A stretch of 64,000 nucleotides of DNA from an uncultured Desulfosarcina sp. (GCA_963674945.2 CAXXWQ010000003.1:64001-128000); one strand, 5' to 3'. Positions 1-64,000 are shown, numbered from the stretch's first letter. A program made the numbers and translations. Notes: generated by a model from the letters alone, not told the origin.

Positions 1-106
1 GGATAAATATCATTCGGTAGGGCAAAAGAGCATGAATCGCCTTTTGTACTGCAGGATGATGGATTTTCCGATAAATACGGTTGTAAAGCCAGACGATGGG
101 GTCCAT
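1..106 (-). CDS. 5' fragment of a gene running off the left edge (MDPIVWLYNRIYRKIHHPAVQKAIHALLPYRMIFI...), possibly the N-terminus of a PglF/CapD-type nucleotide-sugar dehydratase
   Basis: Manual translation: ATG at 106-104, open to the edge, GGAGA upstream, same strand as the operon. The product guess rests on context only (PglE/D/C/A-like genes upstream). Confidence 0.3.
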   Translation of the reverse strand, partial: MDPIVWLYNRIYRKIHHPAVQKAIHALLPYRMIFI

Positions 107-175
107 GAAAATTTTTTTCTCCGGCAATCAATTACCCGAAGGAATGTGACAGCAACGAACTATCCATTGCATCGA

Positions 176-1753
176 TCAGGAAGGAAAATAGGATTCCAAT
201 TCCTGGCTGGTAAAAACCACGAAATCGTCCAGAACGGCTCTGGCCTCTTCGACCGTCTCTTCTGGCGCGATGGACCGAACCAGGCGAACCAACGCCCCAT
301 CGGTCCGCCGCCGGAAGATTCCATCCCAGACCATGTAAAATTTGGCCATGTACTCGCTGGTGAAATTCCGACCTCTCCCCTGGTACCAGTAATAGACCAG
401 TTGGCGCTGATTCCCTTTGGAAATCACCAATTCATTCAATGCTATCTTTCCACCATAGATGGGTTTTCCTTTGTCGATGGCCACCTCTCTGACATGGCTT
501 TTCTCAATGAACCAGCCTGCGCCTGGAAGACAAAGCTTGGGAGAATGGACGAAGTCTCCGGCTTTTCTCTGGTATTCGTAGTAGGCGGTGTAAAAATTGA
601 CCGGTATGTCACCCGATTTCGCATAGTTCACCTGCACATAATCCTGACCGCCGACCCGCTCCCAGATCGTCGTTTCCATCTCGGCGGTTTTTCCCGTATA
701 TCCGTTGCATTGAAGCGGAAACGCATCCAGCTTCTTTTTTAGGGGTTTGGGCGGCACACTGCCAAGGTGAGCCACGACCACCGGGGTTATAAAGATCAGC
801 GATAGTGCCACCAGGATCGCCTGCCACTGAAATTGCCGCCTGCCGGTTGATATAGTCGGCGAAACGGCATCAGCGCGCGGATCCCTCGAGAGGGCACTTC
901 CTTTGCCTGGCAGGTAGCCAAGTCCCAGGTTCAACAGGGCGTAAAAACCAAAACAGATCATGAACACGACCCAACCGGAGAAATCATGAAAAAAACCTTG
1001 GGCGGCTTCTACACCCCAGTACATGGAGACAATACCGGTGCCGGCGATGCGGATGATGTTTGACGCGATGGCGATGGGAATGGAGGCGAGGATGAGAACG
1101 ATGCGCTTCCACCACGTTTTATCTTTGCTCCACCAAAAGGCGAACAATACACCCAAGGTAAACAGAGGAAGAATAAACCGAAGGCCGTTGCACGCCTCCA
1201 CTACCTGAAACTGGGAAAATCCCATATCGATCACGTTGCCTTCCCGATAGGCGGTGATTCCCAGCAGATGAAGGATTTTAACGGAACATGCCGAGGAGAG
1301 CAATTGGAGGGGAAAGGTGATATTGCGATAGATAAACCCTGGCAGTGGCAACATTAAAAACAAAAAGAGAAGTGGAAATCGGATTGCCTTGACAAGATCG
1401 TAACCGTAAAGCAACCAAATCGTGGAAATGAGCATCACAATCAGGGAAACCCGTGTCGTAAATAGCTCGGCCCCCAACTCGCCGACGATAAATAGTAAAA
1501 TTGCCGCCATCAGCACCGGAATGGCACGCCAGTCGGTACCCATAGGCATATCCGCCAATTGGTTGCGTTTTTCCCAGATCAGATAGAGGGAGATGGGGAC
1601 TACCAATAATCCATGGGAGAAGTCGTCGTTGTTCATCCACTGTCGCACCAATGTATGGATCGTATCCCAATAGGAAAAAACGATTGCCACAATGACAACG
1701 GCCAAGGGCACATACCAATGTTTACGATTCAACTTTACCATTAAAGCACTCAC
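176..1753 (-). CDS. xrtD: Exosortase with C-terminal EpsI domain, probably VPLPA-CTERM-specific (XrtD type)
   Basis: Multi-TM N-terminal half with FSHG, VVEACNGLR (catalytic Cys), NIIRI and FFHDFSGW motifs. EpsI-like C-domain (VHSPKLCLPGAGW, YYWYQGRGR, RRTDGALVR). Two VPxP[A/G]-CTERM substrates lie in the same locus. Confidence 0.9.
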   Translation of the reverse strand: MSALMVKLNRKHWYVPLAVVIVAIVFSYWDTIHTLVRQWMNNDDFSHGLLVVPISLYLIWEKRNQLADMPMGTDWRAIPVLMAAILLFIVGELGAELFTTRVSLIVMLISTIWLLYGYDLVKAIRFPLLFLFLMLPLPGFIYRNITFPLQLLSSACSVKILHLLGITAYREGNVIDMGFSQFQVVEACNGLRFILPLFTLGVLFAFWWSKDKTWWKRIVLILASIPIAIASNIIRIAGTGIVSMYWGVEAAQGFFHDFSGWVVFMICFGFYALLNLGLGYLPGKGSALSRDPRADAVSPTISTGRRQFQWQAILVALSLIFITPVVVAHLGSVPPKPLKKKLDAFPLQCNGYTGKTAEMETTIWERVGGQDYVQVNYAKSGDIPVNFYTAYYEYQRKAGDFVHSPKLCLPGAGWFIEKSHVREVAIDKGKPIYGGKIALNELVISKGNQRQLVYYWYQGRGRNFTSEYMAKFYMVWDGIFRRRTDGALVRLVRSIAPEETVEEARAVLDDFVVFTSQELESYFPS

Positions 1754-1767
1754 CTTCGATATTCATT

Positions 1768-3042
1768 TCATGAAGCGATTGCGTTTCTAAGATTCGGAGT
1801 GACGGATGCCCGGCAACAACTTCTGATGACGGAGACAATGCGGCGTAGATCATCGATTCCCATTGCGGTGCCCGACGGCAGGCATAAACCCTGATAAAAA
1901 AGATCTTCACTGACGGCTCCGCCAACCACACGGCATTCACATTGTCCCGAAAGGGGTATTTCCATTTCATCCACACCGACGACCGCCTTTTTCTGTTCGA
2001 TCCGATTTTTCTTCTCATCCTGATTTCCATCTCGGCCGATCACATGGAATACCGGCTGCAAATGCATGGGCTTCCACACCGGCCGGGATTCGATATTTTC
2101 CTCTTCCAACGCCATGCGGATATATTCCCGATCGACGCCGAATTGCTCCGGATCAATGGTGATGACCGTCAGCCAACGGTTGGATCGACCGTATGGCGCC
2201 TCTGGCATAAACGCGATGCCGGGCAAACCGGAAAGCTGCTGACGATAATATTCGAATATCTCACGTCGTCGTCTCACCCGACTGCGCAAGGTTTTCAGTT
2301 GTGCGACGCCGATAGCCGCCACGATGTTGCTCATGCGGTAATTGTACCCGATGGTCGAATGCTCATAGTGGGGCGCAGCATCCCTGGCTTGTTGAGACAA
2401 GAACCGGGCTTGCTCGATGAACGCCGCATCGTCCGAGGCCAGCATCCCGCCGCCCGAGGTGGTGATGATCTTGTTACCGTTGAAGGAATAGATAGCTGCC
2501 TTTGCCCCCACGCCTGAACTGCTGCCATTGTAAGTAGCACCCAGGGACTCGGCAGCATCCACCACGACCGGAACATCGTATTTTTCGCACACGGCGTAGA
2601 TGCGTTCATAATCGGCACATTGGCCGTAGAGGTCGGTGGGCACCACAGCCTTCGGCAGTTTCCCCCTGCGAGTGCGTCGCGCAAGTTCCGCTTCCAACAG
2701 CACCGGATCCATGTTCCAGGTGGCTGGATCGGCATCGATCAACACGGGCGTGGCTGCCTGGAAAAGGATGGGCGTAACGCTGCCGATAAAGGTCAGGGTC
2801 GAGGCAAACACCTCATCACCAGGCCCCACGCCCAAATTGCGTAGGGCCAGATGCATGGCTGCCGTTCCGGAGGACACGGCCACCACGTGAGGAATCCCGA
2901 CCGTATCGGCGAATGCTTTCTCGAAGGCATCCACCATGGGTCCCAAAGGGGCGATGTAGTTGCTCTCGAAGGCGGCCTTTACATACTCCAGCTCGGCTCC
3001 GCCCATATGAGGCGGGGACAGGAAAATGCGTTTACTATTCAT
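1768..3042 (-). CDS. DegT/DnrJ/EryC1/StrS-family PLP sugar aminotransferase (PglE/EpsN-like)
   Basis: IFLSPPHM, SSGTAAMHLAL, DAAESLG, SFNGNKIITTSGGG (PLP Lys), GYNYRMSN, GLCLPSG. Confidence 0.93.
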   Translation of the reverse strand: MNSKRIFLSPPHMGGAELEYVKAAFESNYIAPLGPMVDAFEKAFADTVGIPHVVAVSSGTAAMHLALRNLGVGPGDEVFASTLTFIGSVTPILFQAATPVLIDADPATWNMDPVLLEAELARRTRRGKLPKAVVPTDLYGQCADYERIYAVCEKYDVPVVVDAAESLGATYNGSSSGVGAKAAIYSFNGNKIITTSGGGMLASDDAAFIEQARFLSQQARDAAPHYEHSTIGYNYRMSNIVAAIGVAQLKTLRSRVRRRREIFEYYRQQLSGLPGIAFMPEAPYGRSNRWLTVITIDPEQFGVDREYIRMALEEENIESRPVWKPMHLQPVFHVIGRDGNQDEKKNRIEQKKAVVGVDEMEIPLSGQCECRVVGGAVSEDLFYQGLCLPSGTAMGIDDLRRIVSVIRSCCRASVTPNLRNAIAS

Positions 3043-3226
3043 AATTAGTTTGTGGATTGATTCTGGCTAAAAAGGTGGGCCAACCTCGTCAACTTTAGCT
3101 TAGCTGTTTTTATTTGCTAAGCAAACATAGAGGACGGATAATGAAACGGGTTGCTGGCCGGTAAAATTGCAGTTCCCGATGATATCATGGATGAAGATAT
3201 TGTGATAAATTCGATGTTCTATCTCC

Positions 3227-3297
3227 CACTGATTACTCATCACCGATTACCGATCACTGGATTTTATCCCTTAGCGCCTTCGCGTCTTTGCGTGAGA
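3227..3297. repeat. Composite short-tandem-repeat element: 7-mers (cactgat/tactcat/caccgat/taccgat/cactgg) plus an 8-mer block cccttagcgccttcgcgtctttgcgtgaga
   Basis: Read directly. The 30-bp block at 3268-3297 recurs at 5441-5470 with 2 mismatches. The 7-mer block recurs near 5568-5593 and 6581-6600. Confidence 0.85.
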
Positions 3298-3369
3298 CCT
3301 GTTTCCTTAATCGTCCCAGCGAAGTGTTCGTCCGTCTTTCCCCCTCCCCTCTCTACCACCCACAAAACC

Positions 3370-3409
3370 TTGACAGACTCAGGAAAAGGTAATATTTGAT
3401 AAACAAATA
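3370..3409 (+). promoter_or_regulatory. Putative sigma70 promoter and antitoxin operator of the first TA module
   Basis: TTGACA at 3370-3375, 17-nt spacer, weak -10 (TATTTG) overlapped by the inverted repeat TATTTG-N5-CAAATA (3393-3409), about 25 nt before the antitoxin ATG. Confidence 0.45.
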
Positions 3410-3433
3410 CAACAAATATATTTAGGGGGAGAT

Positions 3434-3658
3434 ATGGCGCAATTACACTGTTATGTACCTGATGAAATAGCGGATCGGTTTAAACAAAAAGCAAAGAAAG
3501 CCAATCTTTCTACTTCAAAGTACCTGGCATTGCTTATAAAAAAAGAAACCGCCGGTGATTGGCCGGATGATTTTTTTGATCTGGCCGGATCATGGCAGGG
3601 GGAACCCATCGCCCGTCCCCGACAATTGAATCTCGAAAAACGAATGGGTATTAAATAG
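3434..3658 (+). CDS. Ribbon-helix-helix-type antitoxin (VapB-like)
   Basis: 74 aa with RHH-like N-terminus (MAQLHCYVPDE...NLSTSKYLA) and WPDDFFDLAGSW tail. Directly upstream of a PIN toxin, with a GGGGAG SD. Confidence 0.8.
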   Translation: MAQLHCYVPDEIADRFKQKAKKANLSTSKYLALLIKKETAGDWPDDFFDLAGSWQGEPIARPRQLNLEKRMGIK

Positions 3659-3659
3659 A

Positions 3660-4061
3660 ATGCACCTTCTGGATACCAATGTTTGCATCCACTTTCTCAA
3701 TGGATCTTCACAATCCGTTATACAGCATTTTCGGTCTCGTTCCCCATCTGAGATTGCCGTTTGCAGCATTGTAAAAGCAGAACTGCTTTTCGGTGCCAGG
3801 AACAGCCAGCGGGTGGATGCCAACCTTCAAATTCTTAAACAGTTTTTTTCCCCTCTGCAGAGCCTTCCTTTCGATGACCGTTGTGCGGATGAATATGGAC
3901 TTATTCGGGCCGATCTGACCGCCCAAGGCAAATTAATCGGCCCCAACGACATGCTCATCGCCGCAGTTGCCCGGGCATTTGATGCAGTGCTGGTGACTCA
4001 CAATACTGCAGAGTTTGGCAGAATATCCGGTCTAAGACTTGATGACTGGGAGACGAGTTGA
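3660..4061 (+). CDS. vapC: VapC-family PIN-domain toxin
   Basis: LLDTNVCI, IVKAELLFGA, IGPNDMLIAA, LVTHNTAEF, LDDW. Confidence 0.93.
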   Translation: MHLLDTNVCIHFLNGSSQSVIQHFRSRSPSEIAVCSIVKAELLFGARNSQRVDANLQILKQFFSPLQSLPFDDRCADEYGLIRADLTAQGKLIGPNDMLIAAVARAFDAVLVTHNTAEFGRISGLRLDDWETS

Positions 4062-4069
4062 TCCACAGA

Positions 4070-4792
4070 TCAGTGATATTGAACATCGAAAAGTAAGTGT
4101 TCCCGCAGCCACCCGGACCAACCGGATGACCGTACCTCCGCCCTCGCTACAGATACCCCGGAAGAGTACAACCCGCATTCGACGAGGCTTCCCCACAATT
4201 GCACCATCTCATTGTAGGCCATTTTCATGCTATCGATTCTATCCCTCCCGTGTCGGGGGAATGAGTATCGCGTTTCCACCTTGTGAATACCGATTCGGCA
4301 TCCTGCAAGAAGGGTCGTCATTTTCAGCAAAAGATAAGAGCGGGCCATGTGATAGTCGGACGTGACCAATAAAACGGATTTGAGTTCATGTGAATCGATC
4401 AATCTCGCCGTGAAAAGCGCGTTCATGAATGTGGTATCCGCTTTCTCCTCCAGAATATATTCTGCGTTTCCAGGCTGCCCATATCGACGTGAGTAATATC
4501 TTAGCTGTCGAGGCGTCGCCGGGCTGACGATCAGCTTGGGAGCGGCGCCTTGTTGGGCAAGTTGATAGCCACGTTTGATACGGCCGCTGCTGCCTGCGAA
4601 AACCACGATGGCGTCGTGATCCCCATAATTCACTGGCTGAGAGTAGATCCAAAGGAAAAACAGCAGTTGGAACACAACAGATGCAATGATTAAAAAAACG
4701 GCTCCAAATAAAACCTTTGAAAATAACCGCAAGACAGGAAAACTATGCCCCGGATTTAATGATTTTTGCAGGTACACCCGCGGCCGTAACAT
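4070..4792 (-). CDS. YdcF/ElyC (DUF218) family membrane-anchored protein; start uncertain
   Basis: N-terminal TM, DAIVVFAG, EEKADTTFMNA and LLVTSDYHMARS motifs. Start trimmed from 4831 to reduce overlap with the upstream gene. Confidence 0.8.
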   Translation of the reverse strand: MLRPRVYLQKSLNPGHSFPVLRLFSKVLFGAVFLIIASVVFQLLFFLWIYSQPVNYGDHDAIVVFAGSSGRIKRGYQLAQQGAAPKLIVSPATPRQLRYYSRRYGQPGNAEYILEEKADTTFMNALFTARLIDSHELKSVLLVTSDYHMARSYLLLKMTTLLAGCRIGIHKVETRYSFPRHGRDRIDSMKMAYNEMVQLWGSLVECGLYSSGVSVARAEVRSSGWSGWLREHLLFDVQYH

Positions 4793-5396
4793 CCGATGGA
4801 AGATCATTAATGACGACCGCGCCCGCACCAATCGTCGTATGATCTCCGATCGTACAACGATTGATCACTTTGGCGCCCGTCCCCCAAAAAGAGGCCGTTC
4901 CGATTATAACCTCTCCTGAAATATTGCACGTGGGCATGAAAGAGCAGAAATCTCCTATTTCTGTCTCATGGCCTACGGTACAGGCCAGATTGATAATAAC
5001 GAATCTTCCGATGTGAATGTTGGTGGTGATAATTGAACCGGCACAAACGATGCTGCCATGCCCGATATCCACATATTTTGGGAACCCCATGACTGCCGAT
5101 GGATGAACCAACGTCGGAAACCAAAGTTTCGAATTGTCGATTTTATTCACGATAGCCTGCTTGGTTTTGGGAATTCCCAATGCAAACGCCACTGCCAAAG
5201 GACGCGACCATGCATTGAGGTCGTTCACACCCCCTAAAACCTGCCATTCATTCACGGTTTTTCCTGCGGGGACACCATCGTCGAAGAAGCCGATCAGATT
5301 CCACTCGTGCTTATCCATATTGATTTGCTCGATCAACATGGCAACCTCGAGCCCAAACCCACCGGCACCGAATATTGCGATATCTTTCCTTGGCAT
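4743..5396 (-). CDS. NeuD/PglD-family sugar acetyltransferase (left-handed beta helix)
   Basis: IFGAGGFGLEV, FFDD, LVHPSA, hexapeptide repeats, VGHE, IGAGAVV, GVPAK. Confidence 0.9.
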   Translation of the reverse strand: MPRKDIAIFGAGGFGLEVAMLIEQINMDKHEWNLIGFFDDGVPAGKTVNEWQVLGGVNDLNAWSRPLAVAFALGIPKTKQAIVNKIDNSKLWFPTLVHPSAVMGFPKYVDIGHGSIVCAGSIITTNIHIGRFVIINLACTVGHETEIGDFCSFMPTCNISGEVIIGTASFWGTGAKVINRCTIGDHTTIGAGAVVINDLPSDVTAAGVPAKIIKSGA

Positions 5397-5440
5397 GCGA
5401 ATTATCAATCCTTTGTCCGCCCTAGCTGATGTCGATATTA

Positions 5441-5593
5441 CCCTTTGCGCCTTCGTGTCTTTGCGTGAGATCCTTATTTCATCCGCAGTTTACACAGATT
5501 TACACAGATCTTTCAGGGCTACGCTCTCATGCCTCTTCTCTCCCTGCTCACTGCTCTCCCGCTCTTATCACCGATCACTGCACACTGGATTTT
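5441..5593. repeat. Composite short-tandem-repeat element: 8-mer block, 9-mer atccgcagtttacacagatttacacagat, pyrimidine-rich 7-mers, caccgat/cactg 7-mers
   Basis: Read directly. Shares blocks with 3227-3297 and 6528-6688 and lies immediately upstream of the second TA module. Confidence 0.85.
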
Positions 5594-5668
5594 GCTCAAA
5601 CTTCCGTAAACATTTAGAATTAAAGCCTAAATGGCAAAAGCCCTTTTCAGTAGCTACGTCAAAAAAGT

Positions 5669-5705
5669 TTGACAATAATACCATTTCGTTTTACGTTTTG
5701 TAAAA
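5669..5705 (+). promoter_or_regulatory. Putative sigma70 promoter and operator of the second TA module
   Basis: TTGACA (5669-5674)-N17-TACGTT (5692-5697), with the inverted repeat TTTTAC-N5-GTAAAA (5689-5705) over the -10. Confidence 0.55.
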
Positions 5706-5733
5706 AGGTCCAACAAAAAAGGAATTGCAGACC

Positions 5734-5964
5734 ATGGAAACATTAAAAGTGTCAGCAAAAGGGCAGGTCGTTTTGCCAGCACGTATTCGAAAAAAGTACG
5801 GGATACACCCTGGCGGAAGCATTCAGATGTTCGAATACGACAACCTGATTTATCTTGTTCCCCCTCCCGAGGATCCAGTAAAGGCAGCAAAGGGCTGCTT
5901 ACCTTCAAAGCCGTCCTTGTCGAAACAGCTTCTCGAAGAGAGGCAGCGGGATTCCAGGAAATGA
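5734..5964 (+). CDS. AbrB/MazE/SpoVT-family antitoxin
   Basis: KVSAKGQVVLPARIRKKYGIHPG motif. ATG at 5734 after AAGGAA; the stop overlaps the toxin ATG (ATGA). Confidence 0.9.
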   Translation: METLKVSAKGQVVLPARIRKKYGIHPGGSIQMFEYDNLIYLVPPPEDPVKAAKGCLPSKPSLSKQLLEERQRDSRK

Positions 5965-6365
5965 GCCCACCTTATATCTTTGACAGTCACGCTCTTCTGG
6001 CCTTTTTCCAAAACGAGGACGGGGCAGATGTTGTAGGTGATATTCTGACGAAAGCCATCAAACAACATATTGAACGCTTCCTCTGCATTATCAATCTCGG
6101 CGAAATCATCTACATGACGAAAAGGCGGTTTGGTGACGCAAAAAAGATTGAGGTATTGCAGCGTATCCATACTCTTGGTTTCAGCTTGATTTCCGTTTCA
6201 GATGACCTGGTATACAACGCTGCAGAGATAAAGGCAGAATATTCGATTTCCTATGCCGATTGTTTTATGGTAGCGTGCGCGATAACACATTCAGCCACGA
6301 TTGTTACAGGAGACCCGGAATTCAAAAAAGTAACGGATATCATCGCGGTGAAATGGATACGCTGA
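5961..6365 (+). CDS. vapC: VapC-family PIN-domain toxin
   Basis: YIFDSHALLAFF, INLGEIIY, SISYADCF, IVTGDPEF. Confidence 0.92.
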   Translation: MSPPYIFDSHALLAFFQNEDGADVVGDILTKAIKQHIERFLCIINLGEIIYMTKRRFGDAKKIEVLQRIHTLGFSLISVSDDLVYNAAEIKAEYSISYADCFMVACAITHSATIVTGDPEFKKVTDIIAVKWIR

Positions 6366-6485
6366 TCCCGTGCCCAATTTCCGCTTTAATCCAGTCTTGT
6401 TCATTGAAAAACATACCAACAATAACGAGGGTATCGATAATAGTTAATGGACGAAGAATGCGTGATCGATCACCTCGCAAAAACT

Positions 6486-6520
6486 TGTGAAAATTCGAAA
6501 TCCGATGTCGAATTTTCACA
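6486..6520. terminator. Perfect 13-bp inverted repeat between convergent genes; possible terminator or operator
   Basis: tgtgaaaattcga-N9-tcgaattttcaca, with no clear U-tract. Confidence 0.4.
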
Positions 6521-6527
6521 GATTCTT

Positions 6528-6688
6528 GCTTCCCAATGCACTCCCCGCTCTCTGCTTCCCGGTCACCAGTTACTATCGCTTACTGATCACCGATCACTGG
6601 GTTATACGCTCTATCGGTTTTTGAATCTGCGCAAACCTGCGTAAACTTGTCTGGACGTAGCTTTATGCGAAGACTGATCTGCGGATTA
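6528..6688. repeat. Composite short-tandem-repeat element overlapping the 3' end of the sugar transferase gene
   Basis: Pyrimidine-rich 7-mers, tactgat-caccgat-cactgg (6581-6600), and 9-mers aatctgcgc/aaacctgcg...gatctgcggatt (reverse of the 5481-5509 block) interrupted by the small palindrome gtct...cgtagctttatgcgaagac. Confidence 0.75.
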
Positions 6689-7284
6689 AACTCCGGCATC
6701 GTCGCCTCCCCTTCCGCCGATATCCCCTCTCGTCGAAACACTTTCAAAACGGTCATTCCAATGATCTTCAGATCCAGCCAGATTGATTGATTGTCCACAT
6801 ACCAGACATCCAGTTTGAACTTCTCTTCCCAACCAATGGCATTCCTGCCGTTGATTTGCGCCCAGCCGGTAAGCCCCGGTTTCACTTCATGCCGCCTGGC
6901 CTGCTCCGGCGTATAGCGATCCAGGTACTGCGTCAACAACGGCCGGGGTCCCACAATACTCATGTCGCCTTTTATGATGTTGATCAGTTCGGGCAGTTCA
7001 TCCAGAGATGTCGATCTAAGAAACCGTCCCAAGGGTGTCAGACGGTCGGCGTCAGGCAGCAAAATTCCGTCGGCATCCCGGGCATCGATCATGGTACGGA
7101 ATTTATACAGAATAAACGGCCTTCCGCCCATCCCCGGCCGGGTCTGGGTAAAAAGGATCGGTCGGCCGACACGCATGCGGATTCCAACCGCGATGCACAG
7201 CAATAGTGGCGAAAGCGACAAAAAAGCAGTCGCCGCCAGAATCAGATCCATCAATCGTTTCATATCGAACCGTATTTTAATCAA
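6580..7284 (-). CDS. PglC/WbaP-type initiating phosphoglycosyltransferase (Bac_transf); likely start at MKRLMD
   Basis: KRLMD, single TM, KFRTM, LRSTSLDELPEL, GDMSIVGPRP, KPGLTGWAQ, DVWYV. Confidence 0.93.
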   Translation of the reverse strand: MIKIRFDMKRLMDLILAATAFLSLSPLLLCIAVGIRMRVGRPILFTQTRPGMGGRPFILYKFRTMIDARDADGILLPDADRLTPLGRFLRSTSLDELPELINIIKGDMSIVGPRPLLTQYLDRYTPEQARRHEVKPGLTGWAQINGRNAIGWEEKFKLDVWYVDNQSIWLDLKIIGMTVLKVFRREGISAEGEATMPEFNPQISLRIKLRPDKFTQVCADSKTDRAYNPVIGDQ

Positions 7285-7288
7285 TCAC

Positions 7289-8413
7289 TTAATTGTTTTG
7301 CGACAAACCCAGTTCTCTGAGCATGATATCGTTTATTGTATTCACATCAAATAATTCTTGAGCCATCAAACGACTCTCCTGGCCCATGGCCATGACCATT
7401 TGTGGATGCGTTATTAAATATTGCATCGCCTCTGCAAGGGCGTTTACATTTTTTAACGGAACCAGTAACCCATTGCGACCATGTGTAACTGTTTGACGGC
7501 AGCCGGGCGTATCCGTTGTTATGATAGCGCGCCCCATAGCCATGGCCTCAAGCACTGTCCGGGGCGTGCCCTCTCGATAAGAGGGCAGTGCATAAACGCT
7601 ACAAGCCTTTATGGCAGGACGGACATCATCCAGTTTGCCGAGATACTCAATGACACCCTCATTCCTCCATGTATCCAATTCACAATTCGATATAGCACCA
7701 GGTACAACATCTATCCATCCGGCTAAATAAAAAAGGGTATCGGGGTACTGCTTCTTAACTATCCTGGCAGCCTGGACATACTCATGAATCCCCTTTTCTT
7801 TTATCAGCCGTGCAATTAGCAAAAACGCGGGTCGCGCTGGATGGGGCGCCGCTTGAAAATGAGATAGATCGACTCCGGAACCGTTTATTAAGATAGGCTT
7901 GCTGAAATCGCCTATTAGAGATAATTTCTTAAAGAGCCTCAGGTCATCCAGGTTCTGAAAAAAAACTATACGTGCATGACGCAATGCAACCCGGTATAAT
8001 CCTTTGGCGAATACATTCAGCAGCTTCTGCTTGAACGATTCGCTCATGAAGGTATAGCCAAGGCCCGTAATCATGGCATTACGTGAAGGGACTTCAGCTA
8101 TCCAGGCGGCAATAGATCCGTAAACGACTGGTTTGATGGTGTACGTGAGGATGATGTCCGGCCGTATCTGACGTAACAGCATAACCAACCCGAACATGCA
8201 AAGCAAATCCCTAATCGGATTCAATCCGGTACGATGCAAATCAACGCGTCGGAAGTGTACCCCCCATAAGGCCAGTTGCTGCTTGACATCGTCATCCGAC
8301 TCTGGCGCGCAGGCAAAAACTTCGTGGCCATGATGACGCATGGCGCGAAGCAGTGGCCCCCTAAAATTGATCAGGCTCTGTGCATAACTCCCAATTATCA
8401 AAATGCGTGACAT
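7289..8413 (-). CDS. GT4 glycosyltransferase (PglA/CapM-like)
   Basis: NFRGPL, YTIKPVVYG, ITGLG, FQNLDD, GSGVD, LPSYREGTPRTVLEAMA. Confidence 0.92.
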   Translation of the reverse strand: MSRILIIGSYAQSLINFRGPLLRAMRHHGHEVFACAPESDDDVKQQLALWGVHFRRVDLHRTGLNPIRDLLCMFGLVMLLRQIRPDIILTYTIKPVVYGSIAAWIAEVPSRNAMITGLGYTFMSESFKQKLLNVFAKGLYRVALRHARIVFFQNLDDLRLFKKLSLIGDFSKPILINGSGVDLSHFQAAPHPARPAFLLIARLIKEKGIHEYVQAARIVKKQYPDTLFYLAGWIDVVPGAISNCELDTWRNEGVIEYLGKLDDVRPAIKACSVYALPSYREGTPRTVLEAMAMGRAIITTDTPGCRQTVTHGRNGLLVPLKNVNALAEAMQYLITHPQMVMAMGQESRLMAQELFDVNTINDIMLRELGLSQNN

Positions 8414-8650
8414 TATCGATTTATTCGTTAGAAAGGAGTGAAGATAAACGATGGTTTATAATTCTCTGAAGTGGAATCTTCTTTGAAGAGGACAATATTT
8501 ATTGCGCAAAAACAAAGCAATTTCAATCAAACGCTACTCTTCTATAATCATTCATATCAGCACTGCCACCAAAATAGTTGAGGTCATTTCATTAATGCAA
8601 CTCCTATATTTCAGGATCTGAATTCATAAAAAAACCCATTACATAACGCT

Positions 8651-9856
8651 TTAAAAAGTAACACCATAATCCTTCCTCGCTCTTTGCCATTTTTTGGTTT
8701 CTTCCATCGCATGGGTGTAAAATGCCCCCCGACGTTTGGCGAGCACATTGCCTGTATACTCAGCGGCTTTCTTGAGATTACGACCAGACATATTTTGCAT
8801 CCGGACTGGATTTTTCAAGACCTCAAGGATCCTATCCGCCAAGGTGGTGGCGTCCTCCGGTGGTACCATATCTTCAGCTGGTAACAATTCAGGAATGCCA
8901 CCAATAGTAGACCCGATGCAAGGCAGAGCGCGGGCCATTGCCTCAATCATAGCCCTTGGTACTCCCTCTTGCCGTGATGGCAGCACAAACAGGTCAGCGC
9001 TATCGAGGATTTCCCGAAGATCGTTTTTGTTGTGAACATGGCCAGTGAAGCGGACCTTCCCTGCGACTCCCAATTTTCGCGCCAGAGAGCGCATGGCTTT
9101 TTCGTGTCTCCCTCCGCCGACCACAGTTAGAGACACGCCATTGCTCAGTCTCTCCGTGAACTTAGCAAAAGCTTGGAGCAGTATGTCTACTGCCTTGTAC
9201 ATGTGCTCGAGACTTCCCACAGTTACAAGGTTCTTTCTTAAAGATGACCGAGGCGTCGCAGCGAGCCACTCATCGTCAAGTGCGATGCTCGAATAATGTA
9301 CGGACAACGCTCCAGATCGTGTGGGATAGCGGATTTGCAGAGCCTCTTGCGTTACATAGGCCACGCCATCGACGTCACGGCATTGTAATTGAGTAAGCCA
9401 TTTATAAAGATTGCGTACGATCAAGCCCCCTGCGATGGGTTGGCTTTTCCTGCTCAAACCGTCATAGGGATCGCCCACCAGTTCCACGAAAACCGGCCGT
9501 CGGTTCCGGCACCGTAGCCAGGCATGATTTGACACTAAATCCGGCAATCGAAGTAACACCACGTCATTGGAGTTTATAATTCTCCCCATTCGCCTGTTTA
9601 TTTTACCGGCAACCTTCATGTAATCAACAGCACCCTCGTAATATGGCAAAGGCTCCGGCACTACCCCCGGTCCGTCCATCCGGACCATGTTCTCCGGGTA
9701 CCGTTTAACGTCCTTTATCCTGGACACCAAACGGACCTCTTCGAACACGTCCAAATACCTTGTCCAGAAATTATACCCGAACGTGTGTGACGGACTCCAG
9801 AACGTTCCGTCCGCCGCCCGAACGAATCTTGTGCTGCAAGTTACAATAATCTTCAT
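8651..9856 (-). CDS. GT4 glycosyltransferase
   Basis: VGSL...YKAVDIL, DLFVLPSRQEGVPRAMIEAMA (EX7E), GGIPELL. Confidence 0.9.
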   Translation of the reverse strand: MKIIVTCSTRFVRAADGTFWSPSHTFGYNFWTRYLDVFEEVRLVSRIKDVKRYPENMVRMDGPGVVPEPLPYYEGAVDYMKVAGKINRRMGRIINSNDVVLLRLPDLVSNHAWLRCRNRRPVFVELVGDPYDGLSRKSQPIAGGLIVRNLYKWLTQLQCRDVDGVAYVTQEALQIRYPTRSGALSVHYSSIALDDEWLAATPRSSLRKNLVTVGSLEHMYKAVDILLQAFAKFTERLSNGVSLTVVGGGRHEKAMRSLARKLGVAGKVRFTGHVHNKNDLREILDSADLFVLPSRQEGVPRAMIEAMARALPCIGSTIGGIPELLPAEDMVPPEDATTLADRILEVLKNPVRMQNMSGRNLKKAAEYTGNVLAKRRGAFYTHAMEETKKWQRARKDYGVTF

Positions 9857-11142
9857 AAGCCTCTTCTATATGAATGGGTCTGCGAACCGAATTGCCTCAG
9901 ACGGTCGGTACCTTCGACCGTAGCATTGAAGGCATCTAAAAGTTCTGTCATGACCTCTTTTTGAGAAAAACGCGAACGTGCTGCCTCTCGGCCAGCACGG
10001 GCAACTGCTGCAGCGCACTTAGGGTTTTTGAGAATCCACGCCAATCGTTTTGCCAAGGCCTCGGCATCGTCAGGTGGTACGAGCCATCCAGTTCGCCCGT
10101 GCGCAATAATCTCTACTATGCCGCCTACCGAAGAGCCCGTTACAGGAACCCCGGCTGCCATGGCCTCAATGAAAACACGACCTAAAGGCTCGAATGTTGG
10201 AACGGAAACAAATATGTCCAAAGAGCGGTAAAAGGAGGGCATATCCTCCAGATATCCCAGGAAACGCATTTCGTTATCCACGCCGAGAGCAGTGGAAATT
10301 GCATCATACTTCGCTACCAGACGTCCCTTTGTGTACTCATCCTCTCTTCCCGCCACAAGCCAAATAAAAGGTTTCCCTAACCTTTGCTTCAGCAATCCAG
10401 CCGCCCGGATAGCCGTGTCGATCCCCTTTACAGCCGAGATCCGCGATGCAGTACCCACAACAATAGCACCGGAAGGTAGTCCCAAAGAGGCCCGCGCATC
10501 CTTTCTGTCCCTGTCCCACGTCCTGTCGAAATCAAATCCATTATAAACGATCCTCGCTCCGCGTTTCCATCCAGACCGTGACATGCAGTCAATTGAGTAC
10601 TGGCTGTTAGCCACCATCAGGGCACTGCAACACCTTGCGGCCACCAGAGCCATCTTTTCTCTTGCTCCTCCAGGTTCCCTCCATGCGTGGATATGACACA
10701 GAACTGGCAAGCCCAAGAGTCGCGCTACCGGGGCGACAAGAGGAATATCTCTTCTTCCATACACATACAGTAGGTCAGGCTTTAGTACGGTCATTCGAAC
10801 CGCAAACTGGAGAGCAAGAAATACTGAAACTACTGCGAATCCAATGGCCTTCATCATCCGCATCCGCTTAAGGGGACCCATGTACCTGTACCAACCCGGT
10901 GTGCGCAATATGCCGCATGGATGCCCCCGCTTTCGGCATTCCTCGACAAAAGGGCCAGGAAAACATGAAATAAATGACAAGTTCCAGCCATATGCACCCA
11001 GAGCGTCCGCTATGTCCAGGGTAGCCAGTTGGGCTCCACCAAGGTTTGGCATGGATAATAACATGAGCGCTCGCCTGCGTTTGCTAGGAATCTTGCCCTG
11101 TCTAATTCTCATAGCATCGTCCGAATTTGAAATTGGGTTCAT
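9853..11142 (-). CDS. GT4 glycosyltransferase
   Basis: GGAQ, VYNG, SRISAVKG, EPLGRVFIEAMAAG (EX7E), GGIVEII. Confidence 0.9.
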   Translation of the reverse strand: MNPISNSDDAMRIRQGKIPSKRRRALMLLSMPNLGGAQLATLDIADALGAYGWNLSFISCFPGPFVEECRKRGHPCGILRTPGWYRYMGPLKRMRMMKAIGFAVVSVFLALQFAVRMTVLKPDLLYVYGRRDIPLVAPVARLLGLPVLCHIHAWREPGGAREKMALVAARCCSALMVANSQYSIDCMSRSGWKRGARIVYNGFDFDRTWDRDRKDARASLGLPSGAIVVGTASRISAVKGIDTAIRAAGLLKQRLGKPFIWLVAGREDEYTKGRLVAKYDAISTALGVDNEMRFLGYLEDMPSFYRSLDIFVSVPTFEPLGRVFIEAMAAGVPVTGSSVGGIVEIIAHGRTGWLVPPDDAEALAKRLAWILKNPKCAAAVARAGREAARSRFSQKEVMTELLDAFNATVEGTDRLRQFGSQTHSYRRGL

Positions 11143-11218
11143 GCCGTGTGGCTTTATAGATAAGCAGGACGAATCCCTATCTGGATTACGAAGTGTATTT
11201 TTGATGTCAAAAAAATGT

Positions 11219-12592
11219 CTAAACTAAACTTTTGCGACATTTCAAATTGGCGAAAGGGTGACAAGGCAATTTTACACCCTTCCAGTAGCAATCCAATTTT
11301 TGGCTCTTTGGATCAAAATTCTTAATACCTGAAGTCAGATGGCTGTGTCTCAAGTGAACAATTGTCATTAAGAAAAAATCTATGTATCGCACGGGAGACC
11401 ACATTACAGGGGTACTTGTAATAAAGAAAAAAAAGTAACCTAAATAGGCCCAGAAAATACCTGTAAAAAGTCCAGCCATAATTACGTTCGAGTCGTACTT
11501 TTTGATATAGGATACTCTTGAAATCGTTCTATAATAATACACAGTCCAAAAAATGACACCAGCAAGGCCCATGTTTTTTAAAATAGCGATATAATTGTTG
11601 TGAGGATGCGTCTCTTCAATGGAAAAGCCGTCACCAAACACCAGCCACCTGACATTAACTTTCGAAAGGGAGTCCATCCATACGTGTAATCGTCCAGCCG
11701 TTCTACCTTCCAAATCGTTTGTTTCCCATTGTTTTTTTGTTACCATCAAACGCTCACCTAAATAATCGAACTGATGAATGGCAAACAATCCCGTAATGAA
11801 CAAAAAAGCAGCTATCAAGATCCCAGCAATTCGTTTTTTTGAAAAAAATATGCTCATAAACAACGGAAAAAATATAAAAACATATCCAGATCTTGACCCA
11901 GAGACCAATATGCTAATAAAGAAAAAACAAGACAAAAGCATGTAAATAAGCTTTTTAAATTTGTCTGTAATAATTCTCGAAACAAAATATACTAACACCC
12001 CTGCGAATCCCAAAACGCCTCCAGCACGATCATGTGTTAAAAATGGACCTATAATTTGATATTCACTCATCCCTTTATCTGTAAACAGCCATGCCGGTAC
12101 TTGAAACGGATTATAAATGTTGGGATATATGGAATAGATAAGTACAAATAATGCACCGATTGTACATCCAAAAATAAGTGATCCAAAAAGATGTTCAATT
12201 GTTTTAACTCTATTTTTTGTTGAACATAAAGAGAAAGTCAGACATACAATTCCAATTGATTTTAAAAAACGTTTTGCGACTTCTGAAATGGATAGTTCGA
12301 CCCCCATTAGCAAGCTGCTTAAATCACCTAACAACGCAATAGAGCAAAAAACACTAGCGGCTACAAAGGGCCATTTCACATTAATATTATGGTGATTCCA
12401 AATAATACTGCCGATAAAAAGGCAGACAATGAAAAGGTCATCAAATCCTGCATTCAATGGTAATTTTTGCCACAACAGCCAACTGGGGTAGCAAAGTATT
12501 ATAGAAAAAAAAAGTAAAATCCCAACACTTGGTTTAAACAGGGCAATCAAGCAGAAAACCAAATATAAGCAAATAACAATATAGAGTAGAAT
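11219..12592 (-). CDS. O-antigen ligase/Wzy-like polytopic membrane protein; possible ATT start
   Basis: About 11-12 hydrophobic segments with SGSRSG, GRLHVW and HPHNNY motifs of the Wzy_C/WaaL superfamily. The frame is open upstream of the TTG (12562) to an ATT at 12592 preceded by AAAGGA. Confidence 0.8.
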   Translation of the reverse strand: MLLYIVICLYLVFCLIALFKPSVGILLFFSIILCYPSWLLWQKLPLNAGFDDLFIVCLFIGSIIWNHHNINVKWPFVAASVFCSIALLGDLSSLLMGVELSISEVAKRFLKSIGIVCLTFSLCSTKNRVKTIEHLFGSLIFGCTIGALFVLIYSIYPNIYNPFQVPAWLFTDKGMSEYQIIGPFLTHDRAGGVLGFAGVLVYFVSRIITDKFKKLIYMLLSCFFFISILVSGSRSGYVFIFFPLFMSIFFSKKRIAGILIAAFLFITGLFAIHQFDYLGERLMVTKKQWETNDLEGRTAGRLHVWMDSLSKVNVRWLVFGDGFSIEETHPHNNYIAILKNMGLAGVIFWTVYYYRTISRVSYIKKYDSNVIMAGLFTGIFWAYLGYFFFFITSTPVMWSPVRYIDFFLMTIVHLRHSHLTSGIKNFDPKSQKLDCYWKGVKLPCHPFANLKCRKSLV

Positions 12593-12604
12593 TGGATTAT
12601 CCTT

Positions 12605-13480
12605 TCATCGAAGAATCCATTTTCTTAGTGGGAACCTGATAATGCGTGCCGTTATACCGAGAATCCAATATCTCAACAAATATCTTTTAGGGCAGTGTCT
12701 CAAAGCGATAATGGTGAAGTTTTTTAAATTCCCAAAGCTTTTAACACCAAATAGATGCTGAAAATAGCCTTTAAAAGATGCGTCTTTTTTGTTTTTTTCT
12801 GCACCGGATTCATCAACGTGACTATACAACTTTGCATCTAAGTTGCCGTACAGGTCGAAACCATTTTTTACCGCTCGAAAAGTAAAATCGTCATCGGCGC
12901 AGTATTGAGGCAGATGTTTCTCGTCGAAATATCCGATTTTCTGAAAAACAGATGCGGGGACCCATAATCCTCTGCCGCAAAAATGTGAAATTGGGATAAT
13001 CCCTTTTCTATCTTTTTCATTGTATTCGTCCAAGACATTTATCGAGCTACATTTCTTCCAATTCTTAGTGCTGCCAGCCCAGTTGGATTTAAAATTCGAT
13101 ATGTCGAAAATATGGGACCCAAACAGAGCATCCGGTTTTGCTTTGGCCCAGATGATCATCTTCTCCATATAATCATCAGACACTTCGAGGTCATTGTTTA
13201 ATGACAATACATAATCGGCCCCCTGGCTAATTGCGTATTTTACACCAATGTTCATAGAGGCCGACCACCATAAATCACCGGCCTTTCGAATAACGATTAC
13301 CTGCGGATATAGCGTATTGATCGCCTCCGTCGATCCATCCGTCGACCCGTCGTCCACAACGACAACGTTAAATCCAGTGATCGTCTGTTCGTAAAGAGAC
13401 TGCAAACAACTTAACGTCAACTCTTTTCGATTAAAAATGCATATGACGACCCAAATCTTTGAAACATCGATTGTGATCAT
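12605..13480 (-). CDS. GT2 glycosyltransferase
   Basis: FNRKELT, VVVDDGSTDGS, LWWSASMN, LNND, YCADDDF. Confidence 0.92.
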   Translation of the reverse strand: MITIDVSKIWVVICIFNRKELTLSCLQSLYEQTITGFNVVVVDDGSTDGSTEAINTLYPQVIVIRKAGDLWWSASMNIGVKYAISQGADYVLSLNNDLEVSDDYMEKMIIWAKAKPDALFGSHIFDISNFKSNWAGSTKNWKKCSSINVLDEYNEKDRKGIIPISHFCGRGLWVPASVFQKIGYFDEKHLPQYCADDDFTFRAVKNGFDLYGNLDAKLYSHVDESGAEKNKKDASFKGYFQHLFGVKSFGNLKNFTIIALRHCPKRYLLRYWILGITARIIRFPLRKWILR

Positions 13481-13481
13481 T

Positions 13482-14354
13482 TTATAAACTTCTAAAATGG
13501 TTTAAAAATCTTCCAATCGGACTGCGTTCTTCCACACCTCGCAAACCGAATCTTACCGAAGTATACCTCAGCCACAAAATCAAGAGGGATTTTGATCGAA
13601 TGAATAGCAGACTTGGTTTTCTAATATAATGTCGAAAATATTTCCTTAAAAAATAGTATTCAGCAGTCATGGATCTATAAATACCACCCAGGGAATTGCT
13701 CAGAGTCAAACGGTCCGTTCGGTTTTCATAATATTTCGTAGTGATCTCCTTTGAGAAATAAACGTCACAAATATTATTGACGATGCAGTTCGTAAAAAAT
13801 TCCCAGTCAACCCTTTTTAAAAATCGCTCGTCAAATCCATTTGTTTTTTCAAAAACCTCTCGTCTACACATTACAGTCGAGTTGTATATGATTCCGTTTG
13901 AAATTAATAAGTGTGCTTTCAGATCTTTGGGTGGCAAAATGATTTTTTTTGATATGTTCCCTTCTTTATCTACCAATTCTATATTGCTGCAAATTAATCC
14001 ATATTTACTCCAGTTTTTATTTTTTAGAAAATGAACCTGCTTTTCCAATTTATAATTATCGATCCACTCATCATCATCATCCATGAAGGCGATATATTTG
14101 CCACGACTATGAAGAAAGGCGATATTTCGTGTGTAGGCATTTCCACGGTTTTTATTGTTCTTATAGTATTTTATGCGTGGATCCAGGCCCGCAAACCCAA
14201 GAACCACATTTTCCGTATCATCAGTAGATCCGTCGTTAACAACGACGACCTCAATATGTCGATAACTTTGACTCAGGACACTTTTGATACATCTGCCCAA
14301 AATAGAAGCACGATTGTATGTTGTAATATTTACACTTACCAAACATTCACTCAT
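13482..14354 (-). CDS. GT2 glycosyltransferase
   Basis: VSVNITTYNR, VNDGSTD, IAFMDDDD, FDE...DWEF. Confidence 0.92.
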   Translation of the reverse strand: MSECLVSVNITTYNRASILGRCIKSVLSQSYRHIEVVVVNDGSTDDTENVVLGFAGLDPRIKYYKNNKNRGNAYTRNIAFLHSRGKYIAFMDDDDEWIDNYKLEKQVHFLKNKNWSKYGLICSNIELVDKEGNISKKIILPPKDLKAHLLISNGIIYNSTVMCRREVFEKTNGFDERFLKRVDWEFFTNCIVNNICDVYFSKEITTKYYENRTDRLTLSNSLGGIYRSMTAEYYFLRKYFRHYIRKPSLLFIRSKSLLILWLRYTSVRFGLRGVEERSPIGRFLNHFRSL

Positions 14355-14445
14355 AACAACTAATTTTTCTTCCGGCCAGGATAATGTTTAACATTTCATT
14401 TGCCCAGTGTTTCTCAAATACTTCTTTCATCACCTTGCCCCCAAT

Positions 14446-15975
14446 TTAATATTTTTTTTGCACAACTAACTTTGCCACATGCCAATATTTTTTGGCCGTT
14501 TCATACCCTTCCGGCAATAGAATCCAGACGATACAAAATACTGCTAATCCAAGAAACAACATAAGCGGCAATGATTGGTAATATATTAAATTAATTTCTT
14601 CTTTGATCCAAAGGACAATTACTGCCATAGCCATACTGGACAAAAACGGTCTCCAAATCGCTACAAAAAAATCAATACATTTAATTGAGGTAGCACGATA
14701 AGCATAAATCAAAGACGGAAGTAAAACTAAGTAATTAATAATAGCATATGCAGTGGCTATACCTAACGCCCCCCATGGCAATCCTGCAAAGAATGAGATT
14801 ACAACCAAAACAGAATTGATCAAACCCCATTTGAAGTATCTATTCCCTTGTCCCAATGAAAGCATGACAAGGCCTGTTGATGTAGCAACTGGTTGGATAA
14901 AACCTGCAAAGGAAAGTGCTTTAAAAATACCATCCATTTCAAGCCAGTTTTGCCCAAAAACGAAGAGAATAACTTCTTTTGAGCAAACAAACAGAAAAGC
15001 AACCAAAGGCATACTAACCAATGAAAGTAAATTAAGATAGTTTATATAATAATTTTTAAACGCAGTTGGTTCATCTTGCAGCTTGCTCAACGCTGGGGTA
15101 GAAACTTGCAACAGCGGCTGCCTCAAATTTTTTATTGGCAACATCATGATTTGATATGCCTTTGCGTATAATCCCAATGGAACTGAGCCATGAAAACGTC
15201 CGATCAGAATGTTGTCCATATTTCTAGCAAAATAATTCACCAGGTCAAAACCAGTTACATTCAATCCGAACTTCAACATTTTTCTAACGCCTGACCCGCG
15301 CCTTGGTAACCCGGGCAACCAAGCGCAACCAATCCATATTCCAATGGAGCGGATACCCGAGGTGGTCAATTGCATGATAACCAACGCCCAGTATCCGAAA
15401 CCGGATAGCGCAGATAGAACGGCACTCAACAACCCTATAACCAGAGATACGATTTCAATGGTCTCGAGTACACCAAATTTCATTTGCCGCTTCATCAACG
15501 CAGAATGCTGAATTGAAAGCCCGCCCAAAATGAATGACAGGCTCATAAACAATGTAATTTTCGTGAGGCGTGGATCCTTATAAAACCAGGCAATTGCCGG
15601 TGCGGCCAACGCAACCAGGCATGCCATCAGCGAACTGACGGCAAGATTAATCCAAAAAAGCGTGCTGACTTGCTGATGATTGATCTCCGATTGCTGAATT
15701 GTTGCAATTGACAGGCCCAAGTCCTTGAACATTACCACCATTCCCGTAACAGCGGTAACCATGGCCAGCAGGCCGAAATCCGCCGGCGAAAGCAGGCGTG
15801 CCAGAATCATCGTCGAGCCTATCTGCATAGCAAACTTTGCCGCTTGGGAGCCCATGGTTATGGCGCCGCTCCGGATGGATTTCCGTGTCAGACTTTGTTC
15901 TGAATACCTGTTCTGGAATAGGTCATAATACCGGTTGTTTTTCCCGGACTTGGATCTTTTACTTATACTGGTCAT
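14446..15975 (-). CDS. wzx: Wzx-type oligosaccharide flippase (WzxC-like)
   Basis: ILARLLSPADFG, DLGLSIATIQ, NMDNILIGR...LGLYAKAY, about 12-14 TM. Confidence 0.9.
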   Translation of the reverse strand: MTSISKRSKSGKNNRYYDLFQNRYSEQSLTRKSIRSGAITMGSQAAKFAMQIGSTMILARLLSPADFGLLAMVTAVTGMVVMFKDLGLSIATIQQSEINHQQVSTLFWINLAVSSLMACLVALAAPAIAWFYKDPRLTKITLFMSLSFILGGLSIQHSALMKRQMKFGVLETIEIVSLVIGLLSAVLSALSGFGYWALVIMQLTTSGIRSIGIWIGCAWLPGLPRRGSGVRKMLKFGLNVTGFDLVNYFARNMDNILIGRFHGSVPLGLYAKAYQIMMLPIKNLRQPLLQVSTPALSKLQDEPTAFKNYYINYLNLLSLVSMPLVAFLFVCSKEVILFVFGQNWLEMDGIFKALSFAGFIQPVATSTGLVMLSLGQGNRYFKWGLINSVLVVISFFAGLPWGALGIATAYAIINYLVLLPSLIYAYRATSIKCIDFFVAIWRPFLSSMAMAVIVLWIKEEINLIYYQSLPLMLFLGLAVFCIVWILLPEGYETAKKYWHVAKLVVQKKY

Positions 15976-15999
15976 TAAACAGAATAGACAATACAGCCC

Positions 16000-17322
16000 T
16001 TATGGATCAATTCGTGAAAGGGTCAGGTGAGAAAGTGGAAATGCTTTATCCATTTTAATTGATTTGGAACCAACATGGCTGCTGTGTATAGTTATCGTTC
16101 CCTTAATCTCGCTGGGAAATTTGTCGCCATTGTCAATGACCATGAAAGGCCTGCTTTTATCCTCAAACAAATGGCATTTAATAAATTCAACGTTTCCTGT
16201 ACTCTGAATATGGCTCTCTTCTATTCGGATATAAAAAGGGCTCAGCCAGGATTTATGCGCAAATTTTTTGCTTGTGGCCACATTTTTCCACGCACAGCTT
16301 TCCATAGTCAGTTTTGCGCTGTCGATAGGTTTGTCCACTATATACAAGCCGGTAAGGGAGACATTAGTAAATGTACAATTCTTAAACTTGATTTCACCTT
16401 CTGAACCACTACTGGGTAACTTGCCTATAGTCACTGCATGTTGAAAACAATTGTTAAAATTTCCATCTTCACATAGAATACTTACCGGTTTTGATTGACT
16501 GTTTAACTTGTTCAGCCAGATCAGCAGTCCGGCACCCTGATTTTTCTGAAAGCTGCATTTCTTAATACTTATATTGCTAAGCCGGTCTGAGGAATAGTTT
16601 GGCTCCAAATCAATGCCTGCGGCGGGTTTGGTGCCAATAGTATTTTCGAAGGTGGAATTAAGGATGGAAAGATTAACAGCTGAAGTTATACTCATTCCCT
16701 GGCGGTAATTGTCGCTAAAGCAGCAATTTTCGACAACAATATTTTTACACGGCTTTGATTTCCAACTTCCGATATATATTCCGTCGCCTCCGCTGCTGCT
16801 AACTTCCAAACCGGACACCTGAATATCTGAGCATCCCCTCAAGGAAATAATGTGCCGCCATTCCGACTCTGCGTAATCGCCACCGGTGTAATCCTCTTTC
16901 CACATACCGATTTTATTATTGGTGCCTTTTATCGAAGCATTCTTAATCCCATTTCCTGAAAACAGACAATCCTTTTTGCCCTTGAATGCACCTCTTTTTG
17001 CCATCAACGTGACACCGGGTTCAATAATTATTTCCTGATTGCTTGCAAGCCTGATCGGCCTCAGATTCCAGATTGCACCCATATTGGGAATAATGACGGT
17101 TTTCGCACCGCTATCTATAGCAGCCTGAAGTGAATTTGTACCATCATCTTTGTCAAATCCCCATTCTATAACACTTACAACATTCGCAGTATCCGCCTTT
17201 GCGGAAATGTTTTTAGGGTAGGCCAATTGATTATCAACAGCATACGAAACCGAGCATGAAGCATATATCGCGATTACAGCAAACGCTATAACAAATATAT
17301 ATTTCTTGAATAATCTTTTCAT
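16000..17322 (-). CDS. Secreted right-handed parallel beta-helix protein (pectate-lyase-like fold, putative polysaccharide-modifying enzyme)
   Basis: Signal peptide from MKRLFKK (17322); WGFDKDDGTNSLQAAID, SSGGDGIYI, NYRQGMSI, PAAGIDLEPN. Confidence 0.75.
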   Translation of the reverse strand: MKRLFKKYIFVIAFAVIAIYASCSVSYAVDNQLAYPKNISAKADTANVVSVIEWGFDKDDGTNSLQAAIDSGAKTVIIPNMGAIWNLRPIRLASNQEIIIEPGVTLMAKRGAFKGKKDCLFSGNGIKNASIKGTNNKIGMWKEDYTGGDYAESEWRHIISLRGCSDIQVSGLEVSSSGGDGIYIGSWKSKPCKNIVVENCCFSDNYRQGMSITSAVNLSILNSTFENTIGTKPAAGIDLEPNYSSDRLSNISIKKCSFQKNQGAGLLIWLNKLNSQSKPVSILCEDGNFNNCFQHAVTIGKLPSSGSEGEIKFKNCTFTNVSLTGLYIVDKPIDSAKLTMESCAWKNVATSKKFAHKSWLSPFYIRIEESHIQSTGNVEFIKCHLFEDKSRPFMVIDNGDKFPSEIKGTITIHSSHVGSKSIKMDKAFPLSHLTLSRIDP

Positions 17323-17362
17323 CGGAACTGTCCCAACTTCATTGACAGACAGCGGTAGGCCA

Positions 17363-18427
17363 TCATCGGCAATATTGGCCATTAAATGACACATTATTTT
17401 TATTGGCTTTTTTCAAATACCAACTCACTGTCTGACGTAATCCCTTTTTAATGTCATAAACCGCTTCATATCCAAGCAGTTCTCTGGCCTTACGTATTTC
17501 GGCCAAGGAATGCCGTACGTCTCCAGGCCGAAAATCCAGATAGATCGGTTCGGCCCGTTCGGCAGTAGTAAAATGTGTAGAAACGTTTTCCTGAATCAAA
17601 GAAAACAATTTATTTAGTGTCGTCTGCTCACCTACAGCAACGTTGTATACCTGGTTAACGGCGTCATTATTCCTGGTGGTTGCGGCAAGCAGGTTGGCTT
17701 GAATGCAATTCTCGATATAACAGAAGTCCCGACTGGTTTCTCCGTCACCGTTGATGTATACCGGTTCACCATTGATCAGGGCATGGTACCATTTGGGTAT
17801 TACTGCGGCATAGGCACCATGTGGATCTTGTCGTCGTCCGAATATATTGAAATAACGCAGACCGATTGTTTGCATGCCATAGATACGGGCAAACACGTCC
17901 GCATAAAGTTCATTGACATACTTGGACACAGCGTAAGGAGAGAGCGGCTTGCCGATGGTGTGCTCTACTTTTGGCAGGTCCGGATGATCGCCATAGGTTG
18001 AGCTGGAAGCAGCGTAGACAAATCGGTCCACACCGGAATCCCGAGCGGTGACCAGCATGTTTAGAAAACCATCGATATTATTGGCATTGGTGTTGATTGG
18101 ATCTTCAATGGAGCGTGGCACGGATCCAAGCGCGGCCTGGTGCAGGACGATCTGCACCCCCTTGCAGGCCTTACGGCAATCTTCTAAATTTCGGATATCT
18201 CCTCTTATAAAATTAAAGTTATTCCATTGCTCTTCAGTAATGTTTTTTCTCACTTCATCAAGGTTGTGCTGATATCCTGTTGAAAAATTATCCAGTCCAA
18301 CCACTCGCTGGTTTAGTATCAGTAACACTTCCAGCAGGTTTGATCCGATAAAGCCTGCACAGCCTGTAACCAACCAGTTCCTTGGATTGGATAGAAGCTC
18401 ATTTTTTACAGTCTCATAAAAAGTCAT
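17363..18427 (-). CDS. UDP-GlcNAc(A) C4-epimerase, WbpP/TviC-like
   Basis: [65 protein letters not shown]. Confidence 0.92.
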
Positions 18428-18454
18428 TTTGGTAAAACACCTAAGAGTCGGTGC

Positions 18455-19774
18455 TCACGCCTTGACGACATTTTCCACATGATCGGTGTACACGCCCCGC
18501 GTATCCACGATGAGCCGTGCGTGGCGCAAGATCAACTCGTAATCGAAACAGTCATGGTTGGTGGCCACGACGACGCAGTCGGCCAATTCGAGGACCTCTG
18601 CGGTAAGTTCCGTCGAAGTCAGGTCGAAATCGTATTTGCGCATCTTCTTGAACTTGGGAATATAGGGGTCCGCGTAGGAAATCACGGCCCCTTTTTTCTG
18701 CAGCAGGGATATGATCTCCATGGATGGAGATTCACGGTCGTCGTCCACATTCTTTTTATACGCCAGTCCCAACATCAGGATGTCGGCACCTTTTAGCGAT
18801 TGTCCACGTTCATTCAGGGCATCCATTATCCTGGTGACGACATACTGGGGCATGGACGTGTTGACCTCGCCCGCCAGTTCGATAAAGCGCGTGTTTATCC
18901 CGTATTCACGGGCTTTCCAGGTCAGGTAAAACGGATCGATGGGAATGCAATGCCCCCCGAGTCCCGGTCCCGGATAAAACGGGGTGAAGCCGAAGGGTTT
19001 GGTGGAGGCGGCCCGGATGACTTCGTAAATATCTATGCCCATTCGGTCGGCCACGACCTTCAGTTCGTTGACCAGCCCGATGTTCACCGAGCGGTAGATA
19101 TTTTCCAGCAGTTTGGTCATCTCCGCCGTCATGGTGGAGGAGACCAGTACGACACGCTCGATGACCGATTGATACAGGGCCTTGCCGACGGCAAGGCAGT
19201 TTTCGGTTTCTCCGCCGCAGACCTTGGGAATGGTATGGGTGGTAAAATCCGGATTTCCCGGATCTTCTCGTTCCGGTGAATACACCAGAAACATGTCTTC
19301 ACCGATAGTGAAACCGGCATTTTCTAAGGGCGGACGGATCACCTCCGTTGTCGTTCCGGGATAGGTCGTACTCTCCAGGGAAACCATCTGTCCCTTTCTC
19401 AAATGGGGCAGGATGGTCGCAATGCTCGAAACAACGAATGAAAGATCCGGTTCGCGATGGTTGTTGAGCGGTGTTGGCACGCACAGCAGGATCGCATCGG
19501 CCTGGGTTGCTCTGGAAAAATCGGTGGTGGCATCAAGCAGGTCTTTTTCGATCGCCGCTCGTATCCTGCCTTCATCGATGTGCCGGATGTAGGATCTTCC
19601 TGCCAGCAGTGCTTTTTCCTTTGCGGGGTCGATGTCCATTCCGAGCACCGAAAAGCCGACCTCAGCGAAACGCAGTGCCAAAGGAAGTCCGACGTAACCC
19701 AATCCAACGATGCCGATGATGGCACGGCGGTCGGCAAAATTTTGTACCAAGGTGTTGACGAAAGAATCGTTCAT
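18455..19774 (-). CDS. Nucleotide-sugar 6-dehydrogenase, WbpA/WecC-like
   Basis: [54 protein letters not shown]. Confidence 0.93.
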
Positions 19775-19960
19775 TGTCTTTTCTAAAGGTTACAATTGAG
19801 AAATGGGGTCTGTTTTAGCTCTTATTTGGCTTTCACGGTTGGCTGTATAGACGGTCTAAACATTCAATTATAAGAGTTCGAGGATAACTCATGCGCCTGA
19901 GAAGTTTTCTGCGAACATCACCACCCGCTTGGGGGCAGCACAGAGTTCTTTTCATTTCAA

Positions 19961-21682
19961 TCACGGTTGATGCATCAACACATAAATAAAACAACCTCGC
20001 CTTCCAACTGCATTTTCGTCACCAGACAAACCCGAATCCTTTCCTGTACCGTCACCGTCGATCTCTTTCGGCAGGTCGCCTTTCACCACGGCGTTCGGAT
20101 CATGGGTGACGGCAACAACGACATCGTCCGTATCGGTGGCACCCAGACTGTCCGTGACGCGAAGCTGAAATATCATCGACGTGCCTTCCGCCAGATCGGG
20201 AATGGTAATCTCGGTGACAGGATTGTGCGGATTGCCGATTGTGACGACGGGTCCTTCCAACTGCTTCCATTGATAGGCGGCAATGGAAGCGCCGTCCGGA
20301 TCGATCCCGGCACCCGCCAGCGTTCCAATACTTCCCGAAAGAGCTACCTGATCGCCTCCGGCATTTGCCGTCGGCGCGGTGTTGAGCGGCTCGATTCCGG
20401 TGATGGCCACCTGTGAGGTACGATCCCATAGATACGACCCCGTGCTGAAGGCGTTGGTGGTATCGTAGTATCCATCATAGGATCCGGATTGACCGAAATT
20501 GATGTGGATCTTATCCGTCGGACCTTTCTGGTAACCATCCACGACGGTCTCATGCCCGCCGGAATAATCCGCAAGAAAGATCGAAAGGATCACCGGTCTC
20601 GGAGGATCCGCATCCAGTTCGGATGTAAACAGCGAAAACCATTGGTCGGAGGTATAATTGGAACGATGGTGCTCTTCCATGGAGGGGGTATACCGAAAAT
20701 AGACGTCGAGAATATCATCGGCAAACGCAGCGCTGCTGGAAGCCTTGCATCCGTAAGCCATGTTTGTGGCAATCCCCATATCCGATATCAGCTGCGCCAC
20801 TGCCTCGATTTCCGATGTGCCGGACCGGCTGTCCAATGCCCTCGGCATGAGATCCCACTGGTACGCATGGGAAAAATTGGCGCTCAGCGTGATCGTCGAA
20901 CCGTTTGACGCCTGCCACGAATAGGAATGAGAACCGGTTCCTTTGGGCGGCCAGTTCCAATAGGCGGCAAGTTGTGCAAATGCCGTGGCGACACAGCCGG
21001 TCAATGTGTGCGCACAGCCACCATCTGCGGGAGTGAAAGAATTATAGGGATCGAATTGTCCCCAGGAGGTCATGAGAACCGGCCCGACCGACTCCATATT
21101 TTCACCCGATACGGACTGGCTGCCGGTGAAATCGTCGGCACCCGAAGAAAAGTCAACAGGATCCGTTTCGGAATACAATCTCCATGCCCCCGCAATCCTT
21201 TTCCTTGAATCTGTCGATGCAGCGGTTTGCAGATCGAGTTGGATTTCCCCATCATCGTTTCCGGCATCGGCGATATTCTCGAAAATCTCACGTGCGATCC
21301 ATGATTCGAGGGAGCCTATGATTTCAATGCGATCCTCTTGAAAATCGGATGTCTCCGAATAAAGAAGAACCGGACTGCTGCCGAAATGACCCGCGATCAA
21401 AACATGCCCTGCCGGTGAAACCTCAAAATTGAATGCAATGCGTTTTCCACCAAAAATGATTTCATTTCCTTCGATAATTTCGGCGGCAGCGGAATTTCCC
21501 CATTTGCCGTAGTGCGATACGTGGTATCGGACAGTATTTTCTGCGACGACCCTTGCCAGCTCTTCGCTTACGACCTCACCATGGCAAGGTGCAACGAAAA
21601 CAGTGACAATGATCCATCCATAAAGCCAATACAAACCGAATTTCCATCCAGAAACAGGAAAATTTAATATAGAACGAATCAC
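19961..21682 (-). CDS. C10 (streptopain-like) cysteine peptidase with prodomain, PKD-like Ig domain and C-terminal GCFI motif
   Basis: WGQFDPYN, TGCVATAFAQ (Cys), GGHETVVDGY (His), HINFG; PTANAGGDQ...YQWKQ...LRVTD Ig repeat; ends GRRGCFIYVLMHQP. Confidence 0.85.
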   Translation of the reverse strand: MIRSILNFPVSGWKFGLYWLYGWIIVTVFVAPCHGEVVSEELARVVAENTVRYHVSHYGKWGNSAAAEIIEGNEIIFGGKRIAFNFEVSPAGHVLIAGHFGSSPVLLYSETSDFQEDRIEIIGSLESWIAREIFENIADAGNDDGEIQLDLQTAASTDSRKRIAGAWRLYSETDPVDFSSGADDFTGSQSVSGENMESVGPVLMTSWGQFDPYNSFTPADGGCAHTLTGCVATAFAQLAAYWNWPPKGTGSHSYSWQASNGSTITLSANFSHAYQWDLMPRALDSRSGTSEIEAVAQLISDMGIATNMAYGCKASSSAAFADDILDVYFRYTPSMEEHHRSNYTSDQWFSLFTSELDADPPRPVILSIFLADYSGGHETVVDGYQKGPTDKIHINFGQSGSYDGYYDTTNAFSTGSYLWDRTSQVAITGIEPLNTAPTANAGGDQVALSGSIGTLAGAGIDPDGASIAAYQWKQLEGPVVTIGNPHNPVTEITIPDLAEGTSMIFQLRVTDSLGATDTDDVVVAVTHDPNAVVKGDLPKEIDGDGTGKDSGLSGDENAVGRRGCFIYVLMHQP

Positions 21683-22140
21683 GAGGAAAATCTTTTCAGT
21701 CGCGATATCACTCTCAACATAAAGTGCCGTCCTACCTTTTCGGCCACACTAGTGAAGAGAACTATGAGAAAAGAGTATAGCTCCGCTTCCTGGCTTACAT
21801 GGAGGCATCCAAATATTGATTATGATATCAGATGGTTTGTTATATTTTGAATCACATCCCCTGTTGGGAATGAATGACATTGTATATTGCTTGAATGTTA
21901 GGGTTTGATTATGGATCGGTTAGGATATAAATAATCAAAATAGGACAAATTGATCAGAAGAACCTACAAACTTGGTAGACTTTGGTTTTTTCCATATGGT
22001 CAGCGAGTACACTAAAAGCAAGTAATTTTTTACTCACCACTTTAATGGGAAAAAGAGACAATGACTTGTCGATACCGGCCAATTGACTTTCATTGGAAAA
22101 ATATTAGCGGCATATAAACATAATTTGAGATTTTACAGTT

Positions 22141-24255
22141 TTAGCTTTTGGATTCCATTTTCTGTAACATGGATTCTGCATGATCCCGGCCCATAAACGG
22201 TGTATCGCCGCTGGTCGCGGTTTTCAGCTTTTCGATGGCCCCTTTTGTGTCCCCGGCCTTTTTCAAAACCATTCCCATGTGGTAGTTAACGACAGGATCT
22301 TCGGGAGCGGCTGTGATCAGTTGCTCATACAATTGAAGTGCCTGCTCGGTATCGCCTTTTTTGTAGTGAATCCATCCGAAGGTATCGATGATGGACGCCT
22401 GACCCGGTTTCATGCGATACGCGGCGGCGGCGATCTTCTCGGCCCTGTCCAACGGTGCCGAGGAAGAGGCCTGATCCGCCAGCAAGAATGCCAGACGGTT
22501 TGCGGCGCCCCAGAATCCGGGCACCTGCTTTATTCCTTTTTCGTAAATATCGATCGCCGCGTCATACTTGGATTTCTCCTCGTACAGCCGCCCCAGTGCC
22601 ATATAAGCCGTGGAATTTTTCGGGTTCCAGTCCAACGCCGCCTCGAAATGTTTGATGGCCTGGTCCTTTTTGTTTTGCAGCAGGAAGAGTGCGGCAAGAT
22701 TGTTGCTCGGCTCGGGCCACATTGGATCGATCTCGGCCGCCTTTTCGAATTCCTTTTGCGCGGCTATGTATTTCTTCATTTTGGTGGAAACCACACCCTT
22801 CAGATTATGGGCAAAGGCCTCTTGGGGAATTTTTTCCAACCTCTCGTCACACATGGCCAGGGCTTGGTCGTAGTGTTCATCGGCAAGTAAAAGGGATGCA
22901 AGCTGGGTGGTAATTGCCTGATTGTTCTCGACTATCGCGATTCCTTTTTTCAATTGCGCGATAGCTTTCTCCTTATCCCCCTGCCGTAAATAGAGTCTCG
23001 CCAGCCGGCTGTAACCGAGATCGGACTGAGGAACCTTCAGCAAGATCTCGCTGTACTCCCGCCGCGCTGCGTCTTCATCATTGAGCAGGAGATAAAAATC
23101 CCCCAGCTGTGCCTGCGCGGCGATGGCTTTGGGATTTTTCTCCACGATCTTTCGAAGATGGGTCTCGGCCCTCTTATAATCTTTGGTGGCGAGGCTGACG
23201 CGAACCATGGCCATATGCAGATCGGCATTTTCCGGGGCCACGGCCAATCCTCGCAGCACTGTCTCCTTTGCTTGCTCCGCCTGCCGATTTCGGGTGTAGG
23301 CATCGGCAAGGAGAAGATATACGTCCGGGTCTTCGGGCCTTACTCCCAGGATCCGCTGAAAATCGACCACGGCCCCATTTGCATCGCCGGAAGCCGCCAA
23401 CGCCTTTCCCCGCGTGACCAATGCCGGAATGTTGTCGGGGTCCATATCCAATACCTCTTGTGCGTATTTTTTCACTGCCGGATAGTCCCTTGCCGTCAAA
23501 TGGATTCCCGCCAGGGCGTTTGTGAGGTCGATTCGTCCGCCTTCGGTCGGATTGGCATCATGCGACAACCCTTTTTGCATTAGCTCCACGGCCTCTTGGG
23601 CTTTTTCGGTTTTCAGATACAATTCCCCCAAGGCAAGACGAAGCGTTGCATCGCTATCCTTGGAATCGAGTCCCTGCCGCAAGATTTTCTCGGCACGTTC
23701 GATTTTCTTTTGCTCCAGATAAAAATTGGCTACGGCGATTCGCCTCATCGCATCCACCGGATCATCTTCTATGACATGTTCCAGAATTTCATCTGCTTCA
23801 GCCCCCCTTTTCTGGGCAATCAGCGCAGAGGCTTGGATCAACGCGGCATCCCGGTTCGCCGGATCATGCTCATGAACAGCCTTTGCCAGTGTCATCGCCT
23901 CTGCCGGCCGGCCGGCGGTCAGGAACATCCGTCCTAATGCAAGTTGGGATTTGACATGGGTTGGATCGGCGGAGACCGCCTTGGCAAAATATGCCGCGGC
24001 GCTCTTTGCATCTTTTTCAAATTGGGCCATACGCCCCAACAAAAAGTAGGCATCTGCATAGTCGGGATATCTTTCGATGGCTTGATTCAGGTATTCCTTC
24101 GCTTTTTCATAATCGGTTGCATCGAACGCCGCCTGTCCTCTTTTGAAATATTTTCGCGACTTTCGGCCCGGCCCGTCGGCCGCCACGGCAGACAGCGCCA
24201 AAATCGTTGCAATGACAAGGAGTATAATAATCGTGACGGTTCTTTTTTTATTCAT
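22141..24255 (-). CDS. Periplasmic tetratricopeptide-repeat protein (PrsT-like)
   Basis: Signal peptide, about 15 TPR-like units, C-terminal NRLAFLLA...IIDTFGWIHY...YHMG typical of exosortase-locus TPR proteins. Confidence 0.85.
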   Translation of the reverse strand: MNKKRTVTIIILLVIATILALSAVAADGPGRKSRKYFKRGQAAFDATDYEKAKEYLNQAIERYPDYADAYFLLGRMAQFEKDAKSAAAYFAKAVSADPTHVKSQLALGRMFLTAGRPAEAMTLAKAVHEHDPANRDAALIQASALIAQKRGAEADEILEHVIEDDPVDAMRRIAVANFYLEQKKIERAEKILRQGLDSKDSDATLRLALGELYLKTEKAQEAVELMQKGLSHDANPTEGGRIDLTNALAGIHLTARDYPAVKKYAQEVLDMDPDNIPALVTRGKALAASGDANGAVVDFQRILGVRPEDPDVYLLLADAYTRNRQAEQAKETVLRGLAVAPENADLHMAMVRVSLATKDYKRAETHLRKIVEKNPKAIAAQAQLGDFYLLLNDEDAARREYSEILLKVPQSDLGYSRLARLYLRQGDKEKAIAQLKKGIAIVENNQAITTQLASLLLADEHYDQALAMCDERLEKIPQEAFAHNLKGVVSTKMKKYIAAQKEFEKAAEIDPMWPEPSNNLAALFLLQNKKDQAIKHFEAALDWNPKNSTAYMALGRLYEEKSKYDAAIDIYEKGIKQVPGFWGAANRLAFLLADQASSSAPLDRAEKIAAAAYRMKPGQASIIDTFGWIHYKKGDTEQALQLYEQLITAAPEDPVVNYHMGMVLKKAGDTKGAIEKLKTATSGDTPFMGRDHAESMLQKMESKS

Positions 24256-24284
24256 TTTTCCTCGGTTTCATTATTCCGCAATTG

Positions 24285-24980
24285 TCAGTCCCGAATCACC
24301 TGTTCATCGATCTGGTCCAGGTACTCCTGAACGATTTTTTCCAGTTCCACCTTCTTGATCTGTGTGAACGGCTCCACGCTGAGAAGTGATTTTGAAAACG
24401 CGCCATCTTCATCGTATCGAGCGAGGATGGATTGCGCCGTTGCGGCCATTTTTTGGTTGTGTTTCAGGTATCGTTCCCGGGTTCGTTGGGAGAATTGAAG
24501 TTCCGATGTAAGCTCGGCGACATTATCATTCAACGTGATAATTGTATCATCCCGTTCGGCGATGGTTTTCCTCGCCTGAAGGTATTCCTCCGTCAATTCA
24601 CCGTGCTTTTTCTTCCAATTCCCAATTGTTCGTTTCAAGTCATCGATACGTGCTTCCAGGGCCTTTGCCTCCTCCTTCACTTCACTCTTGGCCGCCTTCA
24701 GCGCCGCCAACTCTTCGGCCAGCGCCTCCGCCTTCATCTCCGCCTGACGCTTCAACCCCTCCACCGTCAGCTTTGCCCGTTGCATTGCCGCGGTCTGGGC
24801 TTTCTGGGCGGTGTACTTCTGATGGAGCAGTTTGGCCCGGTGCTCCATATTCTCGAGTTCCTTGGTCTGGGCCGTATGCGCCTCGTTGAGGGAATAGAGG
24901 CTGTATCCGAGATATCCGATGAATAGGATCAGAAGCGTAAGTCCGGCGATGAAAATCTTTTTTTTTCTAGAATCGGGCAT
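24285..24980 (-). CDS. Membrane-anchored coiled-coil protein of the TPS/TonB cluster
   Basis: N-terminal TM, long heptad region, C-terminal EPFTQIKKVELEKIVQEY motif; overlaps the porin stop. Confidence 0.75.
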   Translation of the reverse strand: MPDSRKKKIFIAGLTLLILFIGYLGYSLYSLNEAHTAQTKELENMEHRAKLLHQKYTAQKAQTAAMQRAKLTVEGLKRQAEMKAEALAEELAALKAAKSEVKEEAKALEARIDDLKRTIGNWKKKHGELTEEYLQARKTIAERDDTIITLNDNVAELTSELQFSQRTRERYLKHNQKMAATAQSILARYDEDGAFSKSLLSVEPFTQIKKVELEKIVQEYLDQIDEQVIRD

Positions 24981-26553
24981 TTATATCCACCTGTAACGTA
25001 TCCACTCCCAATTGGGGGCCTTCGATCTCATCGGAAGAGAGCCATCGTGTGGTCAACCAGACATTTCGATAGAGGCCGTACTCGAATTTCAAGATCCAGC
25101 CCTTTGCGTTGGTTCCGCCCAAATGAAAATCGGAGTCGGTAAAGGCGTCGAGGACCGCATCCGCCCCAAGATGTTTGTATTTGATACCGGCATTCCATTC
25201 CCCCTGGTTGAAGATTTTCGGATAACCGATGGTGGCGCCCGTCATGTAACCGTCCGTATCCTCTACGGGATCTTCGTTGCCCGTGACGAGGGCCACCCGA
25301 TCGCTGTCGAAACCCAAATTCTTCACGTACTGCCCCTCGAGAACGATCTGAACCGGATAGAAAATCCCGAAATCGGCCGTCAGGTAAACGTCAAGAATAT
25401 TGTAATCCGTTGCCAGGGCGGTTGTAATGGAGGATGTTGGATCGATGTCCATGAGAGTATTTCCCTTTTGCTGGAACAAAGGGGCGGTATAGTCGTTGAG
25501 TCCGGGTCGGGTCGGGTCGTTCTGTATTCCTTCGATCCGTTGGTAATCATAATATGCGGTTGCCAATGCAAAGGTCATGTCGTAGCGGGGTTGGAAGGTG
25601 AAGCCGATTTGTGCCCCCCAAAACCACTTGTCCCGACTGGTGAACGCTTCTTCCTGTAAAGGAAAAATACCGGCGGTAGCGAACATATTCAATGGCCGCA
25701 TCTGTTCCGTGTCTGTCTCGTAGCCAATCGCGGCACCTTCGAAATTCAAGTCGGAATCCCACACCAGATCCGAAGAGAACCAGGGATTGGCAAACCTGCC
25801 ACCGGTGATGCTCACCCGGGGCATGCGCTTCCATTTGGGGTTGATGGGTTGCCAACTATACTTGAGATAGGCGCGATCGAAGACGAAGCTGTCCCGGTTT
25901 AAATAGTCCCCCATGGTCTCATTGGTAGAAACCGGATCCTTTTCGTTGCCGGTGGTAAAGCGGAACCCCGCCTCCATCTTGCCGACGTTTACATCCCTGA
26001 AGTCGAGGAGTTTGGCCTTCATTCCAATTCGGGCCCGGTAGCGATAACGGTGGCGATCTTCGGTGGAATTGAGCAGCTCTTCCGGGTCATCCGGCCGGAC
26101 GAAAATCGCGTTTCCTTCGGCAAAATTATCCCCCTGGTACCGCAACCGCACATCACCGCTGATTTTGATCCGCTGGGCCCATTCGGATTTGACGGATCGT
26201 TCGAGAAGGGTATTGAGCGGACCTTCTTCCATGTCGTCCACGCGCCGTTGCAAGAGTCGATGGTCGGCCATCATGGCTTCTTGGACCCGATTGGGTCGGC
26301 TCTCCAGGCTGCGAAGTTCTTCCTTGGTGGACGGCTCCGCCACCTCCACCCCTTCGGCCTCCGAAGCCATCTGTTGGAGCAGGCCGAGTGCTTCCGTTTC
26401 GGTGATGATCCCTTTTGCCTTGAGCAGTTGGATAATCGCCCGGGTTTGACTGTCGGGCAGGTAATCGGGAGTTTCCTCGGCCCAAGGGATGGAAGGAAAC
26501 AAAAAAATGATGAGAGAAAAGAAAAAAAAACATGCTGCAATGGGTCTTGTCAT
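24967..26553 (-). CDS. Putative outer-membrane porin (Porin_5-like)
   Basis: Signal peptide, LLKAKGIIT N-domain, W...ISGDVRLRY, R.R.RAR, DPVSTNET, WDSDLNFEG, DSDFHLGGTNAKG, C-terminal QVDINARF (terminal Phe). Confidence 0.85.
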   Translation of the reverse strand: MTRPIAACFFFFSLIIFLFPSIPWAEETPDYLPDSQTRAIIQLLKAKGIITETEALGLLQQMASEAEGVEVAEPSTKEELRSLESRPNRVQEAMMADHRLLQRRVDDMEEGPLNTLLERSVKSEWAQRIKISGDVRLRYQGDNFAEGNAIFVRPDDPEELLNSTEDRHRYRYRARIGMKAKLLDFRDVNVGKMEAGFRFTTGNEKDPVSTNETMGDYLNRDSFVFDRAYLKYSWQPINPKWKRMPRVSITGGRFANPWFSSDLVWDSDLNFEGAAIGYETDTEQMRPLNMFATAGIFPLQEEAFTSRDKWFWGAQIGFTFQPRYDMTFALATAYYDYQRIEGIQNDPTRPGLNDYTAPLFQQKGNTLMDIDPTSSITTALATDYNILDVYLTADFGIFYPVQIVLEGQYVKNLGFDSDRVALVTGNEDPVEDTDGYMTGATIGYPKIFNQGEWNAGIKYKHLGADAVLDAFTDSDFHLGGTNAKGWILKFEYGLYRNVWLTTRWLSSDEIEGPQLGVDTLQVDINARF

Positions 26554-26593
26554 GAATGAACTCCTGATAGCACTTCCACAATGCGGTAAAAGA

Positions 26594-27346
26594 TTATCCC
26601 TTGGCGGAAATTTTAAGCTTGATAACCCTGGGCATTCCCCGGGGTGGCGGCTCGCTGATTTCCGCTAAATTCAGAGCTTTCAGTACGGCATCATCCAACT
26701 TGGGATCTCCGGATGATCGGGCAAGATTGAAATCTACAATCTTTCCCAATTCATCCAGCTCGATTTGAACCAGTGCCTTCAGGTTTCCATCGGGAATGCC
26801 ACCGTTCTGCTCCATGAGGCGATTCATTCGCTTTCGGAGCTCATCTTGAATAATGCGTGTATACCAGGCATAGCGCCGCATGATAGATGCATCGCTGGCT
26901 GATCCGCCGATGAGGGCGCGCCCCCCCCTGTTCGCCTTCAGGCCAAAGGCATCCGAACCGGCGGTACCTTCGGCGTCCAGCCCCAAGTCCTCTCCCGGTG
27001 GCGGCTCGTCCGACTGATCCTCTGCCTGATCCGGTGGCGTCTCCTCCGGCTCCTGCTCGATGATCTCCTCCTTCTTCACCTCCGGTTCGGGTGGTTTTTC
27101 TTTTATTTTTGGCGGCGGCGGCGGTTTGACCACCGTAACCATTTGAATCCTTCGCTTTCTTCTCTTGGCATCATCTTGAAGCAAGAATTTGACGGCAAAC
27201 ACGGCCCCGGCAATGAAAAGAACGGCGACACAGGCGCCCACCGCACCATAGAGGATTTTCGTGTTTGGTTTCTTTTTCTCTGACATGCCCGTATTTTCCC
27301 CGTTAAATGATTGTTCGGTATTTTCATCCAATCTACCGTCGGTCAC
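26594..27346 (-). CDS. TonB/TolA-like energy transducer
   Basis: Single TM, Pro-rich linker (PPPPPKIKEKPPEPE), C-domain with SSGDPKLDDAVLKAL. Confidence 0.85.
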   Translation of the reverse strand: MTDGRLDENTEQSFNGENTGMSEKKKPNTKILYGAVGACVAVLFIAGAVFAVKFLLQDDAKRRKRRIQMVTVVKPPPPPKIKEKPPEPEVKKEEIIEQEPEETPPDQAEDQSDEPPPGEDLGLDAEGTAGSDAFGLKANRGGRALIGGSASDASIMRRYAWYTRIIQDELRKRMNRLMEQNGGIPDGNLKALVQIELDELGKIVDFNLARSSGDPKLDDAVLKALNLAEISEPPPRGMPRVIKLKISAKG

Positions 27347-27426
27347 CGATTACACGAAGATTATTTGAAATATGTTAGGAAAATAAATCAGGGTCGTTTG
27401 GAATATCGTATGGGGAATGAACTATC

Positions 27427-27834
27427 TTATTTCACAAGCTTTTGGGTAACCAACCCCATCTGGGTAATCTCCAGCGTCTGCATCAGGTCCAGCACTTCCA
27501 CCACACGTTCGTAGTAGATCTTGGCGTCCCCTTTGATCACCACGGGAAAATCGGGATCCACGGCCTTGTACTGCCGCAGGCGGCTCTCCAGCTCGGCGAT
27601 GGTCACCGGATATGCGTCCAGGTAAAGCTGGCCGTTGCCGTGGATTGTAATGGCCTTGGTCTTTGGCTTTACCAGGCTGGGCGTATTGCTGGCCTTGGGC
27701 AGGTTGACCTTGATTCCCTGGACCGATGCGGTGACGGCGATGATGAACACCACCAGAAGCGTCCAGGCCAGGTCCAGAAGCGGTGTGACGTTAATCTCGT
27801 CGTAGCCTTGCAGATCGAACAGATCCCGTCTCAT
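27427..27834 (-). CDS. exbD: ExbD/TolR family protein
   Basis: EINVTPLLDLAWTLLVVFII (conserved Asp), VNLPKA, VVIKGD. Confidence 0.92.
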   Translation of the reverse strand: MRRDLFDLQGYDEINVTPLLDLAWTLLVVFIIAVTASVQGIKVNLPKASNTPSLVKPKTKAITIHGNGQLYLDAYPVTIAELESRLRQYKAVDPDFPVVIKGDAKIYYERVVEVLDLMQTLEITQMGLVTQKLVK

Positions 27835-27840
27835 GATCGC

Positions 27841-29718
27841 CTATTCCTCTTTCTCTTCAGCTTTTTTCGGCGCTACCGTTTTTTTTGCCTTTCCGCCGTA
27901 ACGCCACGGTTTTTGGAGCTTCAGGTGATTCTCCCCGTTTCCGTTTTCGACCTTCAAGGCGAATTCATCCACGAAGACCGTCAAATCGGCACAGATCTCC
28001 TTGATATGGGAGGTGAGAAAATTGTATGCGAAAAGAGCGGGAATGGCCACGATGAGCCCCACAACCGTGGTGGAGAGCGCCGAGGCCACACCTGGCGCGA
28101 TGGCCATGATGTTGGCCTCTCCGGCCTCGGCCATGGCGGCAAAGGTGTTCATGACCCCCCACACGGTTCCCAGCAGTCCCAGAAAGGGTCCGCCGGAAAT
28201 GGCCATGGTCAATACGGTCAGGTTGCTGTTGAGCCGCTTCGTCTCATGGATATAATTTTTCTCCAGTTCCGTGCGCAGGGTCTTTAAAGTCTGTGGTAAC
28301 AGGTGTGCCGAGAAACGATCCGCCTCGCCCTTGCCTTCGCTGCCGCCATTGATCACCGTGCACCCGGCCTGGTGAACGCTGTATAGGCAGGAATTTTTCA
28401 TTTCTTCCCCATCGATTTCAACGGCCACCGGATTTTCCGCAGATTCAAACGCGGAGAGGAAAGCCTCGTTTTCCTTCCTCGAACGGACGAGGAAGATGGC
28501 CTTTCTGACAAACACCACCCAACTGGCCACGGAGAGGATCATCAGCAAGATGATGACCATCAGACCGTCCAGAGTGATATTCTTAAGAATAGTGCCCAGG
28601 TAAAATACGGGCATGCCGGATCCGCCACCTCCCATGACTTCCTCGCCGAAGGTGAAAAAGGCACCCTCGGGTCCCTGGGTGGCAAAGGCAGCCCGGATCC
28701 GATCACCGGATATGGGCTGACTGAAGACACCCACCTCGTCCAGATCGCCGATATAGCTTTGCCCGCCGCCGATGCCATCACCCACGATCAGGTCGCCGGC
28801 AAGGGAAGGGAGCGAGCCTGTCAGGTTGACCCAGGTCATCTCCATGCCGTCCAGAAAAATCGTCATGCGATTGCCGGGCTGGCAGGTGACGATGATGAGG
28901 TGCCATGATCCCACGGGGAGATCCGTGCTTTTTTCGGTGGTGAAGATCTGTTCTTCGGCCCCTTCCAGGGAGGCATAGATCTTGGTGTCCTCGATGCCCA
29001 CAACCAGCATCCCCGAATCGCTTTTGCGTGAGAAGAGCCAGCCGTCGGACTGGGCGAAATTGATCCGCACCCAGGCGGAAAGGGAGAACCCGTTGGAAAA
29101 ATCGAGTGAGGGGGTTCCGGGAATCACCAGGCGATCGCCGGCACCGTTGAGGGTCGTGCAGTTGCCGATCACGCCGGGAAGACCCTGGCCACCGGAGAAG
29201 ATTTCCACGTGGTTGTTGTTGGCCGTGGCGTCGCTGGGCGATCCCTCCACTTCCCCCAGGTGATAGGCGGCCACCTGGGCGGTGTCGTAGGTCCCCCCCG
29301 GATCCTGTCCACCGATGGCGTTTTCGTTGCCGTAGTACATGTAGATGAAGCCCTGGTCGGTATTGCCGGAAATTCGCGACACTTTGACCCATACCAGGGC
29401 GATCTCGTCCAGGGTGTCGATCTTCTCTATGTGGTGCTTGAGCAAAGTCACGTCGTCCGATGCCACGAAGCGAATATCGCCGCCGTCATCCCTGGCGTTG
29501 GTAAAGTTGAAATTTCCCGAATGGAGACGGATCAGCACCGTCACTTCGCTCAGGTTTTCCTGAATCCCCGCACCCGTTTCCGTCGTGTTGAAACCGATTT
29601 TCTTGCGGTATTGCCAGGCATCGTTCCACCAGGCCTCATCTGCCAGTGATACGCCGGGGGCGAGTATGGACAAGAACAATACCGTCAACATCATCTGCCT
29701 GAAAAAACGCATGTTCAA
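27841..29718 (-). CDS. exbB: DUF2341 + LamG-like domain fused to MotA/TolQ/ExbB channel
   Basis: WWNDAWQYRKKI...DGGDIRFV...YMYYGN (DUF2341), concanavalin-like middle region (WHLIIVT, GDLDEV), and ISGGPFLGLLGTVWGVM...IAPGVASAL...VAIPA. Confidence 0.9.
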   Translation of the reverse strand: MNMRFFRQMMLTVLFLSILAPGVSLADEAWWNDAWQYRKKIGFNTTETGAGIQENLSEVTVLIRLHSGNFNFTNARDDGGDIRFVASDDVTLLKHHIEKIDTLDEIALVWVKVSRISGNTDQGFIYMYYGNENAIGGQDPGGTYDTAQVAAYHLGEVEGSPSDATANNNHVEIFSGGQGLPGVIGNCTTLNGAGDRLVIPGTPSLDFSNGFSLSAWVRINFAQSDGWLFSRKSDSGMLVVGIEDTKIYASLEGAEEQIFTTEKSTDLPVGSWHLIIVTCQPGNRMTIFLDGMEMTWVNLTGSLPSLAGDLIVGDGIGGGQSYIGDLDEVGVFSQPISGDRIRAAFATQGPEGAFFTFGEEVMGGGGSGMPVFYLGTILKNITLDGLMVIILLMILSVASWVVFVRKAIFLVRSRKENEAFLSAFESAENPVAVEIDGEEMKNSCLYSVHQAGCTVINGGSEGKGEADRFSAHLLPQTLKTLRTELEKNYIHETKRLNSNLTVLTMAISGGPFLGLLGTVWGVMNTFAAMAEAGEANIMAIAPGVASALSTTVVGLIVAIPALFAYNFLTSHIKEICADLTVFVDEFALKVENGNGENHLKLQKPWRYGGKAKKTVAPKKAEEKEE

Positions 29719-29986
29719 TTTCCCTATCCCTATGCAATTGTCCTTGGTACCCGCCGCGCGGGCAATATGAAAACCGGTGACGAAAATCTTCTAGTTAGAC
29801 ACCAAGTGTTAATGAATGATTAGGATAAAAGATAGTTTCTTTAAACCATTGCCGGATGATTTTCTGGAAAGCGTTTACAAGTGACAAGCGATGGATTACT
29901 TAATTGATACCCATGTTTTGATATCGACATTCGATGGTGATTTCTAATTTGGATATTGGAATTTTCTCTTTATCTCCAATAAATGA

Positions 29987-32900
29987 CTACCGATCCTTTT
30001 CCTCGTCCTCATCTTTGCCGAACCCCACCACCTCCACGGCGACCCATTTGGGCACCAGATTTTCGGACATATCGGCCACATAGTCCTGGAAGCGGGCCTC
30101 GGCGTTTCTCATACCCGTTGTTTCTTCGGCCACCTTGCTGGTTTCACTCACGCTGCCAGTACCTGCCAGGGCGGCCATACTTGCTGTAGCCCCGGACGTA
30201 TCAGGCACCCCCACCGATGTTCCGACAACTTCGATATTCTGGGCATTGACCACCTCCTGCGCACCCAGGAATATGTTCTTGCCTTTGATTCCGGCCTCAC
30301 CGGCATCGATTTGGCCTTCGGGCGCAAACAGGTAGATATCTCCTATTTCCGGCTCCTTCATCGGCCCTTCCGCTCCGTCCGGATCGAAGGTCAACGCGCG
30401 AATGCCACTGCCAACGGCGGGGGGCGTGAAAGACACATAAGCATCCCCATTCATATCGAACTTGGTTTCCGGGGAACTGGTACTGATCGCCGTTCGGGAT
30501 CCCCTTCCCGCATTGATATCTCCATCATCCGACCAGACGATGATATCACCACCGCCGAAAGTCACGACCCTGGATTCGTTCACGTTTAAATCGTTCACCG
30601 CATATACATTTACCGAGCCCCCGGATGTCGTATAGATGCCTGTATTTCCGCTCTCCCCGGAATCGAGAGCGGTCTGGCCGACATTAACATCACCCGCGGC
30701 GATGATGTAAACGTCCGTTTGATTGCCGCTGGTGCTGATTTGCGATTTGACCAAATCGATGTCACCCGTGCCATGTTCCTCGTCCGGTATAAGTTCCGAG
30801 ATAATGGTTGCCCGTGTTTCATCGATAATTTCGGTGGCCTCTTTCTGATCGCCATCGGCCAGGGCATTGCTGTAGTCTTCGCCGGCTTTCTTTAACGCTT
30901 CGAAATGATCCGACAAACCGGAAAAATCAATTTCCAAGGCGATTCCCGCCACCACCACGAGATCACTTTCACCATTTGCAAGATAGGGATTGCGGAGTGA
31001 ACCCGTAGATTGAATCCCCCCCGTGGCCCCCAGCGAAATCTGATTGCCAGCTTGGACGATCAGACTGCCGGGGCCAGTGGATTCTATTCCCGTATTTTCG
31101 TCGTTTGCAACCATCGATTCCAGCAAGATGTCATTGCCTGCAAGTACGAAATTCACGTCATTGGCATTGATGGTCTGGCCCAGCATCTGAAAATTGCGGA
31201 TATCGTTTCCGGCTTGGATGGTGGCCTGTTTAGGCAAAATAAGACTTAAATCGAGGATATCGCCTCCCGCCGAAATGTAAATTGGCGTTGCATCATCGGT
31301 ATGGAGCGGTGTTGATGCATGCAGATTTTTATTTTTTAGTCTATTTATGAAATAACTTTTGTCTCGTATTTCGCCAGAATCATTCAAATCAAAAGAGTGC
31401 TCTCCATACACTTCTCCCGGAGCGAGATCCGCCATCAATATCGTGCCCCGGCTACTGCCGGCTCCCACCATACCGGCGCGTCCCTTTATATCGCCCATGG
31501 CGATGAGCGACAGCTGTCCATCTTGGGCGGGCGGCATCGTGAAGCCCGAATAAAGCAGAATATCCCGCCCCGCTTGAAAGCCGACATTCGGCGGAACGAT
31601 GGAAAGTGCCCCACCATTGTAGTAGTCGCTCTCGCCTCGGTATATTGCATTGCCGTTGAGTGCCTCCACGTATACACCGGCATCCTGCGAATAACTTAAA
31701 TTCCATTGAAGATTAAATTCGTCGCTGGCGATGGTGGGATTGATCATGGATCCAATTTGAACAGTTCCTTGGGCAGTTACGGAAAATGAGCTGTCAAACA
31801 GCTCAAACTGCGAGAAAATTTCACTGTAGCTTTGCCCTCCGCCAATGATTTTCCGTTTGCAGCCGAAATCCTCGCCGGCGATCATGCGGCTCTCGAAACC
31901 ACTTTTTACCAAAAAACGGCCGTCTAACGATCCACCCGCATGAACCTCAAGGTTACCATCCCCGAAATTTCCCATGGGGGCATAAATATCTCCGCCGGCC
32001 GTTACCGAAAGCAATCCGCCGCCCAGGTTGACGATCCCCTGGGTTCCATATTCGTTGCTCTGTCCGTAATTCGCTGCGTGGGCATAAAATTTTTCTCCGC
32101 TGGAATCAGTGAGAAGCAGACTCACATCCCACTCACTTTCATCCCGTGGCACCCCCGTGACATTTCCGCCAACCAGTATATGGATATCGCCCCCGCCCTC
32201 GGACCACAGCTGCTGCCTGAGGTCCTCATCGGATGAAGGCAGACCTACGGTGCGGATGGATCCCATCACGTTATTTCGGCCATCCGATCTGCTCTTTAGC
32301 TCCAGATCGTCGCCAATCTCCAGAGTAACATCGCCGGTGTAGGACTGGATCGCGCCACCCGATATCTCGAGAGACCCGCCAATTTGCCCACGCACCGTTT
32401 TATTGAAGGACATCAAGCTGGATGAAAGATATCCATAAGTCAGGGCCACGCTTTTACCCAATCCGATCACAGTATCCCCCGCAGATGCGAACCAAATCGG
32501 TGCGGATTCACTATATATCAACTGCCCGTTAGAGATAACCAGCTGGCCTTCGCCATCATCCAGGGAAGTATCGATGGCCATCACATTCGCGGATTCGAGA
32601 TCTGCCCCAGCAGTGATCCGCATGACCCAACTGTTAAATTGCGGATTGTCTTCCGAAGTAAATTGATAAGGTTCGTCGGTGATCGAACCACCGAAGGTGA
32701 TGCTTTGTGCGGCTCGCAGGGTCAACGCACCGAAGACCTCATCATCGCCATATCGCTCGGTTGTTAAGGCCCAATCATCAAGGATCGCGAGATCACCGTC
32801 GCTGACGATTTCAACGCCCGGAACAACAGTCACTGCAACGCCTTCCGCGTCCAGTTGATCGGCGTTCCAGTCCAGCTCTTCGATGAATCCTTGAGCCGAT

Positions 32901-35900
32901 TCGGCGATGTCCTTCTGACTGATAACGCCCGCGCCCGATGCCTGCCCTCCTGCCATTGCTGCGATTTCAGCACTCTCGATTCTCTCGAATCCTTCGGCTA
33001 TGATTTGAACGGCACCTTGGATGCGGCCATCCAAGTCCATTTTTACCTCATTGCCTTCCCGTTGCGCTCTGAAATAGACGACGCCCCCCTTGCCGCCCCC
33101 CGTGTTTTCGGCGTCGATGAGGGCCGTCTCGGACAGGGTTATGAACCCGTTGGCGGCGTTCAGGTATACCTCTGCGCCGGTGGATGATGTGCGGGATCCC
33201 GCGATGGAAATGTTGCCCGCCAGCGTCAGGTCGTTGCCCGCATTCAGGGTTATCAGGCTGGATGTATCGTCATTCATGCCGGTAATCGTACCATGGATTT
33301 CGATATTCCCGTCATCCGCCGTCAATTGAACAAGTTGTGCCTGCAGCACGGCATCCGCTGGCAGATACAAATTCGAATCACCGGTGCCATCCTGCCTGCT
33401 GTGCAGGTCGATCTGATGGGTGAACATCCCTTGCGCGAGGATGTTCGCGATATCACCGAGGTCTCCGATATTTTGGGAATCCATCCAGAAACTGCCTCCC
33501 ACACCGGTGCCGGTGGCCAACAGCGTCCCTTCTTCCATTAATACCTTGCCATTTGCGGCAGTCACCTCAACCCCGCCAGCATCCCCCTGTGTACCTGCGG
33601 CGACGGAGATCACCGAACCGCTTTGCAGCCGGACGCCGCCAAGCTCGGAAAGAAGCGCAACGTTTCCACCCGCCACATAGTCGTTGCCATCGACATTGAT
33701 TGTTGCTCCAGGTTGCAGAGCAATGCTGTCCGCCGCGCTGTTACCCATGGATTCAAATATGATCGTGCCGGCCGGAATGTCGATGACGCCGCCATGATGG
33801 ATGGACGCTGCGCGAAAATGCAGCTTGCCGCCGAAACTGTCTGCCGGATCGTACGCATCTTCATTGGATAGGATGGTGATGTTTCCAGCCGTCGACTCCA
33901 CCAGAAAATCGGTGGAGACATAAATTTCCTCACCGACTGCGTCCATACCAAAAAGGCCTTCGGCGCCAATGGCGGATGCTAAGAGTGTGAGGTCGGCATC
34001 GGTCTGCAATTTTCCATCTCCATAAAACACCAATTTGCCGGCAGACTGTAAGTCGACCTGTTTGGTACCGTCGATACGGATCTCGCCTTGCCCCACATCG
34101 ATTGAAGACGCACGGAAGAGTATACGCCCCCTGTCCGTCAAATCGTTTGCATCCGTTTTTTCATGGGTGTTATGCAAAACGATTTGATCCGCGACGACAT
34201 TGGCCGGATGATTCTCCGCAGATGCCTGATGAGCGATCAAGCCGGTATCGATACTCAGCACGCCCTGGACTTGAAGGGTCACATCGTCATGCAAAACCAC
34301 GCTTTCCCGACCTGTGAGCGCGATCGATGCATAGTCGGAAAATGCCGACCATTGAGACTGTGACAGCACCAGGCCATGGGAAACGGAAGCCGTTTGCACA
34401 TCCGGAACGATCTGAATCATATCGCTTCGTAGCGCAAGCATGCCGTTATCGGAAATCATGCTGCCTTCCAGATCCATATGGTTCGTGTCCAACGTAATTG
34501 TATCCGCGGCGTGAACCAGTGCATTTTCCCGAATCGCGATTTCGCCCGAACTGGTCAAAGTGATGGTGCCGCCCGCATCCGTTGCCTGCAGGGCGCTCTC
34601 CTGCTGAAGTTCAATACCGCCCTCTGCCGTTATGGTGATATCTGTAGCTTTCAGTTGTGTCCCTTGGGTCAGTGTCACGCACCCGCCTTTCTCGCTATCG
34701 TCCTCGGCTGCGTTTTTGCGTGCGCTGACCACGATATTGCCGCGATCTGTTTCAAACAAATCGTCCACGACGAGTATCAGGTTGCCGGCGTTCTCGGACA
34801 ACAACGACGCAACCTCGTTGTAGTCTGCCAAAGCCGATACGTCGCTGATCAGCCGTGCATTCACCCCGCTGGCTACCAATGTTCCCGGCGTAAAGCCATC
34901 CAAACCGCCGATGTTCATCGTCCCGCGAATCAAGGTGGTGTCGGATAGCAGATTAATCGTTCCGCCATCGCCTGCGGTATAGCTTTTTACCTCAAACAGG
35001 CCTTCCTCCAGCACTTCGGAGGCCGGCCGAATCGTAAACAGATGGGGGGTCGCGTCCTGCACATCGGTTCCCACCTCACTCAAATAGCCGATCAGCTGCG
35101 TATAGTTTTCCCGAGAAGATGTACCTTGTTGCACAAAGTCGATGGCGCCTTGATCCTCGATGATCAGGGCACCAGGGACAAAAGCGTACTCAGCGGGAAG
35201 TAGGGCGTACTCACCGGCCTCGAGCATCGATCCGCCGGAAAAATAAACACCGGCCCCATCCAATAGGTCCGGATTATCTGGCAGGATGATCATTCTTCCG
35301 TTGATTTCAAAAGGATTTTCACTGCCTTCGATTCCCGGATCAAAACGGTAGGAGTAGATTTTGCCCGACCCCGAAGCGTCGATGGTGGATGACGGTTCAG
35401 CCAGAAACGCCTGGCTGTAGACGGAAACTGCTGAACTGGGAGCTGCCGCGACATCACTTTTTACGGTGGCAGAAGTGGCATAGGAATGGTCAAATGCTTC
35501 CCAGCTCAGATTGTTTTCCGCAAGCAGGGCACCATAAAATACCGACGCCTCTCCCGTCGTAGAGGTGACACTTTTTTCTCCGAAAACGATCTGCTCGGCT
35601 TGCGTATAATTCTCCTCCCAAATGCCGCTATCGCCTTTTTCTCGTCTGATGTCACCGCAAAAGACGATTTCTCCCATAGGCGCTTTTACCGTTCCGTTCT
35701 GGGAAATGGTGTCGGCCGCGAAGATCAGCGTCCCCCCGGCCGATAAAAGTGCATTGGGGTCGCCGGAATCGCTGTTTTGAATGTGGATGGATCCCTCACT
35801 GGAGTGGAACACAAAACGGGACTGGGATGTGGGATAGATCTGGTCGGACTGCAATAACATACTCGCCGCAGTCTCCAATCCGCCACTCCAACTTCCAGTA

Positions 35901-38900
35901 TTTCCTGACACATATGTCAATTCTTCTACTTTGAGATCCTCTTCGGTTTTCAACACGACGTTGGAGAAATTGCTGATGGAAATCGCACCGCTCACATTGA
36001 TTCCCTGAACCCCGTCGATAATAAGTGTCGCGTCGCCAAGCACCGGCGAATCGCTGGAGATGGTGCCGTTGTTGCTGATGTCCACGAATTGAGCCGACAA
36101 TCGGATTTCAGGAATCGCGGGAAAATCATCGCCTGATTCGGAATCGGCGATTTGAATCATCGGGGTGTCGATGCCCAATCGCTCCGATAGGGATAGGGCG
36201 AGATGGTCGTGGTCGAAGACAATTGGTTTGATAGAGATTAATTGGAGACTGGCGATGTCTTTGCCGATCAATGACACCAACTGCGAATCGACCCGCAAAC
36301 CGTCTCCGCCATTGTTCTTAAAAGTCAATGAACCGCCACCGACACCGTCGAGGGCAGCATGACCGGCGTCAATGGTTCCTTTCAAGGCCAACGATCCATC
36401 CTGGGCCTCGGAACGAAGATAGGAAAACGTGACCGAACCAGCGTCACCGGCGATCCAGGTGCCTTGCAGAATACCATCGCCGGTATCCAGATAATGAAGC
36501 GTCTGTTCGGCGGCCGATATGTCGATGGTCGCACCGCTGTCGAACAACAATTGCCCTTCGGATTCCAGAGAGACGGCGCCGGCGTCCAGGGCCGTACCAC
36601 TAGACGGGATACCGGCCCCGCTCTCATCGAGCTTGACGATATTTTTCCCCTTCACCTGAAGCAAGGCGCCGTCTTGAATATGCAGGGTGTTTTCTTCCAG
36701 CGATGAAGCCCTTTTTACCAGGGATATGGCGCCGGCATCCGCTTGAAGCAGACCGCCGATTTCGATTCCGGATGCTTCAATGCGAATCGATCCGTATATG
36801 GCGGCAACCAGGCCGGCCTGGTCGTCGAGGGTGACCGTTGCCGTCGTGTCCAACCAAGAAGCGGTGGCTTCATCGAAATTATGATATTCTTTTTTCTCGT
36901 TAGAAAACAGCGCACCGGCCACGATCGTGATTTCGTTCTCGCCGAGGAAATCGTCGAAAACGGTGATGACGCCTTCGTCCCCGAGGCCCGATCCGATGGC
37001 CGCGTCGGCCGTTTTCATCGGTGTCGGTGCTGTGAGTTTCAGGTTGGAGGGGGTCAGATAGGCGCCGGTTTCAATGGTCACGTCTCCCACACTGATCAAA
37101 TGGATCGAACTGAACCCCGTATCCTCCAATCGATCGTGCGCGAGTCGAAGCGATCCCAGCAGATTCGATGGGATGCCTTCGGAGGGCGTCAAACCGTCGT
37201 TCAGAAAAGACGTTGAAGACTCCGCGACGATGTCGATGGTTTCTGCCTGCAAATCGATCGTTCCGCCCTCCTGCCCGAGCAGGGAAAGGCCGTAAAGATC
37301 GCCATCGAGAATCAAGGCGGTTCCCCGAATATCGACCTTACCGCCGTCTCCGCCGCTGACCGTGCCATCCTCTGCGATCTGGTACCCCCCGTTGACGATG
37401 AGACTGCTGCCCGCTTCCAACACGACGCCTTCGCCTTGATTGGCATAATCGAGAAGTTCGATCTTACCACCATTCAGGCGACCGTTGCGCACCTCGCCTT
37501 TGGTGGCCATGGAGAGGGCGTTGTCGACACGTTCTCCGCCGACTTCGATGACACCGCCTCCGGTTACCTGAATCCGTTCCGGTCCCAATAGCTGCTGCGG
37601 GATATAATCCGGATTGGAGGAACCGCTGGTCGTCGACTCGTCGGTGGTAAAATTACTGGCGGTTTGCAATTTGACCGTGCCACTCGGAATCTGGATGGCG
37701 CCTTCATGCAGAATCCTCCGTGCCGTTCCCACAAGCGTGCCCCCTGCTTGCAGTTGAAGCGTTGCCCCGGATTCGATCTCCAGCGAAGTGGCCGCGTGGA
37801 TCTGAAGTTCACTGAGATTCGCATTGCTCAGCATCTCCGTATTCAGCAGCGTCTTGTAAAAAGGACGCCCGTCATCATAATACTCTGTCGTGTATGGATT
37901 CACGCCGTTCTCGGAGACGATCTCACCGAGCGAGCTGTCCGCCTGGAAAGTATCCGGAAGCGAAGTTTCCGTATCCGTAATGACAACCTCGACGATCCCC
38001 GGATCGGAGACCTGATAGCTCAGAGAACCTTTCGGTGCGCTGCCGATGGTGAGAGAACCACCAATCGGCAGACTCTTCCCGAGGGTCAAATCATAGCCGA
38101 GTTCGTCTTTCAACTCTTCCGTCTCGGTCTGGTATGGGCCGATGGTAACCGAGCCGTTCAGCAAGCCGTTGAGGACGACGGTCCTTGCATTGATTTGCAG
38201 GCTGCCGGCGTCGGCACCCTCGATATACCCGGATGTCAGGGATTTCAGCGGTGAGGCGCCGCCCGTGTATATCCCGGAGAAGGTTTCAATGATCCCGAAG
38301 CGATCGTATTTGACCACGGTCTCATCCAGGATTCTGTCGTATTGAAGGTTCTCGGGGGCGCTGCTGATATCGTAAATAGTGTTGCCGCATAAAAGCTTGG
38401 TGGTTTGCACCGCGCCGGCTTCATAGACGTAACCGCCTCCACTGAAATCCAATTCGGCGTCGTCCCGGATGATGACTTCACCGACCCCGGCGTCGATGGT
38501 TATGTTGCCTCCCGCGGTCGCCCTTTCGGCAGCGGTTTTTTCCTCGGCATTCAAATAGCCTTCGACGATACCGATGCTGGAACCTTCACTCTTCTTGATC
38601 TGAACGGTTTCCCCTTTTAAATCGGACTCCTTTTGTTGGTAGTCATCCCTTAATTCGACGCTGTTCAGTTGAACGGAGACCACTTGATCCTCGGCCTGAC
38701 GTTGTGTCCATTCACCACTCACATCGATGGAACCGCCGCCACCCATGTAAATGCGGCCCTGGCTGCTCTCGACGGCCGTATCGTCCTCTGGTTGAAGGAA
38801 TAGGGTAACATTCCCGTTAGGCGCCTGTATGGCGCCGTTCAGTTCGATGTTGCTTCCGGCCTGTATCGAAACGGCTCCCGCAGAAAACGAGAAGCTTTCG

Positions 38901-39841
38901 TGATAGGCATCGGTCGATTCACTCACCGGCGTGCTGATCACGCTCTCTTCTCCGGTGCGAACCGTATCCGATGCGCGAAGTTCGATGACGCCCTGGTTGA
39001 CAACTGATGTCACGGCTCTTATCAACCCGTCATGGTTAACGACACCGCCATACAAACGGGTCGCACCACCGTCGGTTATGATTGCGCCTTCGGCGGTATT
39101 GGTGACGGTGCCGAAGCCATTCACCTCGAAACTTTCCGTAACCTGGCCTTCGCTGGTGAGTCCTTGGCTGTAATTGGCTTCGGTTCCCGCGCCGATGAAT
39201 ACATCTCCTTGCGGCGCTTCGATGGTTCCGCCGTTCACCACGTTGGGCGCCATCAGGAATACCTTGCCCGATGAGTCGGTCTCGATATGGCCGAAATTGG
39301 CAACGACTGCATCGGATTCCACTTCATCGCCGGAAAAATTCATGATTCCGTTCGTAAAATCGTCTTCCGCCATCATCAGGGCCGACGCTGCCAGGATATG
39401 CACATTGACCTGGGCATCTTTTGAAAACAGTATCCCGTTGGGATTGATCAGATAAACGGCACCGTCGGCGGTCAATCTCCCGTAGATCTGGCTAGGGTTT
39501 TGATCGAAAATTCGATTCAATGCAGCCCAGTTCGTGTTGTCCTGCTGGTCAAAGTGAACCATGGCGTCGGCGCCGATGTCGAATGATTCCCAGTCCAGCA
39601 TCGCCTTGGATTGGTTTTGGTGCACCACAAGCGTGTCGCTGCCCACCTTTTCAAGGTCTTTTACGCCGCTGATGATGTTCTGGATCACCGGCAACTGGTT
39701 TGCTGATGGCTGCACCAAGTTGCCCATGTTCCCATAGAAACCGGGGATGTTAGCTCCGGCAAAACTAACTGCCGGAAGAAAGGTCAAATCGAAGACCAGG
39801 AGAAGAAGCAGTATTTGTTTTCTTATCGTCGTTGGTTTCAT
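29987..39841 (-). CDS. 3284-aa filamentous-haemagglutinin-family TpsA exoprotein with DUF3739-like C-terminus
   Basis: Signal peptide, TPS domain (LDWESFDIG, LNRI, INPNGILF), long Gly-rich beta-helix repeats, C-terminal GGDIIVWS..GDINAGRGSRT...LFAPEGQIDAGEAGI; very acidic. Confidence 0.9.
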   Translation of the reverse strand: MKPTTIRKQILLLLLVFDLTFLPAVSFAGANIPGFYGNMGNLVQPSANQLPVIQNIISGVKDLEKVGSDTLVVHQNQSKAMLDWESFDIGADAMVHFDQQDNTNWAALNRIFDQNPSQIYGRLTADGAVYLINPNGILFSKDAQVNVHILAASALMMAEDDFTNGIMNFSGDEVESDAVVANFGHIETDSSGKVFLMAPNVVNGGTIEAPQGDVFIGAGTEANYSQGLTSEGQVTESFEVNGFGTVTNTAEGAIITDGGATRLYGGVVNHDGLIRAVTSVVNQGVIELRASDTVRTGEESVISTPVSESTDAYHESFSFSAGAVSIQAGSNIELNGAIQAPNGNVTLFLQPEDDTAVESSQGRIYMGGGGSIDVSGEWTQRQAEDQVVSVQLNSVELRDDYQQKESDLKGETVQIKKSEGSSIGIVEGYLNAEEKTAAERATAGGNITIDAGVGEVIIRDDAELDFSGGGYVYEAGAVQTTKLLCGNTIYDISSAPENLQYDRILDETVVKYDRFGIIETFSGIYTGGASPLKSLTSGYIEGADAGSLQINARTVVLNGLLNGSVTIGPYQTETEELKDELGYDLTLGKSLPIGGSLTIGSAPKGSLSYQVSDPGIVEVVITDTETSLPDTFQADSSLGEIVSENGVNPYTTEYYDDGRPFYKTLLNTEMLSNANLSELQIHAATSLEIESGATLQLQAGGTLVGTARRILHEGAIQIPSGTVKLQTASNFTTDESTTSGSSNPDYIPQQLLGPERIQVTGGGVIEVGGERVDNALSMATKGEVRNGRLNGGKIELLDYANQGEGVVLEAGSSLIVNGGYQIAEDGTVSGGDGGKVDIRGTALILDGDLYGLSLLGQEGGTIDLQAETIDIVAESSTSFLNDGLTPSEGIPSNLLGSLRLAHDRLEDTGFSSIHLISVGDVTIETGAYLTPSNLKLTAPTPMKTADAAIGSGLGDEGVITVFDDFLGENEITIVAGALFSNEKKEYHNFDEATASWLDTTATVTLDDQAGLVAAIYGSIRIEASGIEIGGLLQADAGAISLVKRASSLEENTLHIQDGALLQVKGKNIVKLDESGAGIPSSGTALDAGAVSLESEGQLLFDSGATIDISAAEQTLHYLDTGDGILQGTWIAGDAGSVTFSYLRSEAQDGSLALKGTIDAGHAALDGVGGGSLTFKNNGGDGLRVDSQLVSLIGKDIASLQLISIKPIVFDHDHLALSLSERLGIDTPMIQIADSESGDDFPAIPEIRLSAQFVDISNNGTISSDSPVLGDATLIIDGVQGINVSGAISISNFSNVVLKTEEDLKVEELTYVSGNTGSWSGGLETAASMLLQSDQIYPTSQSRFVFHSSEGSIHIQNSDSGDPNALLSAGGTLIFAADTISQNGTVKAPMGEIVFCGDIRREKGDSGIWEENYTQAEQIVFGEKSVTSTTGEASVFYGALLAENNLSWEAFDHSYATSATVKSDVAAAPSSAVSVYSQAFLAEPSSTIDASGSGKIYSYRFDPGIEGSENPFEINGRMIILPDNPDLLDGAGVYFSGGSMLEAGEYALLPAEYAFVPGALIIEDQGAIDFVQQGTSSRENYTQLIGYLSEVGTDVQDATPHLFTIRPASEVLEEGLFEVKSYTAGDGGTINLLSDTTLIRGTMNIGGLDGFTPGTLVASGVNARLISDVSALADYNEVASLLSENAGNLILVVDDLFETDRGNIVVSARKNAAEDDSEKGGCVTLTQGTQLKATDITITAEGGIELQQESALQATDAGGTITLTSSGEIAIRENALVHAADTITLDTNHMDLEGSMISDNGMLALRSDMIQIVPDVQTASVSHGLVLSQSQWSAFSDYASIALTGRESVVLHDDVTLQVQGVLSIDTGLIAHQASAENHPANVVADQIVLHNTHEKTDANDLTDRGRILFRASSIDVGQGEIRIDGTKQVDLQSAGKLVFYGDGKLQTDADLTLLASAIGAEGLFGMDAVGEEIYVSTDFLVESTAGNITILSNEDAYDPADSFGGKLHFRAASIHHGGVIDIPAGTIIFESMGNSAADSIALQPGATINVDGNDYVAGGNVALLSELGGVRLQSGSVISVAAGTQGDAGGVEVTAANGKVLMEEGTLLATGTGVGGSFWMDSQNIGDLGDIANILAQGMFTHQIDLHSRQDGTGDSNLYLPADAVLQAQLVQLTADDGNIEIHGTITGMNDDTSSLITLNAGNDLTLAGNISIAGSRTSSTGAEVYLNAANGFITLSETALIDAENTGGGKGGVVYFRAQREGNEVKMDLDGRIQGAVQIIAEGFERIESAEIAAMAGGQASGAGVISQKDIAESAQGFIEELDWNADQLDAEGVAVTVVPGVEIVSDGDLAILDDWALTTERYGDDEVFGALTLRAAQSITFGGSITDEPYQFTSEDNPQFNSWVMRITAGADLESANVMAIDTSLDDGEGQLVISNGQLIYSESAPIWFASAGDTVIGLGKSVALTYGYLSSSLMSFNKTVRGQIGGSLEISGGAIQSYTGDVTLEIGDDLELKSRSDGRNNVMGSIRTVGLPSSDEDLRQQLWSEGGGDIHILVGGNVTGVPRDESEWDVSLLLTDSSGEKFYAHAANYGQSNEYGTQGIVNLGGGLLSVTAGGDIYAPMGNFGDGNLEVHAGGSLDGRFLVKSGFESRMIAGEDFGCKRKIIGGGQSYSEIFSQFELFDSSFSVTAQGTVQIGSMINPTIASDEFNLQWNLSYSQDAGVYVEALNGNAIYRGESDYYNGGALSIVPPNVGFQAGRDILLYSGFTMPPAQDGQLSLIAMGDIKGRAGMVGAGSSRGTILMADLAPGEVYGEHSFDLNDSGEIRDKSYFINRLKNKNLHASTPLHTDDATPIYISAGGDILDLSLILPKQATIQAGNDIRNFQMLGQTINANDVNFVLAGNDILLESMVANDENTGIESTGPGSLIVQAGNQISLGATGGIQSTGSLRNPYLANGESDLVVVAGIALEIDFSGLSDHFEALKKAGEDYSNALADGDQKEATEIIDETRATIISELIPDEEHGTGDIDLVKSQISTSGNQTDVYIIAAGDVNVGQTALDSGESGNTGIYTTSGGSVNVYAVNDLNVNESRVVTFGGGDIIVWSDDGDINAGRGSRTAISTSSPETKFDMNGDAYVSFTPPAVGSGIRALTFDPDGAEGPMKEPEIGDIYLFAPEGQIDAGEAGIKGKNIFLGAQEVVNAQNIEVVGTSVGVPDTSGATASMAALAGTGSVSETSKVAEETTGMRNAEARFQDYVADMSENLVPKWVAVEVVGFGKDEDEEKDR

Positions 39842-39852
39842 AATTCAACACT

Positions 39853-39937
39853 GTGTTAAGTATTAAGTGTTAAGAAAATGTGGAATGGCTTTTAATCACC
39901 CCTCTCCCCTCAAGGAGAGAGGGTCGGGGTGAGGGGG
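39853..39937. repeat. 7-mer tandem (gtgttaa/gtattaa/gtgttaa) plus REP-like palindrome ccctctccc...gagagggtcggggtgagggg
   Basis: Read directly between tpsB and tpsA; a related degenerate copy is at 44071-44111. Confidence 0.6.
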
Positions 39938-39992
39938 CAAAAATACCAAACAGTAAAATTCATCCCAGCGGCCGAAGACCATGGGATAAATT

Positions 39993-41603
39993 TTAAAATT
40001 GAAACTTGACCTCGAAATACCACTGCTGGTCACCTTTCTCCGTATTTTCCGTCGCCTTCAACGCGTATCCCCAAACAAATTCATAGATGAGGTATTCGGA
40101 AAGCTTTCCACGCACGCCACCTCCCGTTCCGGAAATGAATAGCGATGCGTCCTCTTGAGGAAGCGGGTGGATCAGGCGGAGATTAGCGAAGTCATAGAAT
40201 GCATAGAACGAAAGGTCCAAGGGTTCCCAAAGACCAAGCAGGCTTTCCATGTCCGGCGACCGCCATTCGAACATGCCGTGGACTGCCTTGTCACCTGCCA
40301 CTTCACTTTCCATATAGCCGCGAACACTTTTCATTCCCCCGGCGATATACTGCTCATTGGAAATCAACGGCTGGTCGGCGATCTGTCCATCGAGTCTAAT
40401 GAAAAGGCTGGAGTCCCATGGCATCTGCTGCACTCTATCCAGTCCGAGGGCCATGCAGATGTAATTGCCTCTGGCTTTAAAACGTTTGTCTTTGAATTCT
40501 TCTTCCTTGGTGGCCACACCTCGAAAGGCCAGATTTAGCGAACCGTTCAAGCTAGTGGATCCCCATTTGTCCGGCAAGGATGCGCCGTAAGAAAGCGTCA
40601 TGGGCATGTAGGTGACGGGAGTGCTCTCCGACTCGCCACCCTCCTCAGAGAAACTCAAGTCCTCGTCAAAATCCTTGTAGTCAAGGCCAAGGGTCAGGTT
40701 ATGACGAAAATTCCCCCGGGCGCCTAAGGGGATGATGTTGCGCAATCCGAGGATATACCCTTTTCCAATCACCTCGAAGCCCTGGCCGAATGCGGTATCA
40801 CTGTCTGAAATAACCCCATAAAGGGCCATCATATGGTTGTCGAACAAGGGGGACGGCATCACGTAGGAACCGGCGATGGCGCGGACCTCCTTCGTATCCT
40901 CGGGGCTCGTCTGGTATTGCAGGCTGATAGAGTGGTCACGTTGCCACAGATTGTCGTAGCGCAGCGACGTGTTCAGCCGAAGATCGGTCGTGGCATGTGT
41001 GGATCGGTTGTTGAGTTCCATGCTGCCGTGCAGTGGCAGCTTGTCTTTGACGCGCAATTCGATATCGATCGTTCCCAGATCCTTGCCAGGCATCAAAACG
41101 GGCGCCACTTTCATGTCCGGATTCCGATTGATCGCCGCCAACTCTTTTTGCACATTGGGAAGATGCAGGAACTGGCCCTGCTCCATGGAAGGCAGTTCCT
41201 TGAGGATCTTCTCCATGGTAAAATAGCGGTTGCCCACCACCCGCACCCGCCGCACCGTGCTCTCGATGACTTCCAGCCGAATCGTTCCGTTTTCCACGGA
41301 CTGTTCAGGAATGTTGACCAAGACGGTGGGGTATCCGTTCACGTGATAGTACTTTTCCAGAACGCTACGGGCTCTTTCGACGTCCTGAGAAGTTTTATTT
41401 TCACCAATGAACGCTTGCAGTTCGTTGGACAATGCTGCGTCGTCGAATATGGTGTTGCCACTGAGTTCATACAATTTTATGGGAAAACGGATTTCCTCCT
41501 GGCCCTCTTTGCAGGCCGCATCCTTGACGCCGATATGTGACATCGTAAAGCCCAAAAAAAAGACGAGAATAACAAGAGGCTGAAAAAAAAGTTTATCCGT
41601 CAT
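39993..41603 (-). CDS. ShlB/FhaC/HecB-family TpsB transporter
   Basis: POTRA domains (GNTIF, YHVNGY..VLVNIPEQ), NLWQRDH, VRGY (AGGMKSVRGYME), FYDFA, C-terminal KFQF. Confidence 0.92.
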   Translation of the reverse strand: MTDKLFFQPLVILVFFLGFTMSHIGVKDAACKEGQEEIRFPIKLYELSGNTIFDDAALSNELQAFIGENKTSQDVERARSVLEKYYHVNGYPTVLVNIPEQSVENGTIRLEVIESTVRRVRVVGNRYFTMEKILKELPSMEQGQFLHLPNVQKELAAINRNPDMKVAPVLMPGKDLGTIDIELRVKDKLPLHGSMELNNRSTHATTDLRLNTSLRYDNLWQRDHSISLQYQTSPEDTKEVRAIAGSYVMPSPLFDNHMMALYGVISDSDTAFGQGFEVIGKGYILGLRNIIPLGARGNFRHNLTLGLDYKDFDEDLSFSEEGGESESTPVTYMPMTLSYGASLPDKWGSTSLNGSLNLAFRGVATKEEEFKDKRFKARGNYICMALGLDRVQQMPWDSSLFIRLDGQIADQPLISNEQYIAGGMKSVRGYMESEVAGDKAVHGMFEWRSPDMESLLGLWEPLDLSFYAFYDFANLRLIHPLPQEDASLFISGTGGGVRGKLSEYLIYEFVWGYALKATENTEKGDQQWYFEVKFQF

Positions 41604-41665
41604 GAGCCGTTAACTTTCCGCTTGGAATGATGTCACTTGACGTAGGATCGCAAGAGCAGTCGGAA

Positions 41666-42949
41666 CTACCCCAATAGTGCATTATTGAAGGTATTCAGAA
41701 GATTCATCAGATTCGTTCGAACATCCCTCGACTCCTTATACCCGGACCATTTATCCAATACCTGACCGTCGGGGGTCATGAGTACGGTCATGGGGAATCC
41801 CTCTTGCCCGAAATATTTCATGAAAGCCTTGTTTTCGTCGGAATTGACTTTTATCCATACGTATTCATCCTTGAAATAGCGCACCCAGGGATCCTCAAAA
41901 ACACCGGCAAGCATTTTTTTGCAGTACTGGCACCAGTCGGCATAGAGAAACAGCAAAATGGGTTTGTTTAGATCGACTGCACTGGATGTACCAAATTCGA
42001 AGTCGTCGAACCACTCGACTTTCTGGTTGCCGAAAACGCTGGGTTTGACGATCTTCTCGATGGTATAGGTGACAATCACCTCGCGGTCGGTGTATTGGTG
42101 ATTCATGTCGACGATGACCTTTTCGTCTTCGACGCCGGTCACCACACCATGGCTAAATGGCGTACCGACCACCGGATTCATTTGAATGCGGATTTCACCC
42201 GCGGCTTCGTCCACCGTAACGATGACCTCACCGTAACTTTCTTCAATGGACTGATCGCTTTTGGGGAATAGCGTCAGATGAACCTGGGTCTCTTCGATTT
42301 CATCGATACGTGCCATTAAATAAGGATTGTAGGGTATCACCTGATCAAGGACCGGAAACGTCTTAAAACGTTTGAAAAAGCCGTCGGCATCAAACGTCAC
42401 ACGGGTCGGAAGTGTCCGGACGCGATCGATGGTGATGATTTTTCGCGGATCGTACGTACCGAAGGCGTTTTCCGGGGCCACCGTCACCTTGGTTTTCGTT
42501 CCGACGACGCCGTCTACCACTTTGGTGCCGAGCCCCATGGGGCTTGAGGGATCGCCGGCCAGCACGAGCACTTTCATTTTCTTGGCGGCGGCTTCCTTTT
42601 TTTCCTTCTCGGAAGTTATCGTTTCGGAAGAGTCTTCGTCGCGGCTGTTGGAGAAGGAGACGAAGGTACCATCGGTAAGTTGCGCCTGATACGCAAGGAT
42701 CACGTAGTCACCGTTTTGGACAACATCCTTTTTCTCTCCAACAAACAGATTCAGACTTTCTGAGCCGTCGCTCTCCATCTGCCGGAGGGCATCTTGAAGT
42801 TCTTTGGCCACGACTTCCTTTTCTTTTGTTTCGCTGTGCGCCGCCGTTTCCCCGGATGTTGTCATAGCCCGGTTTTCGGTCGCACAAGCGGCTATCACAG
42901 AAAGCCCCACAAGAATTGCCATCGCGATACACCATGTACGTTGAGACAT
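41666..42949 (-). CDS. Lipoprotein: FKBP/SlyD-like PPIase domain fused to thioredoxin domain
   Basis: Lipobox-like VIAAC; VQNGDYVIL.Y...DG, VAPENAFG.YDP, VDMNHQY; C-terminal YADWCQYCKKM, GFPMT. Confidence 0.75.
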   Translation of the reverse strand: MSQRTWCIAMAILVGLSVIAACATENRAMTTSGETAAHSETKEKEVVAKELQDALRQMESDGSESLNLFVGEKKDVVQNGDYVILAYQAQLTDGTFVSFSNSRDEDSSETITSEKEKKEAAAKKMKVLVLAGDPSSPMGLGTKVVDGVVGTKTKVTVAPENAFGTYDPRKIITIDRVRTLPTRVTFDADGFFKRFKTFPVLDQVIPYNPYLMARIDEIEETQVHLTLFPKSDQSIEESYGEVIVTVDEAAGEIRIQMNPVVGTPFSHGVVTGVEDEKVIVDMNHQYTDREVIVTYTIEKIVKPSVFGNQKVEWFDDFEFGTSSAVDLNKPILLFLYADWCQYCKKMLAGVFEDPWVRYFKDEYVWIKVNSDENKAFMKYFGQEGFPMTVLMTPDGQVLDKWSGYKESRDVRTNLMNLLNTFNNALLG

Positions 42950-42989
42950 CGTCCGTTCTCCTTCTACCTTGTGCTATGGTTGATGGCCA

Positions 42990-43856
42990 CTAGGGCCGCG
43001 TTTTGTCCGGCTGCAGATTATGAACATACACATCGCAATCGAGCGGTTTTCCGCCAAAGGGATGCCCCCAGTCGATCCAAAACCATTCTTCCTCGATGCG
43101 ATCGACCCGGCCTATCAGTTGGCCAGCCCGGACGATTTCGCCGACCCTGTTCTCGGTGATCATCCAGTAGTTTTTTTCGTCGATTTTCACCAAATGTTTG
43201 TGCCCCAATGGGTCCGGAATCATCAGACCATCTTCAAACAACAGGTTGCAAGTGATCCACTCGCCCTTGATCTCACCGAAACGGAGTTGGGTACCGGGCA
43301 AAACTTCGAAATCCACCGTATCGCCGGGTCCAATATTCTCGCCGTATCTTTGCCTGGTGACAGCCAGCCCGGAATCGAATACCAACGGCAGCCTGCGCCT
43401 GCGTTTTATTTTGGTGTAGCGCTCGTTTTTCTGAATATTCGGCGGAATTTCTCCCTGAATGGAAATTTGCATTCTTCTGTCGTAGGGCTTGTTCACGATG
43501 CCGTTGGCGAGATAAGCGGGAACTGAAAATTCCAAAAACTCCGCCACGTCCCGCTGGAGCATATAGTTAAGGGCCTTGTCGCCCGCCGTTGCGGACACGG
43601 GACCGTACTCACGCAGAGGCATGAAGTTTTTGTTGGCCGCCTTTTTCCCCTCGGCCGCTATGGCTTTTGCCGCATCGGTGGTGATCATCAGGGACCCATC
43701 GGGAAGGTAGCAACTGTAGTCGATCATCACTGCGTCACCCGGTTGGACCAACACATCCGGTTTCACCATGCCCGCGCATCCATATACGCTCGCGATGCAT
43801 ACCGCTGCCGCCATTGCCAGCCATCTCATGCGCATGTTACCCATTGCCTGTATCAT
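42990..43856 (-). CDS. Lipoprotein with degenerate FKBP/SlyD-like fold
   Basis: Lipobox VYGC; VQPGDAVMIDYSCYLPDG and C-terminal IDWGHPFGGKPLDCDV, matching the SlyD DxNHPLAGK.L motif. Confidence 0.65.
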   Translation of the reverse strand: MIQAMGNMRMRWLAMAAAVCIASVYGCAGMVKPDVLVQPGDAVMIDYSCYLPDGSLMITTDAAKAIAAEGKKAANKNFMPLREYGPVSATAGDKALNYMLQRDVAEFLEFSVPAYLANGIVNKPYDRRMQISIQGEIPPNIQKNERYTKIKRRRRLPLVFDSGLAVTRQRYGENIGPGDTVDFEVLPGTQLRFGEIKGEWITCNLLFEDGLMIPDPLGHKHLVKIDEKNYWMITENRVGEIVRAGQLIGRVDRIEEEWFWIDWGHPFGGKPLDCDVYVHNLQPDKTRP

Positions 43857-44070
43857 AATTCCGATCCCACTGTGTTGTACTTTGATGTTGGTTGCCGGAT
43901 TGCATTGAAAATGCCCTTCGAAAAGAAAAGTCTTTTATGAACAAGGTTTGTTAGATATCAATTAGAAAAGATAAGAATTTCGATCGCGGGACGATGATTT
44001 TTTGTGGTGTGGATTTTCCGCGAAATAAGGGATCCTGTTTTACAGCATGTGCATCGCAGATCAGACGGTG

Positions 44071-44111
44071 TCCCCTCACCACTTTAGGGAGATGGGGACA
44101 GGGTGAGGGGA
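44071..44111. repeat. Degenerate REP-like palindrome
   Basis: tcccctcacc...ggtgagggga arms, similar to 39896-39937. Confidence 0.5.
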
Positions 44112-44186
44112 GAAAAAGATTCTCATGCCCATGGAAAGGTTCGCCCGATGTCATGCGCCGACGGTTCACCGGGAATTCAGATAAGT

Positions 44187-44216
44187 ACGGGGCCGCACTG
44201 CTACGTGCGGCCCCGT
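44187..44216 (-). terminator. Strong 12-bp GC hairpin downstream of the PstS-fold gene (terminator or mRNA-stabilising stem)
   Basis: acggggccgcac-N6-gtgcggccccgt, with only a weak U-tract on the minus strand. Confidence 0.55.
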
Positions 44217-44278
44217 GGTACGAACAATTTCGCCATAAGGTATTCGTCCGGATGACGAAACACCTTCGGATGCGGTAA

Positions 44279-45694
44279 TTATTTTACGCTAATACCGGTT
44301 TTGCAGCTGTCACGGATGACCTTCATCTCATCCTGGGAAGCCCAGAATTCGTATTTCGAGGTGGCGTCCAGGTTGGTCGGGTTGGACATGTAGGCCATCA
44401 GAGCGGCGACGTGCGTTTGAGCGGCATCGGCGTTGGTGGCGATGACGTAGTTGGCGCCCCAGAAGTCGTAGCGGCCGTTTCTGATGTTGTCACGTTTACC
44501 GATGTAGCCCTGGTAGTTGACGCGGCAGGCGCCGCTTTCGCAAGGATTGGTGAGGTCTCCCTTCTTGTCCGAATCGGCGTAACCCACGGCGCCGGCGTAA
44601 GAACCGACACATTCGATTTCGTCAGAGGAGCCTTTGTTGGTGAGAGTGCGGGGGACGACACCGGAGGTGACGGCAGATTCGTCGTAGGCGTAGGCGATCT
44701 GGGCCAGCGATTGGGGACGCACGACGGACCAGTCGAGGGTGGCGTGGGTACCGGAACCGGCATGGCGGATACACACTACGACATCTTGGCTGCTGTATCC
44801 GAAAGTATTCCAGTCGGTGACCTGCTGGGAGAAGAGCATCTGAGCCTGGGGTCTGCTCAGGTTGGTAACCTCGCCGCCGAGGGAGGCTTCATTGACGAAG
44901 AAAGAGAAGGGCACGATGATCGGCTCGAAAACGGTGAACAGGTCCAGATCGGGTTCGATCGGGGTGAAGATTCTGATCCACCATTTCGCGTCATCGGCTA
45001 CGGGAAACGCGGTTTTGCTCTTTCCGAAGATGCCACCGCCCATGGCGGTTTCCCAATCGCTGATGCGACCGCCTTCCGGGCCCCAGGTGTCGTGATTCTT
45101 GGGTCCGTAGGTGGACTGGTCGAAGCAAATCGGATCGATATCGGAGGTACCCAGGGTGATCTCCTTACAGGTCAAACCGATGGTCACGCCGGTGTCGGCG
45201 GGAGCCGGAATTGTGTTGATGTCAGACCAGGCGCTGACGGCGGCCTCATTGGCCATCAGTCGCTGGGTTGCCGTGCAACCGGTGTCGGGAGTACCACAAT
45301 CGGTTGCCGCACCCGTATCGATCGCGGCGCAGACGCCTTCGGCAGAGGCGAAGGTGGTATACCGGATGGCGATGGTGTCGCCGACGTATCCGGTACGCCG
45401 GGCGCCGGCCTGAGATCCGCCGATACCGATGTTGCCGAAATCGCCGCCGTCGCAAATGGCGATACCGGCGTCACGGTCTGCGGCAGGTCCTGCGTCTTCC
45501 ATCTGGGCGTGACCGATGTCGGAGGTCCCACACTGCATATAGTCTCTCAGGAACTGGGGCGCACCTTCCGTCCAGTATGCGTACTGGGCCGAGGCACCGA
45601 AGATATTGACTTCGCGAAGTTGGGCGGCGGCGGGTACGGCCATCGCCACGGCCATGGAACCGATCATCAGACCCTTAACGATTTTACCTAACAT
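44279..45694 (-). CDS. Secreted Cys-rich protein with PstS/periplasmic-binding-protein-like fold
   Basis: Signal peptide; NIFGASA, GTSD, CIRHAGSGTHAT (cf. R..GSGT of PstS), AVGY, NGRYDFW; about 12 Cys; strong codon bias. Confidence 0.7.
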   Translation of the reverse strand: MLGKIVKGLMIGSMAVAMAVPAAAQLREVNIFGASAQYAYWTEGAPQFLRDYMQCGTSDIGHAQMEDAGPAADRDAGIAICDGGDFGNIGIGGSQAGARRTGYVGDTIAIRYTTFASAEGVCAAIDTGAATDCGTPDTGCTATQRLMANEAAVSAWSDINTIPAPADTGVTIGLTCKEITLGTSDIDPICFDQSTYGPKNHDTWGPEGGRISDWETAMGGGIFGKSKTAFPVADDAKWWIRIFTPIEPDLDLFTVFEPIIVPFSFFVNEASLGGEVTNLSRPQAQMLFSQQVTDWNTFGYSSQDVVVCIRHAGSGTHATLDWSVVRPQSLAQIAYAYDESAVTSGVVPRTLTNKGSSDEIECVGSYAGAVGYADSDKKGDLTNPCESGACRVNYQGYIGKRDNIRNGRYDFWGANYVIATNADAAQTHVAALMAYMSNPTNLDATSKYEFWASQDEMKVIRDSCKTGISVK

Positions 45695-45765
45695 TTCTTT
45701 TCTCCTTGTATGGTGTTGAGATACTCACGCAACATGCATGGGCTGTTTACATTGGCTTGCCGACG

Positions 45766-46446
45766 TTAGATTTTTTTACGACGAACGCCGATCAAGCCCA
45801 GAAGACCGGAACCCATCAACCAGGCGGCGGCGGGAACGGGAACTTCGCTTACATCGGTGGGTCCCTCGATAATGAAATCGGCGGTACCGTTGCCATTGTT
45901 GATCATCTTGATGGTGGCATAGTTCAACGGGTCGCCGGTGACGCCTATTTGAGTCCAGAGGTACATCTCATCTTCGGCGTCCGTCAGGTTGCCTTTTCCA
46001 TCTCCCAGGGCGATCAGCCCCTTCAAGGACGGAGTCATCATGTTCATGAAAGAGTTTTGGTCGGCGGTGAGGTGTTCGACGCCGTAGTCGTTGTTTTTGG
46101 ATACGTAGTCTGCTGAGGACCAGAATGAGTTGATGAAGGTGGGTTTGGCTGCGCCGTCCGCCTGCTGCTCATTGATACCCCAGCCCAACCATCCGCCGTT
46201 GTAGGTTGCAAACAAAGAAAAACCGGTGTAGCTGCCGATTGAGACGTCGTCCAGCAAGGTCGCGCCAAAGTTGTCGGCGATGTCGCCACTACCGGTGTCA
46301 TAGCCGGCGCCGAGGTCGTAGATGATTTCGTGGGTGTCGTTGTACATTACCAGGTTCACTGCAAGGGGGGCGAGATCGGCGGAAGCGGTGCCGGCGACGC
46401 CAACCATGACCATAACACCTAAAACAGCTGCGAAAACCTTTTTCAT
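45766..46446 (-). CDS. VPLPA-CTERM-type exosortase substrate (surface protein)
   Basis: Signal peptide MKKVFAAV...ASA; C-terminus SEVPVPAAAWLMGSGLLGLIGVRRKKI; GGAGG SD before the ATG at 46446. Confidence 0.92.
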   Translation of the reverse strand: MKKVFAAVLGVMVMVGVAGTASADLAPLAVNLVMYNDTHEIIYDLGAGYDTGSGDIADNFGATLLDDVSIGSYTGFSLFATYNGGWLGWGINEQQADGAAKPTFINSFWSSADYVSKNNDYGVEHLTADQNSFMNMMTPSLKGLIALGDGKGNLTDAEDEMYLWTQIGVTGDPLNYATIKMINNGNGTADFIIEGPTDVSEVPVPAAAWLMGSGLLGLIGVRRKKI

Positions 46447-46480
46447 TGAATCTACCTCCAAAAATAGTCGATTGATTGTT

Positions 46481-46650
46481 TTCCAGGCAGATCAGCCATC
46501 CGGCACACGCCTCGTGTTTTCGGTCCCGTAGGCGAGGCTCGTCTCGCCTTCACTTTAATTCCCGTTGGACTCGAACCGGTTACATGGTACTGTTTGTCGG
46601 ACCTGTATCTTTCCGCCCTCCGGTCTCCCGGAGTTTGGCTTTTTCTGGAG
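46481..46650 (-). ncRNA. Cyclic di-GMP-I (GEMM-I) riboswitch with extended P3
   Basis: Minus strand: P1 UCCAG/CUGGA; GCCAAA-CUCCGG-GAGA-CCGGAG-GGCGGAAA (P2 with GNRA loop, compensatory C21-G46, G at position 20); P3 GAUACAGGUCC...GGAUGGCUGAUC-UGCC. Ends about 35 nt before the start codon. Confidence 0.85.
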
Positions 46651-46772
46651 GTTGACTGCGAAAAATAAGAAACAAATGGATTACACGGATGATCTTACCA
46701 AGGGTGAAACATGCACTTTTCTTTTCTCAAGAGTTTTCTGCATCACCTCCCCTCTCGGATTTTGTAATAGTC

Positions 46773-46817
46773 AAAAAAAATAGCCCTGAGAACGATTGAC
46801 TTCTTGTTCTCAGGGCT
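46773..46817 (-). terminator. Intrinsic terminator upstream of the riboswitch
   Basis: 12-bp stem agccctgagaac/gttctcagggct with a 12-nt loop, followed by A + U8 on the minus strand. Confidence 0.85.
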
Positions 46818-46983
46818 TTCTGGTGCCTATATACTTCAGGTCAGCAAAGTACCCCGCTGTTTGTTTTTTGTTTTTACGGATTGAATGTTAGCTGATTATG
46901 AGTGCGATATTATAATTCAATTAACTTCCGAGTTTCTGGCGCAAAGCCCGAATATTACAATTGTGATGGGTTTCCTGTTCTGC

Positions 46984-49900
46984 TCATCTTGCTTGATGCT
47001 GGATGATTTTTATAGCCGATACGGCCATGGCAACGAACAGACAGGCAACAAACCCCATAATCCACGAGGTGCCGGCCGGCAGCGACCCGACTGTGCCGAC
47101 AAAACAGGATGATCCGCCGTCACCGCTGCCATTGTTCTGTCCACTCAACCGTCCGCTTTCGTTGGTAGCGGCAATCGTATACAAGGAGAAATGCTCGATT
47201 TCGCAAACCAGCATGTTGTTCTCTTCGTCCACCTTTTTCACGGCGATCGTTTCCCAGCGGCGATCGACTTTATCGTACGTATAGGCCATGAGGAACGCAG
47301 GATTGATCCCACCGGCCGCCTTTAAAGCGGCTTCGGTATAAGGAATGTTAATGGTGATCGGCATGTTGAACCAGGTACCCGATGGGCCAAAATCGATTAC
47401 CTTGCCCACAGGCACTAAATCGGAATCCATGGTTGGTATGCCGAGTCCAGTTGCCTCGCCGATGGAAATGGTTGTCGTTGTTCGTAAGGCACCGGCAGGA
47501 ATGATGACTTGCGTGCCGTTTATGGCGCTGCCAGCATCGGTAACTTTTATAATCGTGTTATAGGGAACCGTAAGATCGTAGATGCCTTCCTCCACGACCA
47601 TGATTTCAGGCTCGGTGCTACCGTCCAGGTCCACCGTGAAGCTGAATACCGATGTCCACCACGAATCATCATTGACGATCCGGGCACGCCAATAATAGGT
47701 GGTTTCATCTTCGAGATCTTCATCGACCCGCCATGCGGTCTTGCCGACAGTGGTTTGGCCGACCGCGACCCTTCCCGTTATCGCGCTGTCACGGTACACC
47801 TCAAATTCGACTTGAATGGACGATTTATTGTCTTCCGACACTACCATTACGCCGATCACCGGCGTCTGTGTGTTGACGGTTCCGCCGTTGAATGGCACAG
47901 TGGGAATTATTCCCGGTGTTGCCGTGGCCGCCTGGCTCACGCTCACATTCACATCCCGAAAGACCGTGTCCGTTCCGTCGCCTACCGTCAGGGTGAAGGT
48001 ATAGTCGTTGGCGCCGTTATCCGCATAGGCTGGCGCAGTGAAAGTCACCGACACCCCTGTTTTGGGGAAATCATCGATATCATCGGACGTGGACCAGATG
48101 TAGGTCAGATCATCCCCATCGGCATCGCCAGCCGTTCCGCTCAAGGTCACCGTGGTGCCCTCAACGGCCGGATTGGGGGAGGCCGTGATACCGGATATTA
48201 CCGGCGCAGTATTGTTCTGGCTGACGGTGAAGGTGACGTCCCGGGCGGCCGAGTCCGTGCCGTCGCTTACCGTCAGGGTGAAAGTGTAGTCGTTGTCTCC
48301 ACCCTCAACGTATGCCGGCGCGGCAAAGCTCGCCGTAGCACCGGTCTGCGGAAACCCGCCAACCCCTTCTTCCGTGCTCCAGGTGTAAGTCAAGGCATCC
48401 CCGTCGCCATCGCTGGCCGCGCCGCTCAAGGTTACTGTGGCGCCTTCGGCGGCCGGGTTGGGGGATGCCGTTGCGCTGGATATTGTCGGAGCCGTATTTT
48501 CCGAGGTGACGGTGAAGGTGAAAGTCTGGGTAACCGAATCTGTGCCGTCGCTCACCGTCAGCGTGATAATATATTCATTATCACCACCATTAATGAAGGC
48601 CGGCGCCGTAAAGGACCACAGTTGCTTGTCCGTGGGCAATCCGGCGAGGGGCCTGGCCGAAGACCATGCGTACGTCAGCGCATCTGTCACATCGACGTCG
48701 ATCGCCTCTCCGGATATCAACACCCGCGTTCCCTCGGTGCCCGAATCGGGATCTATTGTTGCATTCAAAATCACGGGGGCAGTGTTGCCCTGGGTGACGG
48801 TAAAAGTGACGGCCGCGGTGTCCGTGTCCGTGCCGTCGCTCACCGTCAACTTGAAGGTGTAGACGTTATCCCCGCCGTCCACGTAGGCCGGTGCGGTGAA
48901 GCTCGCAGTGGCGCTGGCCTGCGGAAAGCCGCCGAGCCCGTCGCCCGTGCTCCAGGTGTAAGTCAAGCCGTCCCCATCGCCGTCGCTGGCCGTTCCACTC
49001 AGGGTTACTGCTGTTCCTCCGGGGCCCGACACGGGCGACGCCGTCGCACTCTTGATTTCGGGGGGCTCGTTGGTCTGGGAGGCGGTGACGGTAAAAGTGA
49101 CGGCCGCGGTGTCCGTGTCCGTGCCGTCGCTCACCGTCAACTTGAAGGTGTAGACGTTATCCCCGCCGTCCACGTAGGCCGGTGCGGTGAAGCTCGCAGT
49201 GGCGCTGGCCTGCGGAAAGCCGCCGAGCCCGTCGTCCGTGCTCCAGGTGTAAGTCAAGCCGTCCCCATCGCCATCGCTGGCCGTTCCACTCAGGGTTACT
49301 GCTGTTCCTCCGGGGCCCGACACGGGCGACGCCGTCGCATTCTTGATTTCGGGGGGCTCGTTGGTCACCGGAGGATTTAGAATGACGCTGCCGTCGGGAT
49401 CGATTCGTAGCGCCGCGCAGTAGTCCGTACTCTGATCCGGGCCCCGGTTTAGAGAGAATTCGCCATCAAGAAGTATGTTGTGGTATAAGTACATGGTTAC
49501 GGATTGGCCTTCGGCCAGGGGGGCCAGATTTACCTCTCCGGTTTCGGCATTACGGTTAAAACCGGCGAAGAATCCCCCAGGAAAAACGCCTCTGTTCATT
49601 TGGGTATGATAGGCGTTATCTCCGGCCGCCTGCCCCACAAAGATACCGCATTGTGGGTTATCTATACAATTTAAGTACATCTTGTTTGCTGAACTGAGAA
49701 AATTACTCATTTGGCTTTTGCTGATATTCGGCTCTACTTTTGATGTGGTCGCAAATATCATGTGTGACCCAAAAGTACTAGATGATGATAAAAATGAAAA
49801 AAAAGTGGCATTTAACTGGCTCCAATCGCTTACTGCGGAAAAATCTTCCAGTCCAAAGCCTTGTTCGACAAGTGGATAATCACGCTCACTGTAAAAGAGG

Positions 49901-50130
49901 TTGTAGCCGGGGGTAACTTCATCCCATGTAAAAAAAAATCCCAAGTCCATTAACATTTCATTCGTACTGGGGTCATATATCACCATTATAAGATGAAAGT
50001 CTGTAAAATCAGGAGTTTCGGAATGAACTTTTGTGACAAACAGAAAGAGGAATGCGAAAAGGAAAACGGATACCCTTTTTGCTATATCATCTTGGAATGC
50101 TTTCAATTTATCCTCTTGATATATCGCCAA
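46984..50130 (-). CDS. 1048-aa surface protein: N-terminal domain resembling the VPVPA-CTERM protein, five PKD/Ig-like repeats, further Ig/ZU5-like domains, Gly-rich Cys-Phe motif plus TM anchor
   Basis: Five N..P.I..ATASP...LTYTWS...LTVSDGTD repeats; DFGPSG..F..PITI.IPY...HFSLY region; ends GSGDGGSSCFV + hydrophobic helix + basic tail. Start uncertain (TTG). Confidence 0.8.
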   Translation of the reverse strand: MAIYQEDKLKAFQDDIAKRVSVFLFAFLFLFVTKVHSETPDFTDFHLIMVIYDPSTNEMLMDLGFFFTWDEVTPGYNLFYSERDYPLVEQGFGLEDFSAVSDWSQLNATFFSFLSSSSTFGSHMIFATTSKVEPNISKSQMSNFLSSANKMYLNCIDNPQCGIFVGQAAGDNAYHTQMNRGVFPGGFFAGFNRNAETGEVNLAPLAEGQSVTMYLYHNILLDGEFSLNRGPDQSTDYCAALRIDPDGSVILNPPVTNEPPEIKNATASPVSGPGGTAVTLSGTASDGDGDGLTYTWSTDDGLGGFPQASATASFTAPAYVDGGDNVYTFKLTVSDGTDTDTAAVTFTVTASQTNEPPEIKSATASPVSGPGGTAVTLSGTASDGDGDGLTYTWSTGDGLGGFPQASATASFTAPAYVDGGDNVYTFKLTVSDGTDTDTAAVTFTVTQGNTAPVILNATIDPDSGTEGTRVLISGEAIDVDVTDALTYAWSSARPLAGLPTDKQLWSFTAPAFINGGDNEYIITLTVSDGTDSVTQTFTFTVTSENTAPTISSATASPNPAAEGATVTLSGAASDGDGDALTYTWSTEEGVGGFPQTGATASFAAPAYVEGGDNDYTFTLTVSDGTDSAARDVTFTVSQNNTAPVISGITASPNPAVEGTTVTLSGTAGDADGDDLTYIWSTSDDIDDFPKTGVSVTFTAPAYADNGANDYTFTLTVGDGTDTVFRDVNVSVSQAATATPGIIPTVPFNGGTVNTQTPVIGVMVVSEDNKSSIQVEFEVYRDSAITGRVAVGQTTVGKTAWRVDEDLEDETTYYWRARIVNDDSWWTSVFSFTVDLDGSTEPEIMVVEEGIYDLTVPYNTIIKVTDAGSAINGTQVIIPAGALRTTTTISIGEATGLGIPTMDSDLVPVGKVIDFGPSGTWFNMPITINIPYTEAALKAAGGINPAFLMAYTYDKVDRRWETIAVKKVDEENNMLVCEIEHFSLYTIAATNESGRLSGQNNGSGDGGSSCFVGTVGSLPAGTSWIMGFVACLFVAMAVSAIKIIQHQAR
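48793..49366. repeat. Near-perfect intragenic tandem duplication, period 291 bp (97 codons)
   Basis: 48793-49075 versus 49084-49366, about 3 mismatches seen by eye. Confidence 0.9.
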
Positions 50131-50267
50131 TCGGCGGCGTGCCTATTGGTGGAAAAGTGTATTGCATATTATCGTATCGATAATGTTCTCGAGATCGTAT
50201 TGTAACCAAGAATAAAGTAAACCATCATGATAAGGTTATAAGCCTGACGATGAACTGGGCGTCACCT

Positions 50268-50450
50268 TCATTTTTTTAAAATTTCCTCAAACTTCTCTAC
50301 CCGCCCGACATTGCCCTGGGTGTAGTTGATCTTGATGTAACCGGTAAAATTGCTACTCCGTATACTCATCAAGTACTCGAACAGCCTCTTAATCTTTTCA
50401 CCCTGAGGGGACTTTGGTTTTTCAATGACTTTTGCCGGCATATTTGACAT
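50268..50450 (-). CDS. Small protein (60 aa), YezD/DUF2292-like
   Basis: FTGYIKINYTQGNVGRVEKFE resembles the (Y/F)G.(I/V).I....G.V..IE pattern; co-oriented with the locus. Confidence 0.55.
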   Translation of the reverse strand: MSNMPAKVIEKPKSPQGEKIKRLFEYLMSIRSSNFTGYIKINYTQGNVGRVEKFEEILKK

Positions 50451-50683
50451 CTGTTTTCAGAGCTCACGCAATTTTTCAGGTGAAAATCTTTCTCCATGAC
50501 CCGGCCAAAAGCCATTGAAAACTTCTGGTGCGTTTTTTATGTTGATGATGACAGGCCGAGCGCAAGACCGTTTTTTCCCAAATGAAGTGATATATTTAAA
50601 TTCACCTTGTTAGCCGTTCATTAGAAAATGATAAATATTGTGTTTATTTTATATCTATTTGTTTTAACAAGACAAATTGATGT

Positions 50684-50714
50684 AAAACCCGAAACATCGA
50701 TCTGCTCGGGGTTT
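50684..50714 (-). terminator. Intrinsic terminator after the VPLPG-CTERM gene
   Basis: Minus strand CCCGAGCA-GAUCGA-UGUUUCGGG-UUUU, about 30 nt after the stop. Confidence 0.6.
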
Positions 50715-50741
50715 CCGATCCCGATATCCATTGAATGGATT

Positions 50742-51494
50742 TCAATTTGCTCCCGTTCCTCTAAGGCGTTGTCTACCTACCACCAATACCAAACCGCTGG
50801 CGAACATGATCGCCGCACCGGGAAGCGGCACCTCGCTGGTCCGGGAGACGACGGCCACAAGATCGTTAAAATCTGCGTCTCCGATGTTGAGCTCTTCGAA
50901 CCCGATGAGCCACACGTCATTGGTGTCGGCGGTGTAATCGGTGCCGAAGAGCAGATTGAAGTTGCCGAGCAGTTCGTCATCCTCTATGGCAAAGGCCACG
51001 AAGTGGTCCTTGTTTCCCAGGATGTTTTGCGAACGGTCGGCGGACCAGCGCTCCTGGGCCTCGCCGACCCATTCTCGCCGGGTGTCGGCAAAGGTATACC
51101 CGTCCAGCATGGTGAAAGTCGTATCCTGCTGGATGATGGTGTTCCTTACAAAAGCTTCGCTTCCCAGTACCTTCTGGTACCCCGGGTCTCCGGCGCTGCT
51201 GTCTCCGTTCCAGAGGCCCAGTTCTCCTCCCCATCCCGACTCCCGGTAGGTTGCATCCACGCGGAAGGTGTCTCCGGTCTTGCCGAAAACAATATCAGAA
51301 CCATCTTTCAGGTAATAATCAGACATGCTAAGTTCCCACGTGCTGTCCATCGTCTTGGTGCTTCCCTCTGGCACGAACAACTCATTGAAAACCTGGTAAA
51401 GTTCTGCGTTCTCCAGTGTTACACTCATGCTGGCTTGACTTTGGGAGGCAACCAGCAGCAATCCCGACAAAAACAATACGAAAACTCTGTTCAT
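50742..51494 (-). CDS. Second exosortase substrate (VPLPG-CTERM) with DUF4114-like C-terminal motif
   Basis: Signal peptide MNRVFVLF...SQA, IGFEELNIGDADFNDLV, tail SEVPLPGAAIMFASGLVLVVGRQRLR; AAGGAG SD. Confidence 0.85.
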   Translation of the reverse strand: MNRVFVLFLSGLLLVASQSQASMSVTLENAELYQVFNELFVPEGSTKTMDSTWELSMSDYYLKDGSDIVFGKTGDTFRVDATYRESGWGGELGLWNGDSSAGDPGYQKVLGSEAFVRNTIIQQDTTFTMLDGYTFADTRREWVGEAQERWSADRSQNILGNKDHFVAFAIEDDELLGNFNLLFGTDYTADTNDVWLIGFEELNIGDADFNDLVAVVSRTSEVPLPGAAIMFASGLVLVVGRQRLRGTGAN

Positions 51495-51552
51495 TGATTT
51501 TCTCCTTATTATCATTTTCCAAAAAGAGTTGTTTGATAGACAACCTTTTAAT

Positions 51553-51939
51553 TTACGCTGTTTCCTCGCAAGAGACTTTCACCTTGGTAATCCGTTCCAA
51601 TCGCATTTTCTGAAAATCAAACACCTTTGGAACTCGAAAAATCCGATATTCCTTGTCGAAAGACAGTGCCATGCCGCAACCATTGGCACGAATCACATGG
51701 CCACTTAGTTTGATACAGCTGTTGTGGGTCGTTCCGAACAATTCATCGCGCTGAACCAATAACTCGATCGACACCTTTTTTCCAATGGGAAGTTGAAGAT
51801 CGGTCTCTACCAACGCGCCGCCGACACTCACGTTGGAAGTAACCGTCTGGCATTGCACGTTTCCGTTCAAATCGTCCGAAGCAAAGATCAAGCAGGGTAA
51901 TTTCAGGTTGAACCGTCTTTCGGTTCGGCACTCTTCCAT
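51553..51939 (-). CDS. Single-domain PilZ protein
   Basis: RTERR (RxxxR) and NVSVGG (D/NxSxxG) c-di-GMP motifs, G.VIR...GMALSF; AAGGAG SD. Confidence 0.88.
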   Translation of the reverse strand: MEECRTERRFNLKLPCLIFASDDLNGNVQCQTVTSNVSVGGALVETDLQLPIGKKVSIELLVQRDELFGTTHNSCIKLSGHVIRANGCGMALSFDKEYRIFRVPKVFDFQKMRLERITKVKVSCEETA

Positions 51940-52032
51940 GGACGACTCCTTTACCTTTTACGCTTTGTCGATAATTCCGGTTCATCGAAAGTTCAAAAAA
52001 GATGCACGAAGAGCCCTTCGCGGCACTTCCCG

Positions 52033-52252
52033 CGGGTTTTCCGGTCCCAACAAAAAACGATGGTCGGCAAAAATCCCGGGTAAGTTTTCAAAAGGGCTCT
52101 CCGGTCCCGAAAAAAATGCGGTCGGCAAAGGTCCCGTATGGATGTGGAAAAGGGCTTTCCGGTGCCGGATATACCGGTCGGCAAAGGTCCCGGTTGAAAT
52201 CACCCCGGAGTTTTCTGATACCGGCGTGACGCCGGTTGGTAAAAGTTCCGGG
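52033..52252. repeat. Array of four imperfect 40-49 nt hairpin repeats at about 58-nt period
   Basis: Copies at 52033-52078, 52094-52135, 52152-52191 and 52204-52252; consensus GGGYTTTCCGGTnCC-(variable)-GGTCGGCAAARRTCCC; half copy at 52336-52350. Confidence 0.85.
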
Positions 52253-53074
52253 TAGAAATTCGGGGTTGGAGGCAGATATCTCGTCCCAATCTTTGTATTT
52301 GGAGGCCAACAAAGTATCCGTGGTGCTTTTCCGTTGGACTTTCTGGTGCCCCTTTTGTCCAAGATCGACGAAATATCCATCGAATGAGCCTTCAAGGGGT
52401 AATTCGATGTATTGTTTTGGACCTATTAACCATATTTTTATATTCTCCGATATCCCTCGCGAGTGGGTTTGTTTCGCTATTTTTTTGCTTTATTTGGTGC
52501 GATCAAAGGTATGACTATATCAATCGTATAGTTTGAAGATGTGGCGATAGTACGGCGTCATGGGTATGAGATTGGTATGAAAAATATGCGTGGAAAAGGG
52601 GTGAGATAAGTTTGATGGATTATAGGTGAGTGTTATAAAGGTAATACCTTGGGATAGTGCAAAAAGAACGCCTTATGCGATCCCTGCTTGTCGAGGATAT
52701 CAAAATTGCATGATACGATGATCGATTAAAATACAATACTTCCAATAGGGACTGTTTTGCCACTTCCCTGGCCCGGCTGCTGACAAAGGCGGTTATCGGT
52801 GATTAAGAATTCAGCACCGCCGCCGACCTTTGGCCGTTTTGACCGAAAACTGAAACTATGCCATTTTGGCGTAGTTTCATACGAGAAAGCTTTGATCAGA
52901 TATGGATGCAGGATGGATTTTTTAATCAGATTTTCGTTAGAGACTATCACTGAGACGAAAAGCGAGTGGCAGAAGGAGTTGAACAGCCTAAGCTTGAATC
53001 GTTTGATACTTGGCCATTTATCTTTGTCGCTAATTTGTCATTTGGTTCTTGTTTTTTTTGATTTCCCCGATCTC

Positions 53075-53776
53075 TTACATGTATCGCGCCACCCACAATG
53101 TTGCTTCCAGACGGTTTTTCACTTCGATTTTCCTGTAGATGTTGAAAATGTGGCTTTTCACGGTGTTCAGACTGATAAAATATTCGGTGGCGATTTCACT
53201 GTTGGTGGCACCGGCGGCGATAGCGATTAAGATCTCCTTTTCACGTCGGGTCAGTTTGACTTCGGCCGTCACAATACTCGCCCGATAGGCCCGTGAGTCC
53301 ATGAGAATTTCGGAAGTGGTTTTACGGGAATACCACAACTCGCCATTTAATATTTTCTTAATCCCCTTGAGGAAGTACTGTGGCTTCTCATCGGCATAAA
53401 AGACACCGCGAATTCGTTTCTCAATGGCTTGTCGTTCAAAGGCAGCACCGACTTTCGGATCGATATTGAATAGTGCAATGGGCTGATCCAGTGGATTGGG
53501 CACCCCGCCAAGGTTGAGTTTGAACCAGATTGCATTGGCATCCATGGAAAAACTGTCCCATAGGATAAGATCAAAAGGGCAGGCTTCATCGCTGCAGCTC
53601 CAATGTTCCATTATTTCAAAATCGCTGTTTTGTTCCATTCCATCGTTCAATACCGCCTTGAGCAAACAGTTCTGAAAGGCATTTTGGCCGACCAAACCAA
53701 TTCTCCAACGGGCACCATCCGGTTCCAAGGTTTGTTTGTCTTCCATTGTGGCGCGTGTCTCAAATTCTGGCAGCAT
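53075..53776 (-). CDS. LuxR-family regulator with degenerate receiver domain (CsgD/VpsT-like)
   Basis: IRGVFY...GIKKILNGELWYSR linker; HTH LTRREKEIL...GATNSEIA..YFISLNTVKSHIFNIYRKI.V.NR. Confidence 0.88.
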   Translation of the reverse strand: MLPEFETRATMEDKQTLEPDGARWRIGLVGQNAFQNCLLKAVLNDGMEQNSDFEIMEHWSCSDEACPFDLILWDSFSMDANAIWFKLNLGGVPNPLDQPIALFNIDPKVGAAFERQAIEKRIRGVFYADEKPQYFLKGIKKILNGELWYSRKTTSEILMDSRAYRASIVTAEVKLTRREKEILIAIAAGATNSEIATEYFISLNTVKSHIFNIYRKIEVKNRLEATLWVARYM

Positions 53777-53847
53777 AGGTACCTTTCAAAATCGGATGTT
53801 TATGTAAAAGACAATTCACAAAACGTCTGTAACGGGCTTGGGTGATG

Positions 53848-54537
53848 CTATTTCTCAACACCCCGAAAACGGTAGCCAACACCGCGAACCGTTTCGATAT
53901 AGCCGGCGCAAGCTCCCATCTTGCGTCGTAGGTTGACGATGTGCATACCGATACTGGTTACGGCACAATTTTCCCCATGAATCGATTTGGCAATTTCCGA
54001 ACGGTTGAATACCCAGCCGGGTTTTGACATCAGAATTTTGAGCAGTTTGAATTCACTGGCAGTCAGGTGAATGGGTTGGCTTTCAATACAAACCTTGTGC
54101 CTTCGCAAGTCGATGTGCAATCCATTATATCGTATCGTGGTGTCGTTGTTTTTCGGTTTATCAGATCGTGAGCGAAGCACGGCCCGTACACGTGCGGTCA
54201 GGACGACAGGATTGAACGGTTTGGTGATAAAATCAGCGGCCCCTGAATCCAAATACGTTATGATGTCCTGCTCGCTGCTGCTGCCTGAGAGCATCACCAC
54301 CAGAATATGCATCGTATGCATGTTTCCTTTTAGCCGCCTGATTACCGACAACCCATCCATGCCCGGCAATATGGTATCTACGATCAATAGATCAATCGAA
54401 TTCGACTTGACGACTTCCAGTGCCTCTTCCCCGGAATCGACTGCAATTACCTGAAACTTCAACCTGCGAAGGCACTGATAGATCAAATCACGATACACTT
54501 CATCAGCGTCAGCGACCAGTATCAAATCTTTTCCCAT
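53848..54537 (-). CDS. OmpR/PhoB-family response regulator (no adjacent kinase)
   Basis: Receiver (LIVDTILPGMDG, GAADFITKPF) and winged helix (LTASEFKLL, HIVNLRRK, IETVRGVGYRF). Confidence 0.92.
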   Translation of the reverse strand: MGKDLILVADADEVYRDLIYQCLRRLKFQVIAVDSGEEALEVVKSNSIDLLIVDTILPGMDGLSVIRRLKGNMHTMHILVVMLSGSSSEQDIITYLDSGAADFITKPFNPVVLTARVRAVLRSRSDKPKNNDTTIRYNGLHIDLRRHKVCIESQPIHLTASEFKLLKILMSKPGWVFNRSEIAKSIHGENCAVTSIGMHIVNLRRKMGACAGYIETVRGVGYRFRGVEK

Positions 54538-54600
54538 GGATCACCAATCGGAACCTTTATGAAGTAACGCCAACAGATACCAGTGCGATGATAAGATTTG

Positions 54601-54617
54601 GTTAGAAACTTGTTAGA
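54601..54617. promoter_or_regulatory. Possible OmpR/PhoB-type direct-repeat binding site (autoregulation)
   Basis: GTTAGA-N5-GTTAGA (11-bp period) about 65 bp upstream of the regulator start. Confidence 0.35.
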
Positions 54618-55693
54618 AAAAAATAAAGGAACCAAACTTTGAAAGGAACATTGATTGGTTGTGTTAAAATCGGGTTTGATCCCCGCTACAACCCGAACGA
54701 TGGAGGTGCTGACGTGCTTTTAGATTTGCGTTTCGACAATCGTGAGATGTGTCAGTGAACTGAATGGTTGGATAACATTCCGTGTTGAATTATCCGTTGA
54801 GTAGTCCGATGGTTGATATGCCATGTGAGGACTCTAATTTGGAACGATGTTTTCTCTAAAAAGATACGCAAAAAAAGAGAAATTACCTCTCTCATCAGCC
54901 GTCCGATCAAGTTTAAAATTATCAAATGTTGAAGGTTATCCTCGCTTTCTGCCGCTGAAAATCGCTGTCAACCTTCCCGGTTTCTGAACTTTTTACATGA
55001 GGATTTCTTAAAACGCTCTTTCTGGCCCTAAAAACATCGATTCAAGGCCTGAAAACGGCCCTGTTTTTAACATAACCCCTCGATTTTTTGACGTTCTGCT
55101 TGGTCCGACCCTCGGTCGGCTTTTTTGATCCTTTTTTCAATTTTCTCTACTTCTTCCTCAAATGACTATCTGTCTTTATCTCATTCAGAAACCGCGACAG
55201 CATAGGCGACGATAGCGAAAAAGACATCTTTCTCGCACCTGCGGCAAGCCCCCCAGCTCGACTGGAGCAACTTAGGGTCTTTTTTGTCAATAGTTTATTA
55301 TTTGACCTTGTTGAGAATTAGAGGGACATATTTAACTCACACACTTTCCGCAAATTTTGGCAATCAGATGTCATAATAATCACGCCGAAAATGATGATAT
55401 ATCCGTTAAAACATAATCGCTGCTTTTACGTGCTGGCATTGTACAATTAACATGAACGTCATTATACTTGACACGTTACATATTGCCTCCTACGCTGAAT
55501 TGATTGGCTTTGAAACCTCTAAAATCCATAGGAATGGCATGGCAAAAATAATAAAGGACATCTTCAGATATTTCGGTGGTGATGAGACGGCCAAGAAAAA
55601 ACCATCTGAAAAGAAATCTGCAAGGGGAAAGACTTCGAAGAAGAAATCCACTGTGAAGAACAAATAACCTGAATCTAAGCGGATAGGCACATT

Positions 55694-56011
55694 TTAAGTG
55701 GCTCTATAAAAATCTACATCATGATCCTGTTCAGCAAGCATGTACAATATCGACTCAATATTTGATGCAGGACCGCTTATATCGAATGTGCAGTCTTCAA
55801 ATCGGATATCGCCTTTTAACTCAAAAAATCCGAGTTTAACAAAGATGCGACAATTCTGGAACTTTCAATCATTAAACGATCTGCCATCAAGATAGACATC
55901 ATTCCCTACAAAGGTGTGATACTTAATTTGGTTTGGCTCCAATTTTTCCATTTCAATCAGCATGTCATTTATTCTTTGATCTGGCTTTGTTACTATATCA
56001 ATAGGTGTCAT
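55694..56011 (-). pseudogene. 105-codon ORF interrupted by an in-frame TGA at codon 49
   Basis: Manual translation MTPID...VYLDGRSFND*KFQNCRIFV...IRFEDCTFD...YRAT; AAAGGA SD; absent from the ORF track. Confidence 0.6.
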
Positions 56012-56508
56012 GACGAATTCCTTTCATTGAGGTCATTAAAAATTAATCGTCACCATTCTTGATTGGATAGTATGCTTACACCCTGTCTTGATTCATATTA
56101 TCGTTGCATTACACCACCTTTTAGAACCTTCGATGGTTGAAAATTGCTATGATACCAAATGATCCACTGATTTCATTTGAAAATCATATGGAAAGCAAAA
56201 ATAGGATGGAGCAAATCCAATCATTATGGTTTTAAAATAATTTTATGGAAAATCGAAATTGAAAAAATCATTACAAGAAAAGAGAGAGCTGAAACTACGT
56301 ATGATACGAGAAGATATTAAAAGATTACAAGAACAGCGTGAAAGAGCGCCGGAACCGCCTATCTTATTATATCCACCACAAGAGCGGGATGAACCAGTTC
56401 ACCACCCGGAGGGAGTTCTACCGATTCAAAAAAAATAATTTAAAATAATAAAATTAGAACTTCTTATCCACCCTTTCTTAATGGTGAAGTCCACCATCGG
56501 GTCTATCT

Positions 56509-58695
56509 TCAGTCCGGATTTTCTTTTTCAATATTGCATAACAATGCAGAGTGGGGCCAGCTTCCGATCTCCGGACTGCAGAACTCGTGGTCATCCGGGC
56601 AGAGAAGATTGGCGTTGGACGCAAACACCCTGAAAAGCTCCGGCAGCTTCTCTTCACTCTCCGGGAACCACCATCCGTGCTGCAGGTCGACCATGTCCTC
56701 TCGGATGGAATCCGAAGTCCGGACCTTCTGGCGTATCTTCCCCGAAGGCGTGGATATGACAGCCCAGTCGTCGGCGGCAAGGCCTAATTTTTCTGCAGTG
56801 GACGGATGGATTGTGACAACAGGGTCGGGATGTTTCTTGCGGGCCTTTTCGATCTGTCTTTGCTCGGAATGGTACATGGGCATAAAGCGGCTCCCTGTGA
56901 TGAGAACAAATGGATACTCCTTTGCCAAGTCGGGACTGCCCACAGGAGTTAATACCGGTTCGCGGTACACCGGAAGGGGCGACAGGTTCAATTCCTCAAA
57001 AATCGAAGATTTAAGCTCCACCTTGCCCGAAGGCGTGCCGAAGCCGAGCTTTTCGTATCGGCGGAACTCCCGTTCGCCGAAAATGCCGTACTGATCGCAA
57101 AACGCTTTGAACGTCAGTCCTATGGGCTCCAGGCAGTAATCATAGACCTGTTCCACGGTTTCCCAGGGCCAGTGTTCTTCCTGGCCCAGACGGATGCCGA
57201 GGCCGCGGTAGAAATCGTAACTGTTGCGGCGCTCGTAAAGGGGCTCGATTCCCTGGGGACAAGGCATACAGAAATCCCGGGTCAGCCAGAGTTCCGGCTG
57301 TTCTACGGTGGAAGAGGCCGGGAACACGTAATCGGCCAGTGCAGCCGAAGGGGTCAGGTAGTATTCCATAACCACATAGAGCGCAAGGGACTGTAACGCC
57401 TCAAACACCTTCATTGTATTGGGAAAGGAGAGCAGTGGATTGCTAGCAAGGGATATGGCGGCTTTCACGGGATAGGGTTTGCCGGTGATCATGGCGTTCA
57501 CCACCTCCCTGGCATGGGCCAGGTTGGAGTGCCAGGCCTCCGGGGCGGCCAGGTAGCCTTCGGGCAGTTTTTTGTTGGCCGCCTGGTTTCTTTCCCATCC
57601 GGGAAATCCGAAAAAGGGATAGAGGTCGGCGCCTAGCTGCTTTTTCCGTTGATCTGCGGGGATGGCCGCATTCATCTCGAGGGCTTCCCAATCGATGATT
57701 TTGCCGATGTCCCCTGCCATACTGAGGATTTCCCCGCCCGGTATCTCGAGGTTGCCGGTGATGGCCCGTAAGATGGCCCGGGCACGGGCGCACTGGGTGG
57801 CATTGATGCCCTGTTTGTCCAGGCCGTAGCCCCAGGGAATGATTGCGGGCTTGGCAGTGGCATACATGCGGGCTGCGTTTACGATAAGATCCGCGGGGAT
57901 GCCGGTGATCTTCACCACCTTTTCAGGATGATAGTCCGCCGCGGCGGCTTTCAGGTCCTCAAAGCCGACGGTCCAGTTGTCCACGAACGCTTTGTCGTAC
58001 AGGCCCTCCTCGATAATCAGACGGATCCAGCACAGCATCAGGGCCACATCCGTACCCGGCCGGATCTGAAGCCAGAGATCCGCCATTTCAGCCTCTTTTG
58101 TGCGCCTGGGTTCAATCACGATCAGTCGGGCACCCTGCTTTTTGGCACGAACCAGCTTGGGATAGAGACCGACGGGATCGGAATTGACCGGATTGGCGCC
58201 CCAGAGGACAATACAGGACGCATCGATGAACCCGGGCATGATCATGCCGCCGTAGGTGGCGTATTCGGTGGCGTAGCTCGGGCACATACAGACGTTGTTC
58301 ACCCCGCAGGCGTTCGGTGATCCGAACAGGTTGAAGAACCTGCGGCAGTCCCAATGGTAGGTCCGCTTTGTCCCGTGGGTGAATGCAAGGGTTTCGGCAC
58401 CGTACCTGTCTTTAAGCCCGGACAGTTGTTCCGCCACCTCGTCCAGCGCCTGATCCCATGTCAGCCGCTGCCATTGTCCGCCACCTTTTTCGCCCTTCCG
58501 TTTCAAAGGGTAGTTCAGGCGCTGGGGGTGATGGACATGATCCGGCATCAGTCGTCCCCTCTCGCAGATAAGGCCCCGGGTGACCGGGTGGTCCGGGTCT
58601 CCCTTCACTTTGACGACCTTGCCGTTTTCAATGTGTAGCAAGGTACCGCATCGCGGATGGCAAAGACCGCAATAACTTTTTTTAATTTCGACCAT
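56509..58695 (-). CDS. DMSO-reductase-superfamily molybdo/tungstopterin enzyme, acetylene-hydratase-like clade
   Basis: CxxCxxxC...C 4Fe-4S motif (CGLCHPRC...LICERG), RLNYPLKR, no Tat signal, ADYVFPA, TPSGKVEL, HGWWFPE. Confidence 0.88.
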   Translation of the reverse strand: MVEIKKSYCGLCHPRCGTLLHIENGKVVKVKGDPDHPVTRGLICERGRLMPDHVHHPQRLNYPLKRKGEKGGGQWQRLTWDQALDEVAEQLSGLKDRYGAETLAFTHGTKRTYHWDCRRFFNLFGSPNACGVNNVCMCPSYATEYATYGGMIMPGFIDASCIVLWGANPVNSDPVGLYPKLVRAKKQGARLIVIEPRRTKEAEMADLWLQIRPGTDVALMLCWIRLIIEEGLYDKAFVDNWTVGFEDLKAAAADYHPEKVVKITGIPADLIVNAARMYATAKPAIIPWGYGLDKQGINATQCARARAILRAITGNLEIPGGEILSMAGDIGKIIDWEALEMNAAIPADQRKKQLGADLYPFFGFPGWERNQAANKKLPEGYLAAPEAWHSNLAHAREVVNAMITGKPYPVKAAISLASNPLLSFPNTMKVFEALQSLALYVVMEYYLTPSAALADYVFPASSTVEQPELWLTRDFCMPCPQGIEPLYERRNSYDFYRGLGIRLGQEEHWPWETVEQVYDYCLEPIGLTFKAFCDQYGIFGEREFRRYEKLGFGTPSGKVELKSSIFEELNLSPLPVYREPVLTPVGSPDLAKEYPFVLITGSRFMPMYHSEQRQIEKARKKHPDPVVTIHPSTAEKLGLAADDWAVISTPSGKIRQKVRTSDSIREDMVDLQHGWWFPESEEKLPELFRVFASNANLLCPDDHEFCSPEIGSWPHSALLCNIEKENPD

Positions 58696-59691
58696 TTTAC
58701 ATCCTTCCTCTATTTCAGTTCACCGGATTATATTTCGACTTGAAACAAGATTCGGATAGAAGACCGGCACAATGACAAGGGGCAGCAGGATTCCGAACAT
58801 CGATGTTGGAAAGCAGTGGCGATAAATATCCGCCCAGGGGCGTTCCTTCTATCCCACGGCTGACGCATTTTTCCATCATAGGGTAAGATCATTCAACCGC
58901 GCAAGGGAAAACCCGTTCATGTGGTCTCATTGCGTCGACAAGCATAAAAGTTGACTTACCGATGAACTTGCCGTAAAAAAACCGTTTCAAAACAGGTTAT
59001 TGCTCAAATGTTCAAAAGTTCTGGTAAAAAATGTCCGGCTCGAATTTCCATCAACAACATGTACTGAAAATATTAGGTTTTTTGCCCATCATCGGATTGC
59101 TCGTTGTAACGCTTGCCCTTCTCTTGAACTGCGACACCGGTGATCCATCATCACAAAATGAGAACAAAACCCGGAAACAGATGAAGGATTGCTGCATGCA
59201 GGTAACCGGCCGCAAGTTTATCATTGATTATCAAACTACTCAGCCACCCAACCATTCGGTGATACAGCAAACTACGATCATATTGAACAATACGAAGTAA
59301 CCCGAGGAACAAAGGATACCGGGTATTATCTTCACCTGACGGCAACCCTTTACTATCGTTGTGACAGCCCGGACGTTGTGGCGGTCGAAAAGGTTTGCTG
59401 ACGATGAAAATCTGTGGCGAGGTAATAAAATCGGACGACCAGGCTGCCAGTCTTTTAAAGTTGATCCATATTCTCGGCATTGAAACGACGACCACGGACG
59501 GACTTGCGCGAACCTTGTGCTTACGCCGGAGGACACAACGGTTGGGGCGGAGAATGAATACCTTGCCCGAATCCTCTATTGTCCACAACACTTGTCCACT
59601 TAGGATAGATTGTGTAACGTGTCACCTGTTTGAAATCATCTTACACTTGGCTCGAAACGACATAAACGGCGGTAAAGGGAATTTCATTGAT

Positions 59692-60222
59692 ATGCGGAAA
59701 TTCACTGAAGGCTTGATCGACACGCAGCTTATTGTCAACACGTTGGATATCAGATCAGGACAAACGATTATCGATGCTGGTTGCGGCACTGGGTATATGG
59801 CAAAGATATTTTCACGGGCGGTATCATCATCAGGAAAAGTGTATGCCATTGACCGGGACAGCTACTTTATCGGACAGCTCACTGATGATGTCAAAAGCAC
59901 CAATATCGAGGCCATTGAAGGGGATATTACCAATCTTGATCGAATAACGGATCATTCGGTTGATCTTCTTTTTGCATCAACAGTGATACATTCCATTCCG
60001 AAAAAGAAAATGATAGATTTCGTGAAAGAGGCCAAGCGGTTATTAAAACCCAATGCCGCTTTGGCAATTGTTGAGATCGAAAAGAAGGAAACACCTTTTG
60101 GGCCGGCCATGGAAAATAGATACTCACCGGAAGAACTCATACAAAAGATTTCGATGATGCCGGAAAAAACGATAAGGGTGGGGGAACACTTTTACATGCA
60201 GGTATTTCTGAACGCCGAGTAA
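59692..60222 (+). CDS. Class I SAM-dependent methyltransferase
   Basis: IIDAGCGTG, VYAID, SVDLLF, RLLKP, KKETPFGP; start reassigned to ATG 59692 after AAAGGGA. Confidence 0.85.
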   Translation: MRKFTEGLIDTQLIVNTLDIRSGQTIIDAGCGTGYMAKIFSRAVSSSGKVYAIDRDSYFIGQLTDDVKSTNIEAIEGDITNLDRITDHSVDLLFASTVIHSIPKKKMIDFVKEAKRLLKPNAALAIVEIEKKETPFGPAMENRYSPEELIQKISMMPEKTIRVGEHFYMQVFLNAE

Positions 60223-60756
60223 TAAATAACACAACATCTTGGAAGATTCAAACGATGTCGGATGAATATGTCATTTTTTGGCGCCACGTTTCCATAGATC
60301 TCTAAAAAATACCGGCAAAAAAGAGTTGCAGTATTCGCTGCGGAAAGGATATTTGTCTGAGGCACGGCACAAAGCCCGTTTCTGTGCGGCGGGCGTTCAA
60401 CTTTTCTTTAGGAGGTTGGCCGGACCAGCCACAATGACCCGACGTTTGCCAACCGCAGGGCGGTGTCTTCCAAAGGTACCGGTTTTGGGCACATCATCTT
60501 CCATAGGCTCGGCATCCACAATGTGTGGATTTATAGCCCAGGGCTCTGGGAAATTCGCCTTTTGTGTTGTATCCGGCAACGTATGCATGAGATGAATGCC
60601 GAATAAAACGTTTACCTGGTTATCGAAACCAGTTTTCGGGAACGACCGATGGAATCGAAACCGTCTTATTCGCTGGATGGCATAACCGGTTCGCAGGCAG
60701 TACCATCGCCTTTGACTACTGTCGGGCACACCTTATCGCACGAAAGGAAGTTGAAA

Positions 60757-61422
60757 ATGAGCAAAACCCAAACAGTCTTCAACTTTTTTTCGATCACACT
60801 CCTGTCCGTCATCTATCTTTGTCTGGCGCCCCCCTGCTTTGCTGAAAATTTTACTACCCCCGGCGGCTACATCATTGTCAGTGGATTGACAGGCTTCGAA
60901 AATTTCAAGGACACCGGCGTGGATGATTTCAAAGATGCCTGGGGGCTCGGAATCAGGATCGGTAACAGGTTCAACGAACAATGGTCGCTGGAAGGAGACC
61001 TTGGCATGATGAACGGTTTCGATGCCACCGTCGATCTTTCCGAAATAAATCCAGACCTTTCAGGCACCGAAAAAATTATCCTCGATACGTTGCTTCTGAC
61101 AGCCAACCTCAAAGCCCATTGGCCACTCGGAAGATTCGAACCGTATGCTCTGGTTGGTGCGGGGATCATGTACGTCAGAGTCCGTTCGGCCGATCCTACG
61201 GGCTACGTCTGTTGGCCAAGCGATTACGGCTGGTATTGCCGAGGAACATATTCCAAAATCAATGACGCAGCGGAGTTTGTTACCAAGTTCGGTTTCGGAA
61301 GCGAAATCCACATTGACGACCAATGGGCGATAACCCTGGATTTATCATACGTCGTTCCATATTCGGACCTGTCTGACATGACGTATACATTATTTTCCTG
61401 GGGTTTCCGTCACGCTTTTTAG
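60757..61422 (+). CDS. Outer-membrane 8-stranded beta-barrel (OmpA-TM/OmpW-like)
   Basis: Signal peptide after AAAGGAAG, amphipathic strands, EPYALVGAG, C-terminal WGFRHAF. Confidence 0.82.
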   Translation: MSKTQTVFNFFSITLLSVIYLCLAPPCFAENFTTPGGYIIVSGLTGFENFKDTGVDDFKDAWGLGIRIGNRFNEQWSLEGDLGMMNGFDATVDLSEINPDLSGTEKIILDTLLLTANLKAHWPLGRFEPYALVGAGIMYVRVRSADPTGYVCWPSDYGWYCRGTYSKINDAAEFVTKFGFGSEIHIDDQWAITLDLSYVVPYSDLSDMTYTLFSWGFRHAF

Positions 61423-61829
61423 GCGCCGGTAAAGGTGGACCATGCTGGACTGGAGGACACACTGGGCCGAAGCAAGTGTCGGGTGGAGCGAGTCTCCTGC
61501 CGAATCTGTCAAACAATCGATTGACATGGCGAACAAGGCTGCGGCGATCGATAACACCCTTCCTGATGCCCATTCTCTCTGGAGCAATATCTTGGTCCCG
61601 CGGGCTTAATTCCGGACGAGTGGAAGGTAAAAATCGTGGAATTTTTGTGACGTTCTTTTCAGGATTTCCAATCCCTCATCGGCTCTTCCCTATATTGCCC
61701 TTCAGGGCTTTTCCTTGGGAAGAACCTACTATCACATTATCGTCTCGCCGTACCGATCCGAACCTCTTTGGATCGGAAGGACAGCGCCCTATGTTTTATT
61801 ATCGCTAATTATCGGGGAGTTATATCAAC

Positions 61830-64000
61830 ATGAAACTGCGCAGTATTCTGCTCGTTCTGTCGGTACTGGCATTCTTATCTGCTTCAACAGGTGGATATCT
61901 TTACTATTTGTCCTTAAAGGAGGCTGCGGTTAAGGAAGCCGACAGGCAGGCGCTAACCAATGTTGAAATGATCACAAGGAATCTTTCGTTTTTTCTGTCC
62001 GAATATATAAAACCGGTCAGGACGCTGGCAGGTATGTCTGCGCTCACAGATGTCCTGCTTCAAAGGGATGATGCATTTCTTGCAGCATCAAACAATGTAT
62101 TGGATCATTTCAAAGAAACCTTGGATGTGGAAGTCTGTTATTTAATGGATCAGCTGGGAAATACAATCGCCTCCAGCAACCGCAACGATCCGGATAGCTT
62201 TTTGGGGAACAATTTCGGCTTTCGTCCGTACTTCCAGCAAGCCATGGATGGTGCCCCTTCCACATACCTCGCCCTCGGAACGACATCGAGCAGACGCGGT
62301 GTTTACTTCAGTCATCCGATATACGAAACAGGTAGGGATGCACCGGTTGGTGTCGTGGTCATCAAGGCATCTATCGAACTCATTGAAAAAGAGTTGTTTT
62401 CCGGCATAGATGAAATAGTAATGCTGGCCGACCCGTTAGGGGTAGTTTTCATATCGAACAAACAAAACTGGCTGTACCATACGCTGGAAAAACTGTCTGG
62501 ACGTGATACGGCCAGAATTGCCAGATCTCAGCAGTTTGGAAGCGGGCCATGGAAATGGACCGGTCTTCGTCAAATTGATAAAAACCATATGAGTGATTCC
62601 GATGAAAACGAATACCTGATGCATATGATCGGTATTGATAATTACCCCGGATGGCATGTTCTTTATCTGAGCAACCTCGAAGATATTTATAAAAAGGTCG
62701 TCGATCCGCTTATCAGAACCACCGGCCCCATCATCTTGATATTATGCGTTTTGATCGGCTTGTCGGTATTATCCCTCTTCAGGAAGGCGAGTCATGAAAT
62801 CCATCGGCGCAAGGCGGTTGAAAGAACACTGCGTGAGAGTGAAGAGCGCTATCGCAATATCTATCACAATGCACCGGCGATGCTGCATTCAATCAATAGA
62901 GGAGGCAATCTTGTCAGGGTGAGTGACCACTGGCTTACCGCGCTCGGCTACACCCGAGATGAAGTCATTGGGAAAAGGCTAGTCCGCTTCTTGTCTGAAG
63001 AATCGGGCCTTTATGTCCAGGAAACAATTATGCCTGAATTTTTCAGAACGGGATTTGCCAAAGATGTCCCCTTTCGGTTTGTAAAAAAAAGCGGGGCTAC
63101 CATTGATGCACTCGTTTCCGCTATCGGTGAACGGGACGAACAGGGTAATGTCGTTCGTTCTTTGGCAGTATCGGTCGATATCACCGAACGCAAACAGGCC
63201 GAAAAGGCCCTTAGACTTGCCAAGGAAAAGTTGGCGGGTTACTCTAGAGAATTAGAAGAGCAGGTCAGGATGCGAACCAGAGAGATCTCAAGTATACTCG
63301 CATACACCCCGGCCGTCGTTTACATGAAAGATACGGATGGTCGGTATATTTTAATCAATCCCCGTTTCGAAGAATTGTTCGGCATCACCAATGAAGAGAT
63401 CCGCGGAAAAACCGATGAAGACATTTTTCCAAATGAGTTTGCTGCGATCATCCGTAGCAACGACCTCAAAGTCCTGGCCAATAAACGATCATGTCAGGTA
63501 GAGGAGCATATCCCCCAGAAAGACGGTGTCCGTATTTATCTCTCTGTCAAATTTCCTATCTATGAAGATTCCGATACACCAAAAATTTGCGGAATTTCAA
63601 CAGATATCACGGATGTTAAGAAAGCGCAGAATCAACTCAAACGACTTTCGGGTGCCATCATCGACAGTCAGGAAAAAGAGCGTTCCATTATCGCCAGAGA
63701 ACTTCACGATGAACTGGGGCAAATACTCACTGCCTTGCATATGGATTCGGCTTGGATTCAAAGTCGCCTCAAGACAACAAATCCCGAAGCTTCGCAGCGA
63801 GCACAGAGCATGTGCGATCTGATCGACGATTCCATTGAATCCGTCCGCAGCATAGCAACACGCTTGCGGCCAAGCGTGCTCGACAGCTTAGGCCTCGTTG
63901 ATGCCCTGGAATGGTATACCACCGATTTTGAAAGACGAACCAATATTACCTGTGTATTCAAGCATGAAAGCATTCCAATCATCGATGATGCCTTGGCCAC
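61830..64000 (+). CDS. Sensor histidine kinase (DctB-like Cache domain, two PAS domains, HisKA_3), truncated by the window edge
   Basis: Manual translation from ATG 61830 (GGGGAG SD): MKLRSILLVLSVLAF..., IASSN...SFLGNNFGFRPYFQQAM, DITERKQAE, QEKERSIIARELHDELGQ. Missing from the ORF track, presumably because it has no stop inside the window. Confidence 0.9.
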   Translation, partial: MKLRSILLVLSVLAFLSASTGGYLYYLSLKEAAVKEADRQALTNVEMITRNLSFFLSEYIKPVRTLAGMSALTDVLLQRDDAFLAASNNVLDHFKETLDVEVCYLMDQLGNTIASSNRNDPDSFLGNNFGFRPYFQQAMDGAPSTYLALGTTSSRRGVYFSHPIYETGRDAPVGVVVIKASIELIEKELFSGIDEIVMLADPLGVVFISNKQNWLYHTLEKLSGRDTARIARSQQFGSGPWKWTGLRQIDKNHMSDSDENEYLMHMIGIDNYPGWHVLYLSNLEDIYKKVVDPLIRTTGPIILILCVLIGLSVLSLFRKASHEIHRRKAVERTLRESEERYRNIYHNAPAMLHSINRGGNLVRVSDHWLTALGYTRDEVIGKRLVRFLSEESGLYVQETIMPEFFRTGFAKDVPFRFVKKSGATIDALVSAIGERDEQGNVVRSLAVSVDITERKQAEKALRLAKEKLAGYSRELEEQVRMRTREISSILAYTPAVVYMKDTDGRYILINPRFEELFGITNEEIRGKTDEDIFPNEFAAIIRSNDLKVLANKRSCQVEEHIPQKDGVRIYLSVKFPIYEDSDTPKICGISTDITDVKKAQNQLKRLSGAIIDSQEKERSIIARELHDELGQILTALHMDSAWIQSRLKTTNPEASQRAQSMCDLIDDSIESVRSIATRLRPSVLDSLGLVDALEWYTTDFERRTNITCVFKHESIPIIDDALA

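Follow-up and report, generated by a model that had tools for sequence, protein, structure and literature searches.

The closest described relative of the core of this locus is the pdtA-pdtB-exbB2-exbD2-tonB4-PA0696 region of Pseudomonas aeruginosa, PA0690-PA0699 (the PUMA3/sigma-VreI regulon), which, according to published accounts, combines TpsA/TpsB with ExbB-ExbD-TonB and a putative porin, followed by a signal-peptide protein and a PPIase (PMC2729926, PMC7035377). The same accounts describe the Ton system (exbB2-exbD2-tonB4) and PA0696-PA0700 as uncharacterised (PMC7035377, PMC2729926), and report induction by phosphate starvation and secretion of the neighbouring LapA via the Hxc T2SS (PMC7035377). 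A second group comprises the PEP-CTERM/XrtD/EPS (floc-forming PepA/PrsT) systems. The outer-membrane route of PEP-CTERM proteins has been described as unclear (PMC12188702), while GlyGly- and MYXO-CTERM cargo use T2SS (bioRxiv 2023.06.07.544157). In Aquincola, pepA is RpoN-dependent (PMC9850573), and in Methylophaga GP59 c-di-GMP riboswitches precede CTERM genes near EPS genes (PMC12530212).

Composition of the locus compared with its relatives

The locus occupies most of the window, the 64,000-nucleotide stretch of an uncultured Desulfosarcina sp. analysed in this study, and consists of three joined modules (Table 1): a TpsB/TpsA-ExbB(DUF2341)-ExbD-TonB-Porin_5 core, a head unit (c-di-GMP-I-type riboswitch, VPLPA-CTERM protein, PstS-fold protein and terminator-like hairpin) and an XrtD/EPS cluster. 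The gene order given in the initial annotation holds for 176-54537, where all real genes except two TA pairs lie on the minus strand; its end at the left edge of the window does not, as genes run on for approximately 11 kb (C3:52963-64127). These were labelled by eye from sequence, outside the family scan of 43 window proteins, as CapD-like, PrsT-like TPR, Wza, an outer-membrane barrel, Wzc halves and an AAA ATPase. Intergenic gaps of 422-1171 bp divide the locus, which by layout is not a single transcript.

Table 1. Features of the locus in minus-strand order, with the basis of each assignment
Feature	Position	Strand	Basis
OmpR/PhoB-type response regulator	53848..54537	-	family scan
CsgD/VpsT-like LuxR regulator	53075..53776	-	family scan; WYSR motif
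Stand-alone PilZ protein	51553..51939	-	RxxxR and NxSxxG motifs
Second CTERM-type secreted protein	50742..51494	-	VPLPG tail by eye
1048-aa surface protein	46984..50130	-	N-terminal DLG-family domain (E 2e-15), PKD repeats, Cys-containing C-terminal tail
c-di-GMP-I-clan riboswitch, predicted	46482..46648	-	Rfam models; 92-nt insert; G20/A47/C92 signature
VPLPA-CTERM protein, unnamed family ("DLG" domain, our label)	45766..46446	-	TIGR03370
Secreted PstS-fold protein	44279..45694	-	GASAQ, GxSD, RHAGSGT motifs; 12 Cys
Terminator-like hairpin, 12 bp, 3' of PstS-like gene	44187..44216	-	sequence
FKBP-like lipoprotein	42990..43856	-	resemblance; conserved in Desulfobacterota and Nitrospirota loci
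FKBP-like + thioredoxin lipoprotein	41666..42949	-	family scan
TpsB (POTRA + ShlB/Omp85)	39993..41603	-	family scan
TpsA, 3284 aa (TPS domain + C-terminal DUF3739)	29987..39841	-	family scan
ExbB (N-terminal DUF2341 + LamG, then channel domain)	27841..29718	-	family scan
ExbD	27427..27834	-	family scan
TonB	26594..27346	-	family scan
Porin_5 outer-membrane barrel with N-terminal helical region	24967..26553	-	family scan
Membrane-anchored coiled-coil protein	24285..24980	-	position after porin
PrsT-like TPR protein	22141..24255	-	268 bits, below PrsT cut-off 312
C10 cysteine peptidase + PKD, shortened Cys tail	19961..21682	-	family scan
Wzx/Wzy-type polysaccharide genes	1768..19774	-	family scan; two TA pairs inserted on plus
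TA pair 2	5725-5964 + 5961-6365	+	read from sequence, outside family scan
TA pair 1	3434-3658 + 3660-4061	+	PIN/VapC
Exosortase XrtD fused to EpsI	176..1753	-	TIGR04152 470.9 bits, cut-off 400

The kinship with the P. aeruginosa region proposed in the initial annotation is borne out by gene composition, as TpsA, TpsB, DUF2341-ExbB, ExbD, TonB, Porin_5, a coiled coil and a PPIase all stand in one run here; the likeness is one of published gene content rather than of PAO1 sequences. The core is already known, its function unexplained, in P. aeruginosa. Unlike PA0690-PA0699, the locus contains no VreAIR, Hxc T2SS or YbjN gene (VreA/VreI/VreR and Hxc genes had no match among the 43 proteins scanned) and no Pho boxes above chance, and it has in addition the predicted c-di-GMP riboswitch, the CTERM/PstS-like head, the FKBP-like chaperones and the XrtD/EPS cluster. 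The first FKBP-like protein had no family match, no solved relative of the Porin_5 barrel was found by sequence, and the coiled-coil gene is kept 3' of the porin in 56 of 80 loci.

With the PEP-CTERM/XrtD/EPS systems the locus shares XrtD-EpsI, VPLPA-CTERM cargo and Wzx/Wzy genes, and perhaps also Wza, Wzc and PrsT, for which the candidates are the genes labelled by eye beyond the left edge and the in-window TPR protein that scores under the PrsT cut-off. Its cargo belongs to an unnamed family rather than PepA, no sigma-54 signal rose above chance, and it is tied to the TPS/Ton/porin core. The polysaccharide genes include an NDP-sugar dehydrogenase, epimerase, beta-helix protein, flippase, GT2/GT4, polymerase/ligase, priming transferase, acetyltransferase, DUF218 and aminotransferase, and GC falls to 37-43% among them (12-18 kb). 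The C10 peptidase, of which a 97% identical copy occurs elsewhere in the genome, is a recent duplicate outside the conserved set.

The predicted riboswitch and the proteins of the head unit

The c-di-GMP control claimed in the initial annotation is backed by the predicted riboswitch and by the PilZ motifs. The WYSR of the LuxR regulator resembles the c-di-GMP motif of VpsT, and similar regulator genes lie upstream in four other genomes (G135, G180, G193 and G322). The head unit, with its riboswitch and PstS fold, had been overlooked in the initial annotation. The window RNA has the P1-P2-P3 layout, tetraloop and G20 and C92 positions of the c-di-GMP-I (GEMM-I) models, but differs in carrying its 92-nt insert in P3, in heading a secretion/motor cluster and in scoring below both Rfam gathering cut-offs (RF01051, 32.9 versus 35; RF03167, 52.8 versus 59, E 2.7e-10). 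All three ligand-contact bases, G20, A47 and C92, are present, on the numbering used here for this class and with A47 counted as a contact. Roles of G20 and C92 in c-di-GMP binding have been described (PMC6140456). In 20 of 37 PstS-carrying relatives RF01051 scored above cut-off at the same spot, just 5' of the head genes, and in the remaining 17 the search upstream of these genes gave no match; in seven gammaproteobacteria this was the sole match found genome-wide, matches being a lower bound. Folding predicts that the window riboswitch is a translational ON switch, a fold that held for 4 of 9 riboswitches tested, and imposing P1 freed the ribosome-binding site only in part (0.33, 0.21, 0.17, 0.06).

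Exosortase-type tails occur on only two genes of the locus. The DLG protein scored 27.7 against TIGR03370 (cut-off 25.35) and is assigned as VPLPA-CTERM cargo, while the tail of the second CTERM-type protein had no HMM match; a homolog of the latter occupies the corresponding position in G135. The PKD protein and the C10 peptidase both end in a G-x-x-C-F-[IV] tail, which is not of exosortase type. The secreted DLG family comprises 577 clusters at 50% identity, and a CTERM was found on 115 of 122 short DLG proteins, though the search profile excluded it. A model of the DLG domain (pLDDT 68.7) gave a best VIA Z of 3.3 against solved folds. Assignment to the flocculation protein PepA (NF033554, cut-off 80) was rejected, the score being 42.2 bits with the tail and 12 tail-less members having no match. 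The glycosylation of cargo suggested in the initial annotation was not supported, there being no D/E-x-N-x-S/T sequon in the two CTERM proteins or the PstS-like protein.

The PstS-like protein has a class II binding-protein fold (Foldseek to 4exl, E 4e-14, TM 0.80 on target) and retains the phosphate-site motifs. It shares fold and motifs with PstS/DING proteins, to whose fold LapA of P. aeruginosa also belongs, but falls below the PstS family cut-off (TIGR02136, 36.6 versus 206.6) and differs in its length of approximately 450 aa, its Cys-rich insertions, its pairing with a sorted surface protein and the lack of adjoining pstCAB; no pstCAB-type or ABC permease gene was found in the locus by family scan. 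A hairpin follows its gene in 31 of 35 loci.

These features could point to uptake or sensing, with the PstS-fold protein acting as an outward-facing receptor that T2SS or Wza exports and the CTERM protein or TpsA tethers, and the TonB motor pulling phosphate or a phosphorylated ligand in through Porin_5 to feed biofilm cells. TonB motors usually power import, the P. aeruginosa relative responds to phosphate starvation and phoU adjoins the Methylomagnum copy. However, control appears to be via c-di-GMP, and canonical PstS copies are present elsewhere in the genome, one of them, at C3:2.06 Mb, near the likely main PhoB, a gene other than the OmpR/PhoB-type regulator of the locus. Pho boxes were not above chance in the window (4 versus 4.8 expected) or 5' of 32 head genes (19 versus a shuffle mean of 14, maximum 21), as judged by an E. 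coli-type consensus. This explanation is possible but doubtful.

Distribution of the modules across genomes

The head unit is a tight partner of the core. In the host's order the PstS-like family occurred in 9/9 porin-positive genomes versus 1/142 porin-negative genomes, the exception (G133) carrying DLG-PstS-FKBP-tpsA at a contig end. The CTERM and PstS-like genes were adjacent and beside the core in all 15 genomes inspected for their head region, a sample biased towards long contigs. Among 20 gammaproteobacterial loci not picked by similarity, 14 had the PstS-like gene, 10 of these with a tagged CTERM gene directly 5' of it, and five of the six loci without it were uninformative.

More distant core homologs, with porin identity of 29-33% by BLAST, occur in plasmid-borne cassettes of Klebsiella, Cupriavidus and Methylosinus, whose porins split from the window type in a quick tree (SH-aLRT 99) and have ECF or T2SS genes beside them but lack a CTERM gene. 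These cassettes have TpsA, TpsB, ExbB, ExbD, TonB, porin and coiled coil in common with the locus, which would suit a motor and porin that serve TpsA alone and release, extend, retract or anchor the giant fibre via DUF3739, with the DLG/PstS pair decorating the fibre after another export route. This is rather unlikely, as it leaves the near-perfect co-occurrence of PstS-like protein and porin unexplained and the Cupriavidus stretch has motor and TpsB but no TpsA within 41 kb.

The link between core and exosortase/EPS genes noted in the initial annotation is a real enrichment: an exosortase was present in 23/27 porin-positive versus 91/374 porin-negative gammaproteobacteria and in 45/50 porin-bearing genomes (the fragmented drafts G088 and G284 are without an exosortase match despite a PstS-like gene), and glycan genes lay within 10 kb downstream in 21/43 loci versus 57/699 background windows. 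The enrichment runs one way only. Porin_5 was unmatched in 15/22 XrtD genomes of the host's order and in 91/114 exosortase-positive gammaproteobacteria, and the genome has a T2SS secretin of its own (GspD, above cut-off at C3:1.12 Mb); the core as a general outer-membrane route for glycoproteins processed by exosortase, the strong form of the initial annotation, is therefore rejected as highly improbable. The porin clade without CTERM genes, the separation of modules in two genomes and the remaining CTERM genes of this genome, which lie elsewhere and lack a DLG domain, also speak against it.

An envelope island, in which modules cluster through common c-di-GMP control and each works alone, would account for such separation (head unit beside XrtD/EPS and core on another contig in G015; core away from XrtD in G111), for EPS genes upstream in D. 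alkanivorans and downstream here, and for the low GC and TA insertions of the glycan genes. Methylophaga GP59, with its riboswitches before CTERM genes near EPS genes and DUF2341 not found among the entries listed in its supplement, fits as well (PMC12530212). It is nevertheless improbable, given that head unit-core adjacency is fixed across Desulfobacterota, Nitrospirota and Pseudomonadota.

A possible surface-coat machine

Our preferred but tentative reading of the sequence is that the cluster may encode a machine, switched by c-di-GMP, for building a biofilm surface coat out of a dedicated protein pair and a giant fibre in a polysaccharide matrix. Binding of c-di-GMP would form P1 and free the Shine-Dalgarno sequence, giving a short, high-level two-gene message; the RNA and hairpin are seen and the switching is predicted. 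The tagged DLG protein and PstS-fold protein, whose signal peptides can be read, would cross the inner membrane by Sec, and XrtD would cleave the VPLPA tail, as is known for its family, while the FKBP/thioredoxin lipoproteins may act as foldases for TpsA and for the PstS-like protein with its many Cys residues. TpsB would export TpsA, as in other TPS systems. A private ExbB-ExbD-TonB motor, coupled via the coiled coil to Porin_5, might then carry both proteins through the outer membrane or load them on TpsA, a step we infer only because synteny is fixed and the genes co-occur. The porin may be dispensable for the pair, because LapA uses the Hxc T2SS and a GspD is encoded in this genome too. 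Polysaccharide made by the neighbouring Wzx/Wzy/Wza genes would hold the coat, in which the PstS-fold subunit likely grips phosphate or phosphorylated polymers and minerals.

Motor-driven protein export with a T9SS-like logic would show PMF-dependent passage of cargo through the outer-membrane barrel. More speculatively, and with low probability, Porin_5 and DUF2341-ExbB/ExbD/TonB could be a proton-driven export/assembly channel, the first identified outer-membrane route for a PEP-CTERM class, that polymerises the DLG and PstS-fold coat on a giant TpsA scaffold when c-di-GMP rises; it would be an old system of Desulfobacterota, Nitrospirota and Pseudomonadota, with P. aeruginosa pdt a rewired relative.

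These findings name two specific candidate clients, DLG and the PstS-like protein, for the P. aeruginosa-type Ton/porin and PEP-CTERM export questions, with c-di-GMP as a candidate switch expected to activate the system in carriers that can be cultured (Thiobacillus denitrificans DSM 12475, Sulfuriferula multivorans, Halochromatium glycolicum and Geobacter argillaceus). With named clients and a switch, the outer-membrane route of PEP-CTERM proteins and the function of exbB2-exbD2-tonB4-PA0696 become testable together, and the DLG family may supply a major biofilm protein in bacteria of sediments and aquifers.

Layout of the locus

The initial annotation had described a co-oriented minus-strand run from 54537 to 176, and family scans of 43 window proteins bore this out, with two TA pairs on the plus strand within it. 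TpsA (3284 aa) contains TPS and DUF3739 domains, XrtD scored 470.9 bits against a cut-off of 400, and the locus extends approximately 11 kb beyond the left window edge with EPS export genes labelled by eye. By tblastn, the genome holds one copy each of the genes for TpsA, TpsB, TonB, the porin, the coiled-coil protein and the PstS-like protein. Because intergenic gaps of 422-1171 bp occur in the run, a single transcript for the whole of it is disfavoured. Scans for sigma-70 promoters and terminators stayed at chance level, and the sigma-54 consensus was not above shuffles in the upstream regions.

Features of the locus and related sites (window coordinates unless a genome, G000 being this one, or a locus from another genome, L, is named)
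Feature	Coordinates	Strand	Content
Run, first part		-	OmpR/PhoB-type regulator, CsgD/VpsT-like regulator, PilZ, secreted cargo, two chaperone-like lipoproteins
Run, middle part		-	TpsB, TpsA, ExbB with DUF2341 and LamG domains, ExbD, TonB, Porin_5, coiled-coil protein
Run, last part		-	TPR protein, C10 peptidase, ~15 glycan genes, XrtD
EPS export remainder	G000:C3:52963-64127		CapD-like, PrsT-like TPR, Wza, outer-membrane barrel, Wzc halves, AAA ATPase (by eye)
LuxR-PilZ gap	51980-52400		Repeated words GGGACCTTTGCCGACC; 137-aa ORF without family match
PKD protein	46984-50130		
Riboswitch	46482-46648		c-di-GMP-I-clan match
VPLPA-CTERM protein	45766-46446		
PstS-like protein	44279-45694		
C10 peptidase, window copy	19961-21682		97% identical to its duplicate; Cys tail shortened
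C10 peptidase, duplicate	G000:C4:146611-148338		
Unrelated neighbours	56509-63998		Molybdopterin oxidoreductase, methyltransferase, outer-membrane barrel, Cache/PAS histidine kinase
Second cargo cluster	G000:C4:2069970-2080160		Two VPVPG-tailed CTERM genes, then two large GGCF[IV]-tailed proteins
Exosortase H gene (G126)	L037:8977-10068		Immediately upstream of CTERM cargo cluster
DLG-like proteins, Methylomagnum plasmid	L054:14170-19504		Three (by eye), without CTERM, upstream of PstS-like gene

A riboswitch, a CTERM family and a PstS-like protein

At the head of the assembly genes lies a unit of a riboswitch, a VPLPA-CTERM gene, a PstS-like gene and a hairpin. The VPLPA-CTERM protein belongs to an unnamed domain family, here labelled DLG, which likewise makes up the N-terminal part of the PKD protein and was found nowhere else in this genome. 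A tail-less DLG profile matched 577 clusters; its best 150 matches included 122 short proteins, of which 115 carried a CTERM by our own tail pattern. No Pfam match in 21 members, no meaningful NCBIfam match in 12 and no fold match (best Z 3.3) were obtained, which is proof of neither novelty nor absence, and a word-index search with the profile matched the query alone. Across the Desulfobacterales the profile detected 6 of 151 genomes, all porin-positive, which is weak evidence since it missed the known carriers G019 and G133. Proteobacterial CTERM proteins probably belong to the same family, as suggested by a common N-terminal motif and, in some, weak profile matches. Approximately 15 ORFs of this genome encode secreted proteins whose C-F-[IV] tail is short and G/D-rich, in many cases with no membrane helix after it.

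The riboswitch was traced from a word common to 32 upstream regions, and the start codon at 46446 lies 36 nt beyond it. In the E-value scan it scored 52.8 bits with RF03167 (cut-off 59, E 2.7e-10); with RF01051 it scored 32.9 bits (cut-off 35). A 92-nt insert is probably why it falls below both. Rfam at gathering score gave no match anywhere in the window, and a word search with the riboswitch had no match either. Of 37 other genomes carrying the PstS-like gene, 20 have an RF01051 match above the cut-off at the corresponding site; among the remaining 17, two loci show the riboswitch motif by eye and two are truncated by the end of a stretch or contig. In seven gammaproteobacteria the head-unit riboswitch was the only match found among the 81 candidates scored per genome, so that the number of matches is a floor. 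Elsewhere, four to five c-di-GMP-I matches stand directly one after another in tandem (G111:C57, G150:C136 and C122, G019:C75 and C79). Additionally, three Geobacter-type loci (L146, L147, L148) share another conserved motif (GACCTGG...CCAGGGxCCGGAAAGCCCACT...GTGGG), which lies 5' of the riboswitch site and approximately 330 nt ahead of the DLG gene; Rfam at gathering score had no match for it.

With the riboswitch numbering mapped onto the window sequence, position 20 is G and position 92 is C; A47 is a further ligand-contact base. G20 and C92 contact c-di-GMP, while A20 marks cGAMP switches (PMC6140456). The predicted ligand-free fold sequesters the GGAGG ribosome site (unpaired probability 0.00) by pairing it with a 5' CCUCC, and holding P1 raises this probability to 0.33; the same anti-SD pairing was seen in three other Desulfobacterales loci and was not clear in five others examined. 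By prediction, the ligand would be c-di-GMP and the switch would act as an ON switch. The link between riboswitch and CTERM is by itself not new, because c-di-GMP riboswitches ahead of CTERM genes near EPS genes have already been noted in Methylophaga GP59 (PMC12530212). Of 35 loci, 31 have a hairpin after the PstS-like gene (z < -2 against mononucleotide shuffles); two of seven other window genes also have one.

The PstS-like protein, whose gene follows the VPLPA-CTERM gene, shows a PstS fold in its model (pLDDT 78; top Foldseek match 4exl, E 4e-14), and its GASAQ, GxSD and RxxGSGT motifs are kept in 21 aligned homologs. Phosphate-type uptake, the reading that this fold brings to mind, is in our judgement somewhat unlikely; the Pho box consensus was not above shuffles in the window or in the 32 upstream regions, which speaks against phosphate control of this locus. 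In the Methylomagnum plasmid (L054), phoU adjoins the porin.

Distribution of the core, the head unit and exosortases

Together with a PPIase, the core (TpsB/TpsA-ExbB(DUF2341)-ExbD-TonB-Porin_5) resembles P. aeruginosa PA0690-PA0699; the likeness is one of composition. The P. aeruginosa Ton system and PA0696-PA0700 are described as uncharacterised in PMC2729926 and PMC7035377. In a set of 80 porin loci drawn from one genome per species, many of which end at contig ends, the porin is adjoined by ExbD in 66, ExbB-DUF2341 in 65, TonB in 64, the coiled-coil gene in 56 and TpsA in 53. A motor serving TpsA alone is unlikely. The CTERM/PstS-like pair adjoins the core in G111, G150, G019, G135 and G126 and in all 15 head regions read from genomes picked for long contigs (Desulfosarcina, Geobacter, Nitrospirota, Thiobacillus, Sulfuriferula, Chromatiaceae and others). 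The PstS-like gene was present in 14 of 20 gammaproteobacterial loci not picked by similarity, with a tagged CTERM gene directly upstream in 10 of these; of the other six, one lacked it within 20 kb and five were uninformative.

The nearest named relatives of the window porin are Desulfosarcina porins, and no solved structure was found as a relative of Porin_5 by sequence. True Porin_5 (>340 bits; weak PF16930 matches below 130 bits in 16 genomes were excluded as a different porin type) occurs in 9 of 151 genomes of the order. The PstS-like family was found in all nine compared to 1 of the 142 others, by a profile to which 4 of the 10 carrier genomes contributed, and the lone porin-negative carrier, G133, shows the head unit with part of a tpsA gene where a contig ends. 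An 88-bit match in G121 resembles ordinary PstS and was left uncounted. Plasmid cores vary: that of Klebsiella has ECF signalling genes without a CTERM or PstS-like gene, that of Cupriavidus adjoins a T2SS, and that of Methylosinus combines ECF genes with a binding protein of ordinary appearance. These three porins and that of G530 group in a clade of their own (SH-aLRT 99) in a quick-search, midpoint-drawn tree of 95 rows.

Exosortases accompany the porin. XrtD exceeded its cut-off in 7 of 9 porin genomes of the order versus 15 of 142 others, and an eighth has an XrtD-like gene (372 bits) 24 kb downstream. Among 401 gammaproteobacteria, an exosortase occurred in 23 of 27 porin genomes versus 91 of 374 others (16 of 20 without the seven porin genomes known beforehand). 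Of 50 porin-bearing genomes, covering 50 of the 80 porin loci, 45 had one. Fisher values for this association overstate it, because kin genomes are not independent. Of the 43 loci that retain 8 kb or more of flanking sequence, 21 have glycan/EPS genes no further than 10 kb downstream, versus 57 of 699 windows of this one genome. Weak exosortase-family matches were also seen near several other core cassettes.

The dependence runs in one direction: 15 of 22 XrtD genomes of the order had no Porin_5 match and 91 of 114 exosortase-positive gammaproteobacteria had no porin match, many of these being drafts. The initial annotation had proposed that the TonB/porin/TPS module may be the outer-membrane export or assembly route for exosortase-processed, glycosylated proteins; the core as a general export route is very improbable. 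GlyGly- and MYXO-CTERM cargo is reported to be carried by the T2SS (bioRxiv 2023.06.07.544157), and GspD over the cut-off is present in this genome. Of the 23 gammaproteobacteria positive for both, 9 have an exosortase on the porin's contig within approximately 62 kb, and the modules are separated in G111 and G015, the G015 head unit remaining with XrtD/EPS. Loose clustering of modules, with which such separations would agree, is improbable alongside the recurrent adjacency of head unit and core.

A possible builder of a surface coat

In its anatomy the cluster looks like the message for a set of structural subunits with an assembly machine behind it: a switch, two abundant-looking secreted proteins, a hairpin, chaperones, a TPS pair, a motor and a porin. 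From the observed gene content, synteny, co-occurrence, PstS-like fold and riboswitch homology, we tentatively read the cluster as one that builds a surface coat when switched by c-di-GMP, its motor and porin handling the DLG/PstS-like pair. The motor and porin would contact this pair and export or load it; TpsA may be the scaffold of the coat, XrtD would process the sorting tag of the DLG protein, and the EPS genes could supply the matrix, with possible glycosylation of the cargo. Each module on its own is of a known kind, while no description of the union of riboswitch, unnamed CTERM family, PstS fold and TPS/Ton/porin core was found in a search of largely open-access literature. The locus is a variant of a known but unexplained system, and its conserved union may build a surface coat under c-di-GMP control.
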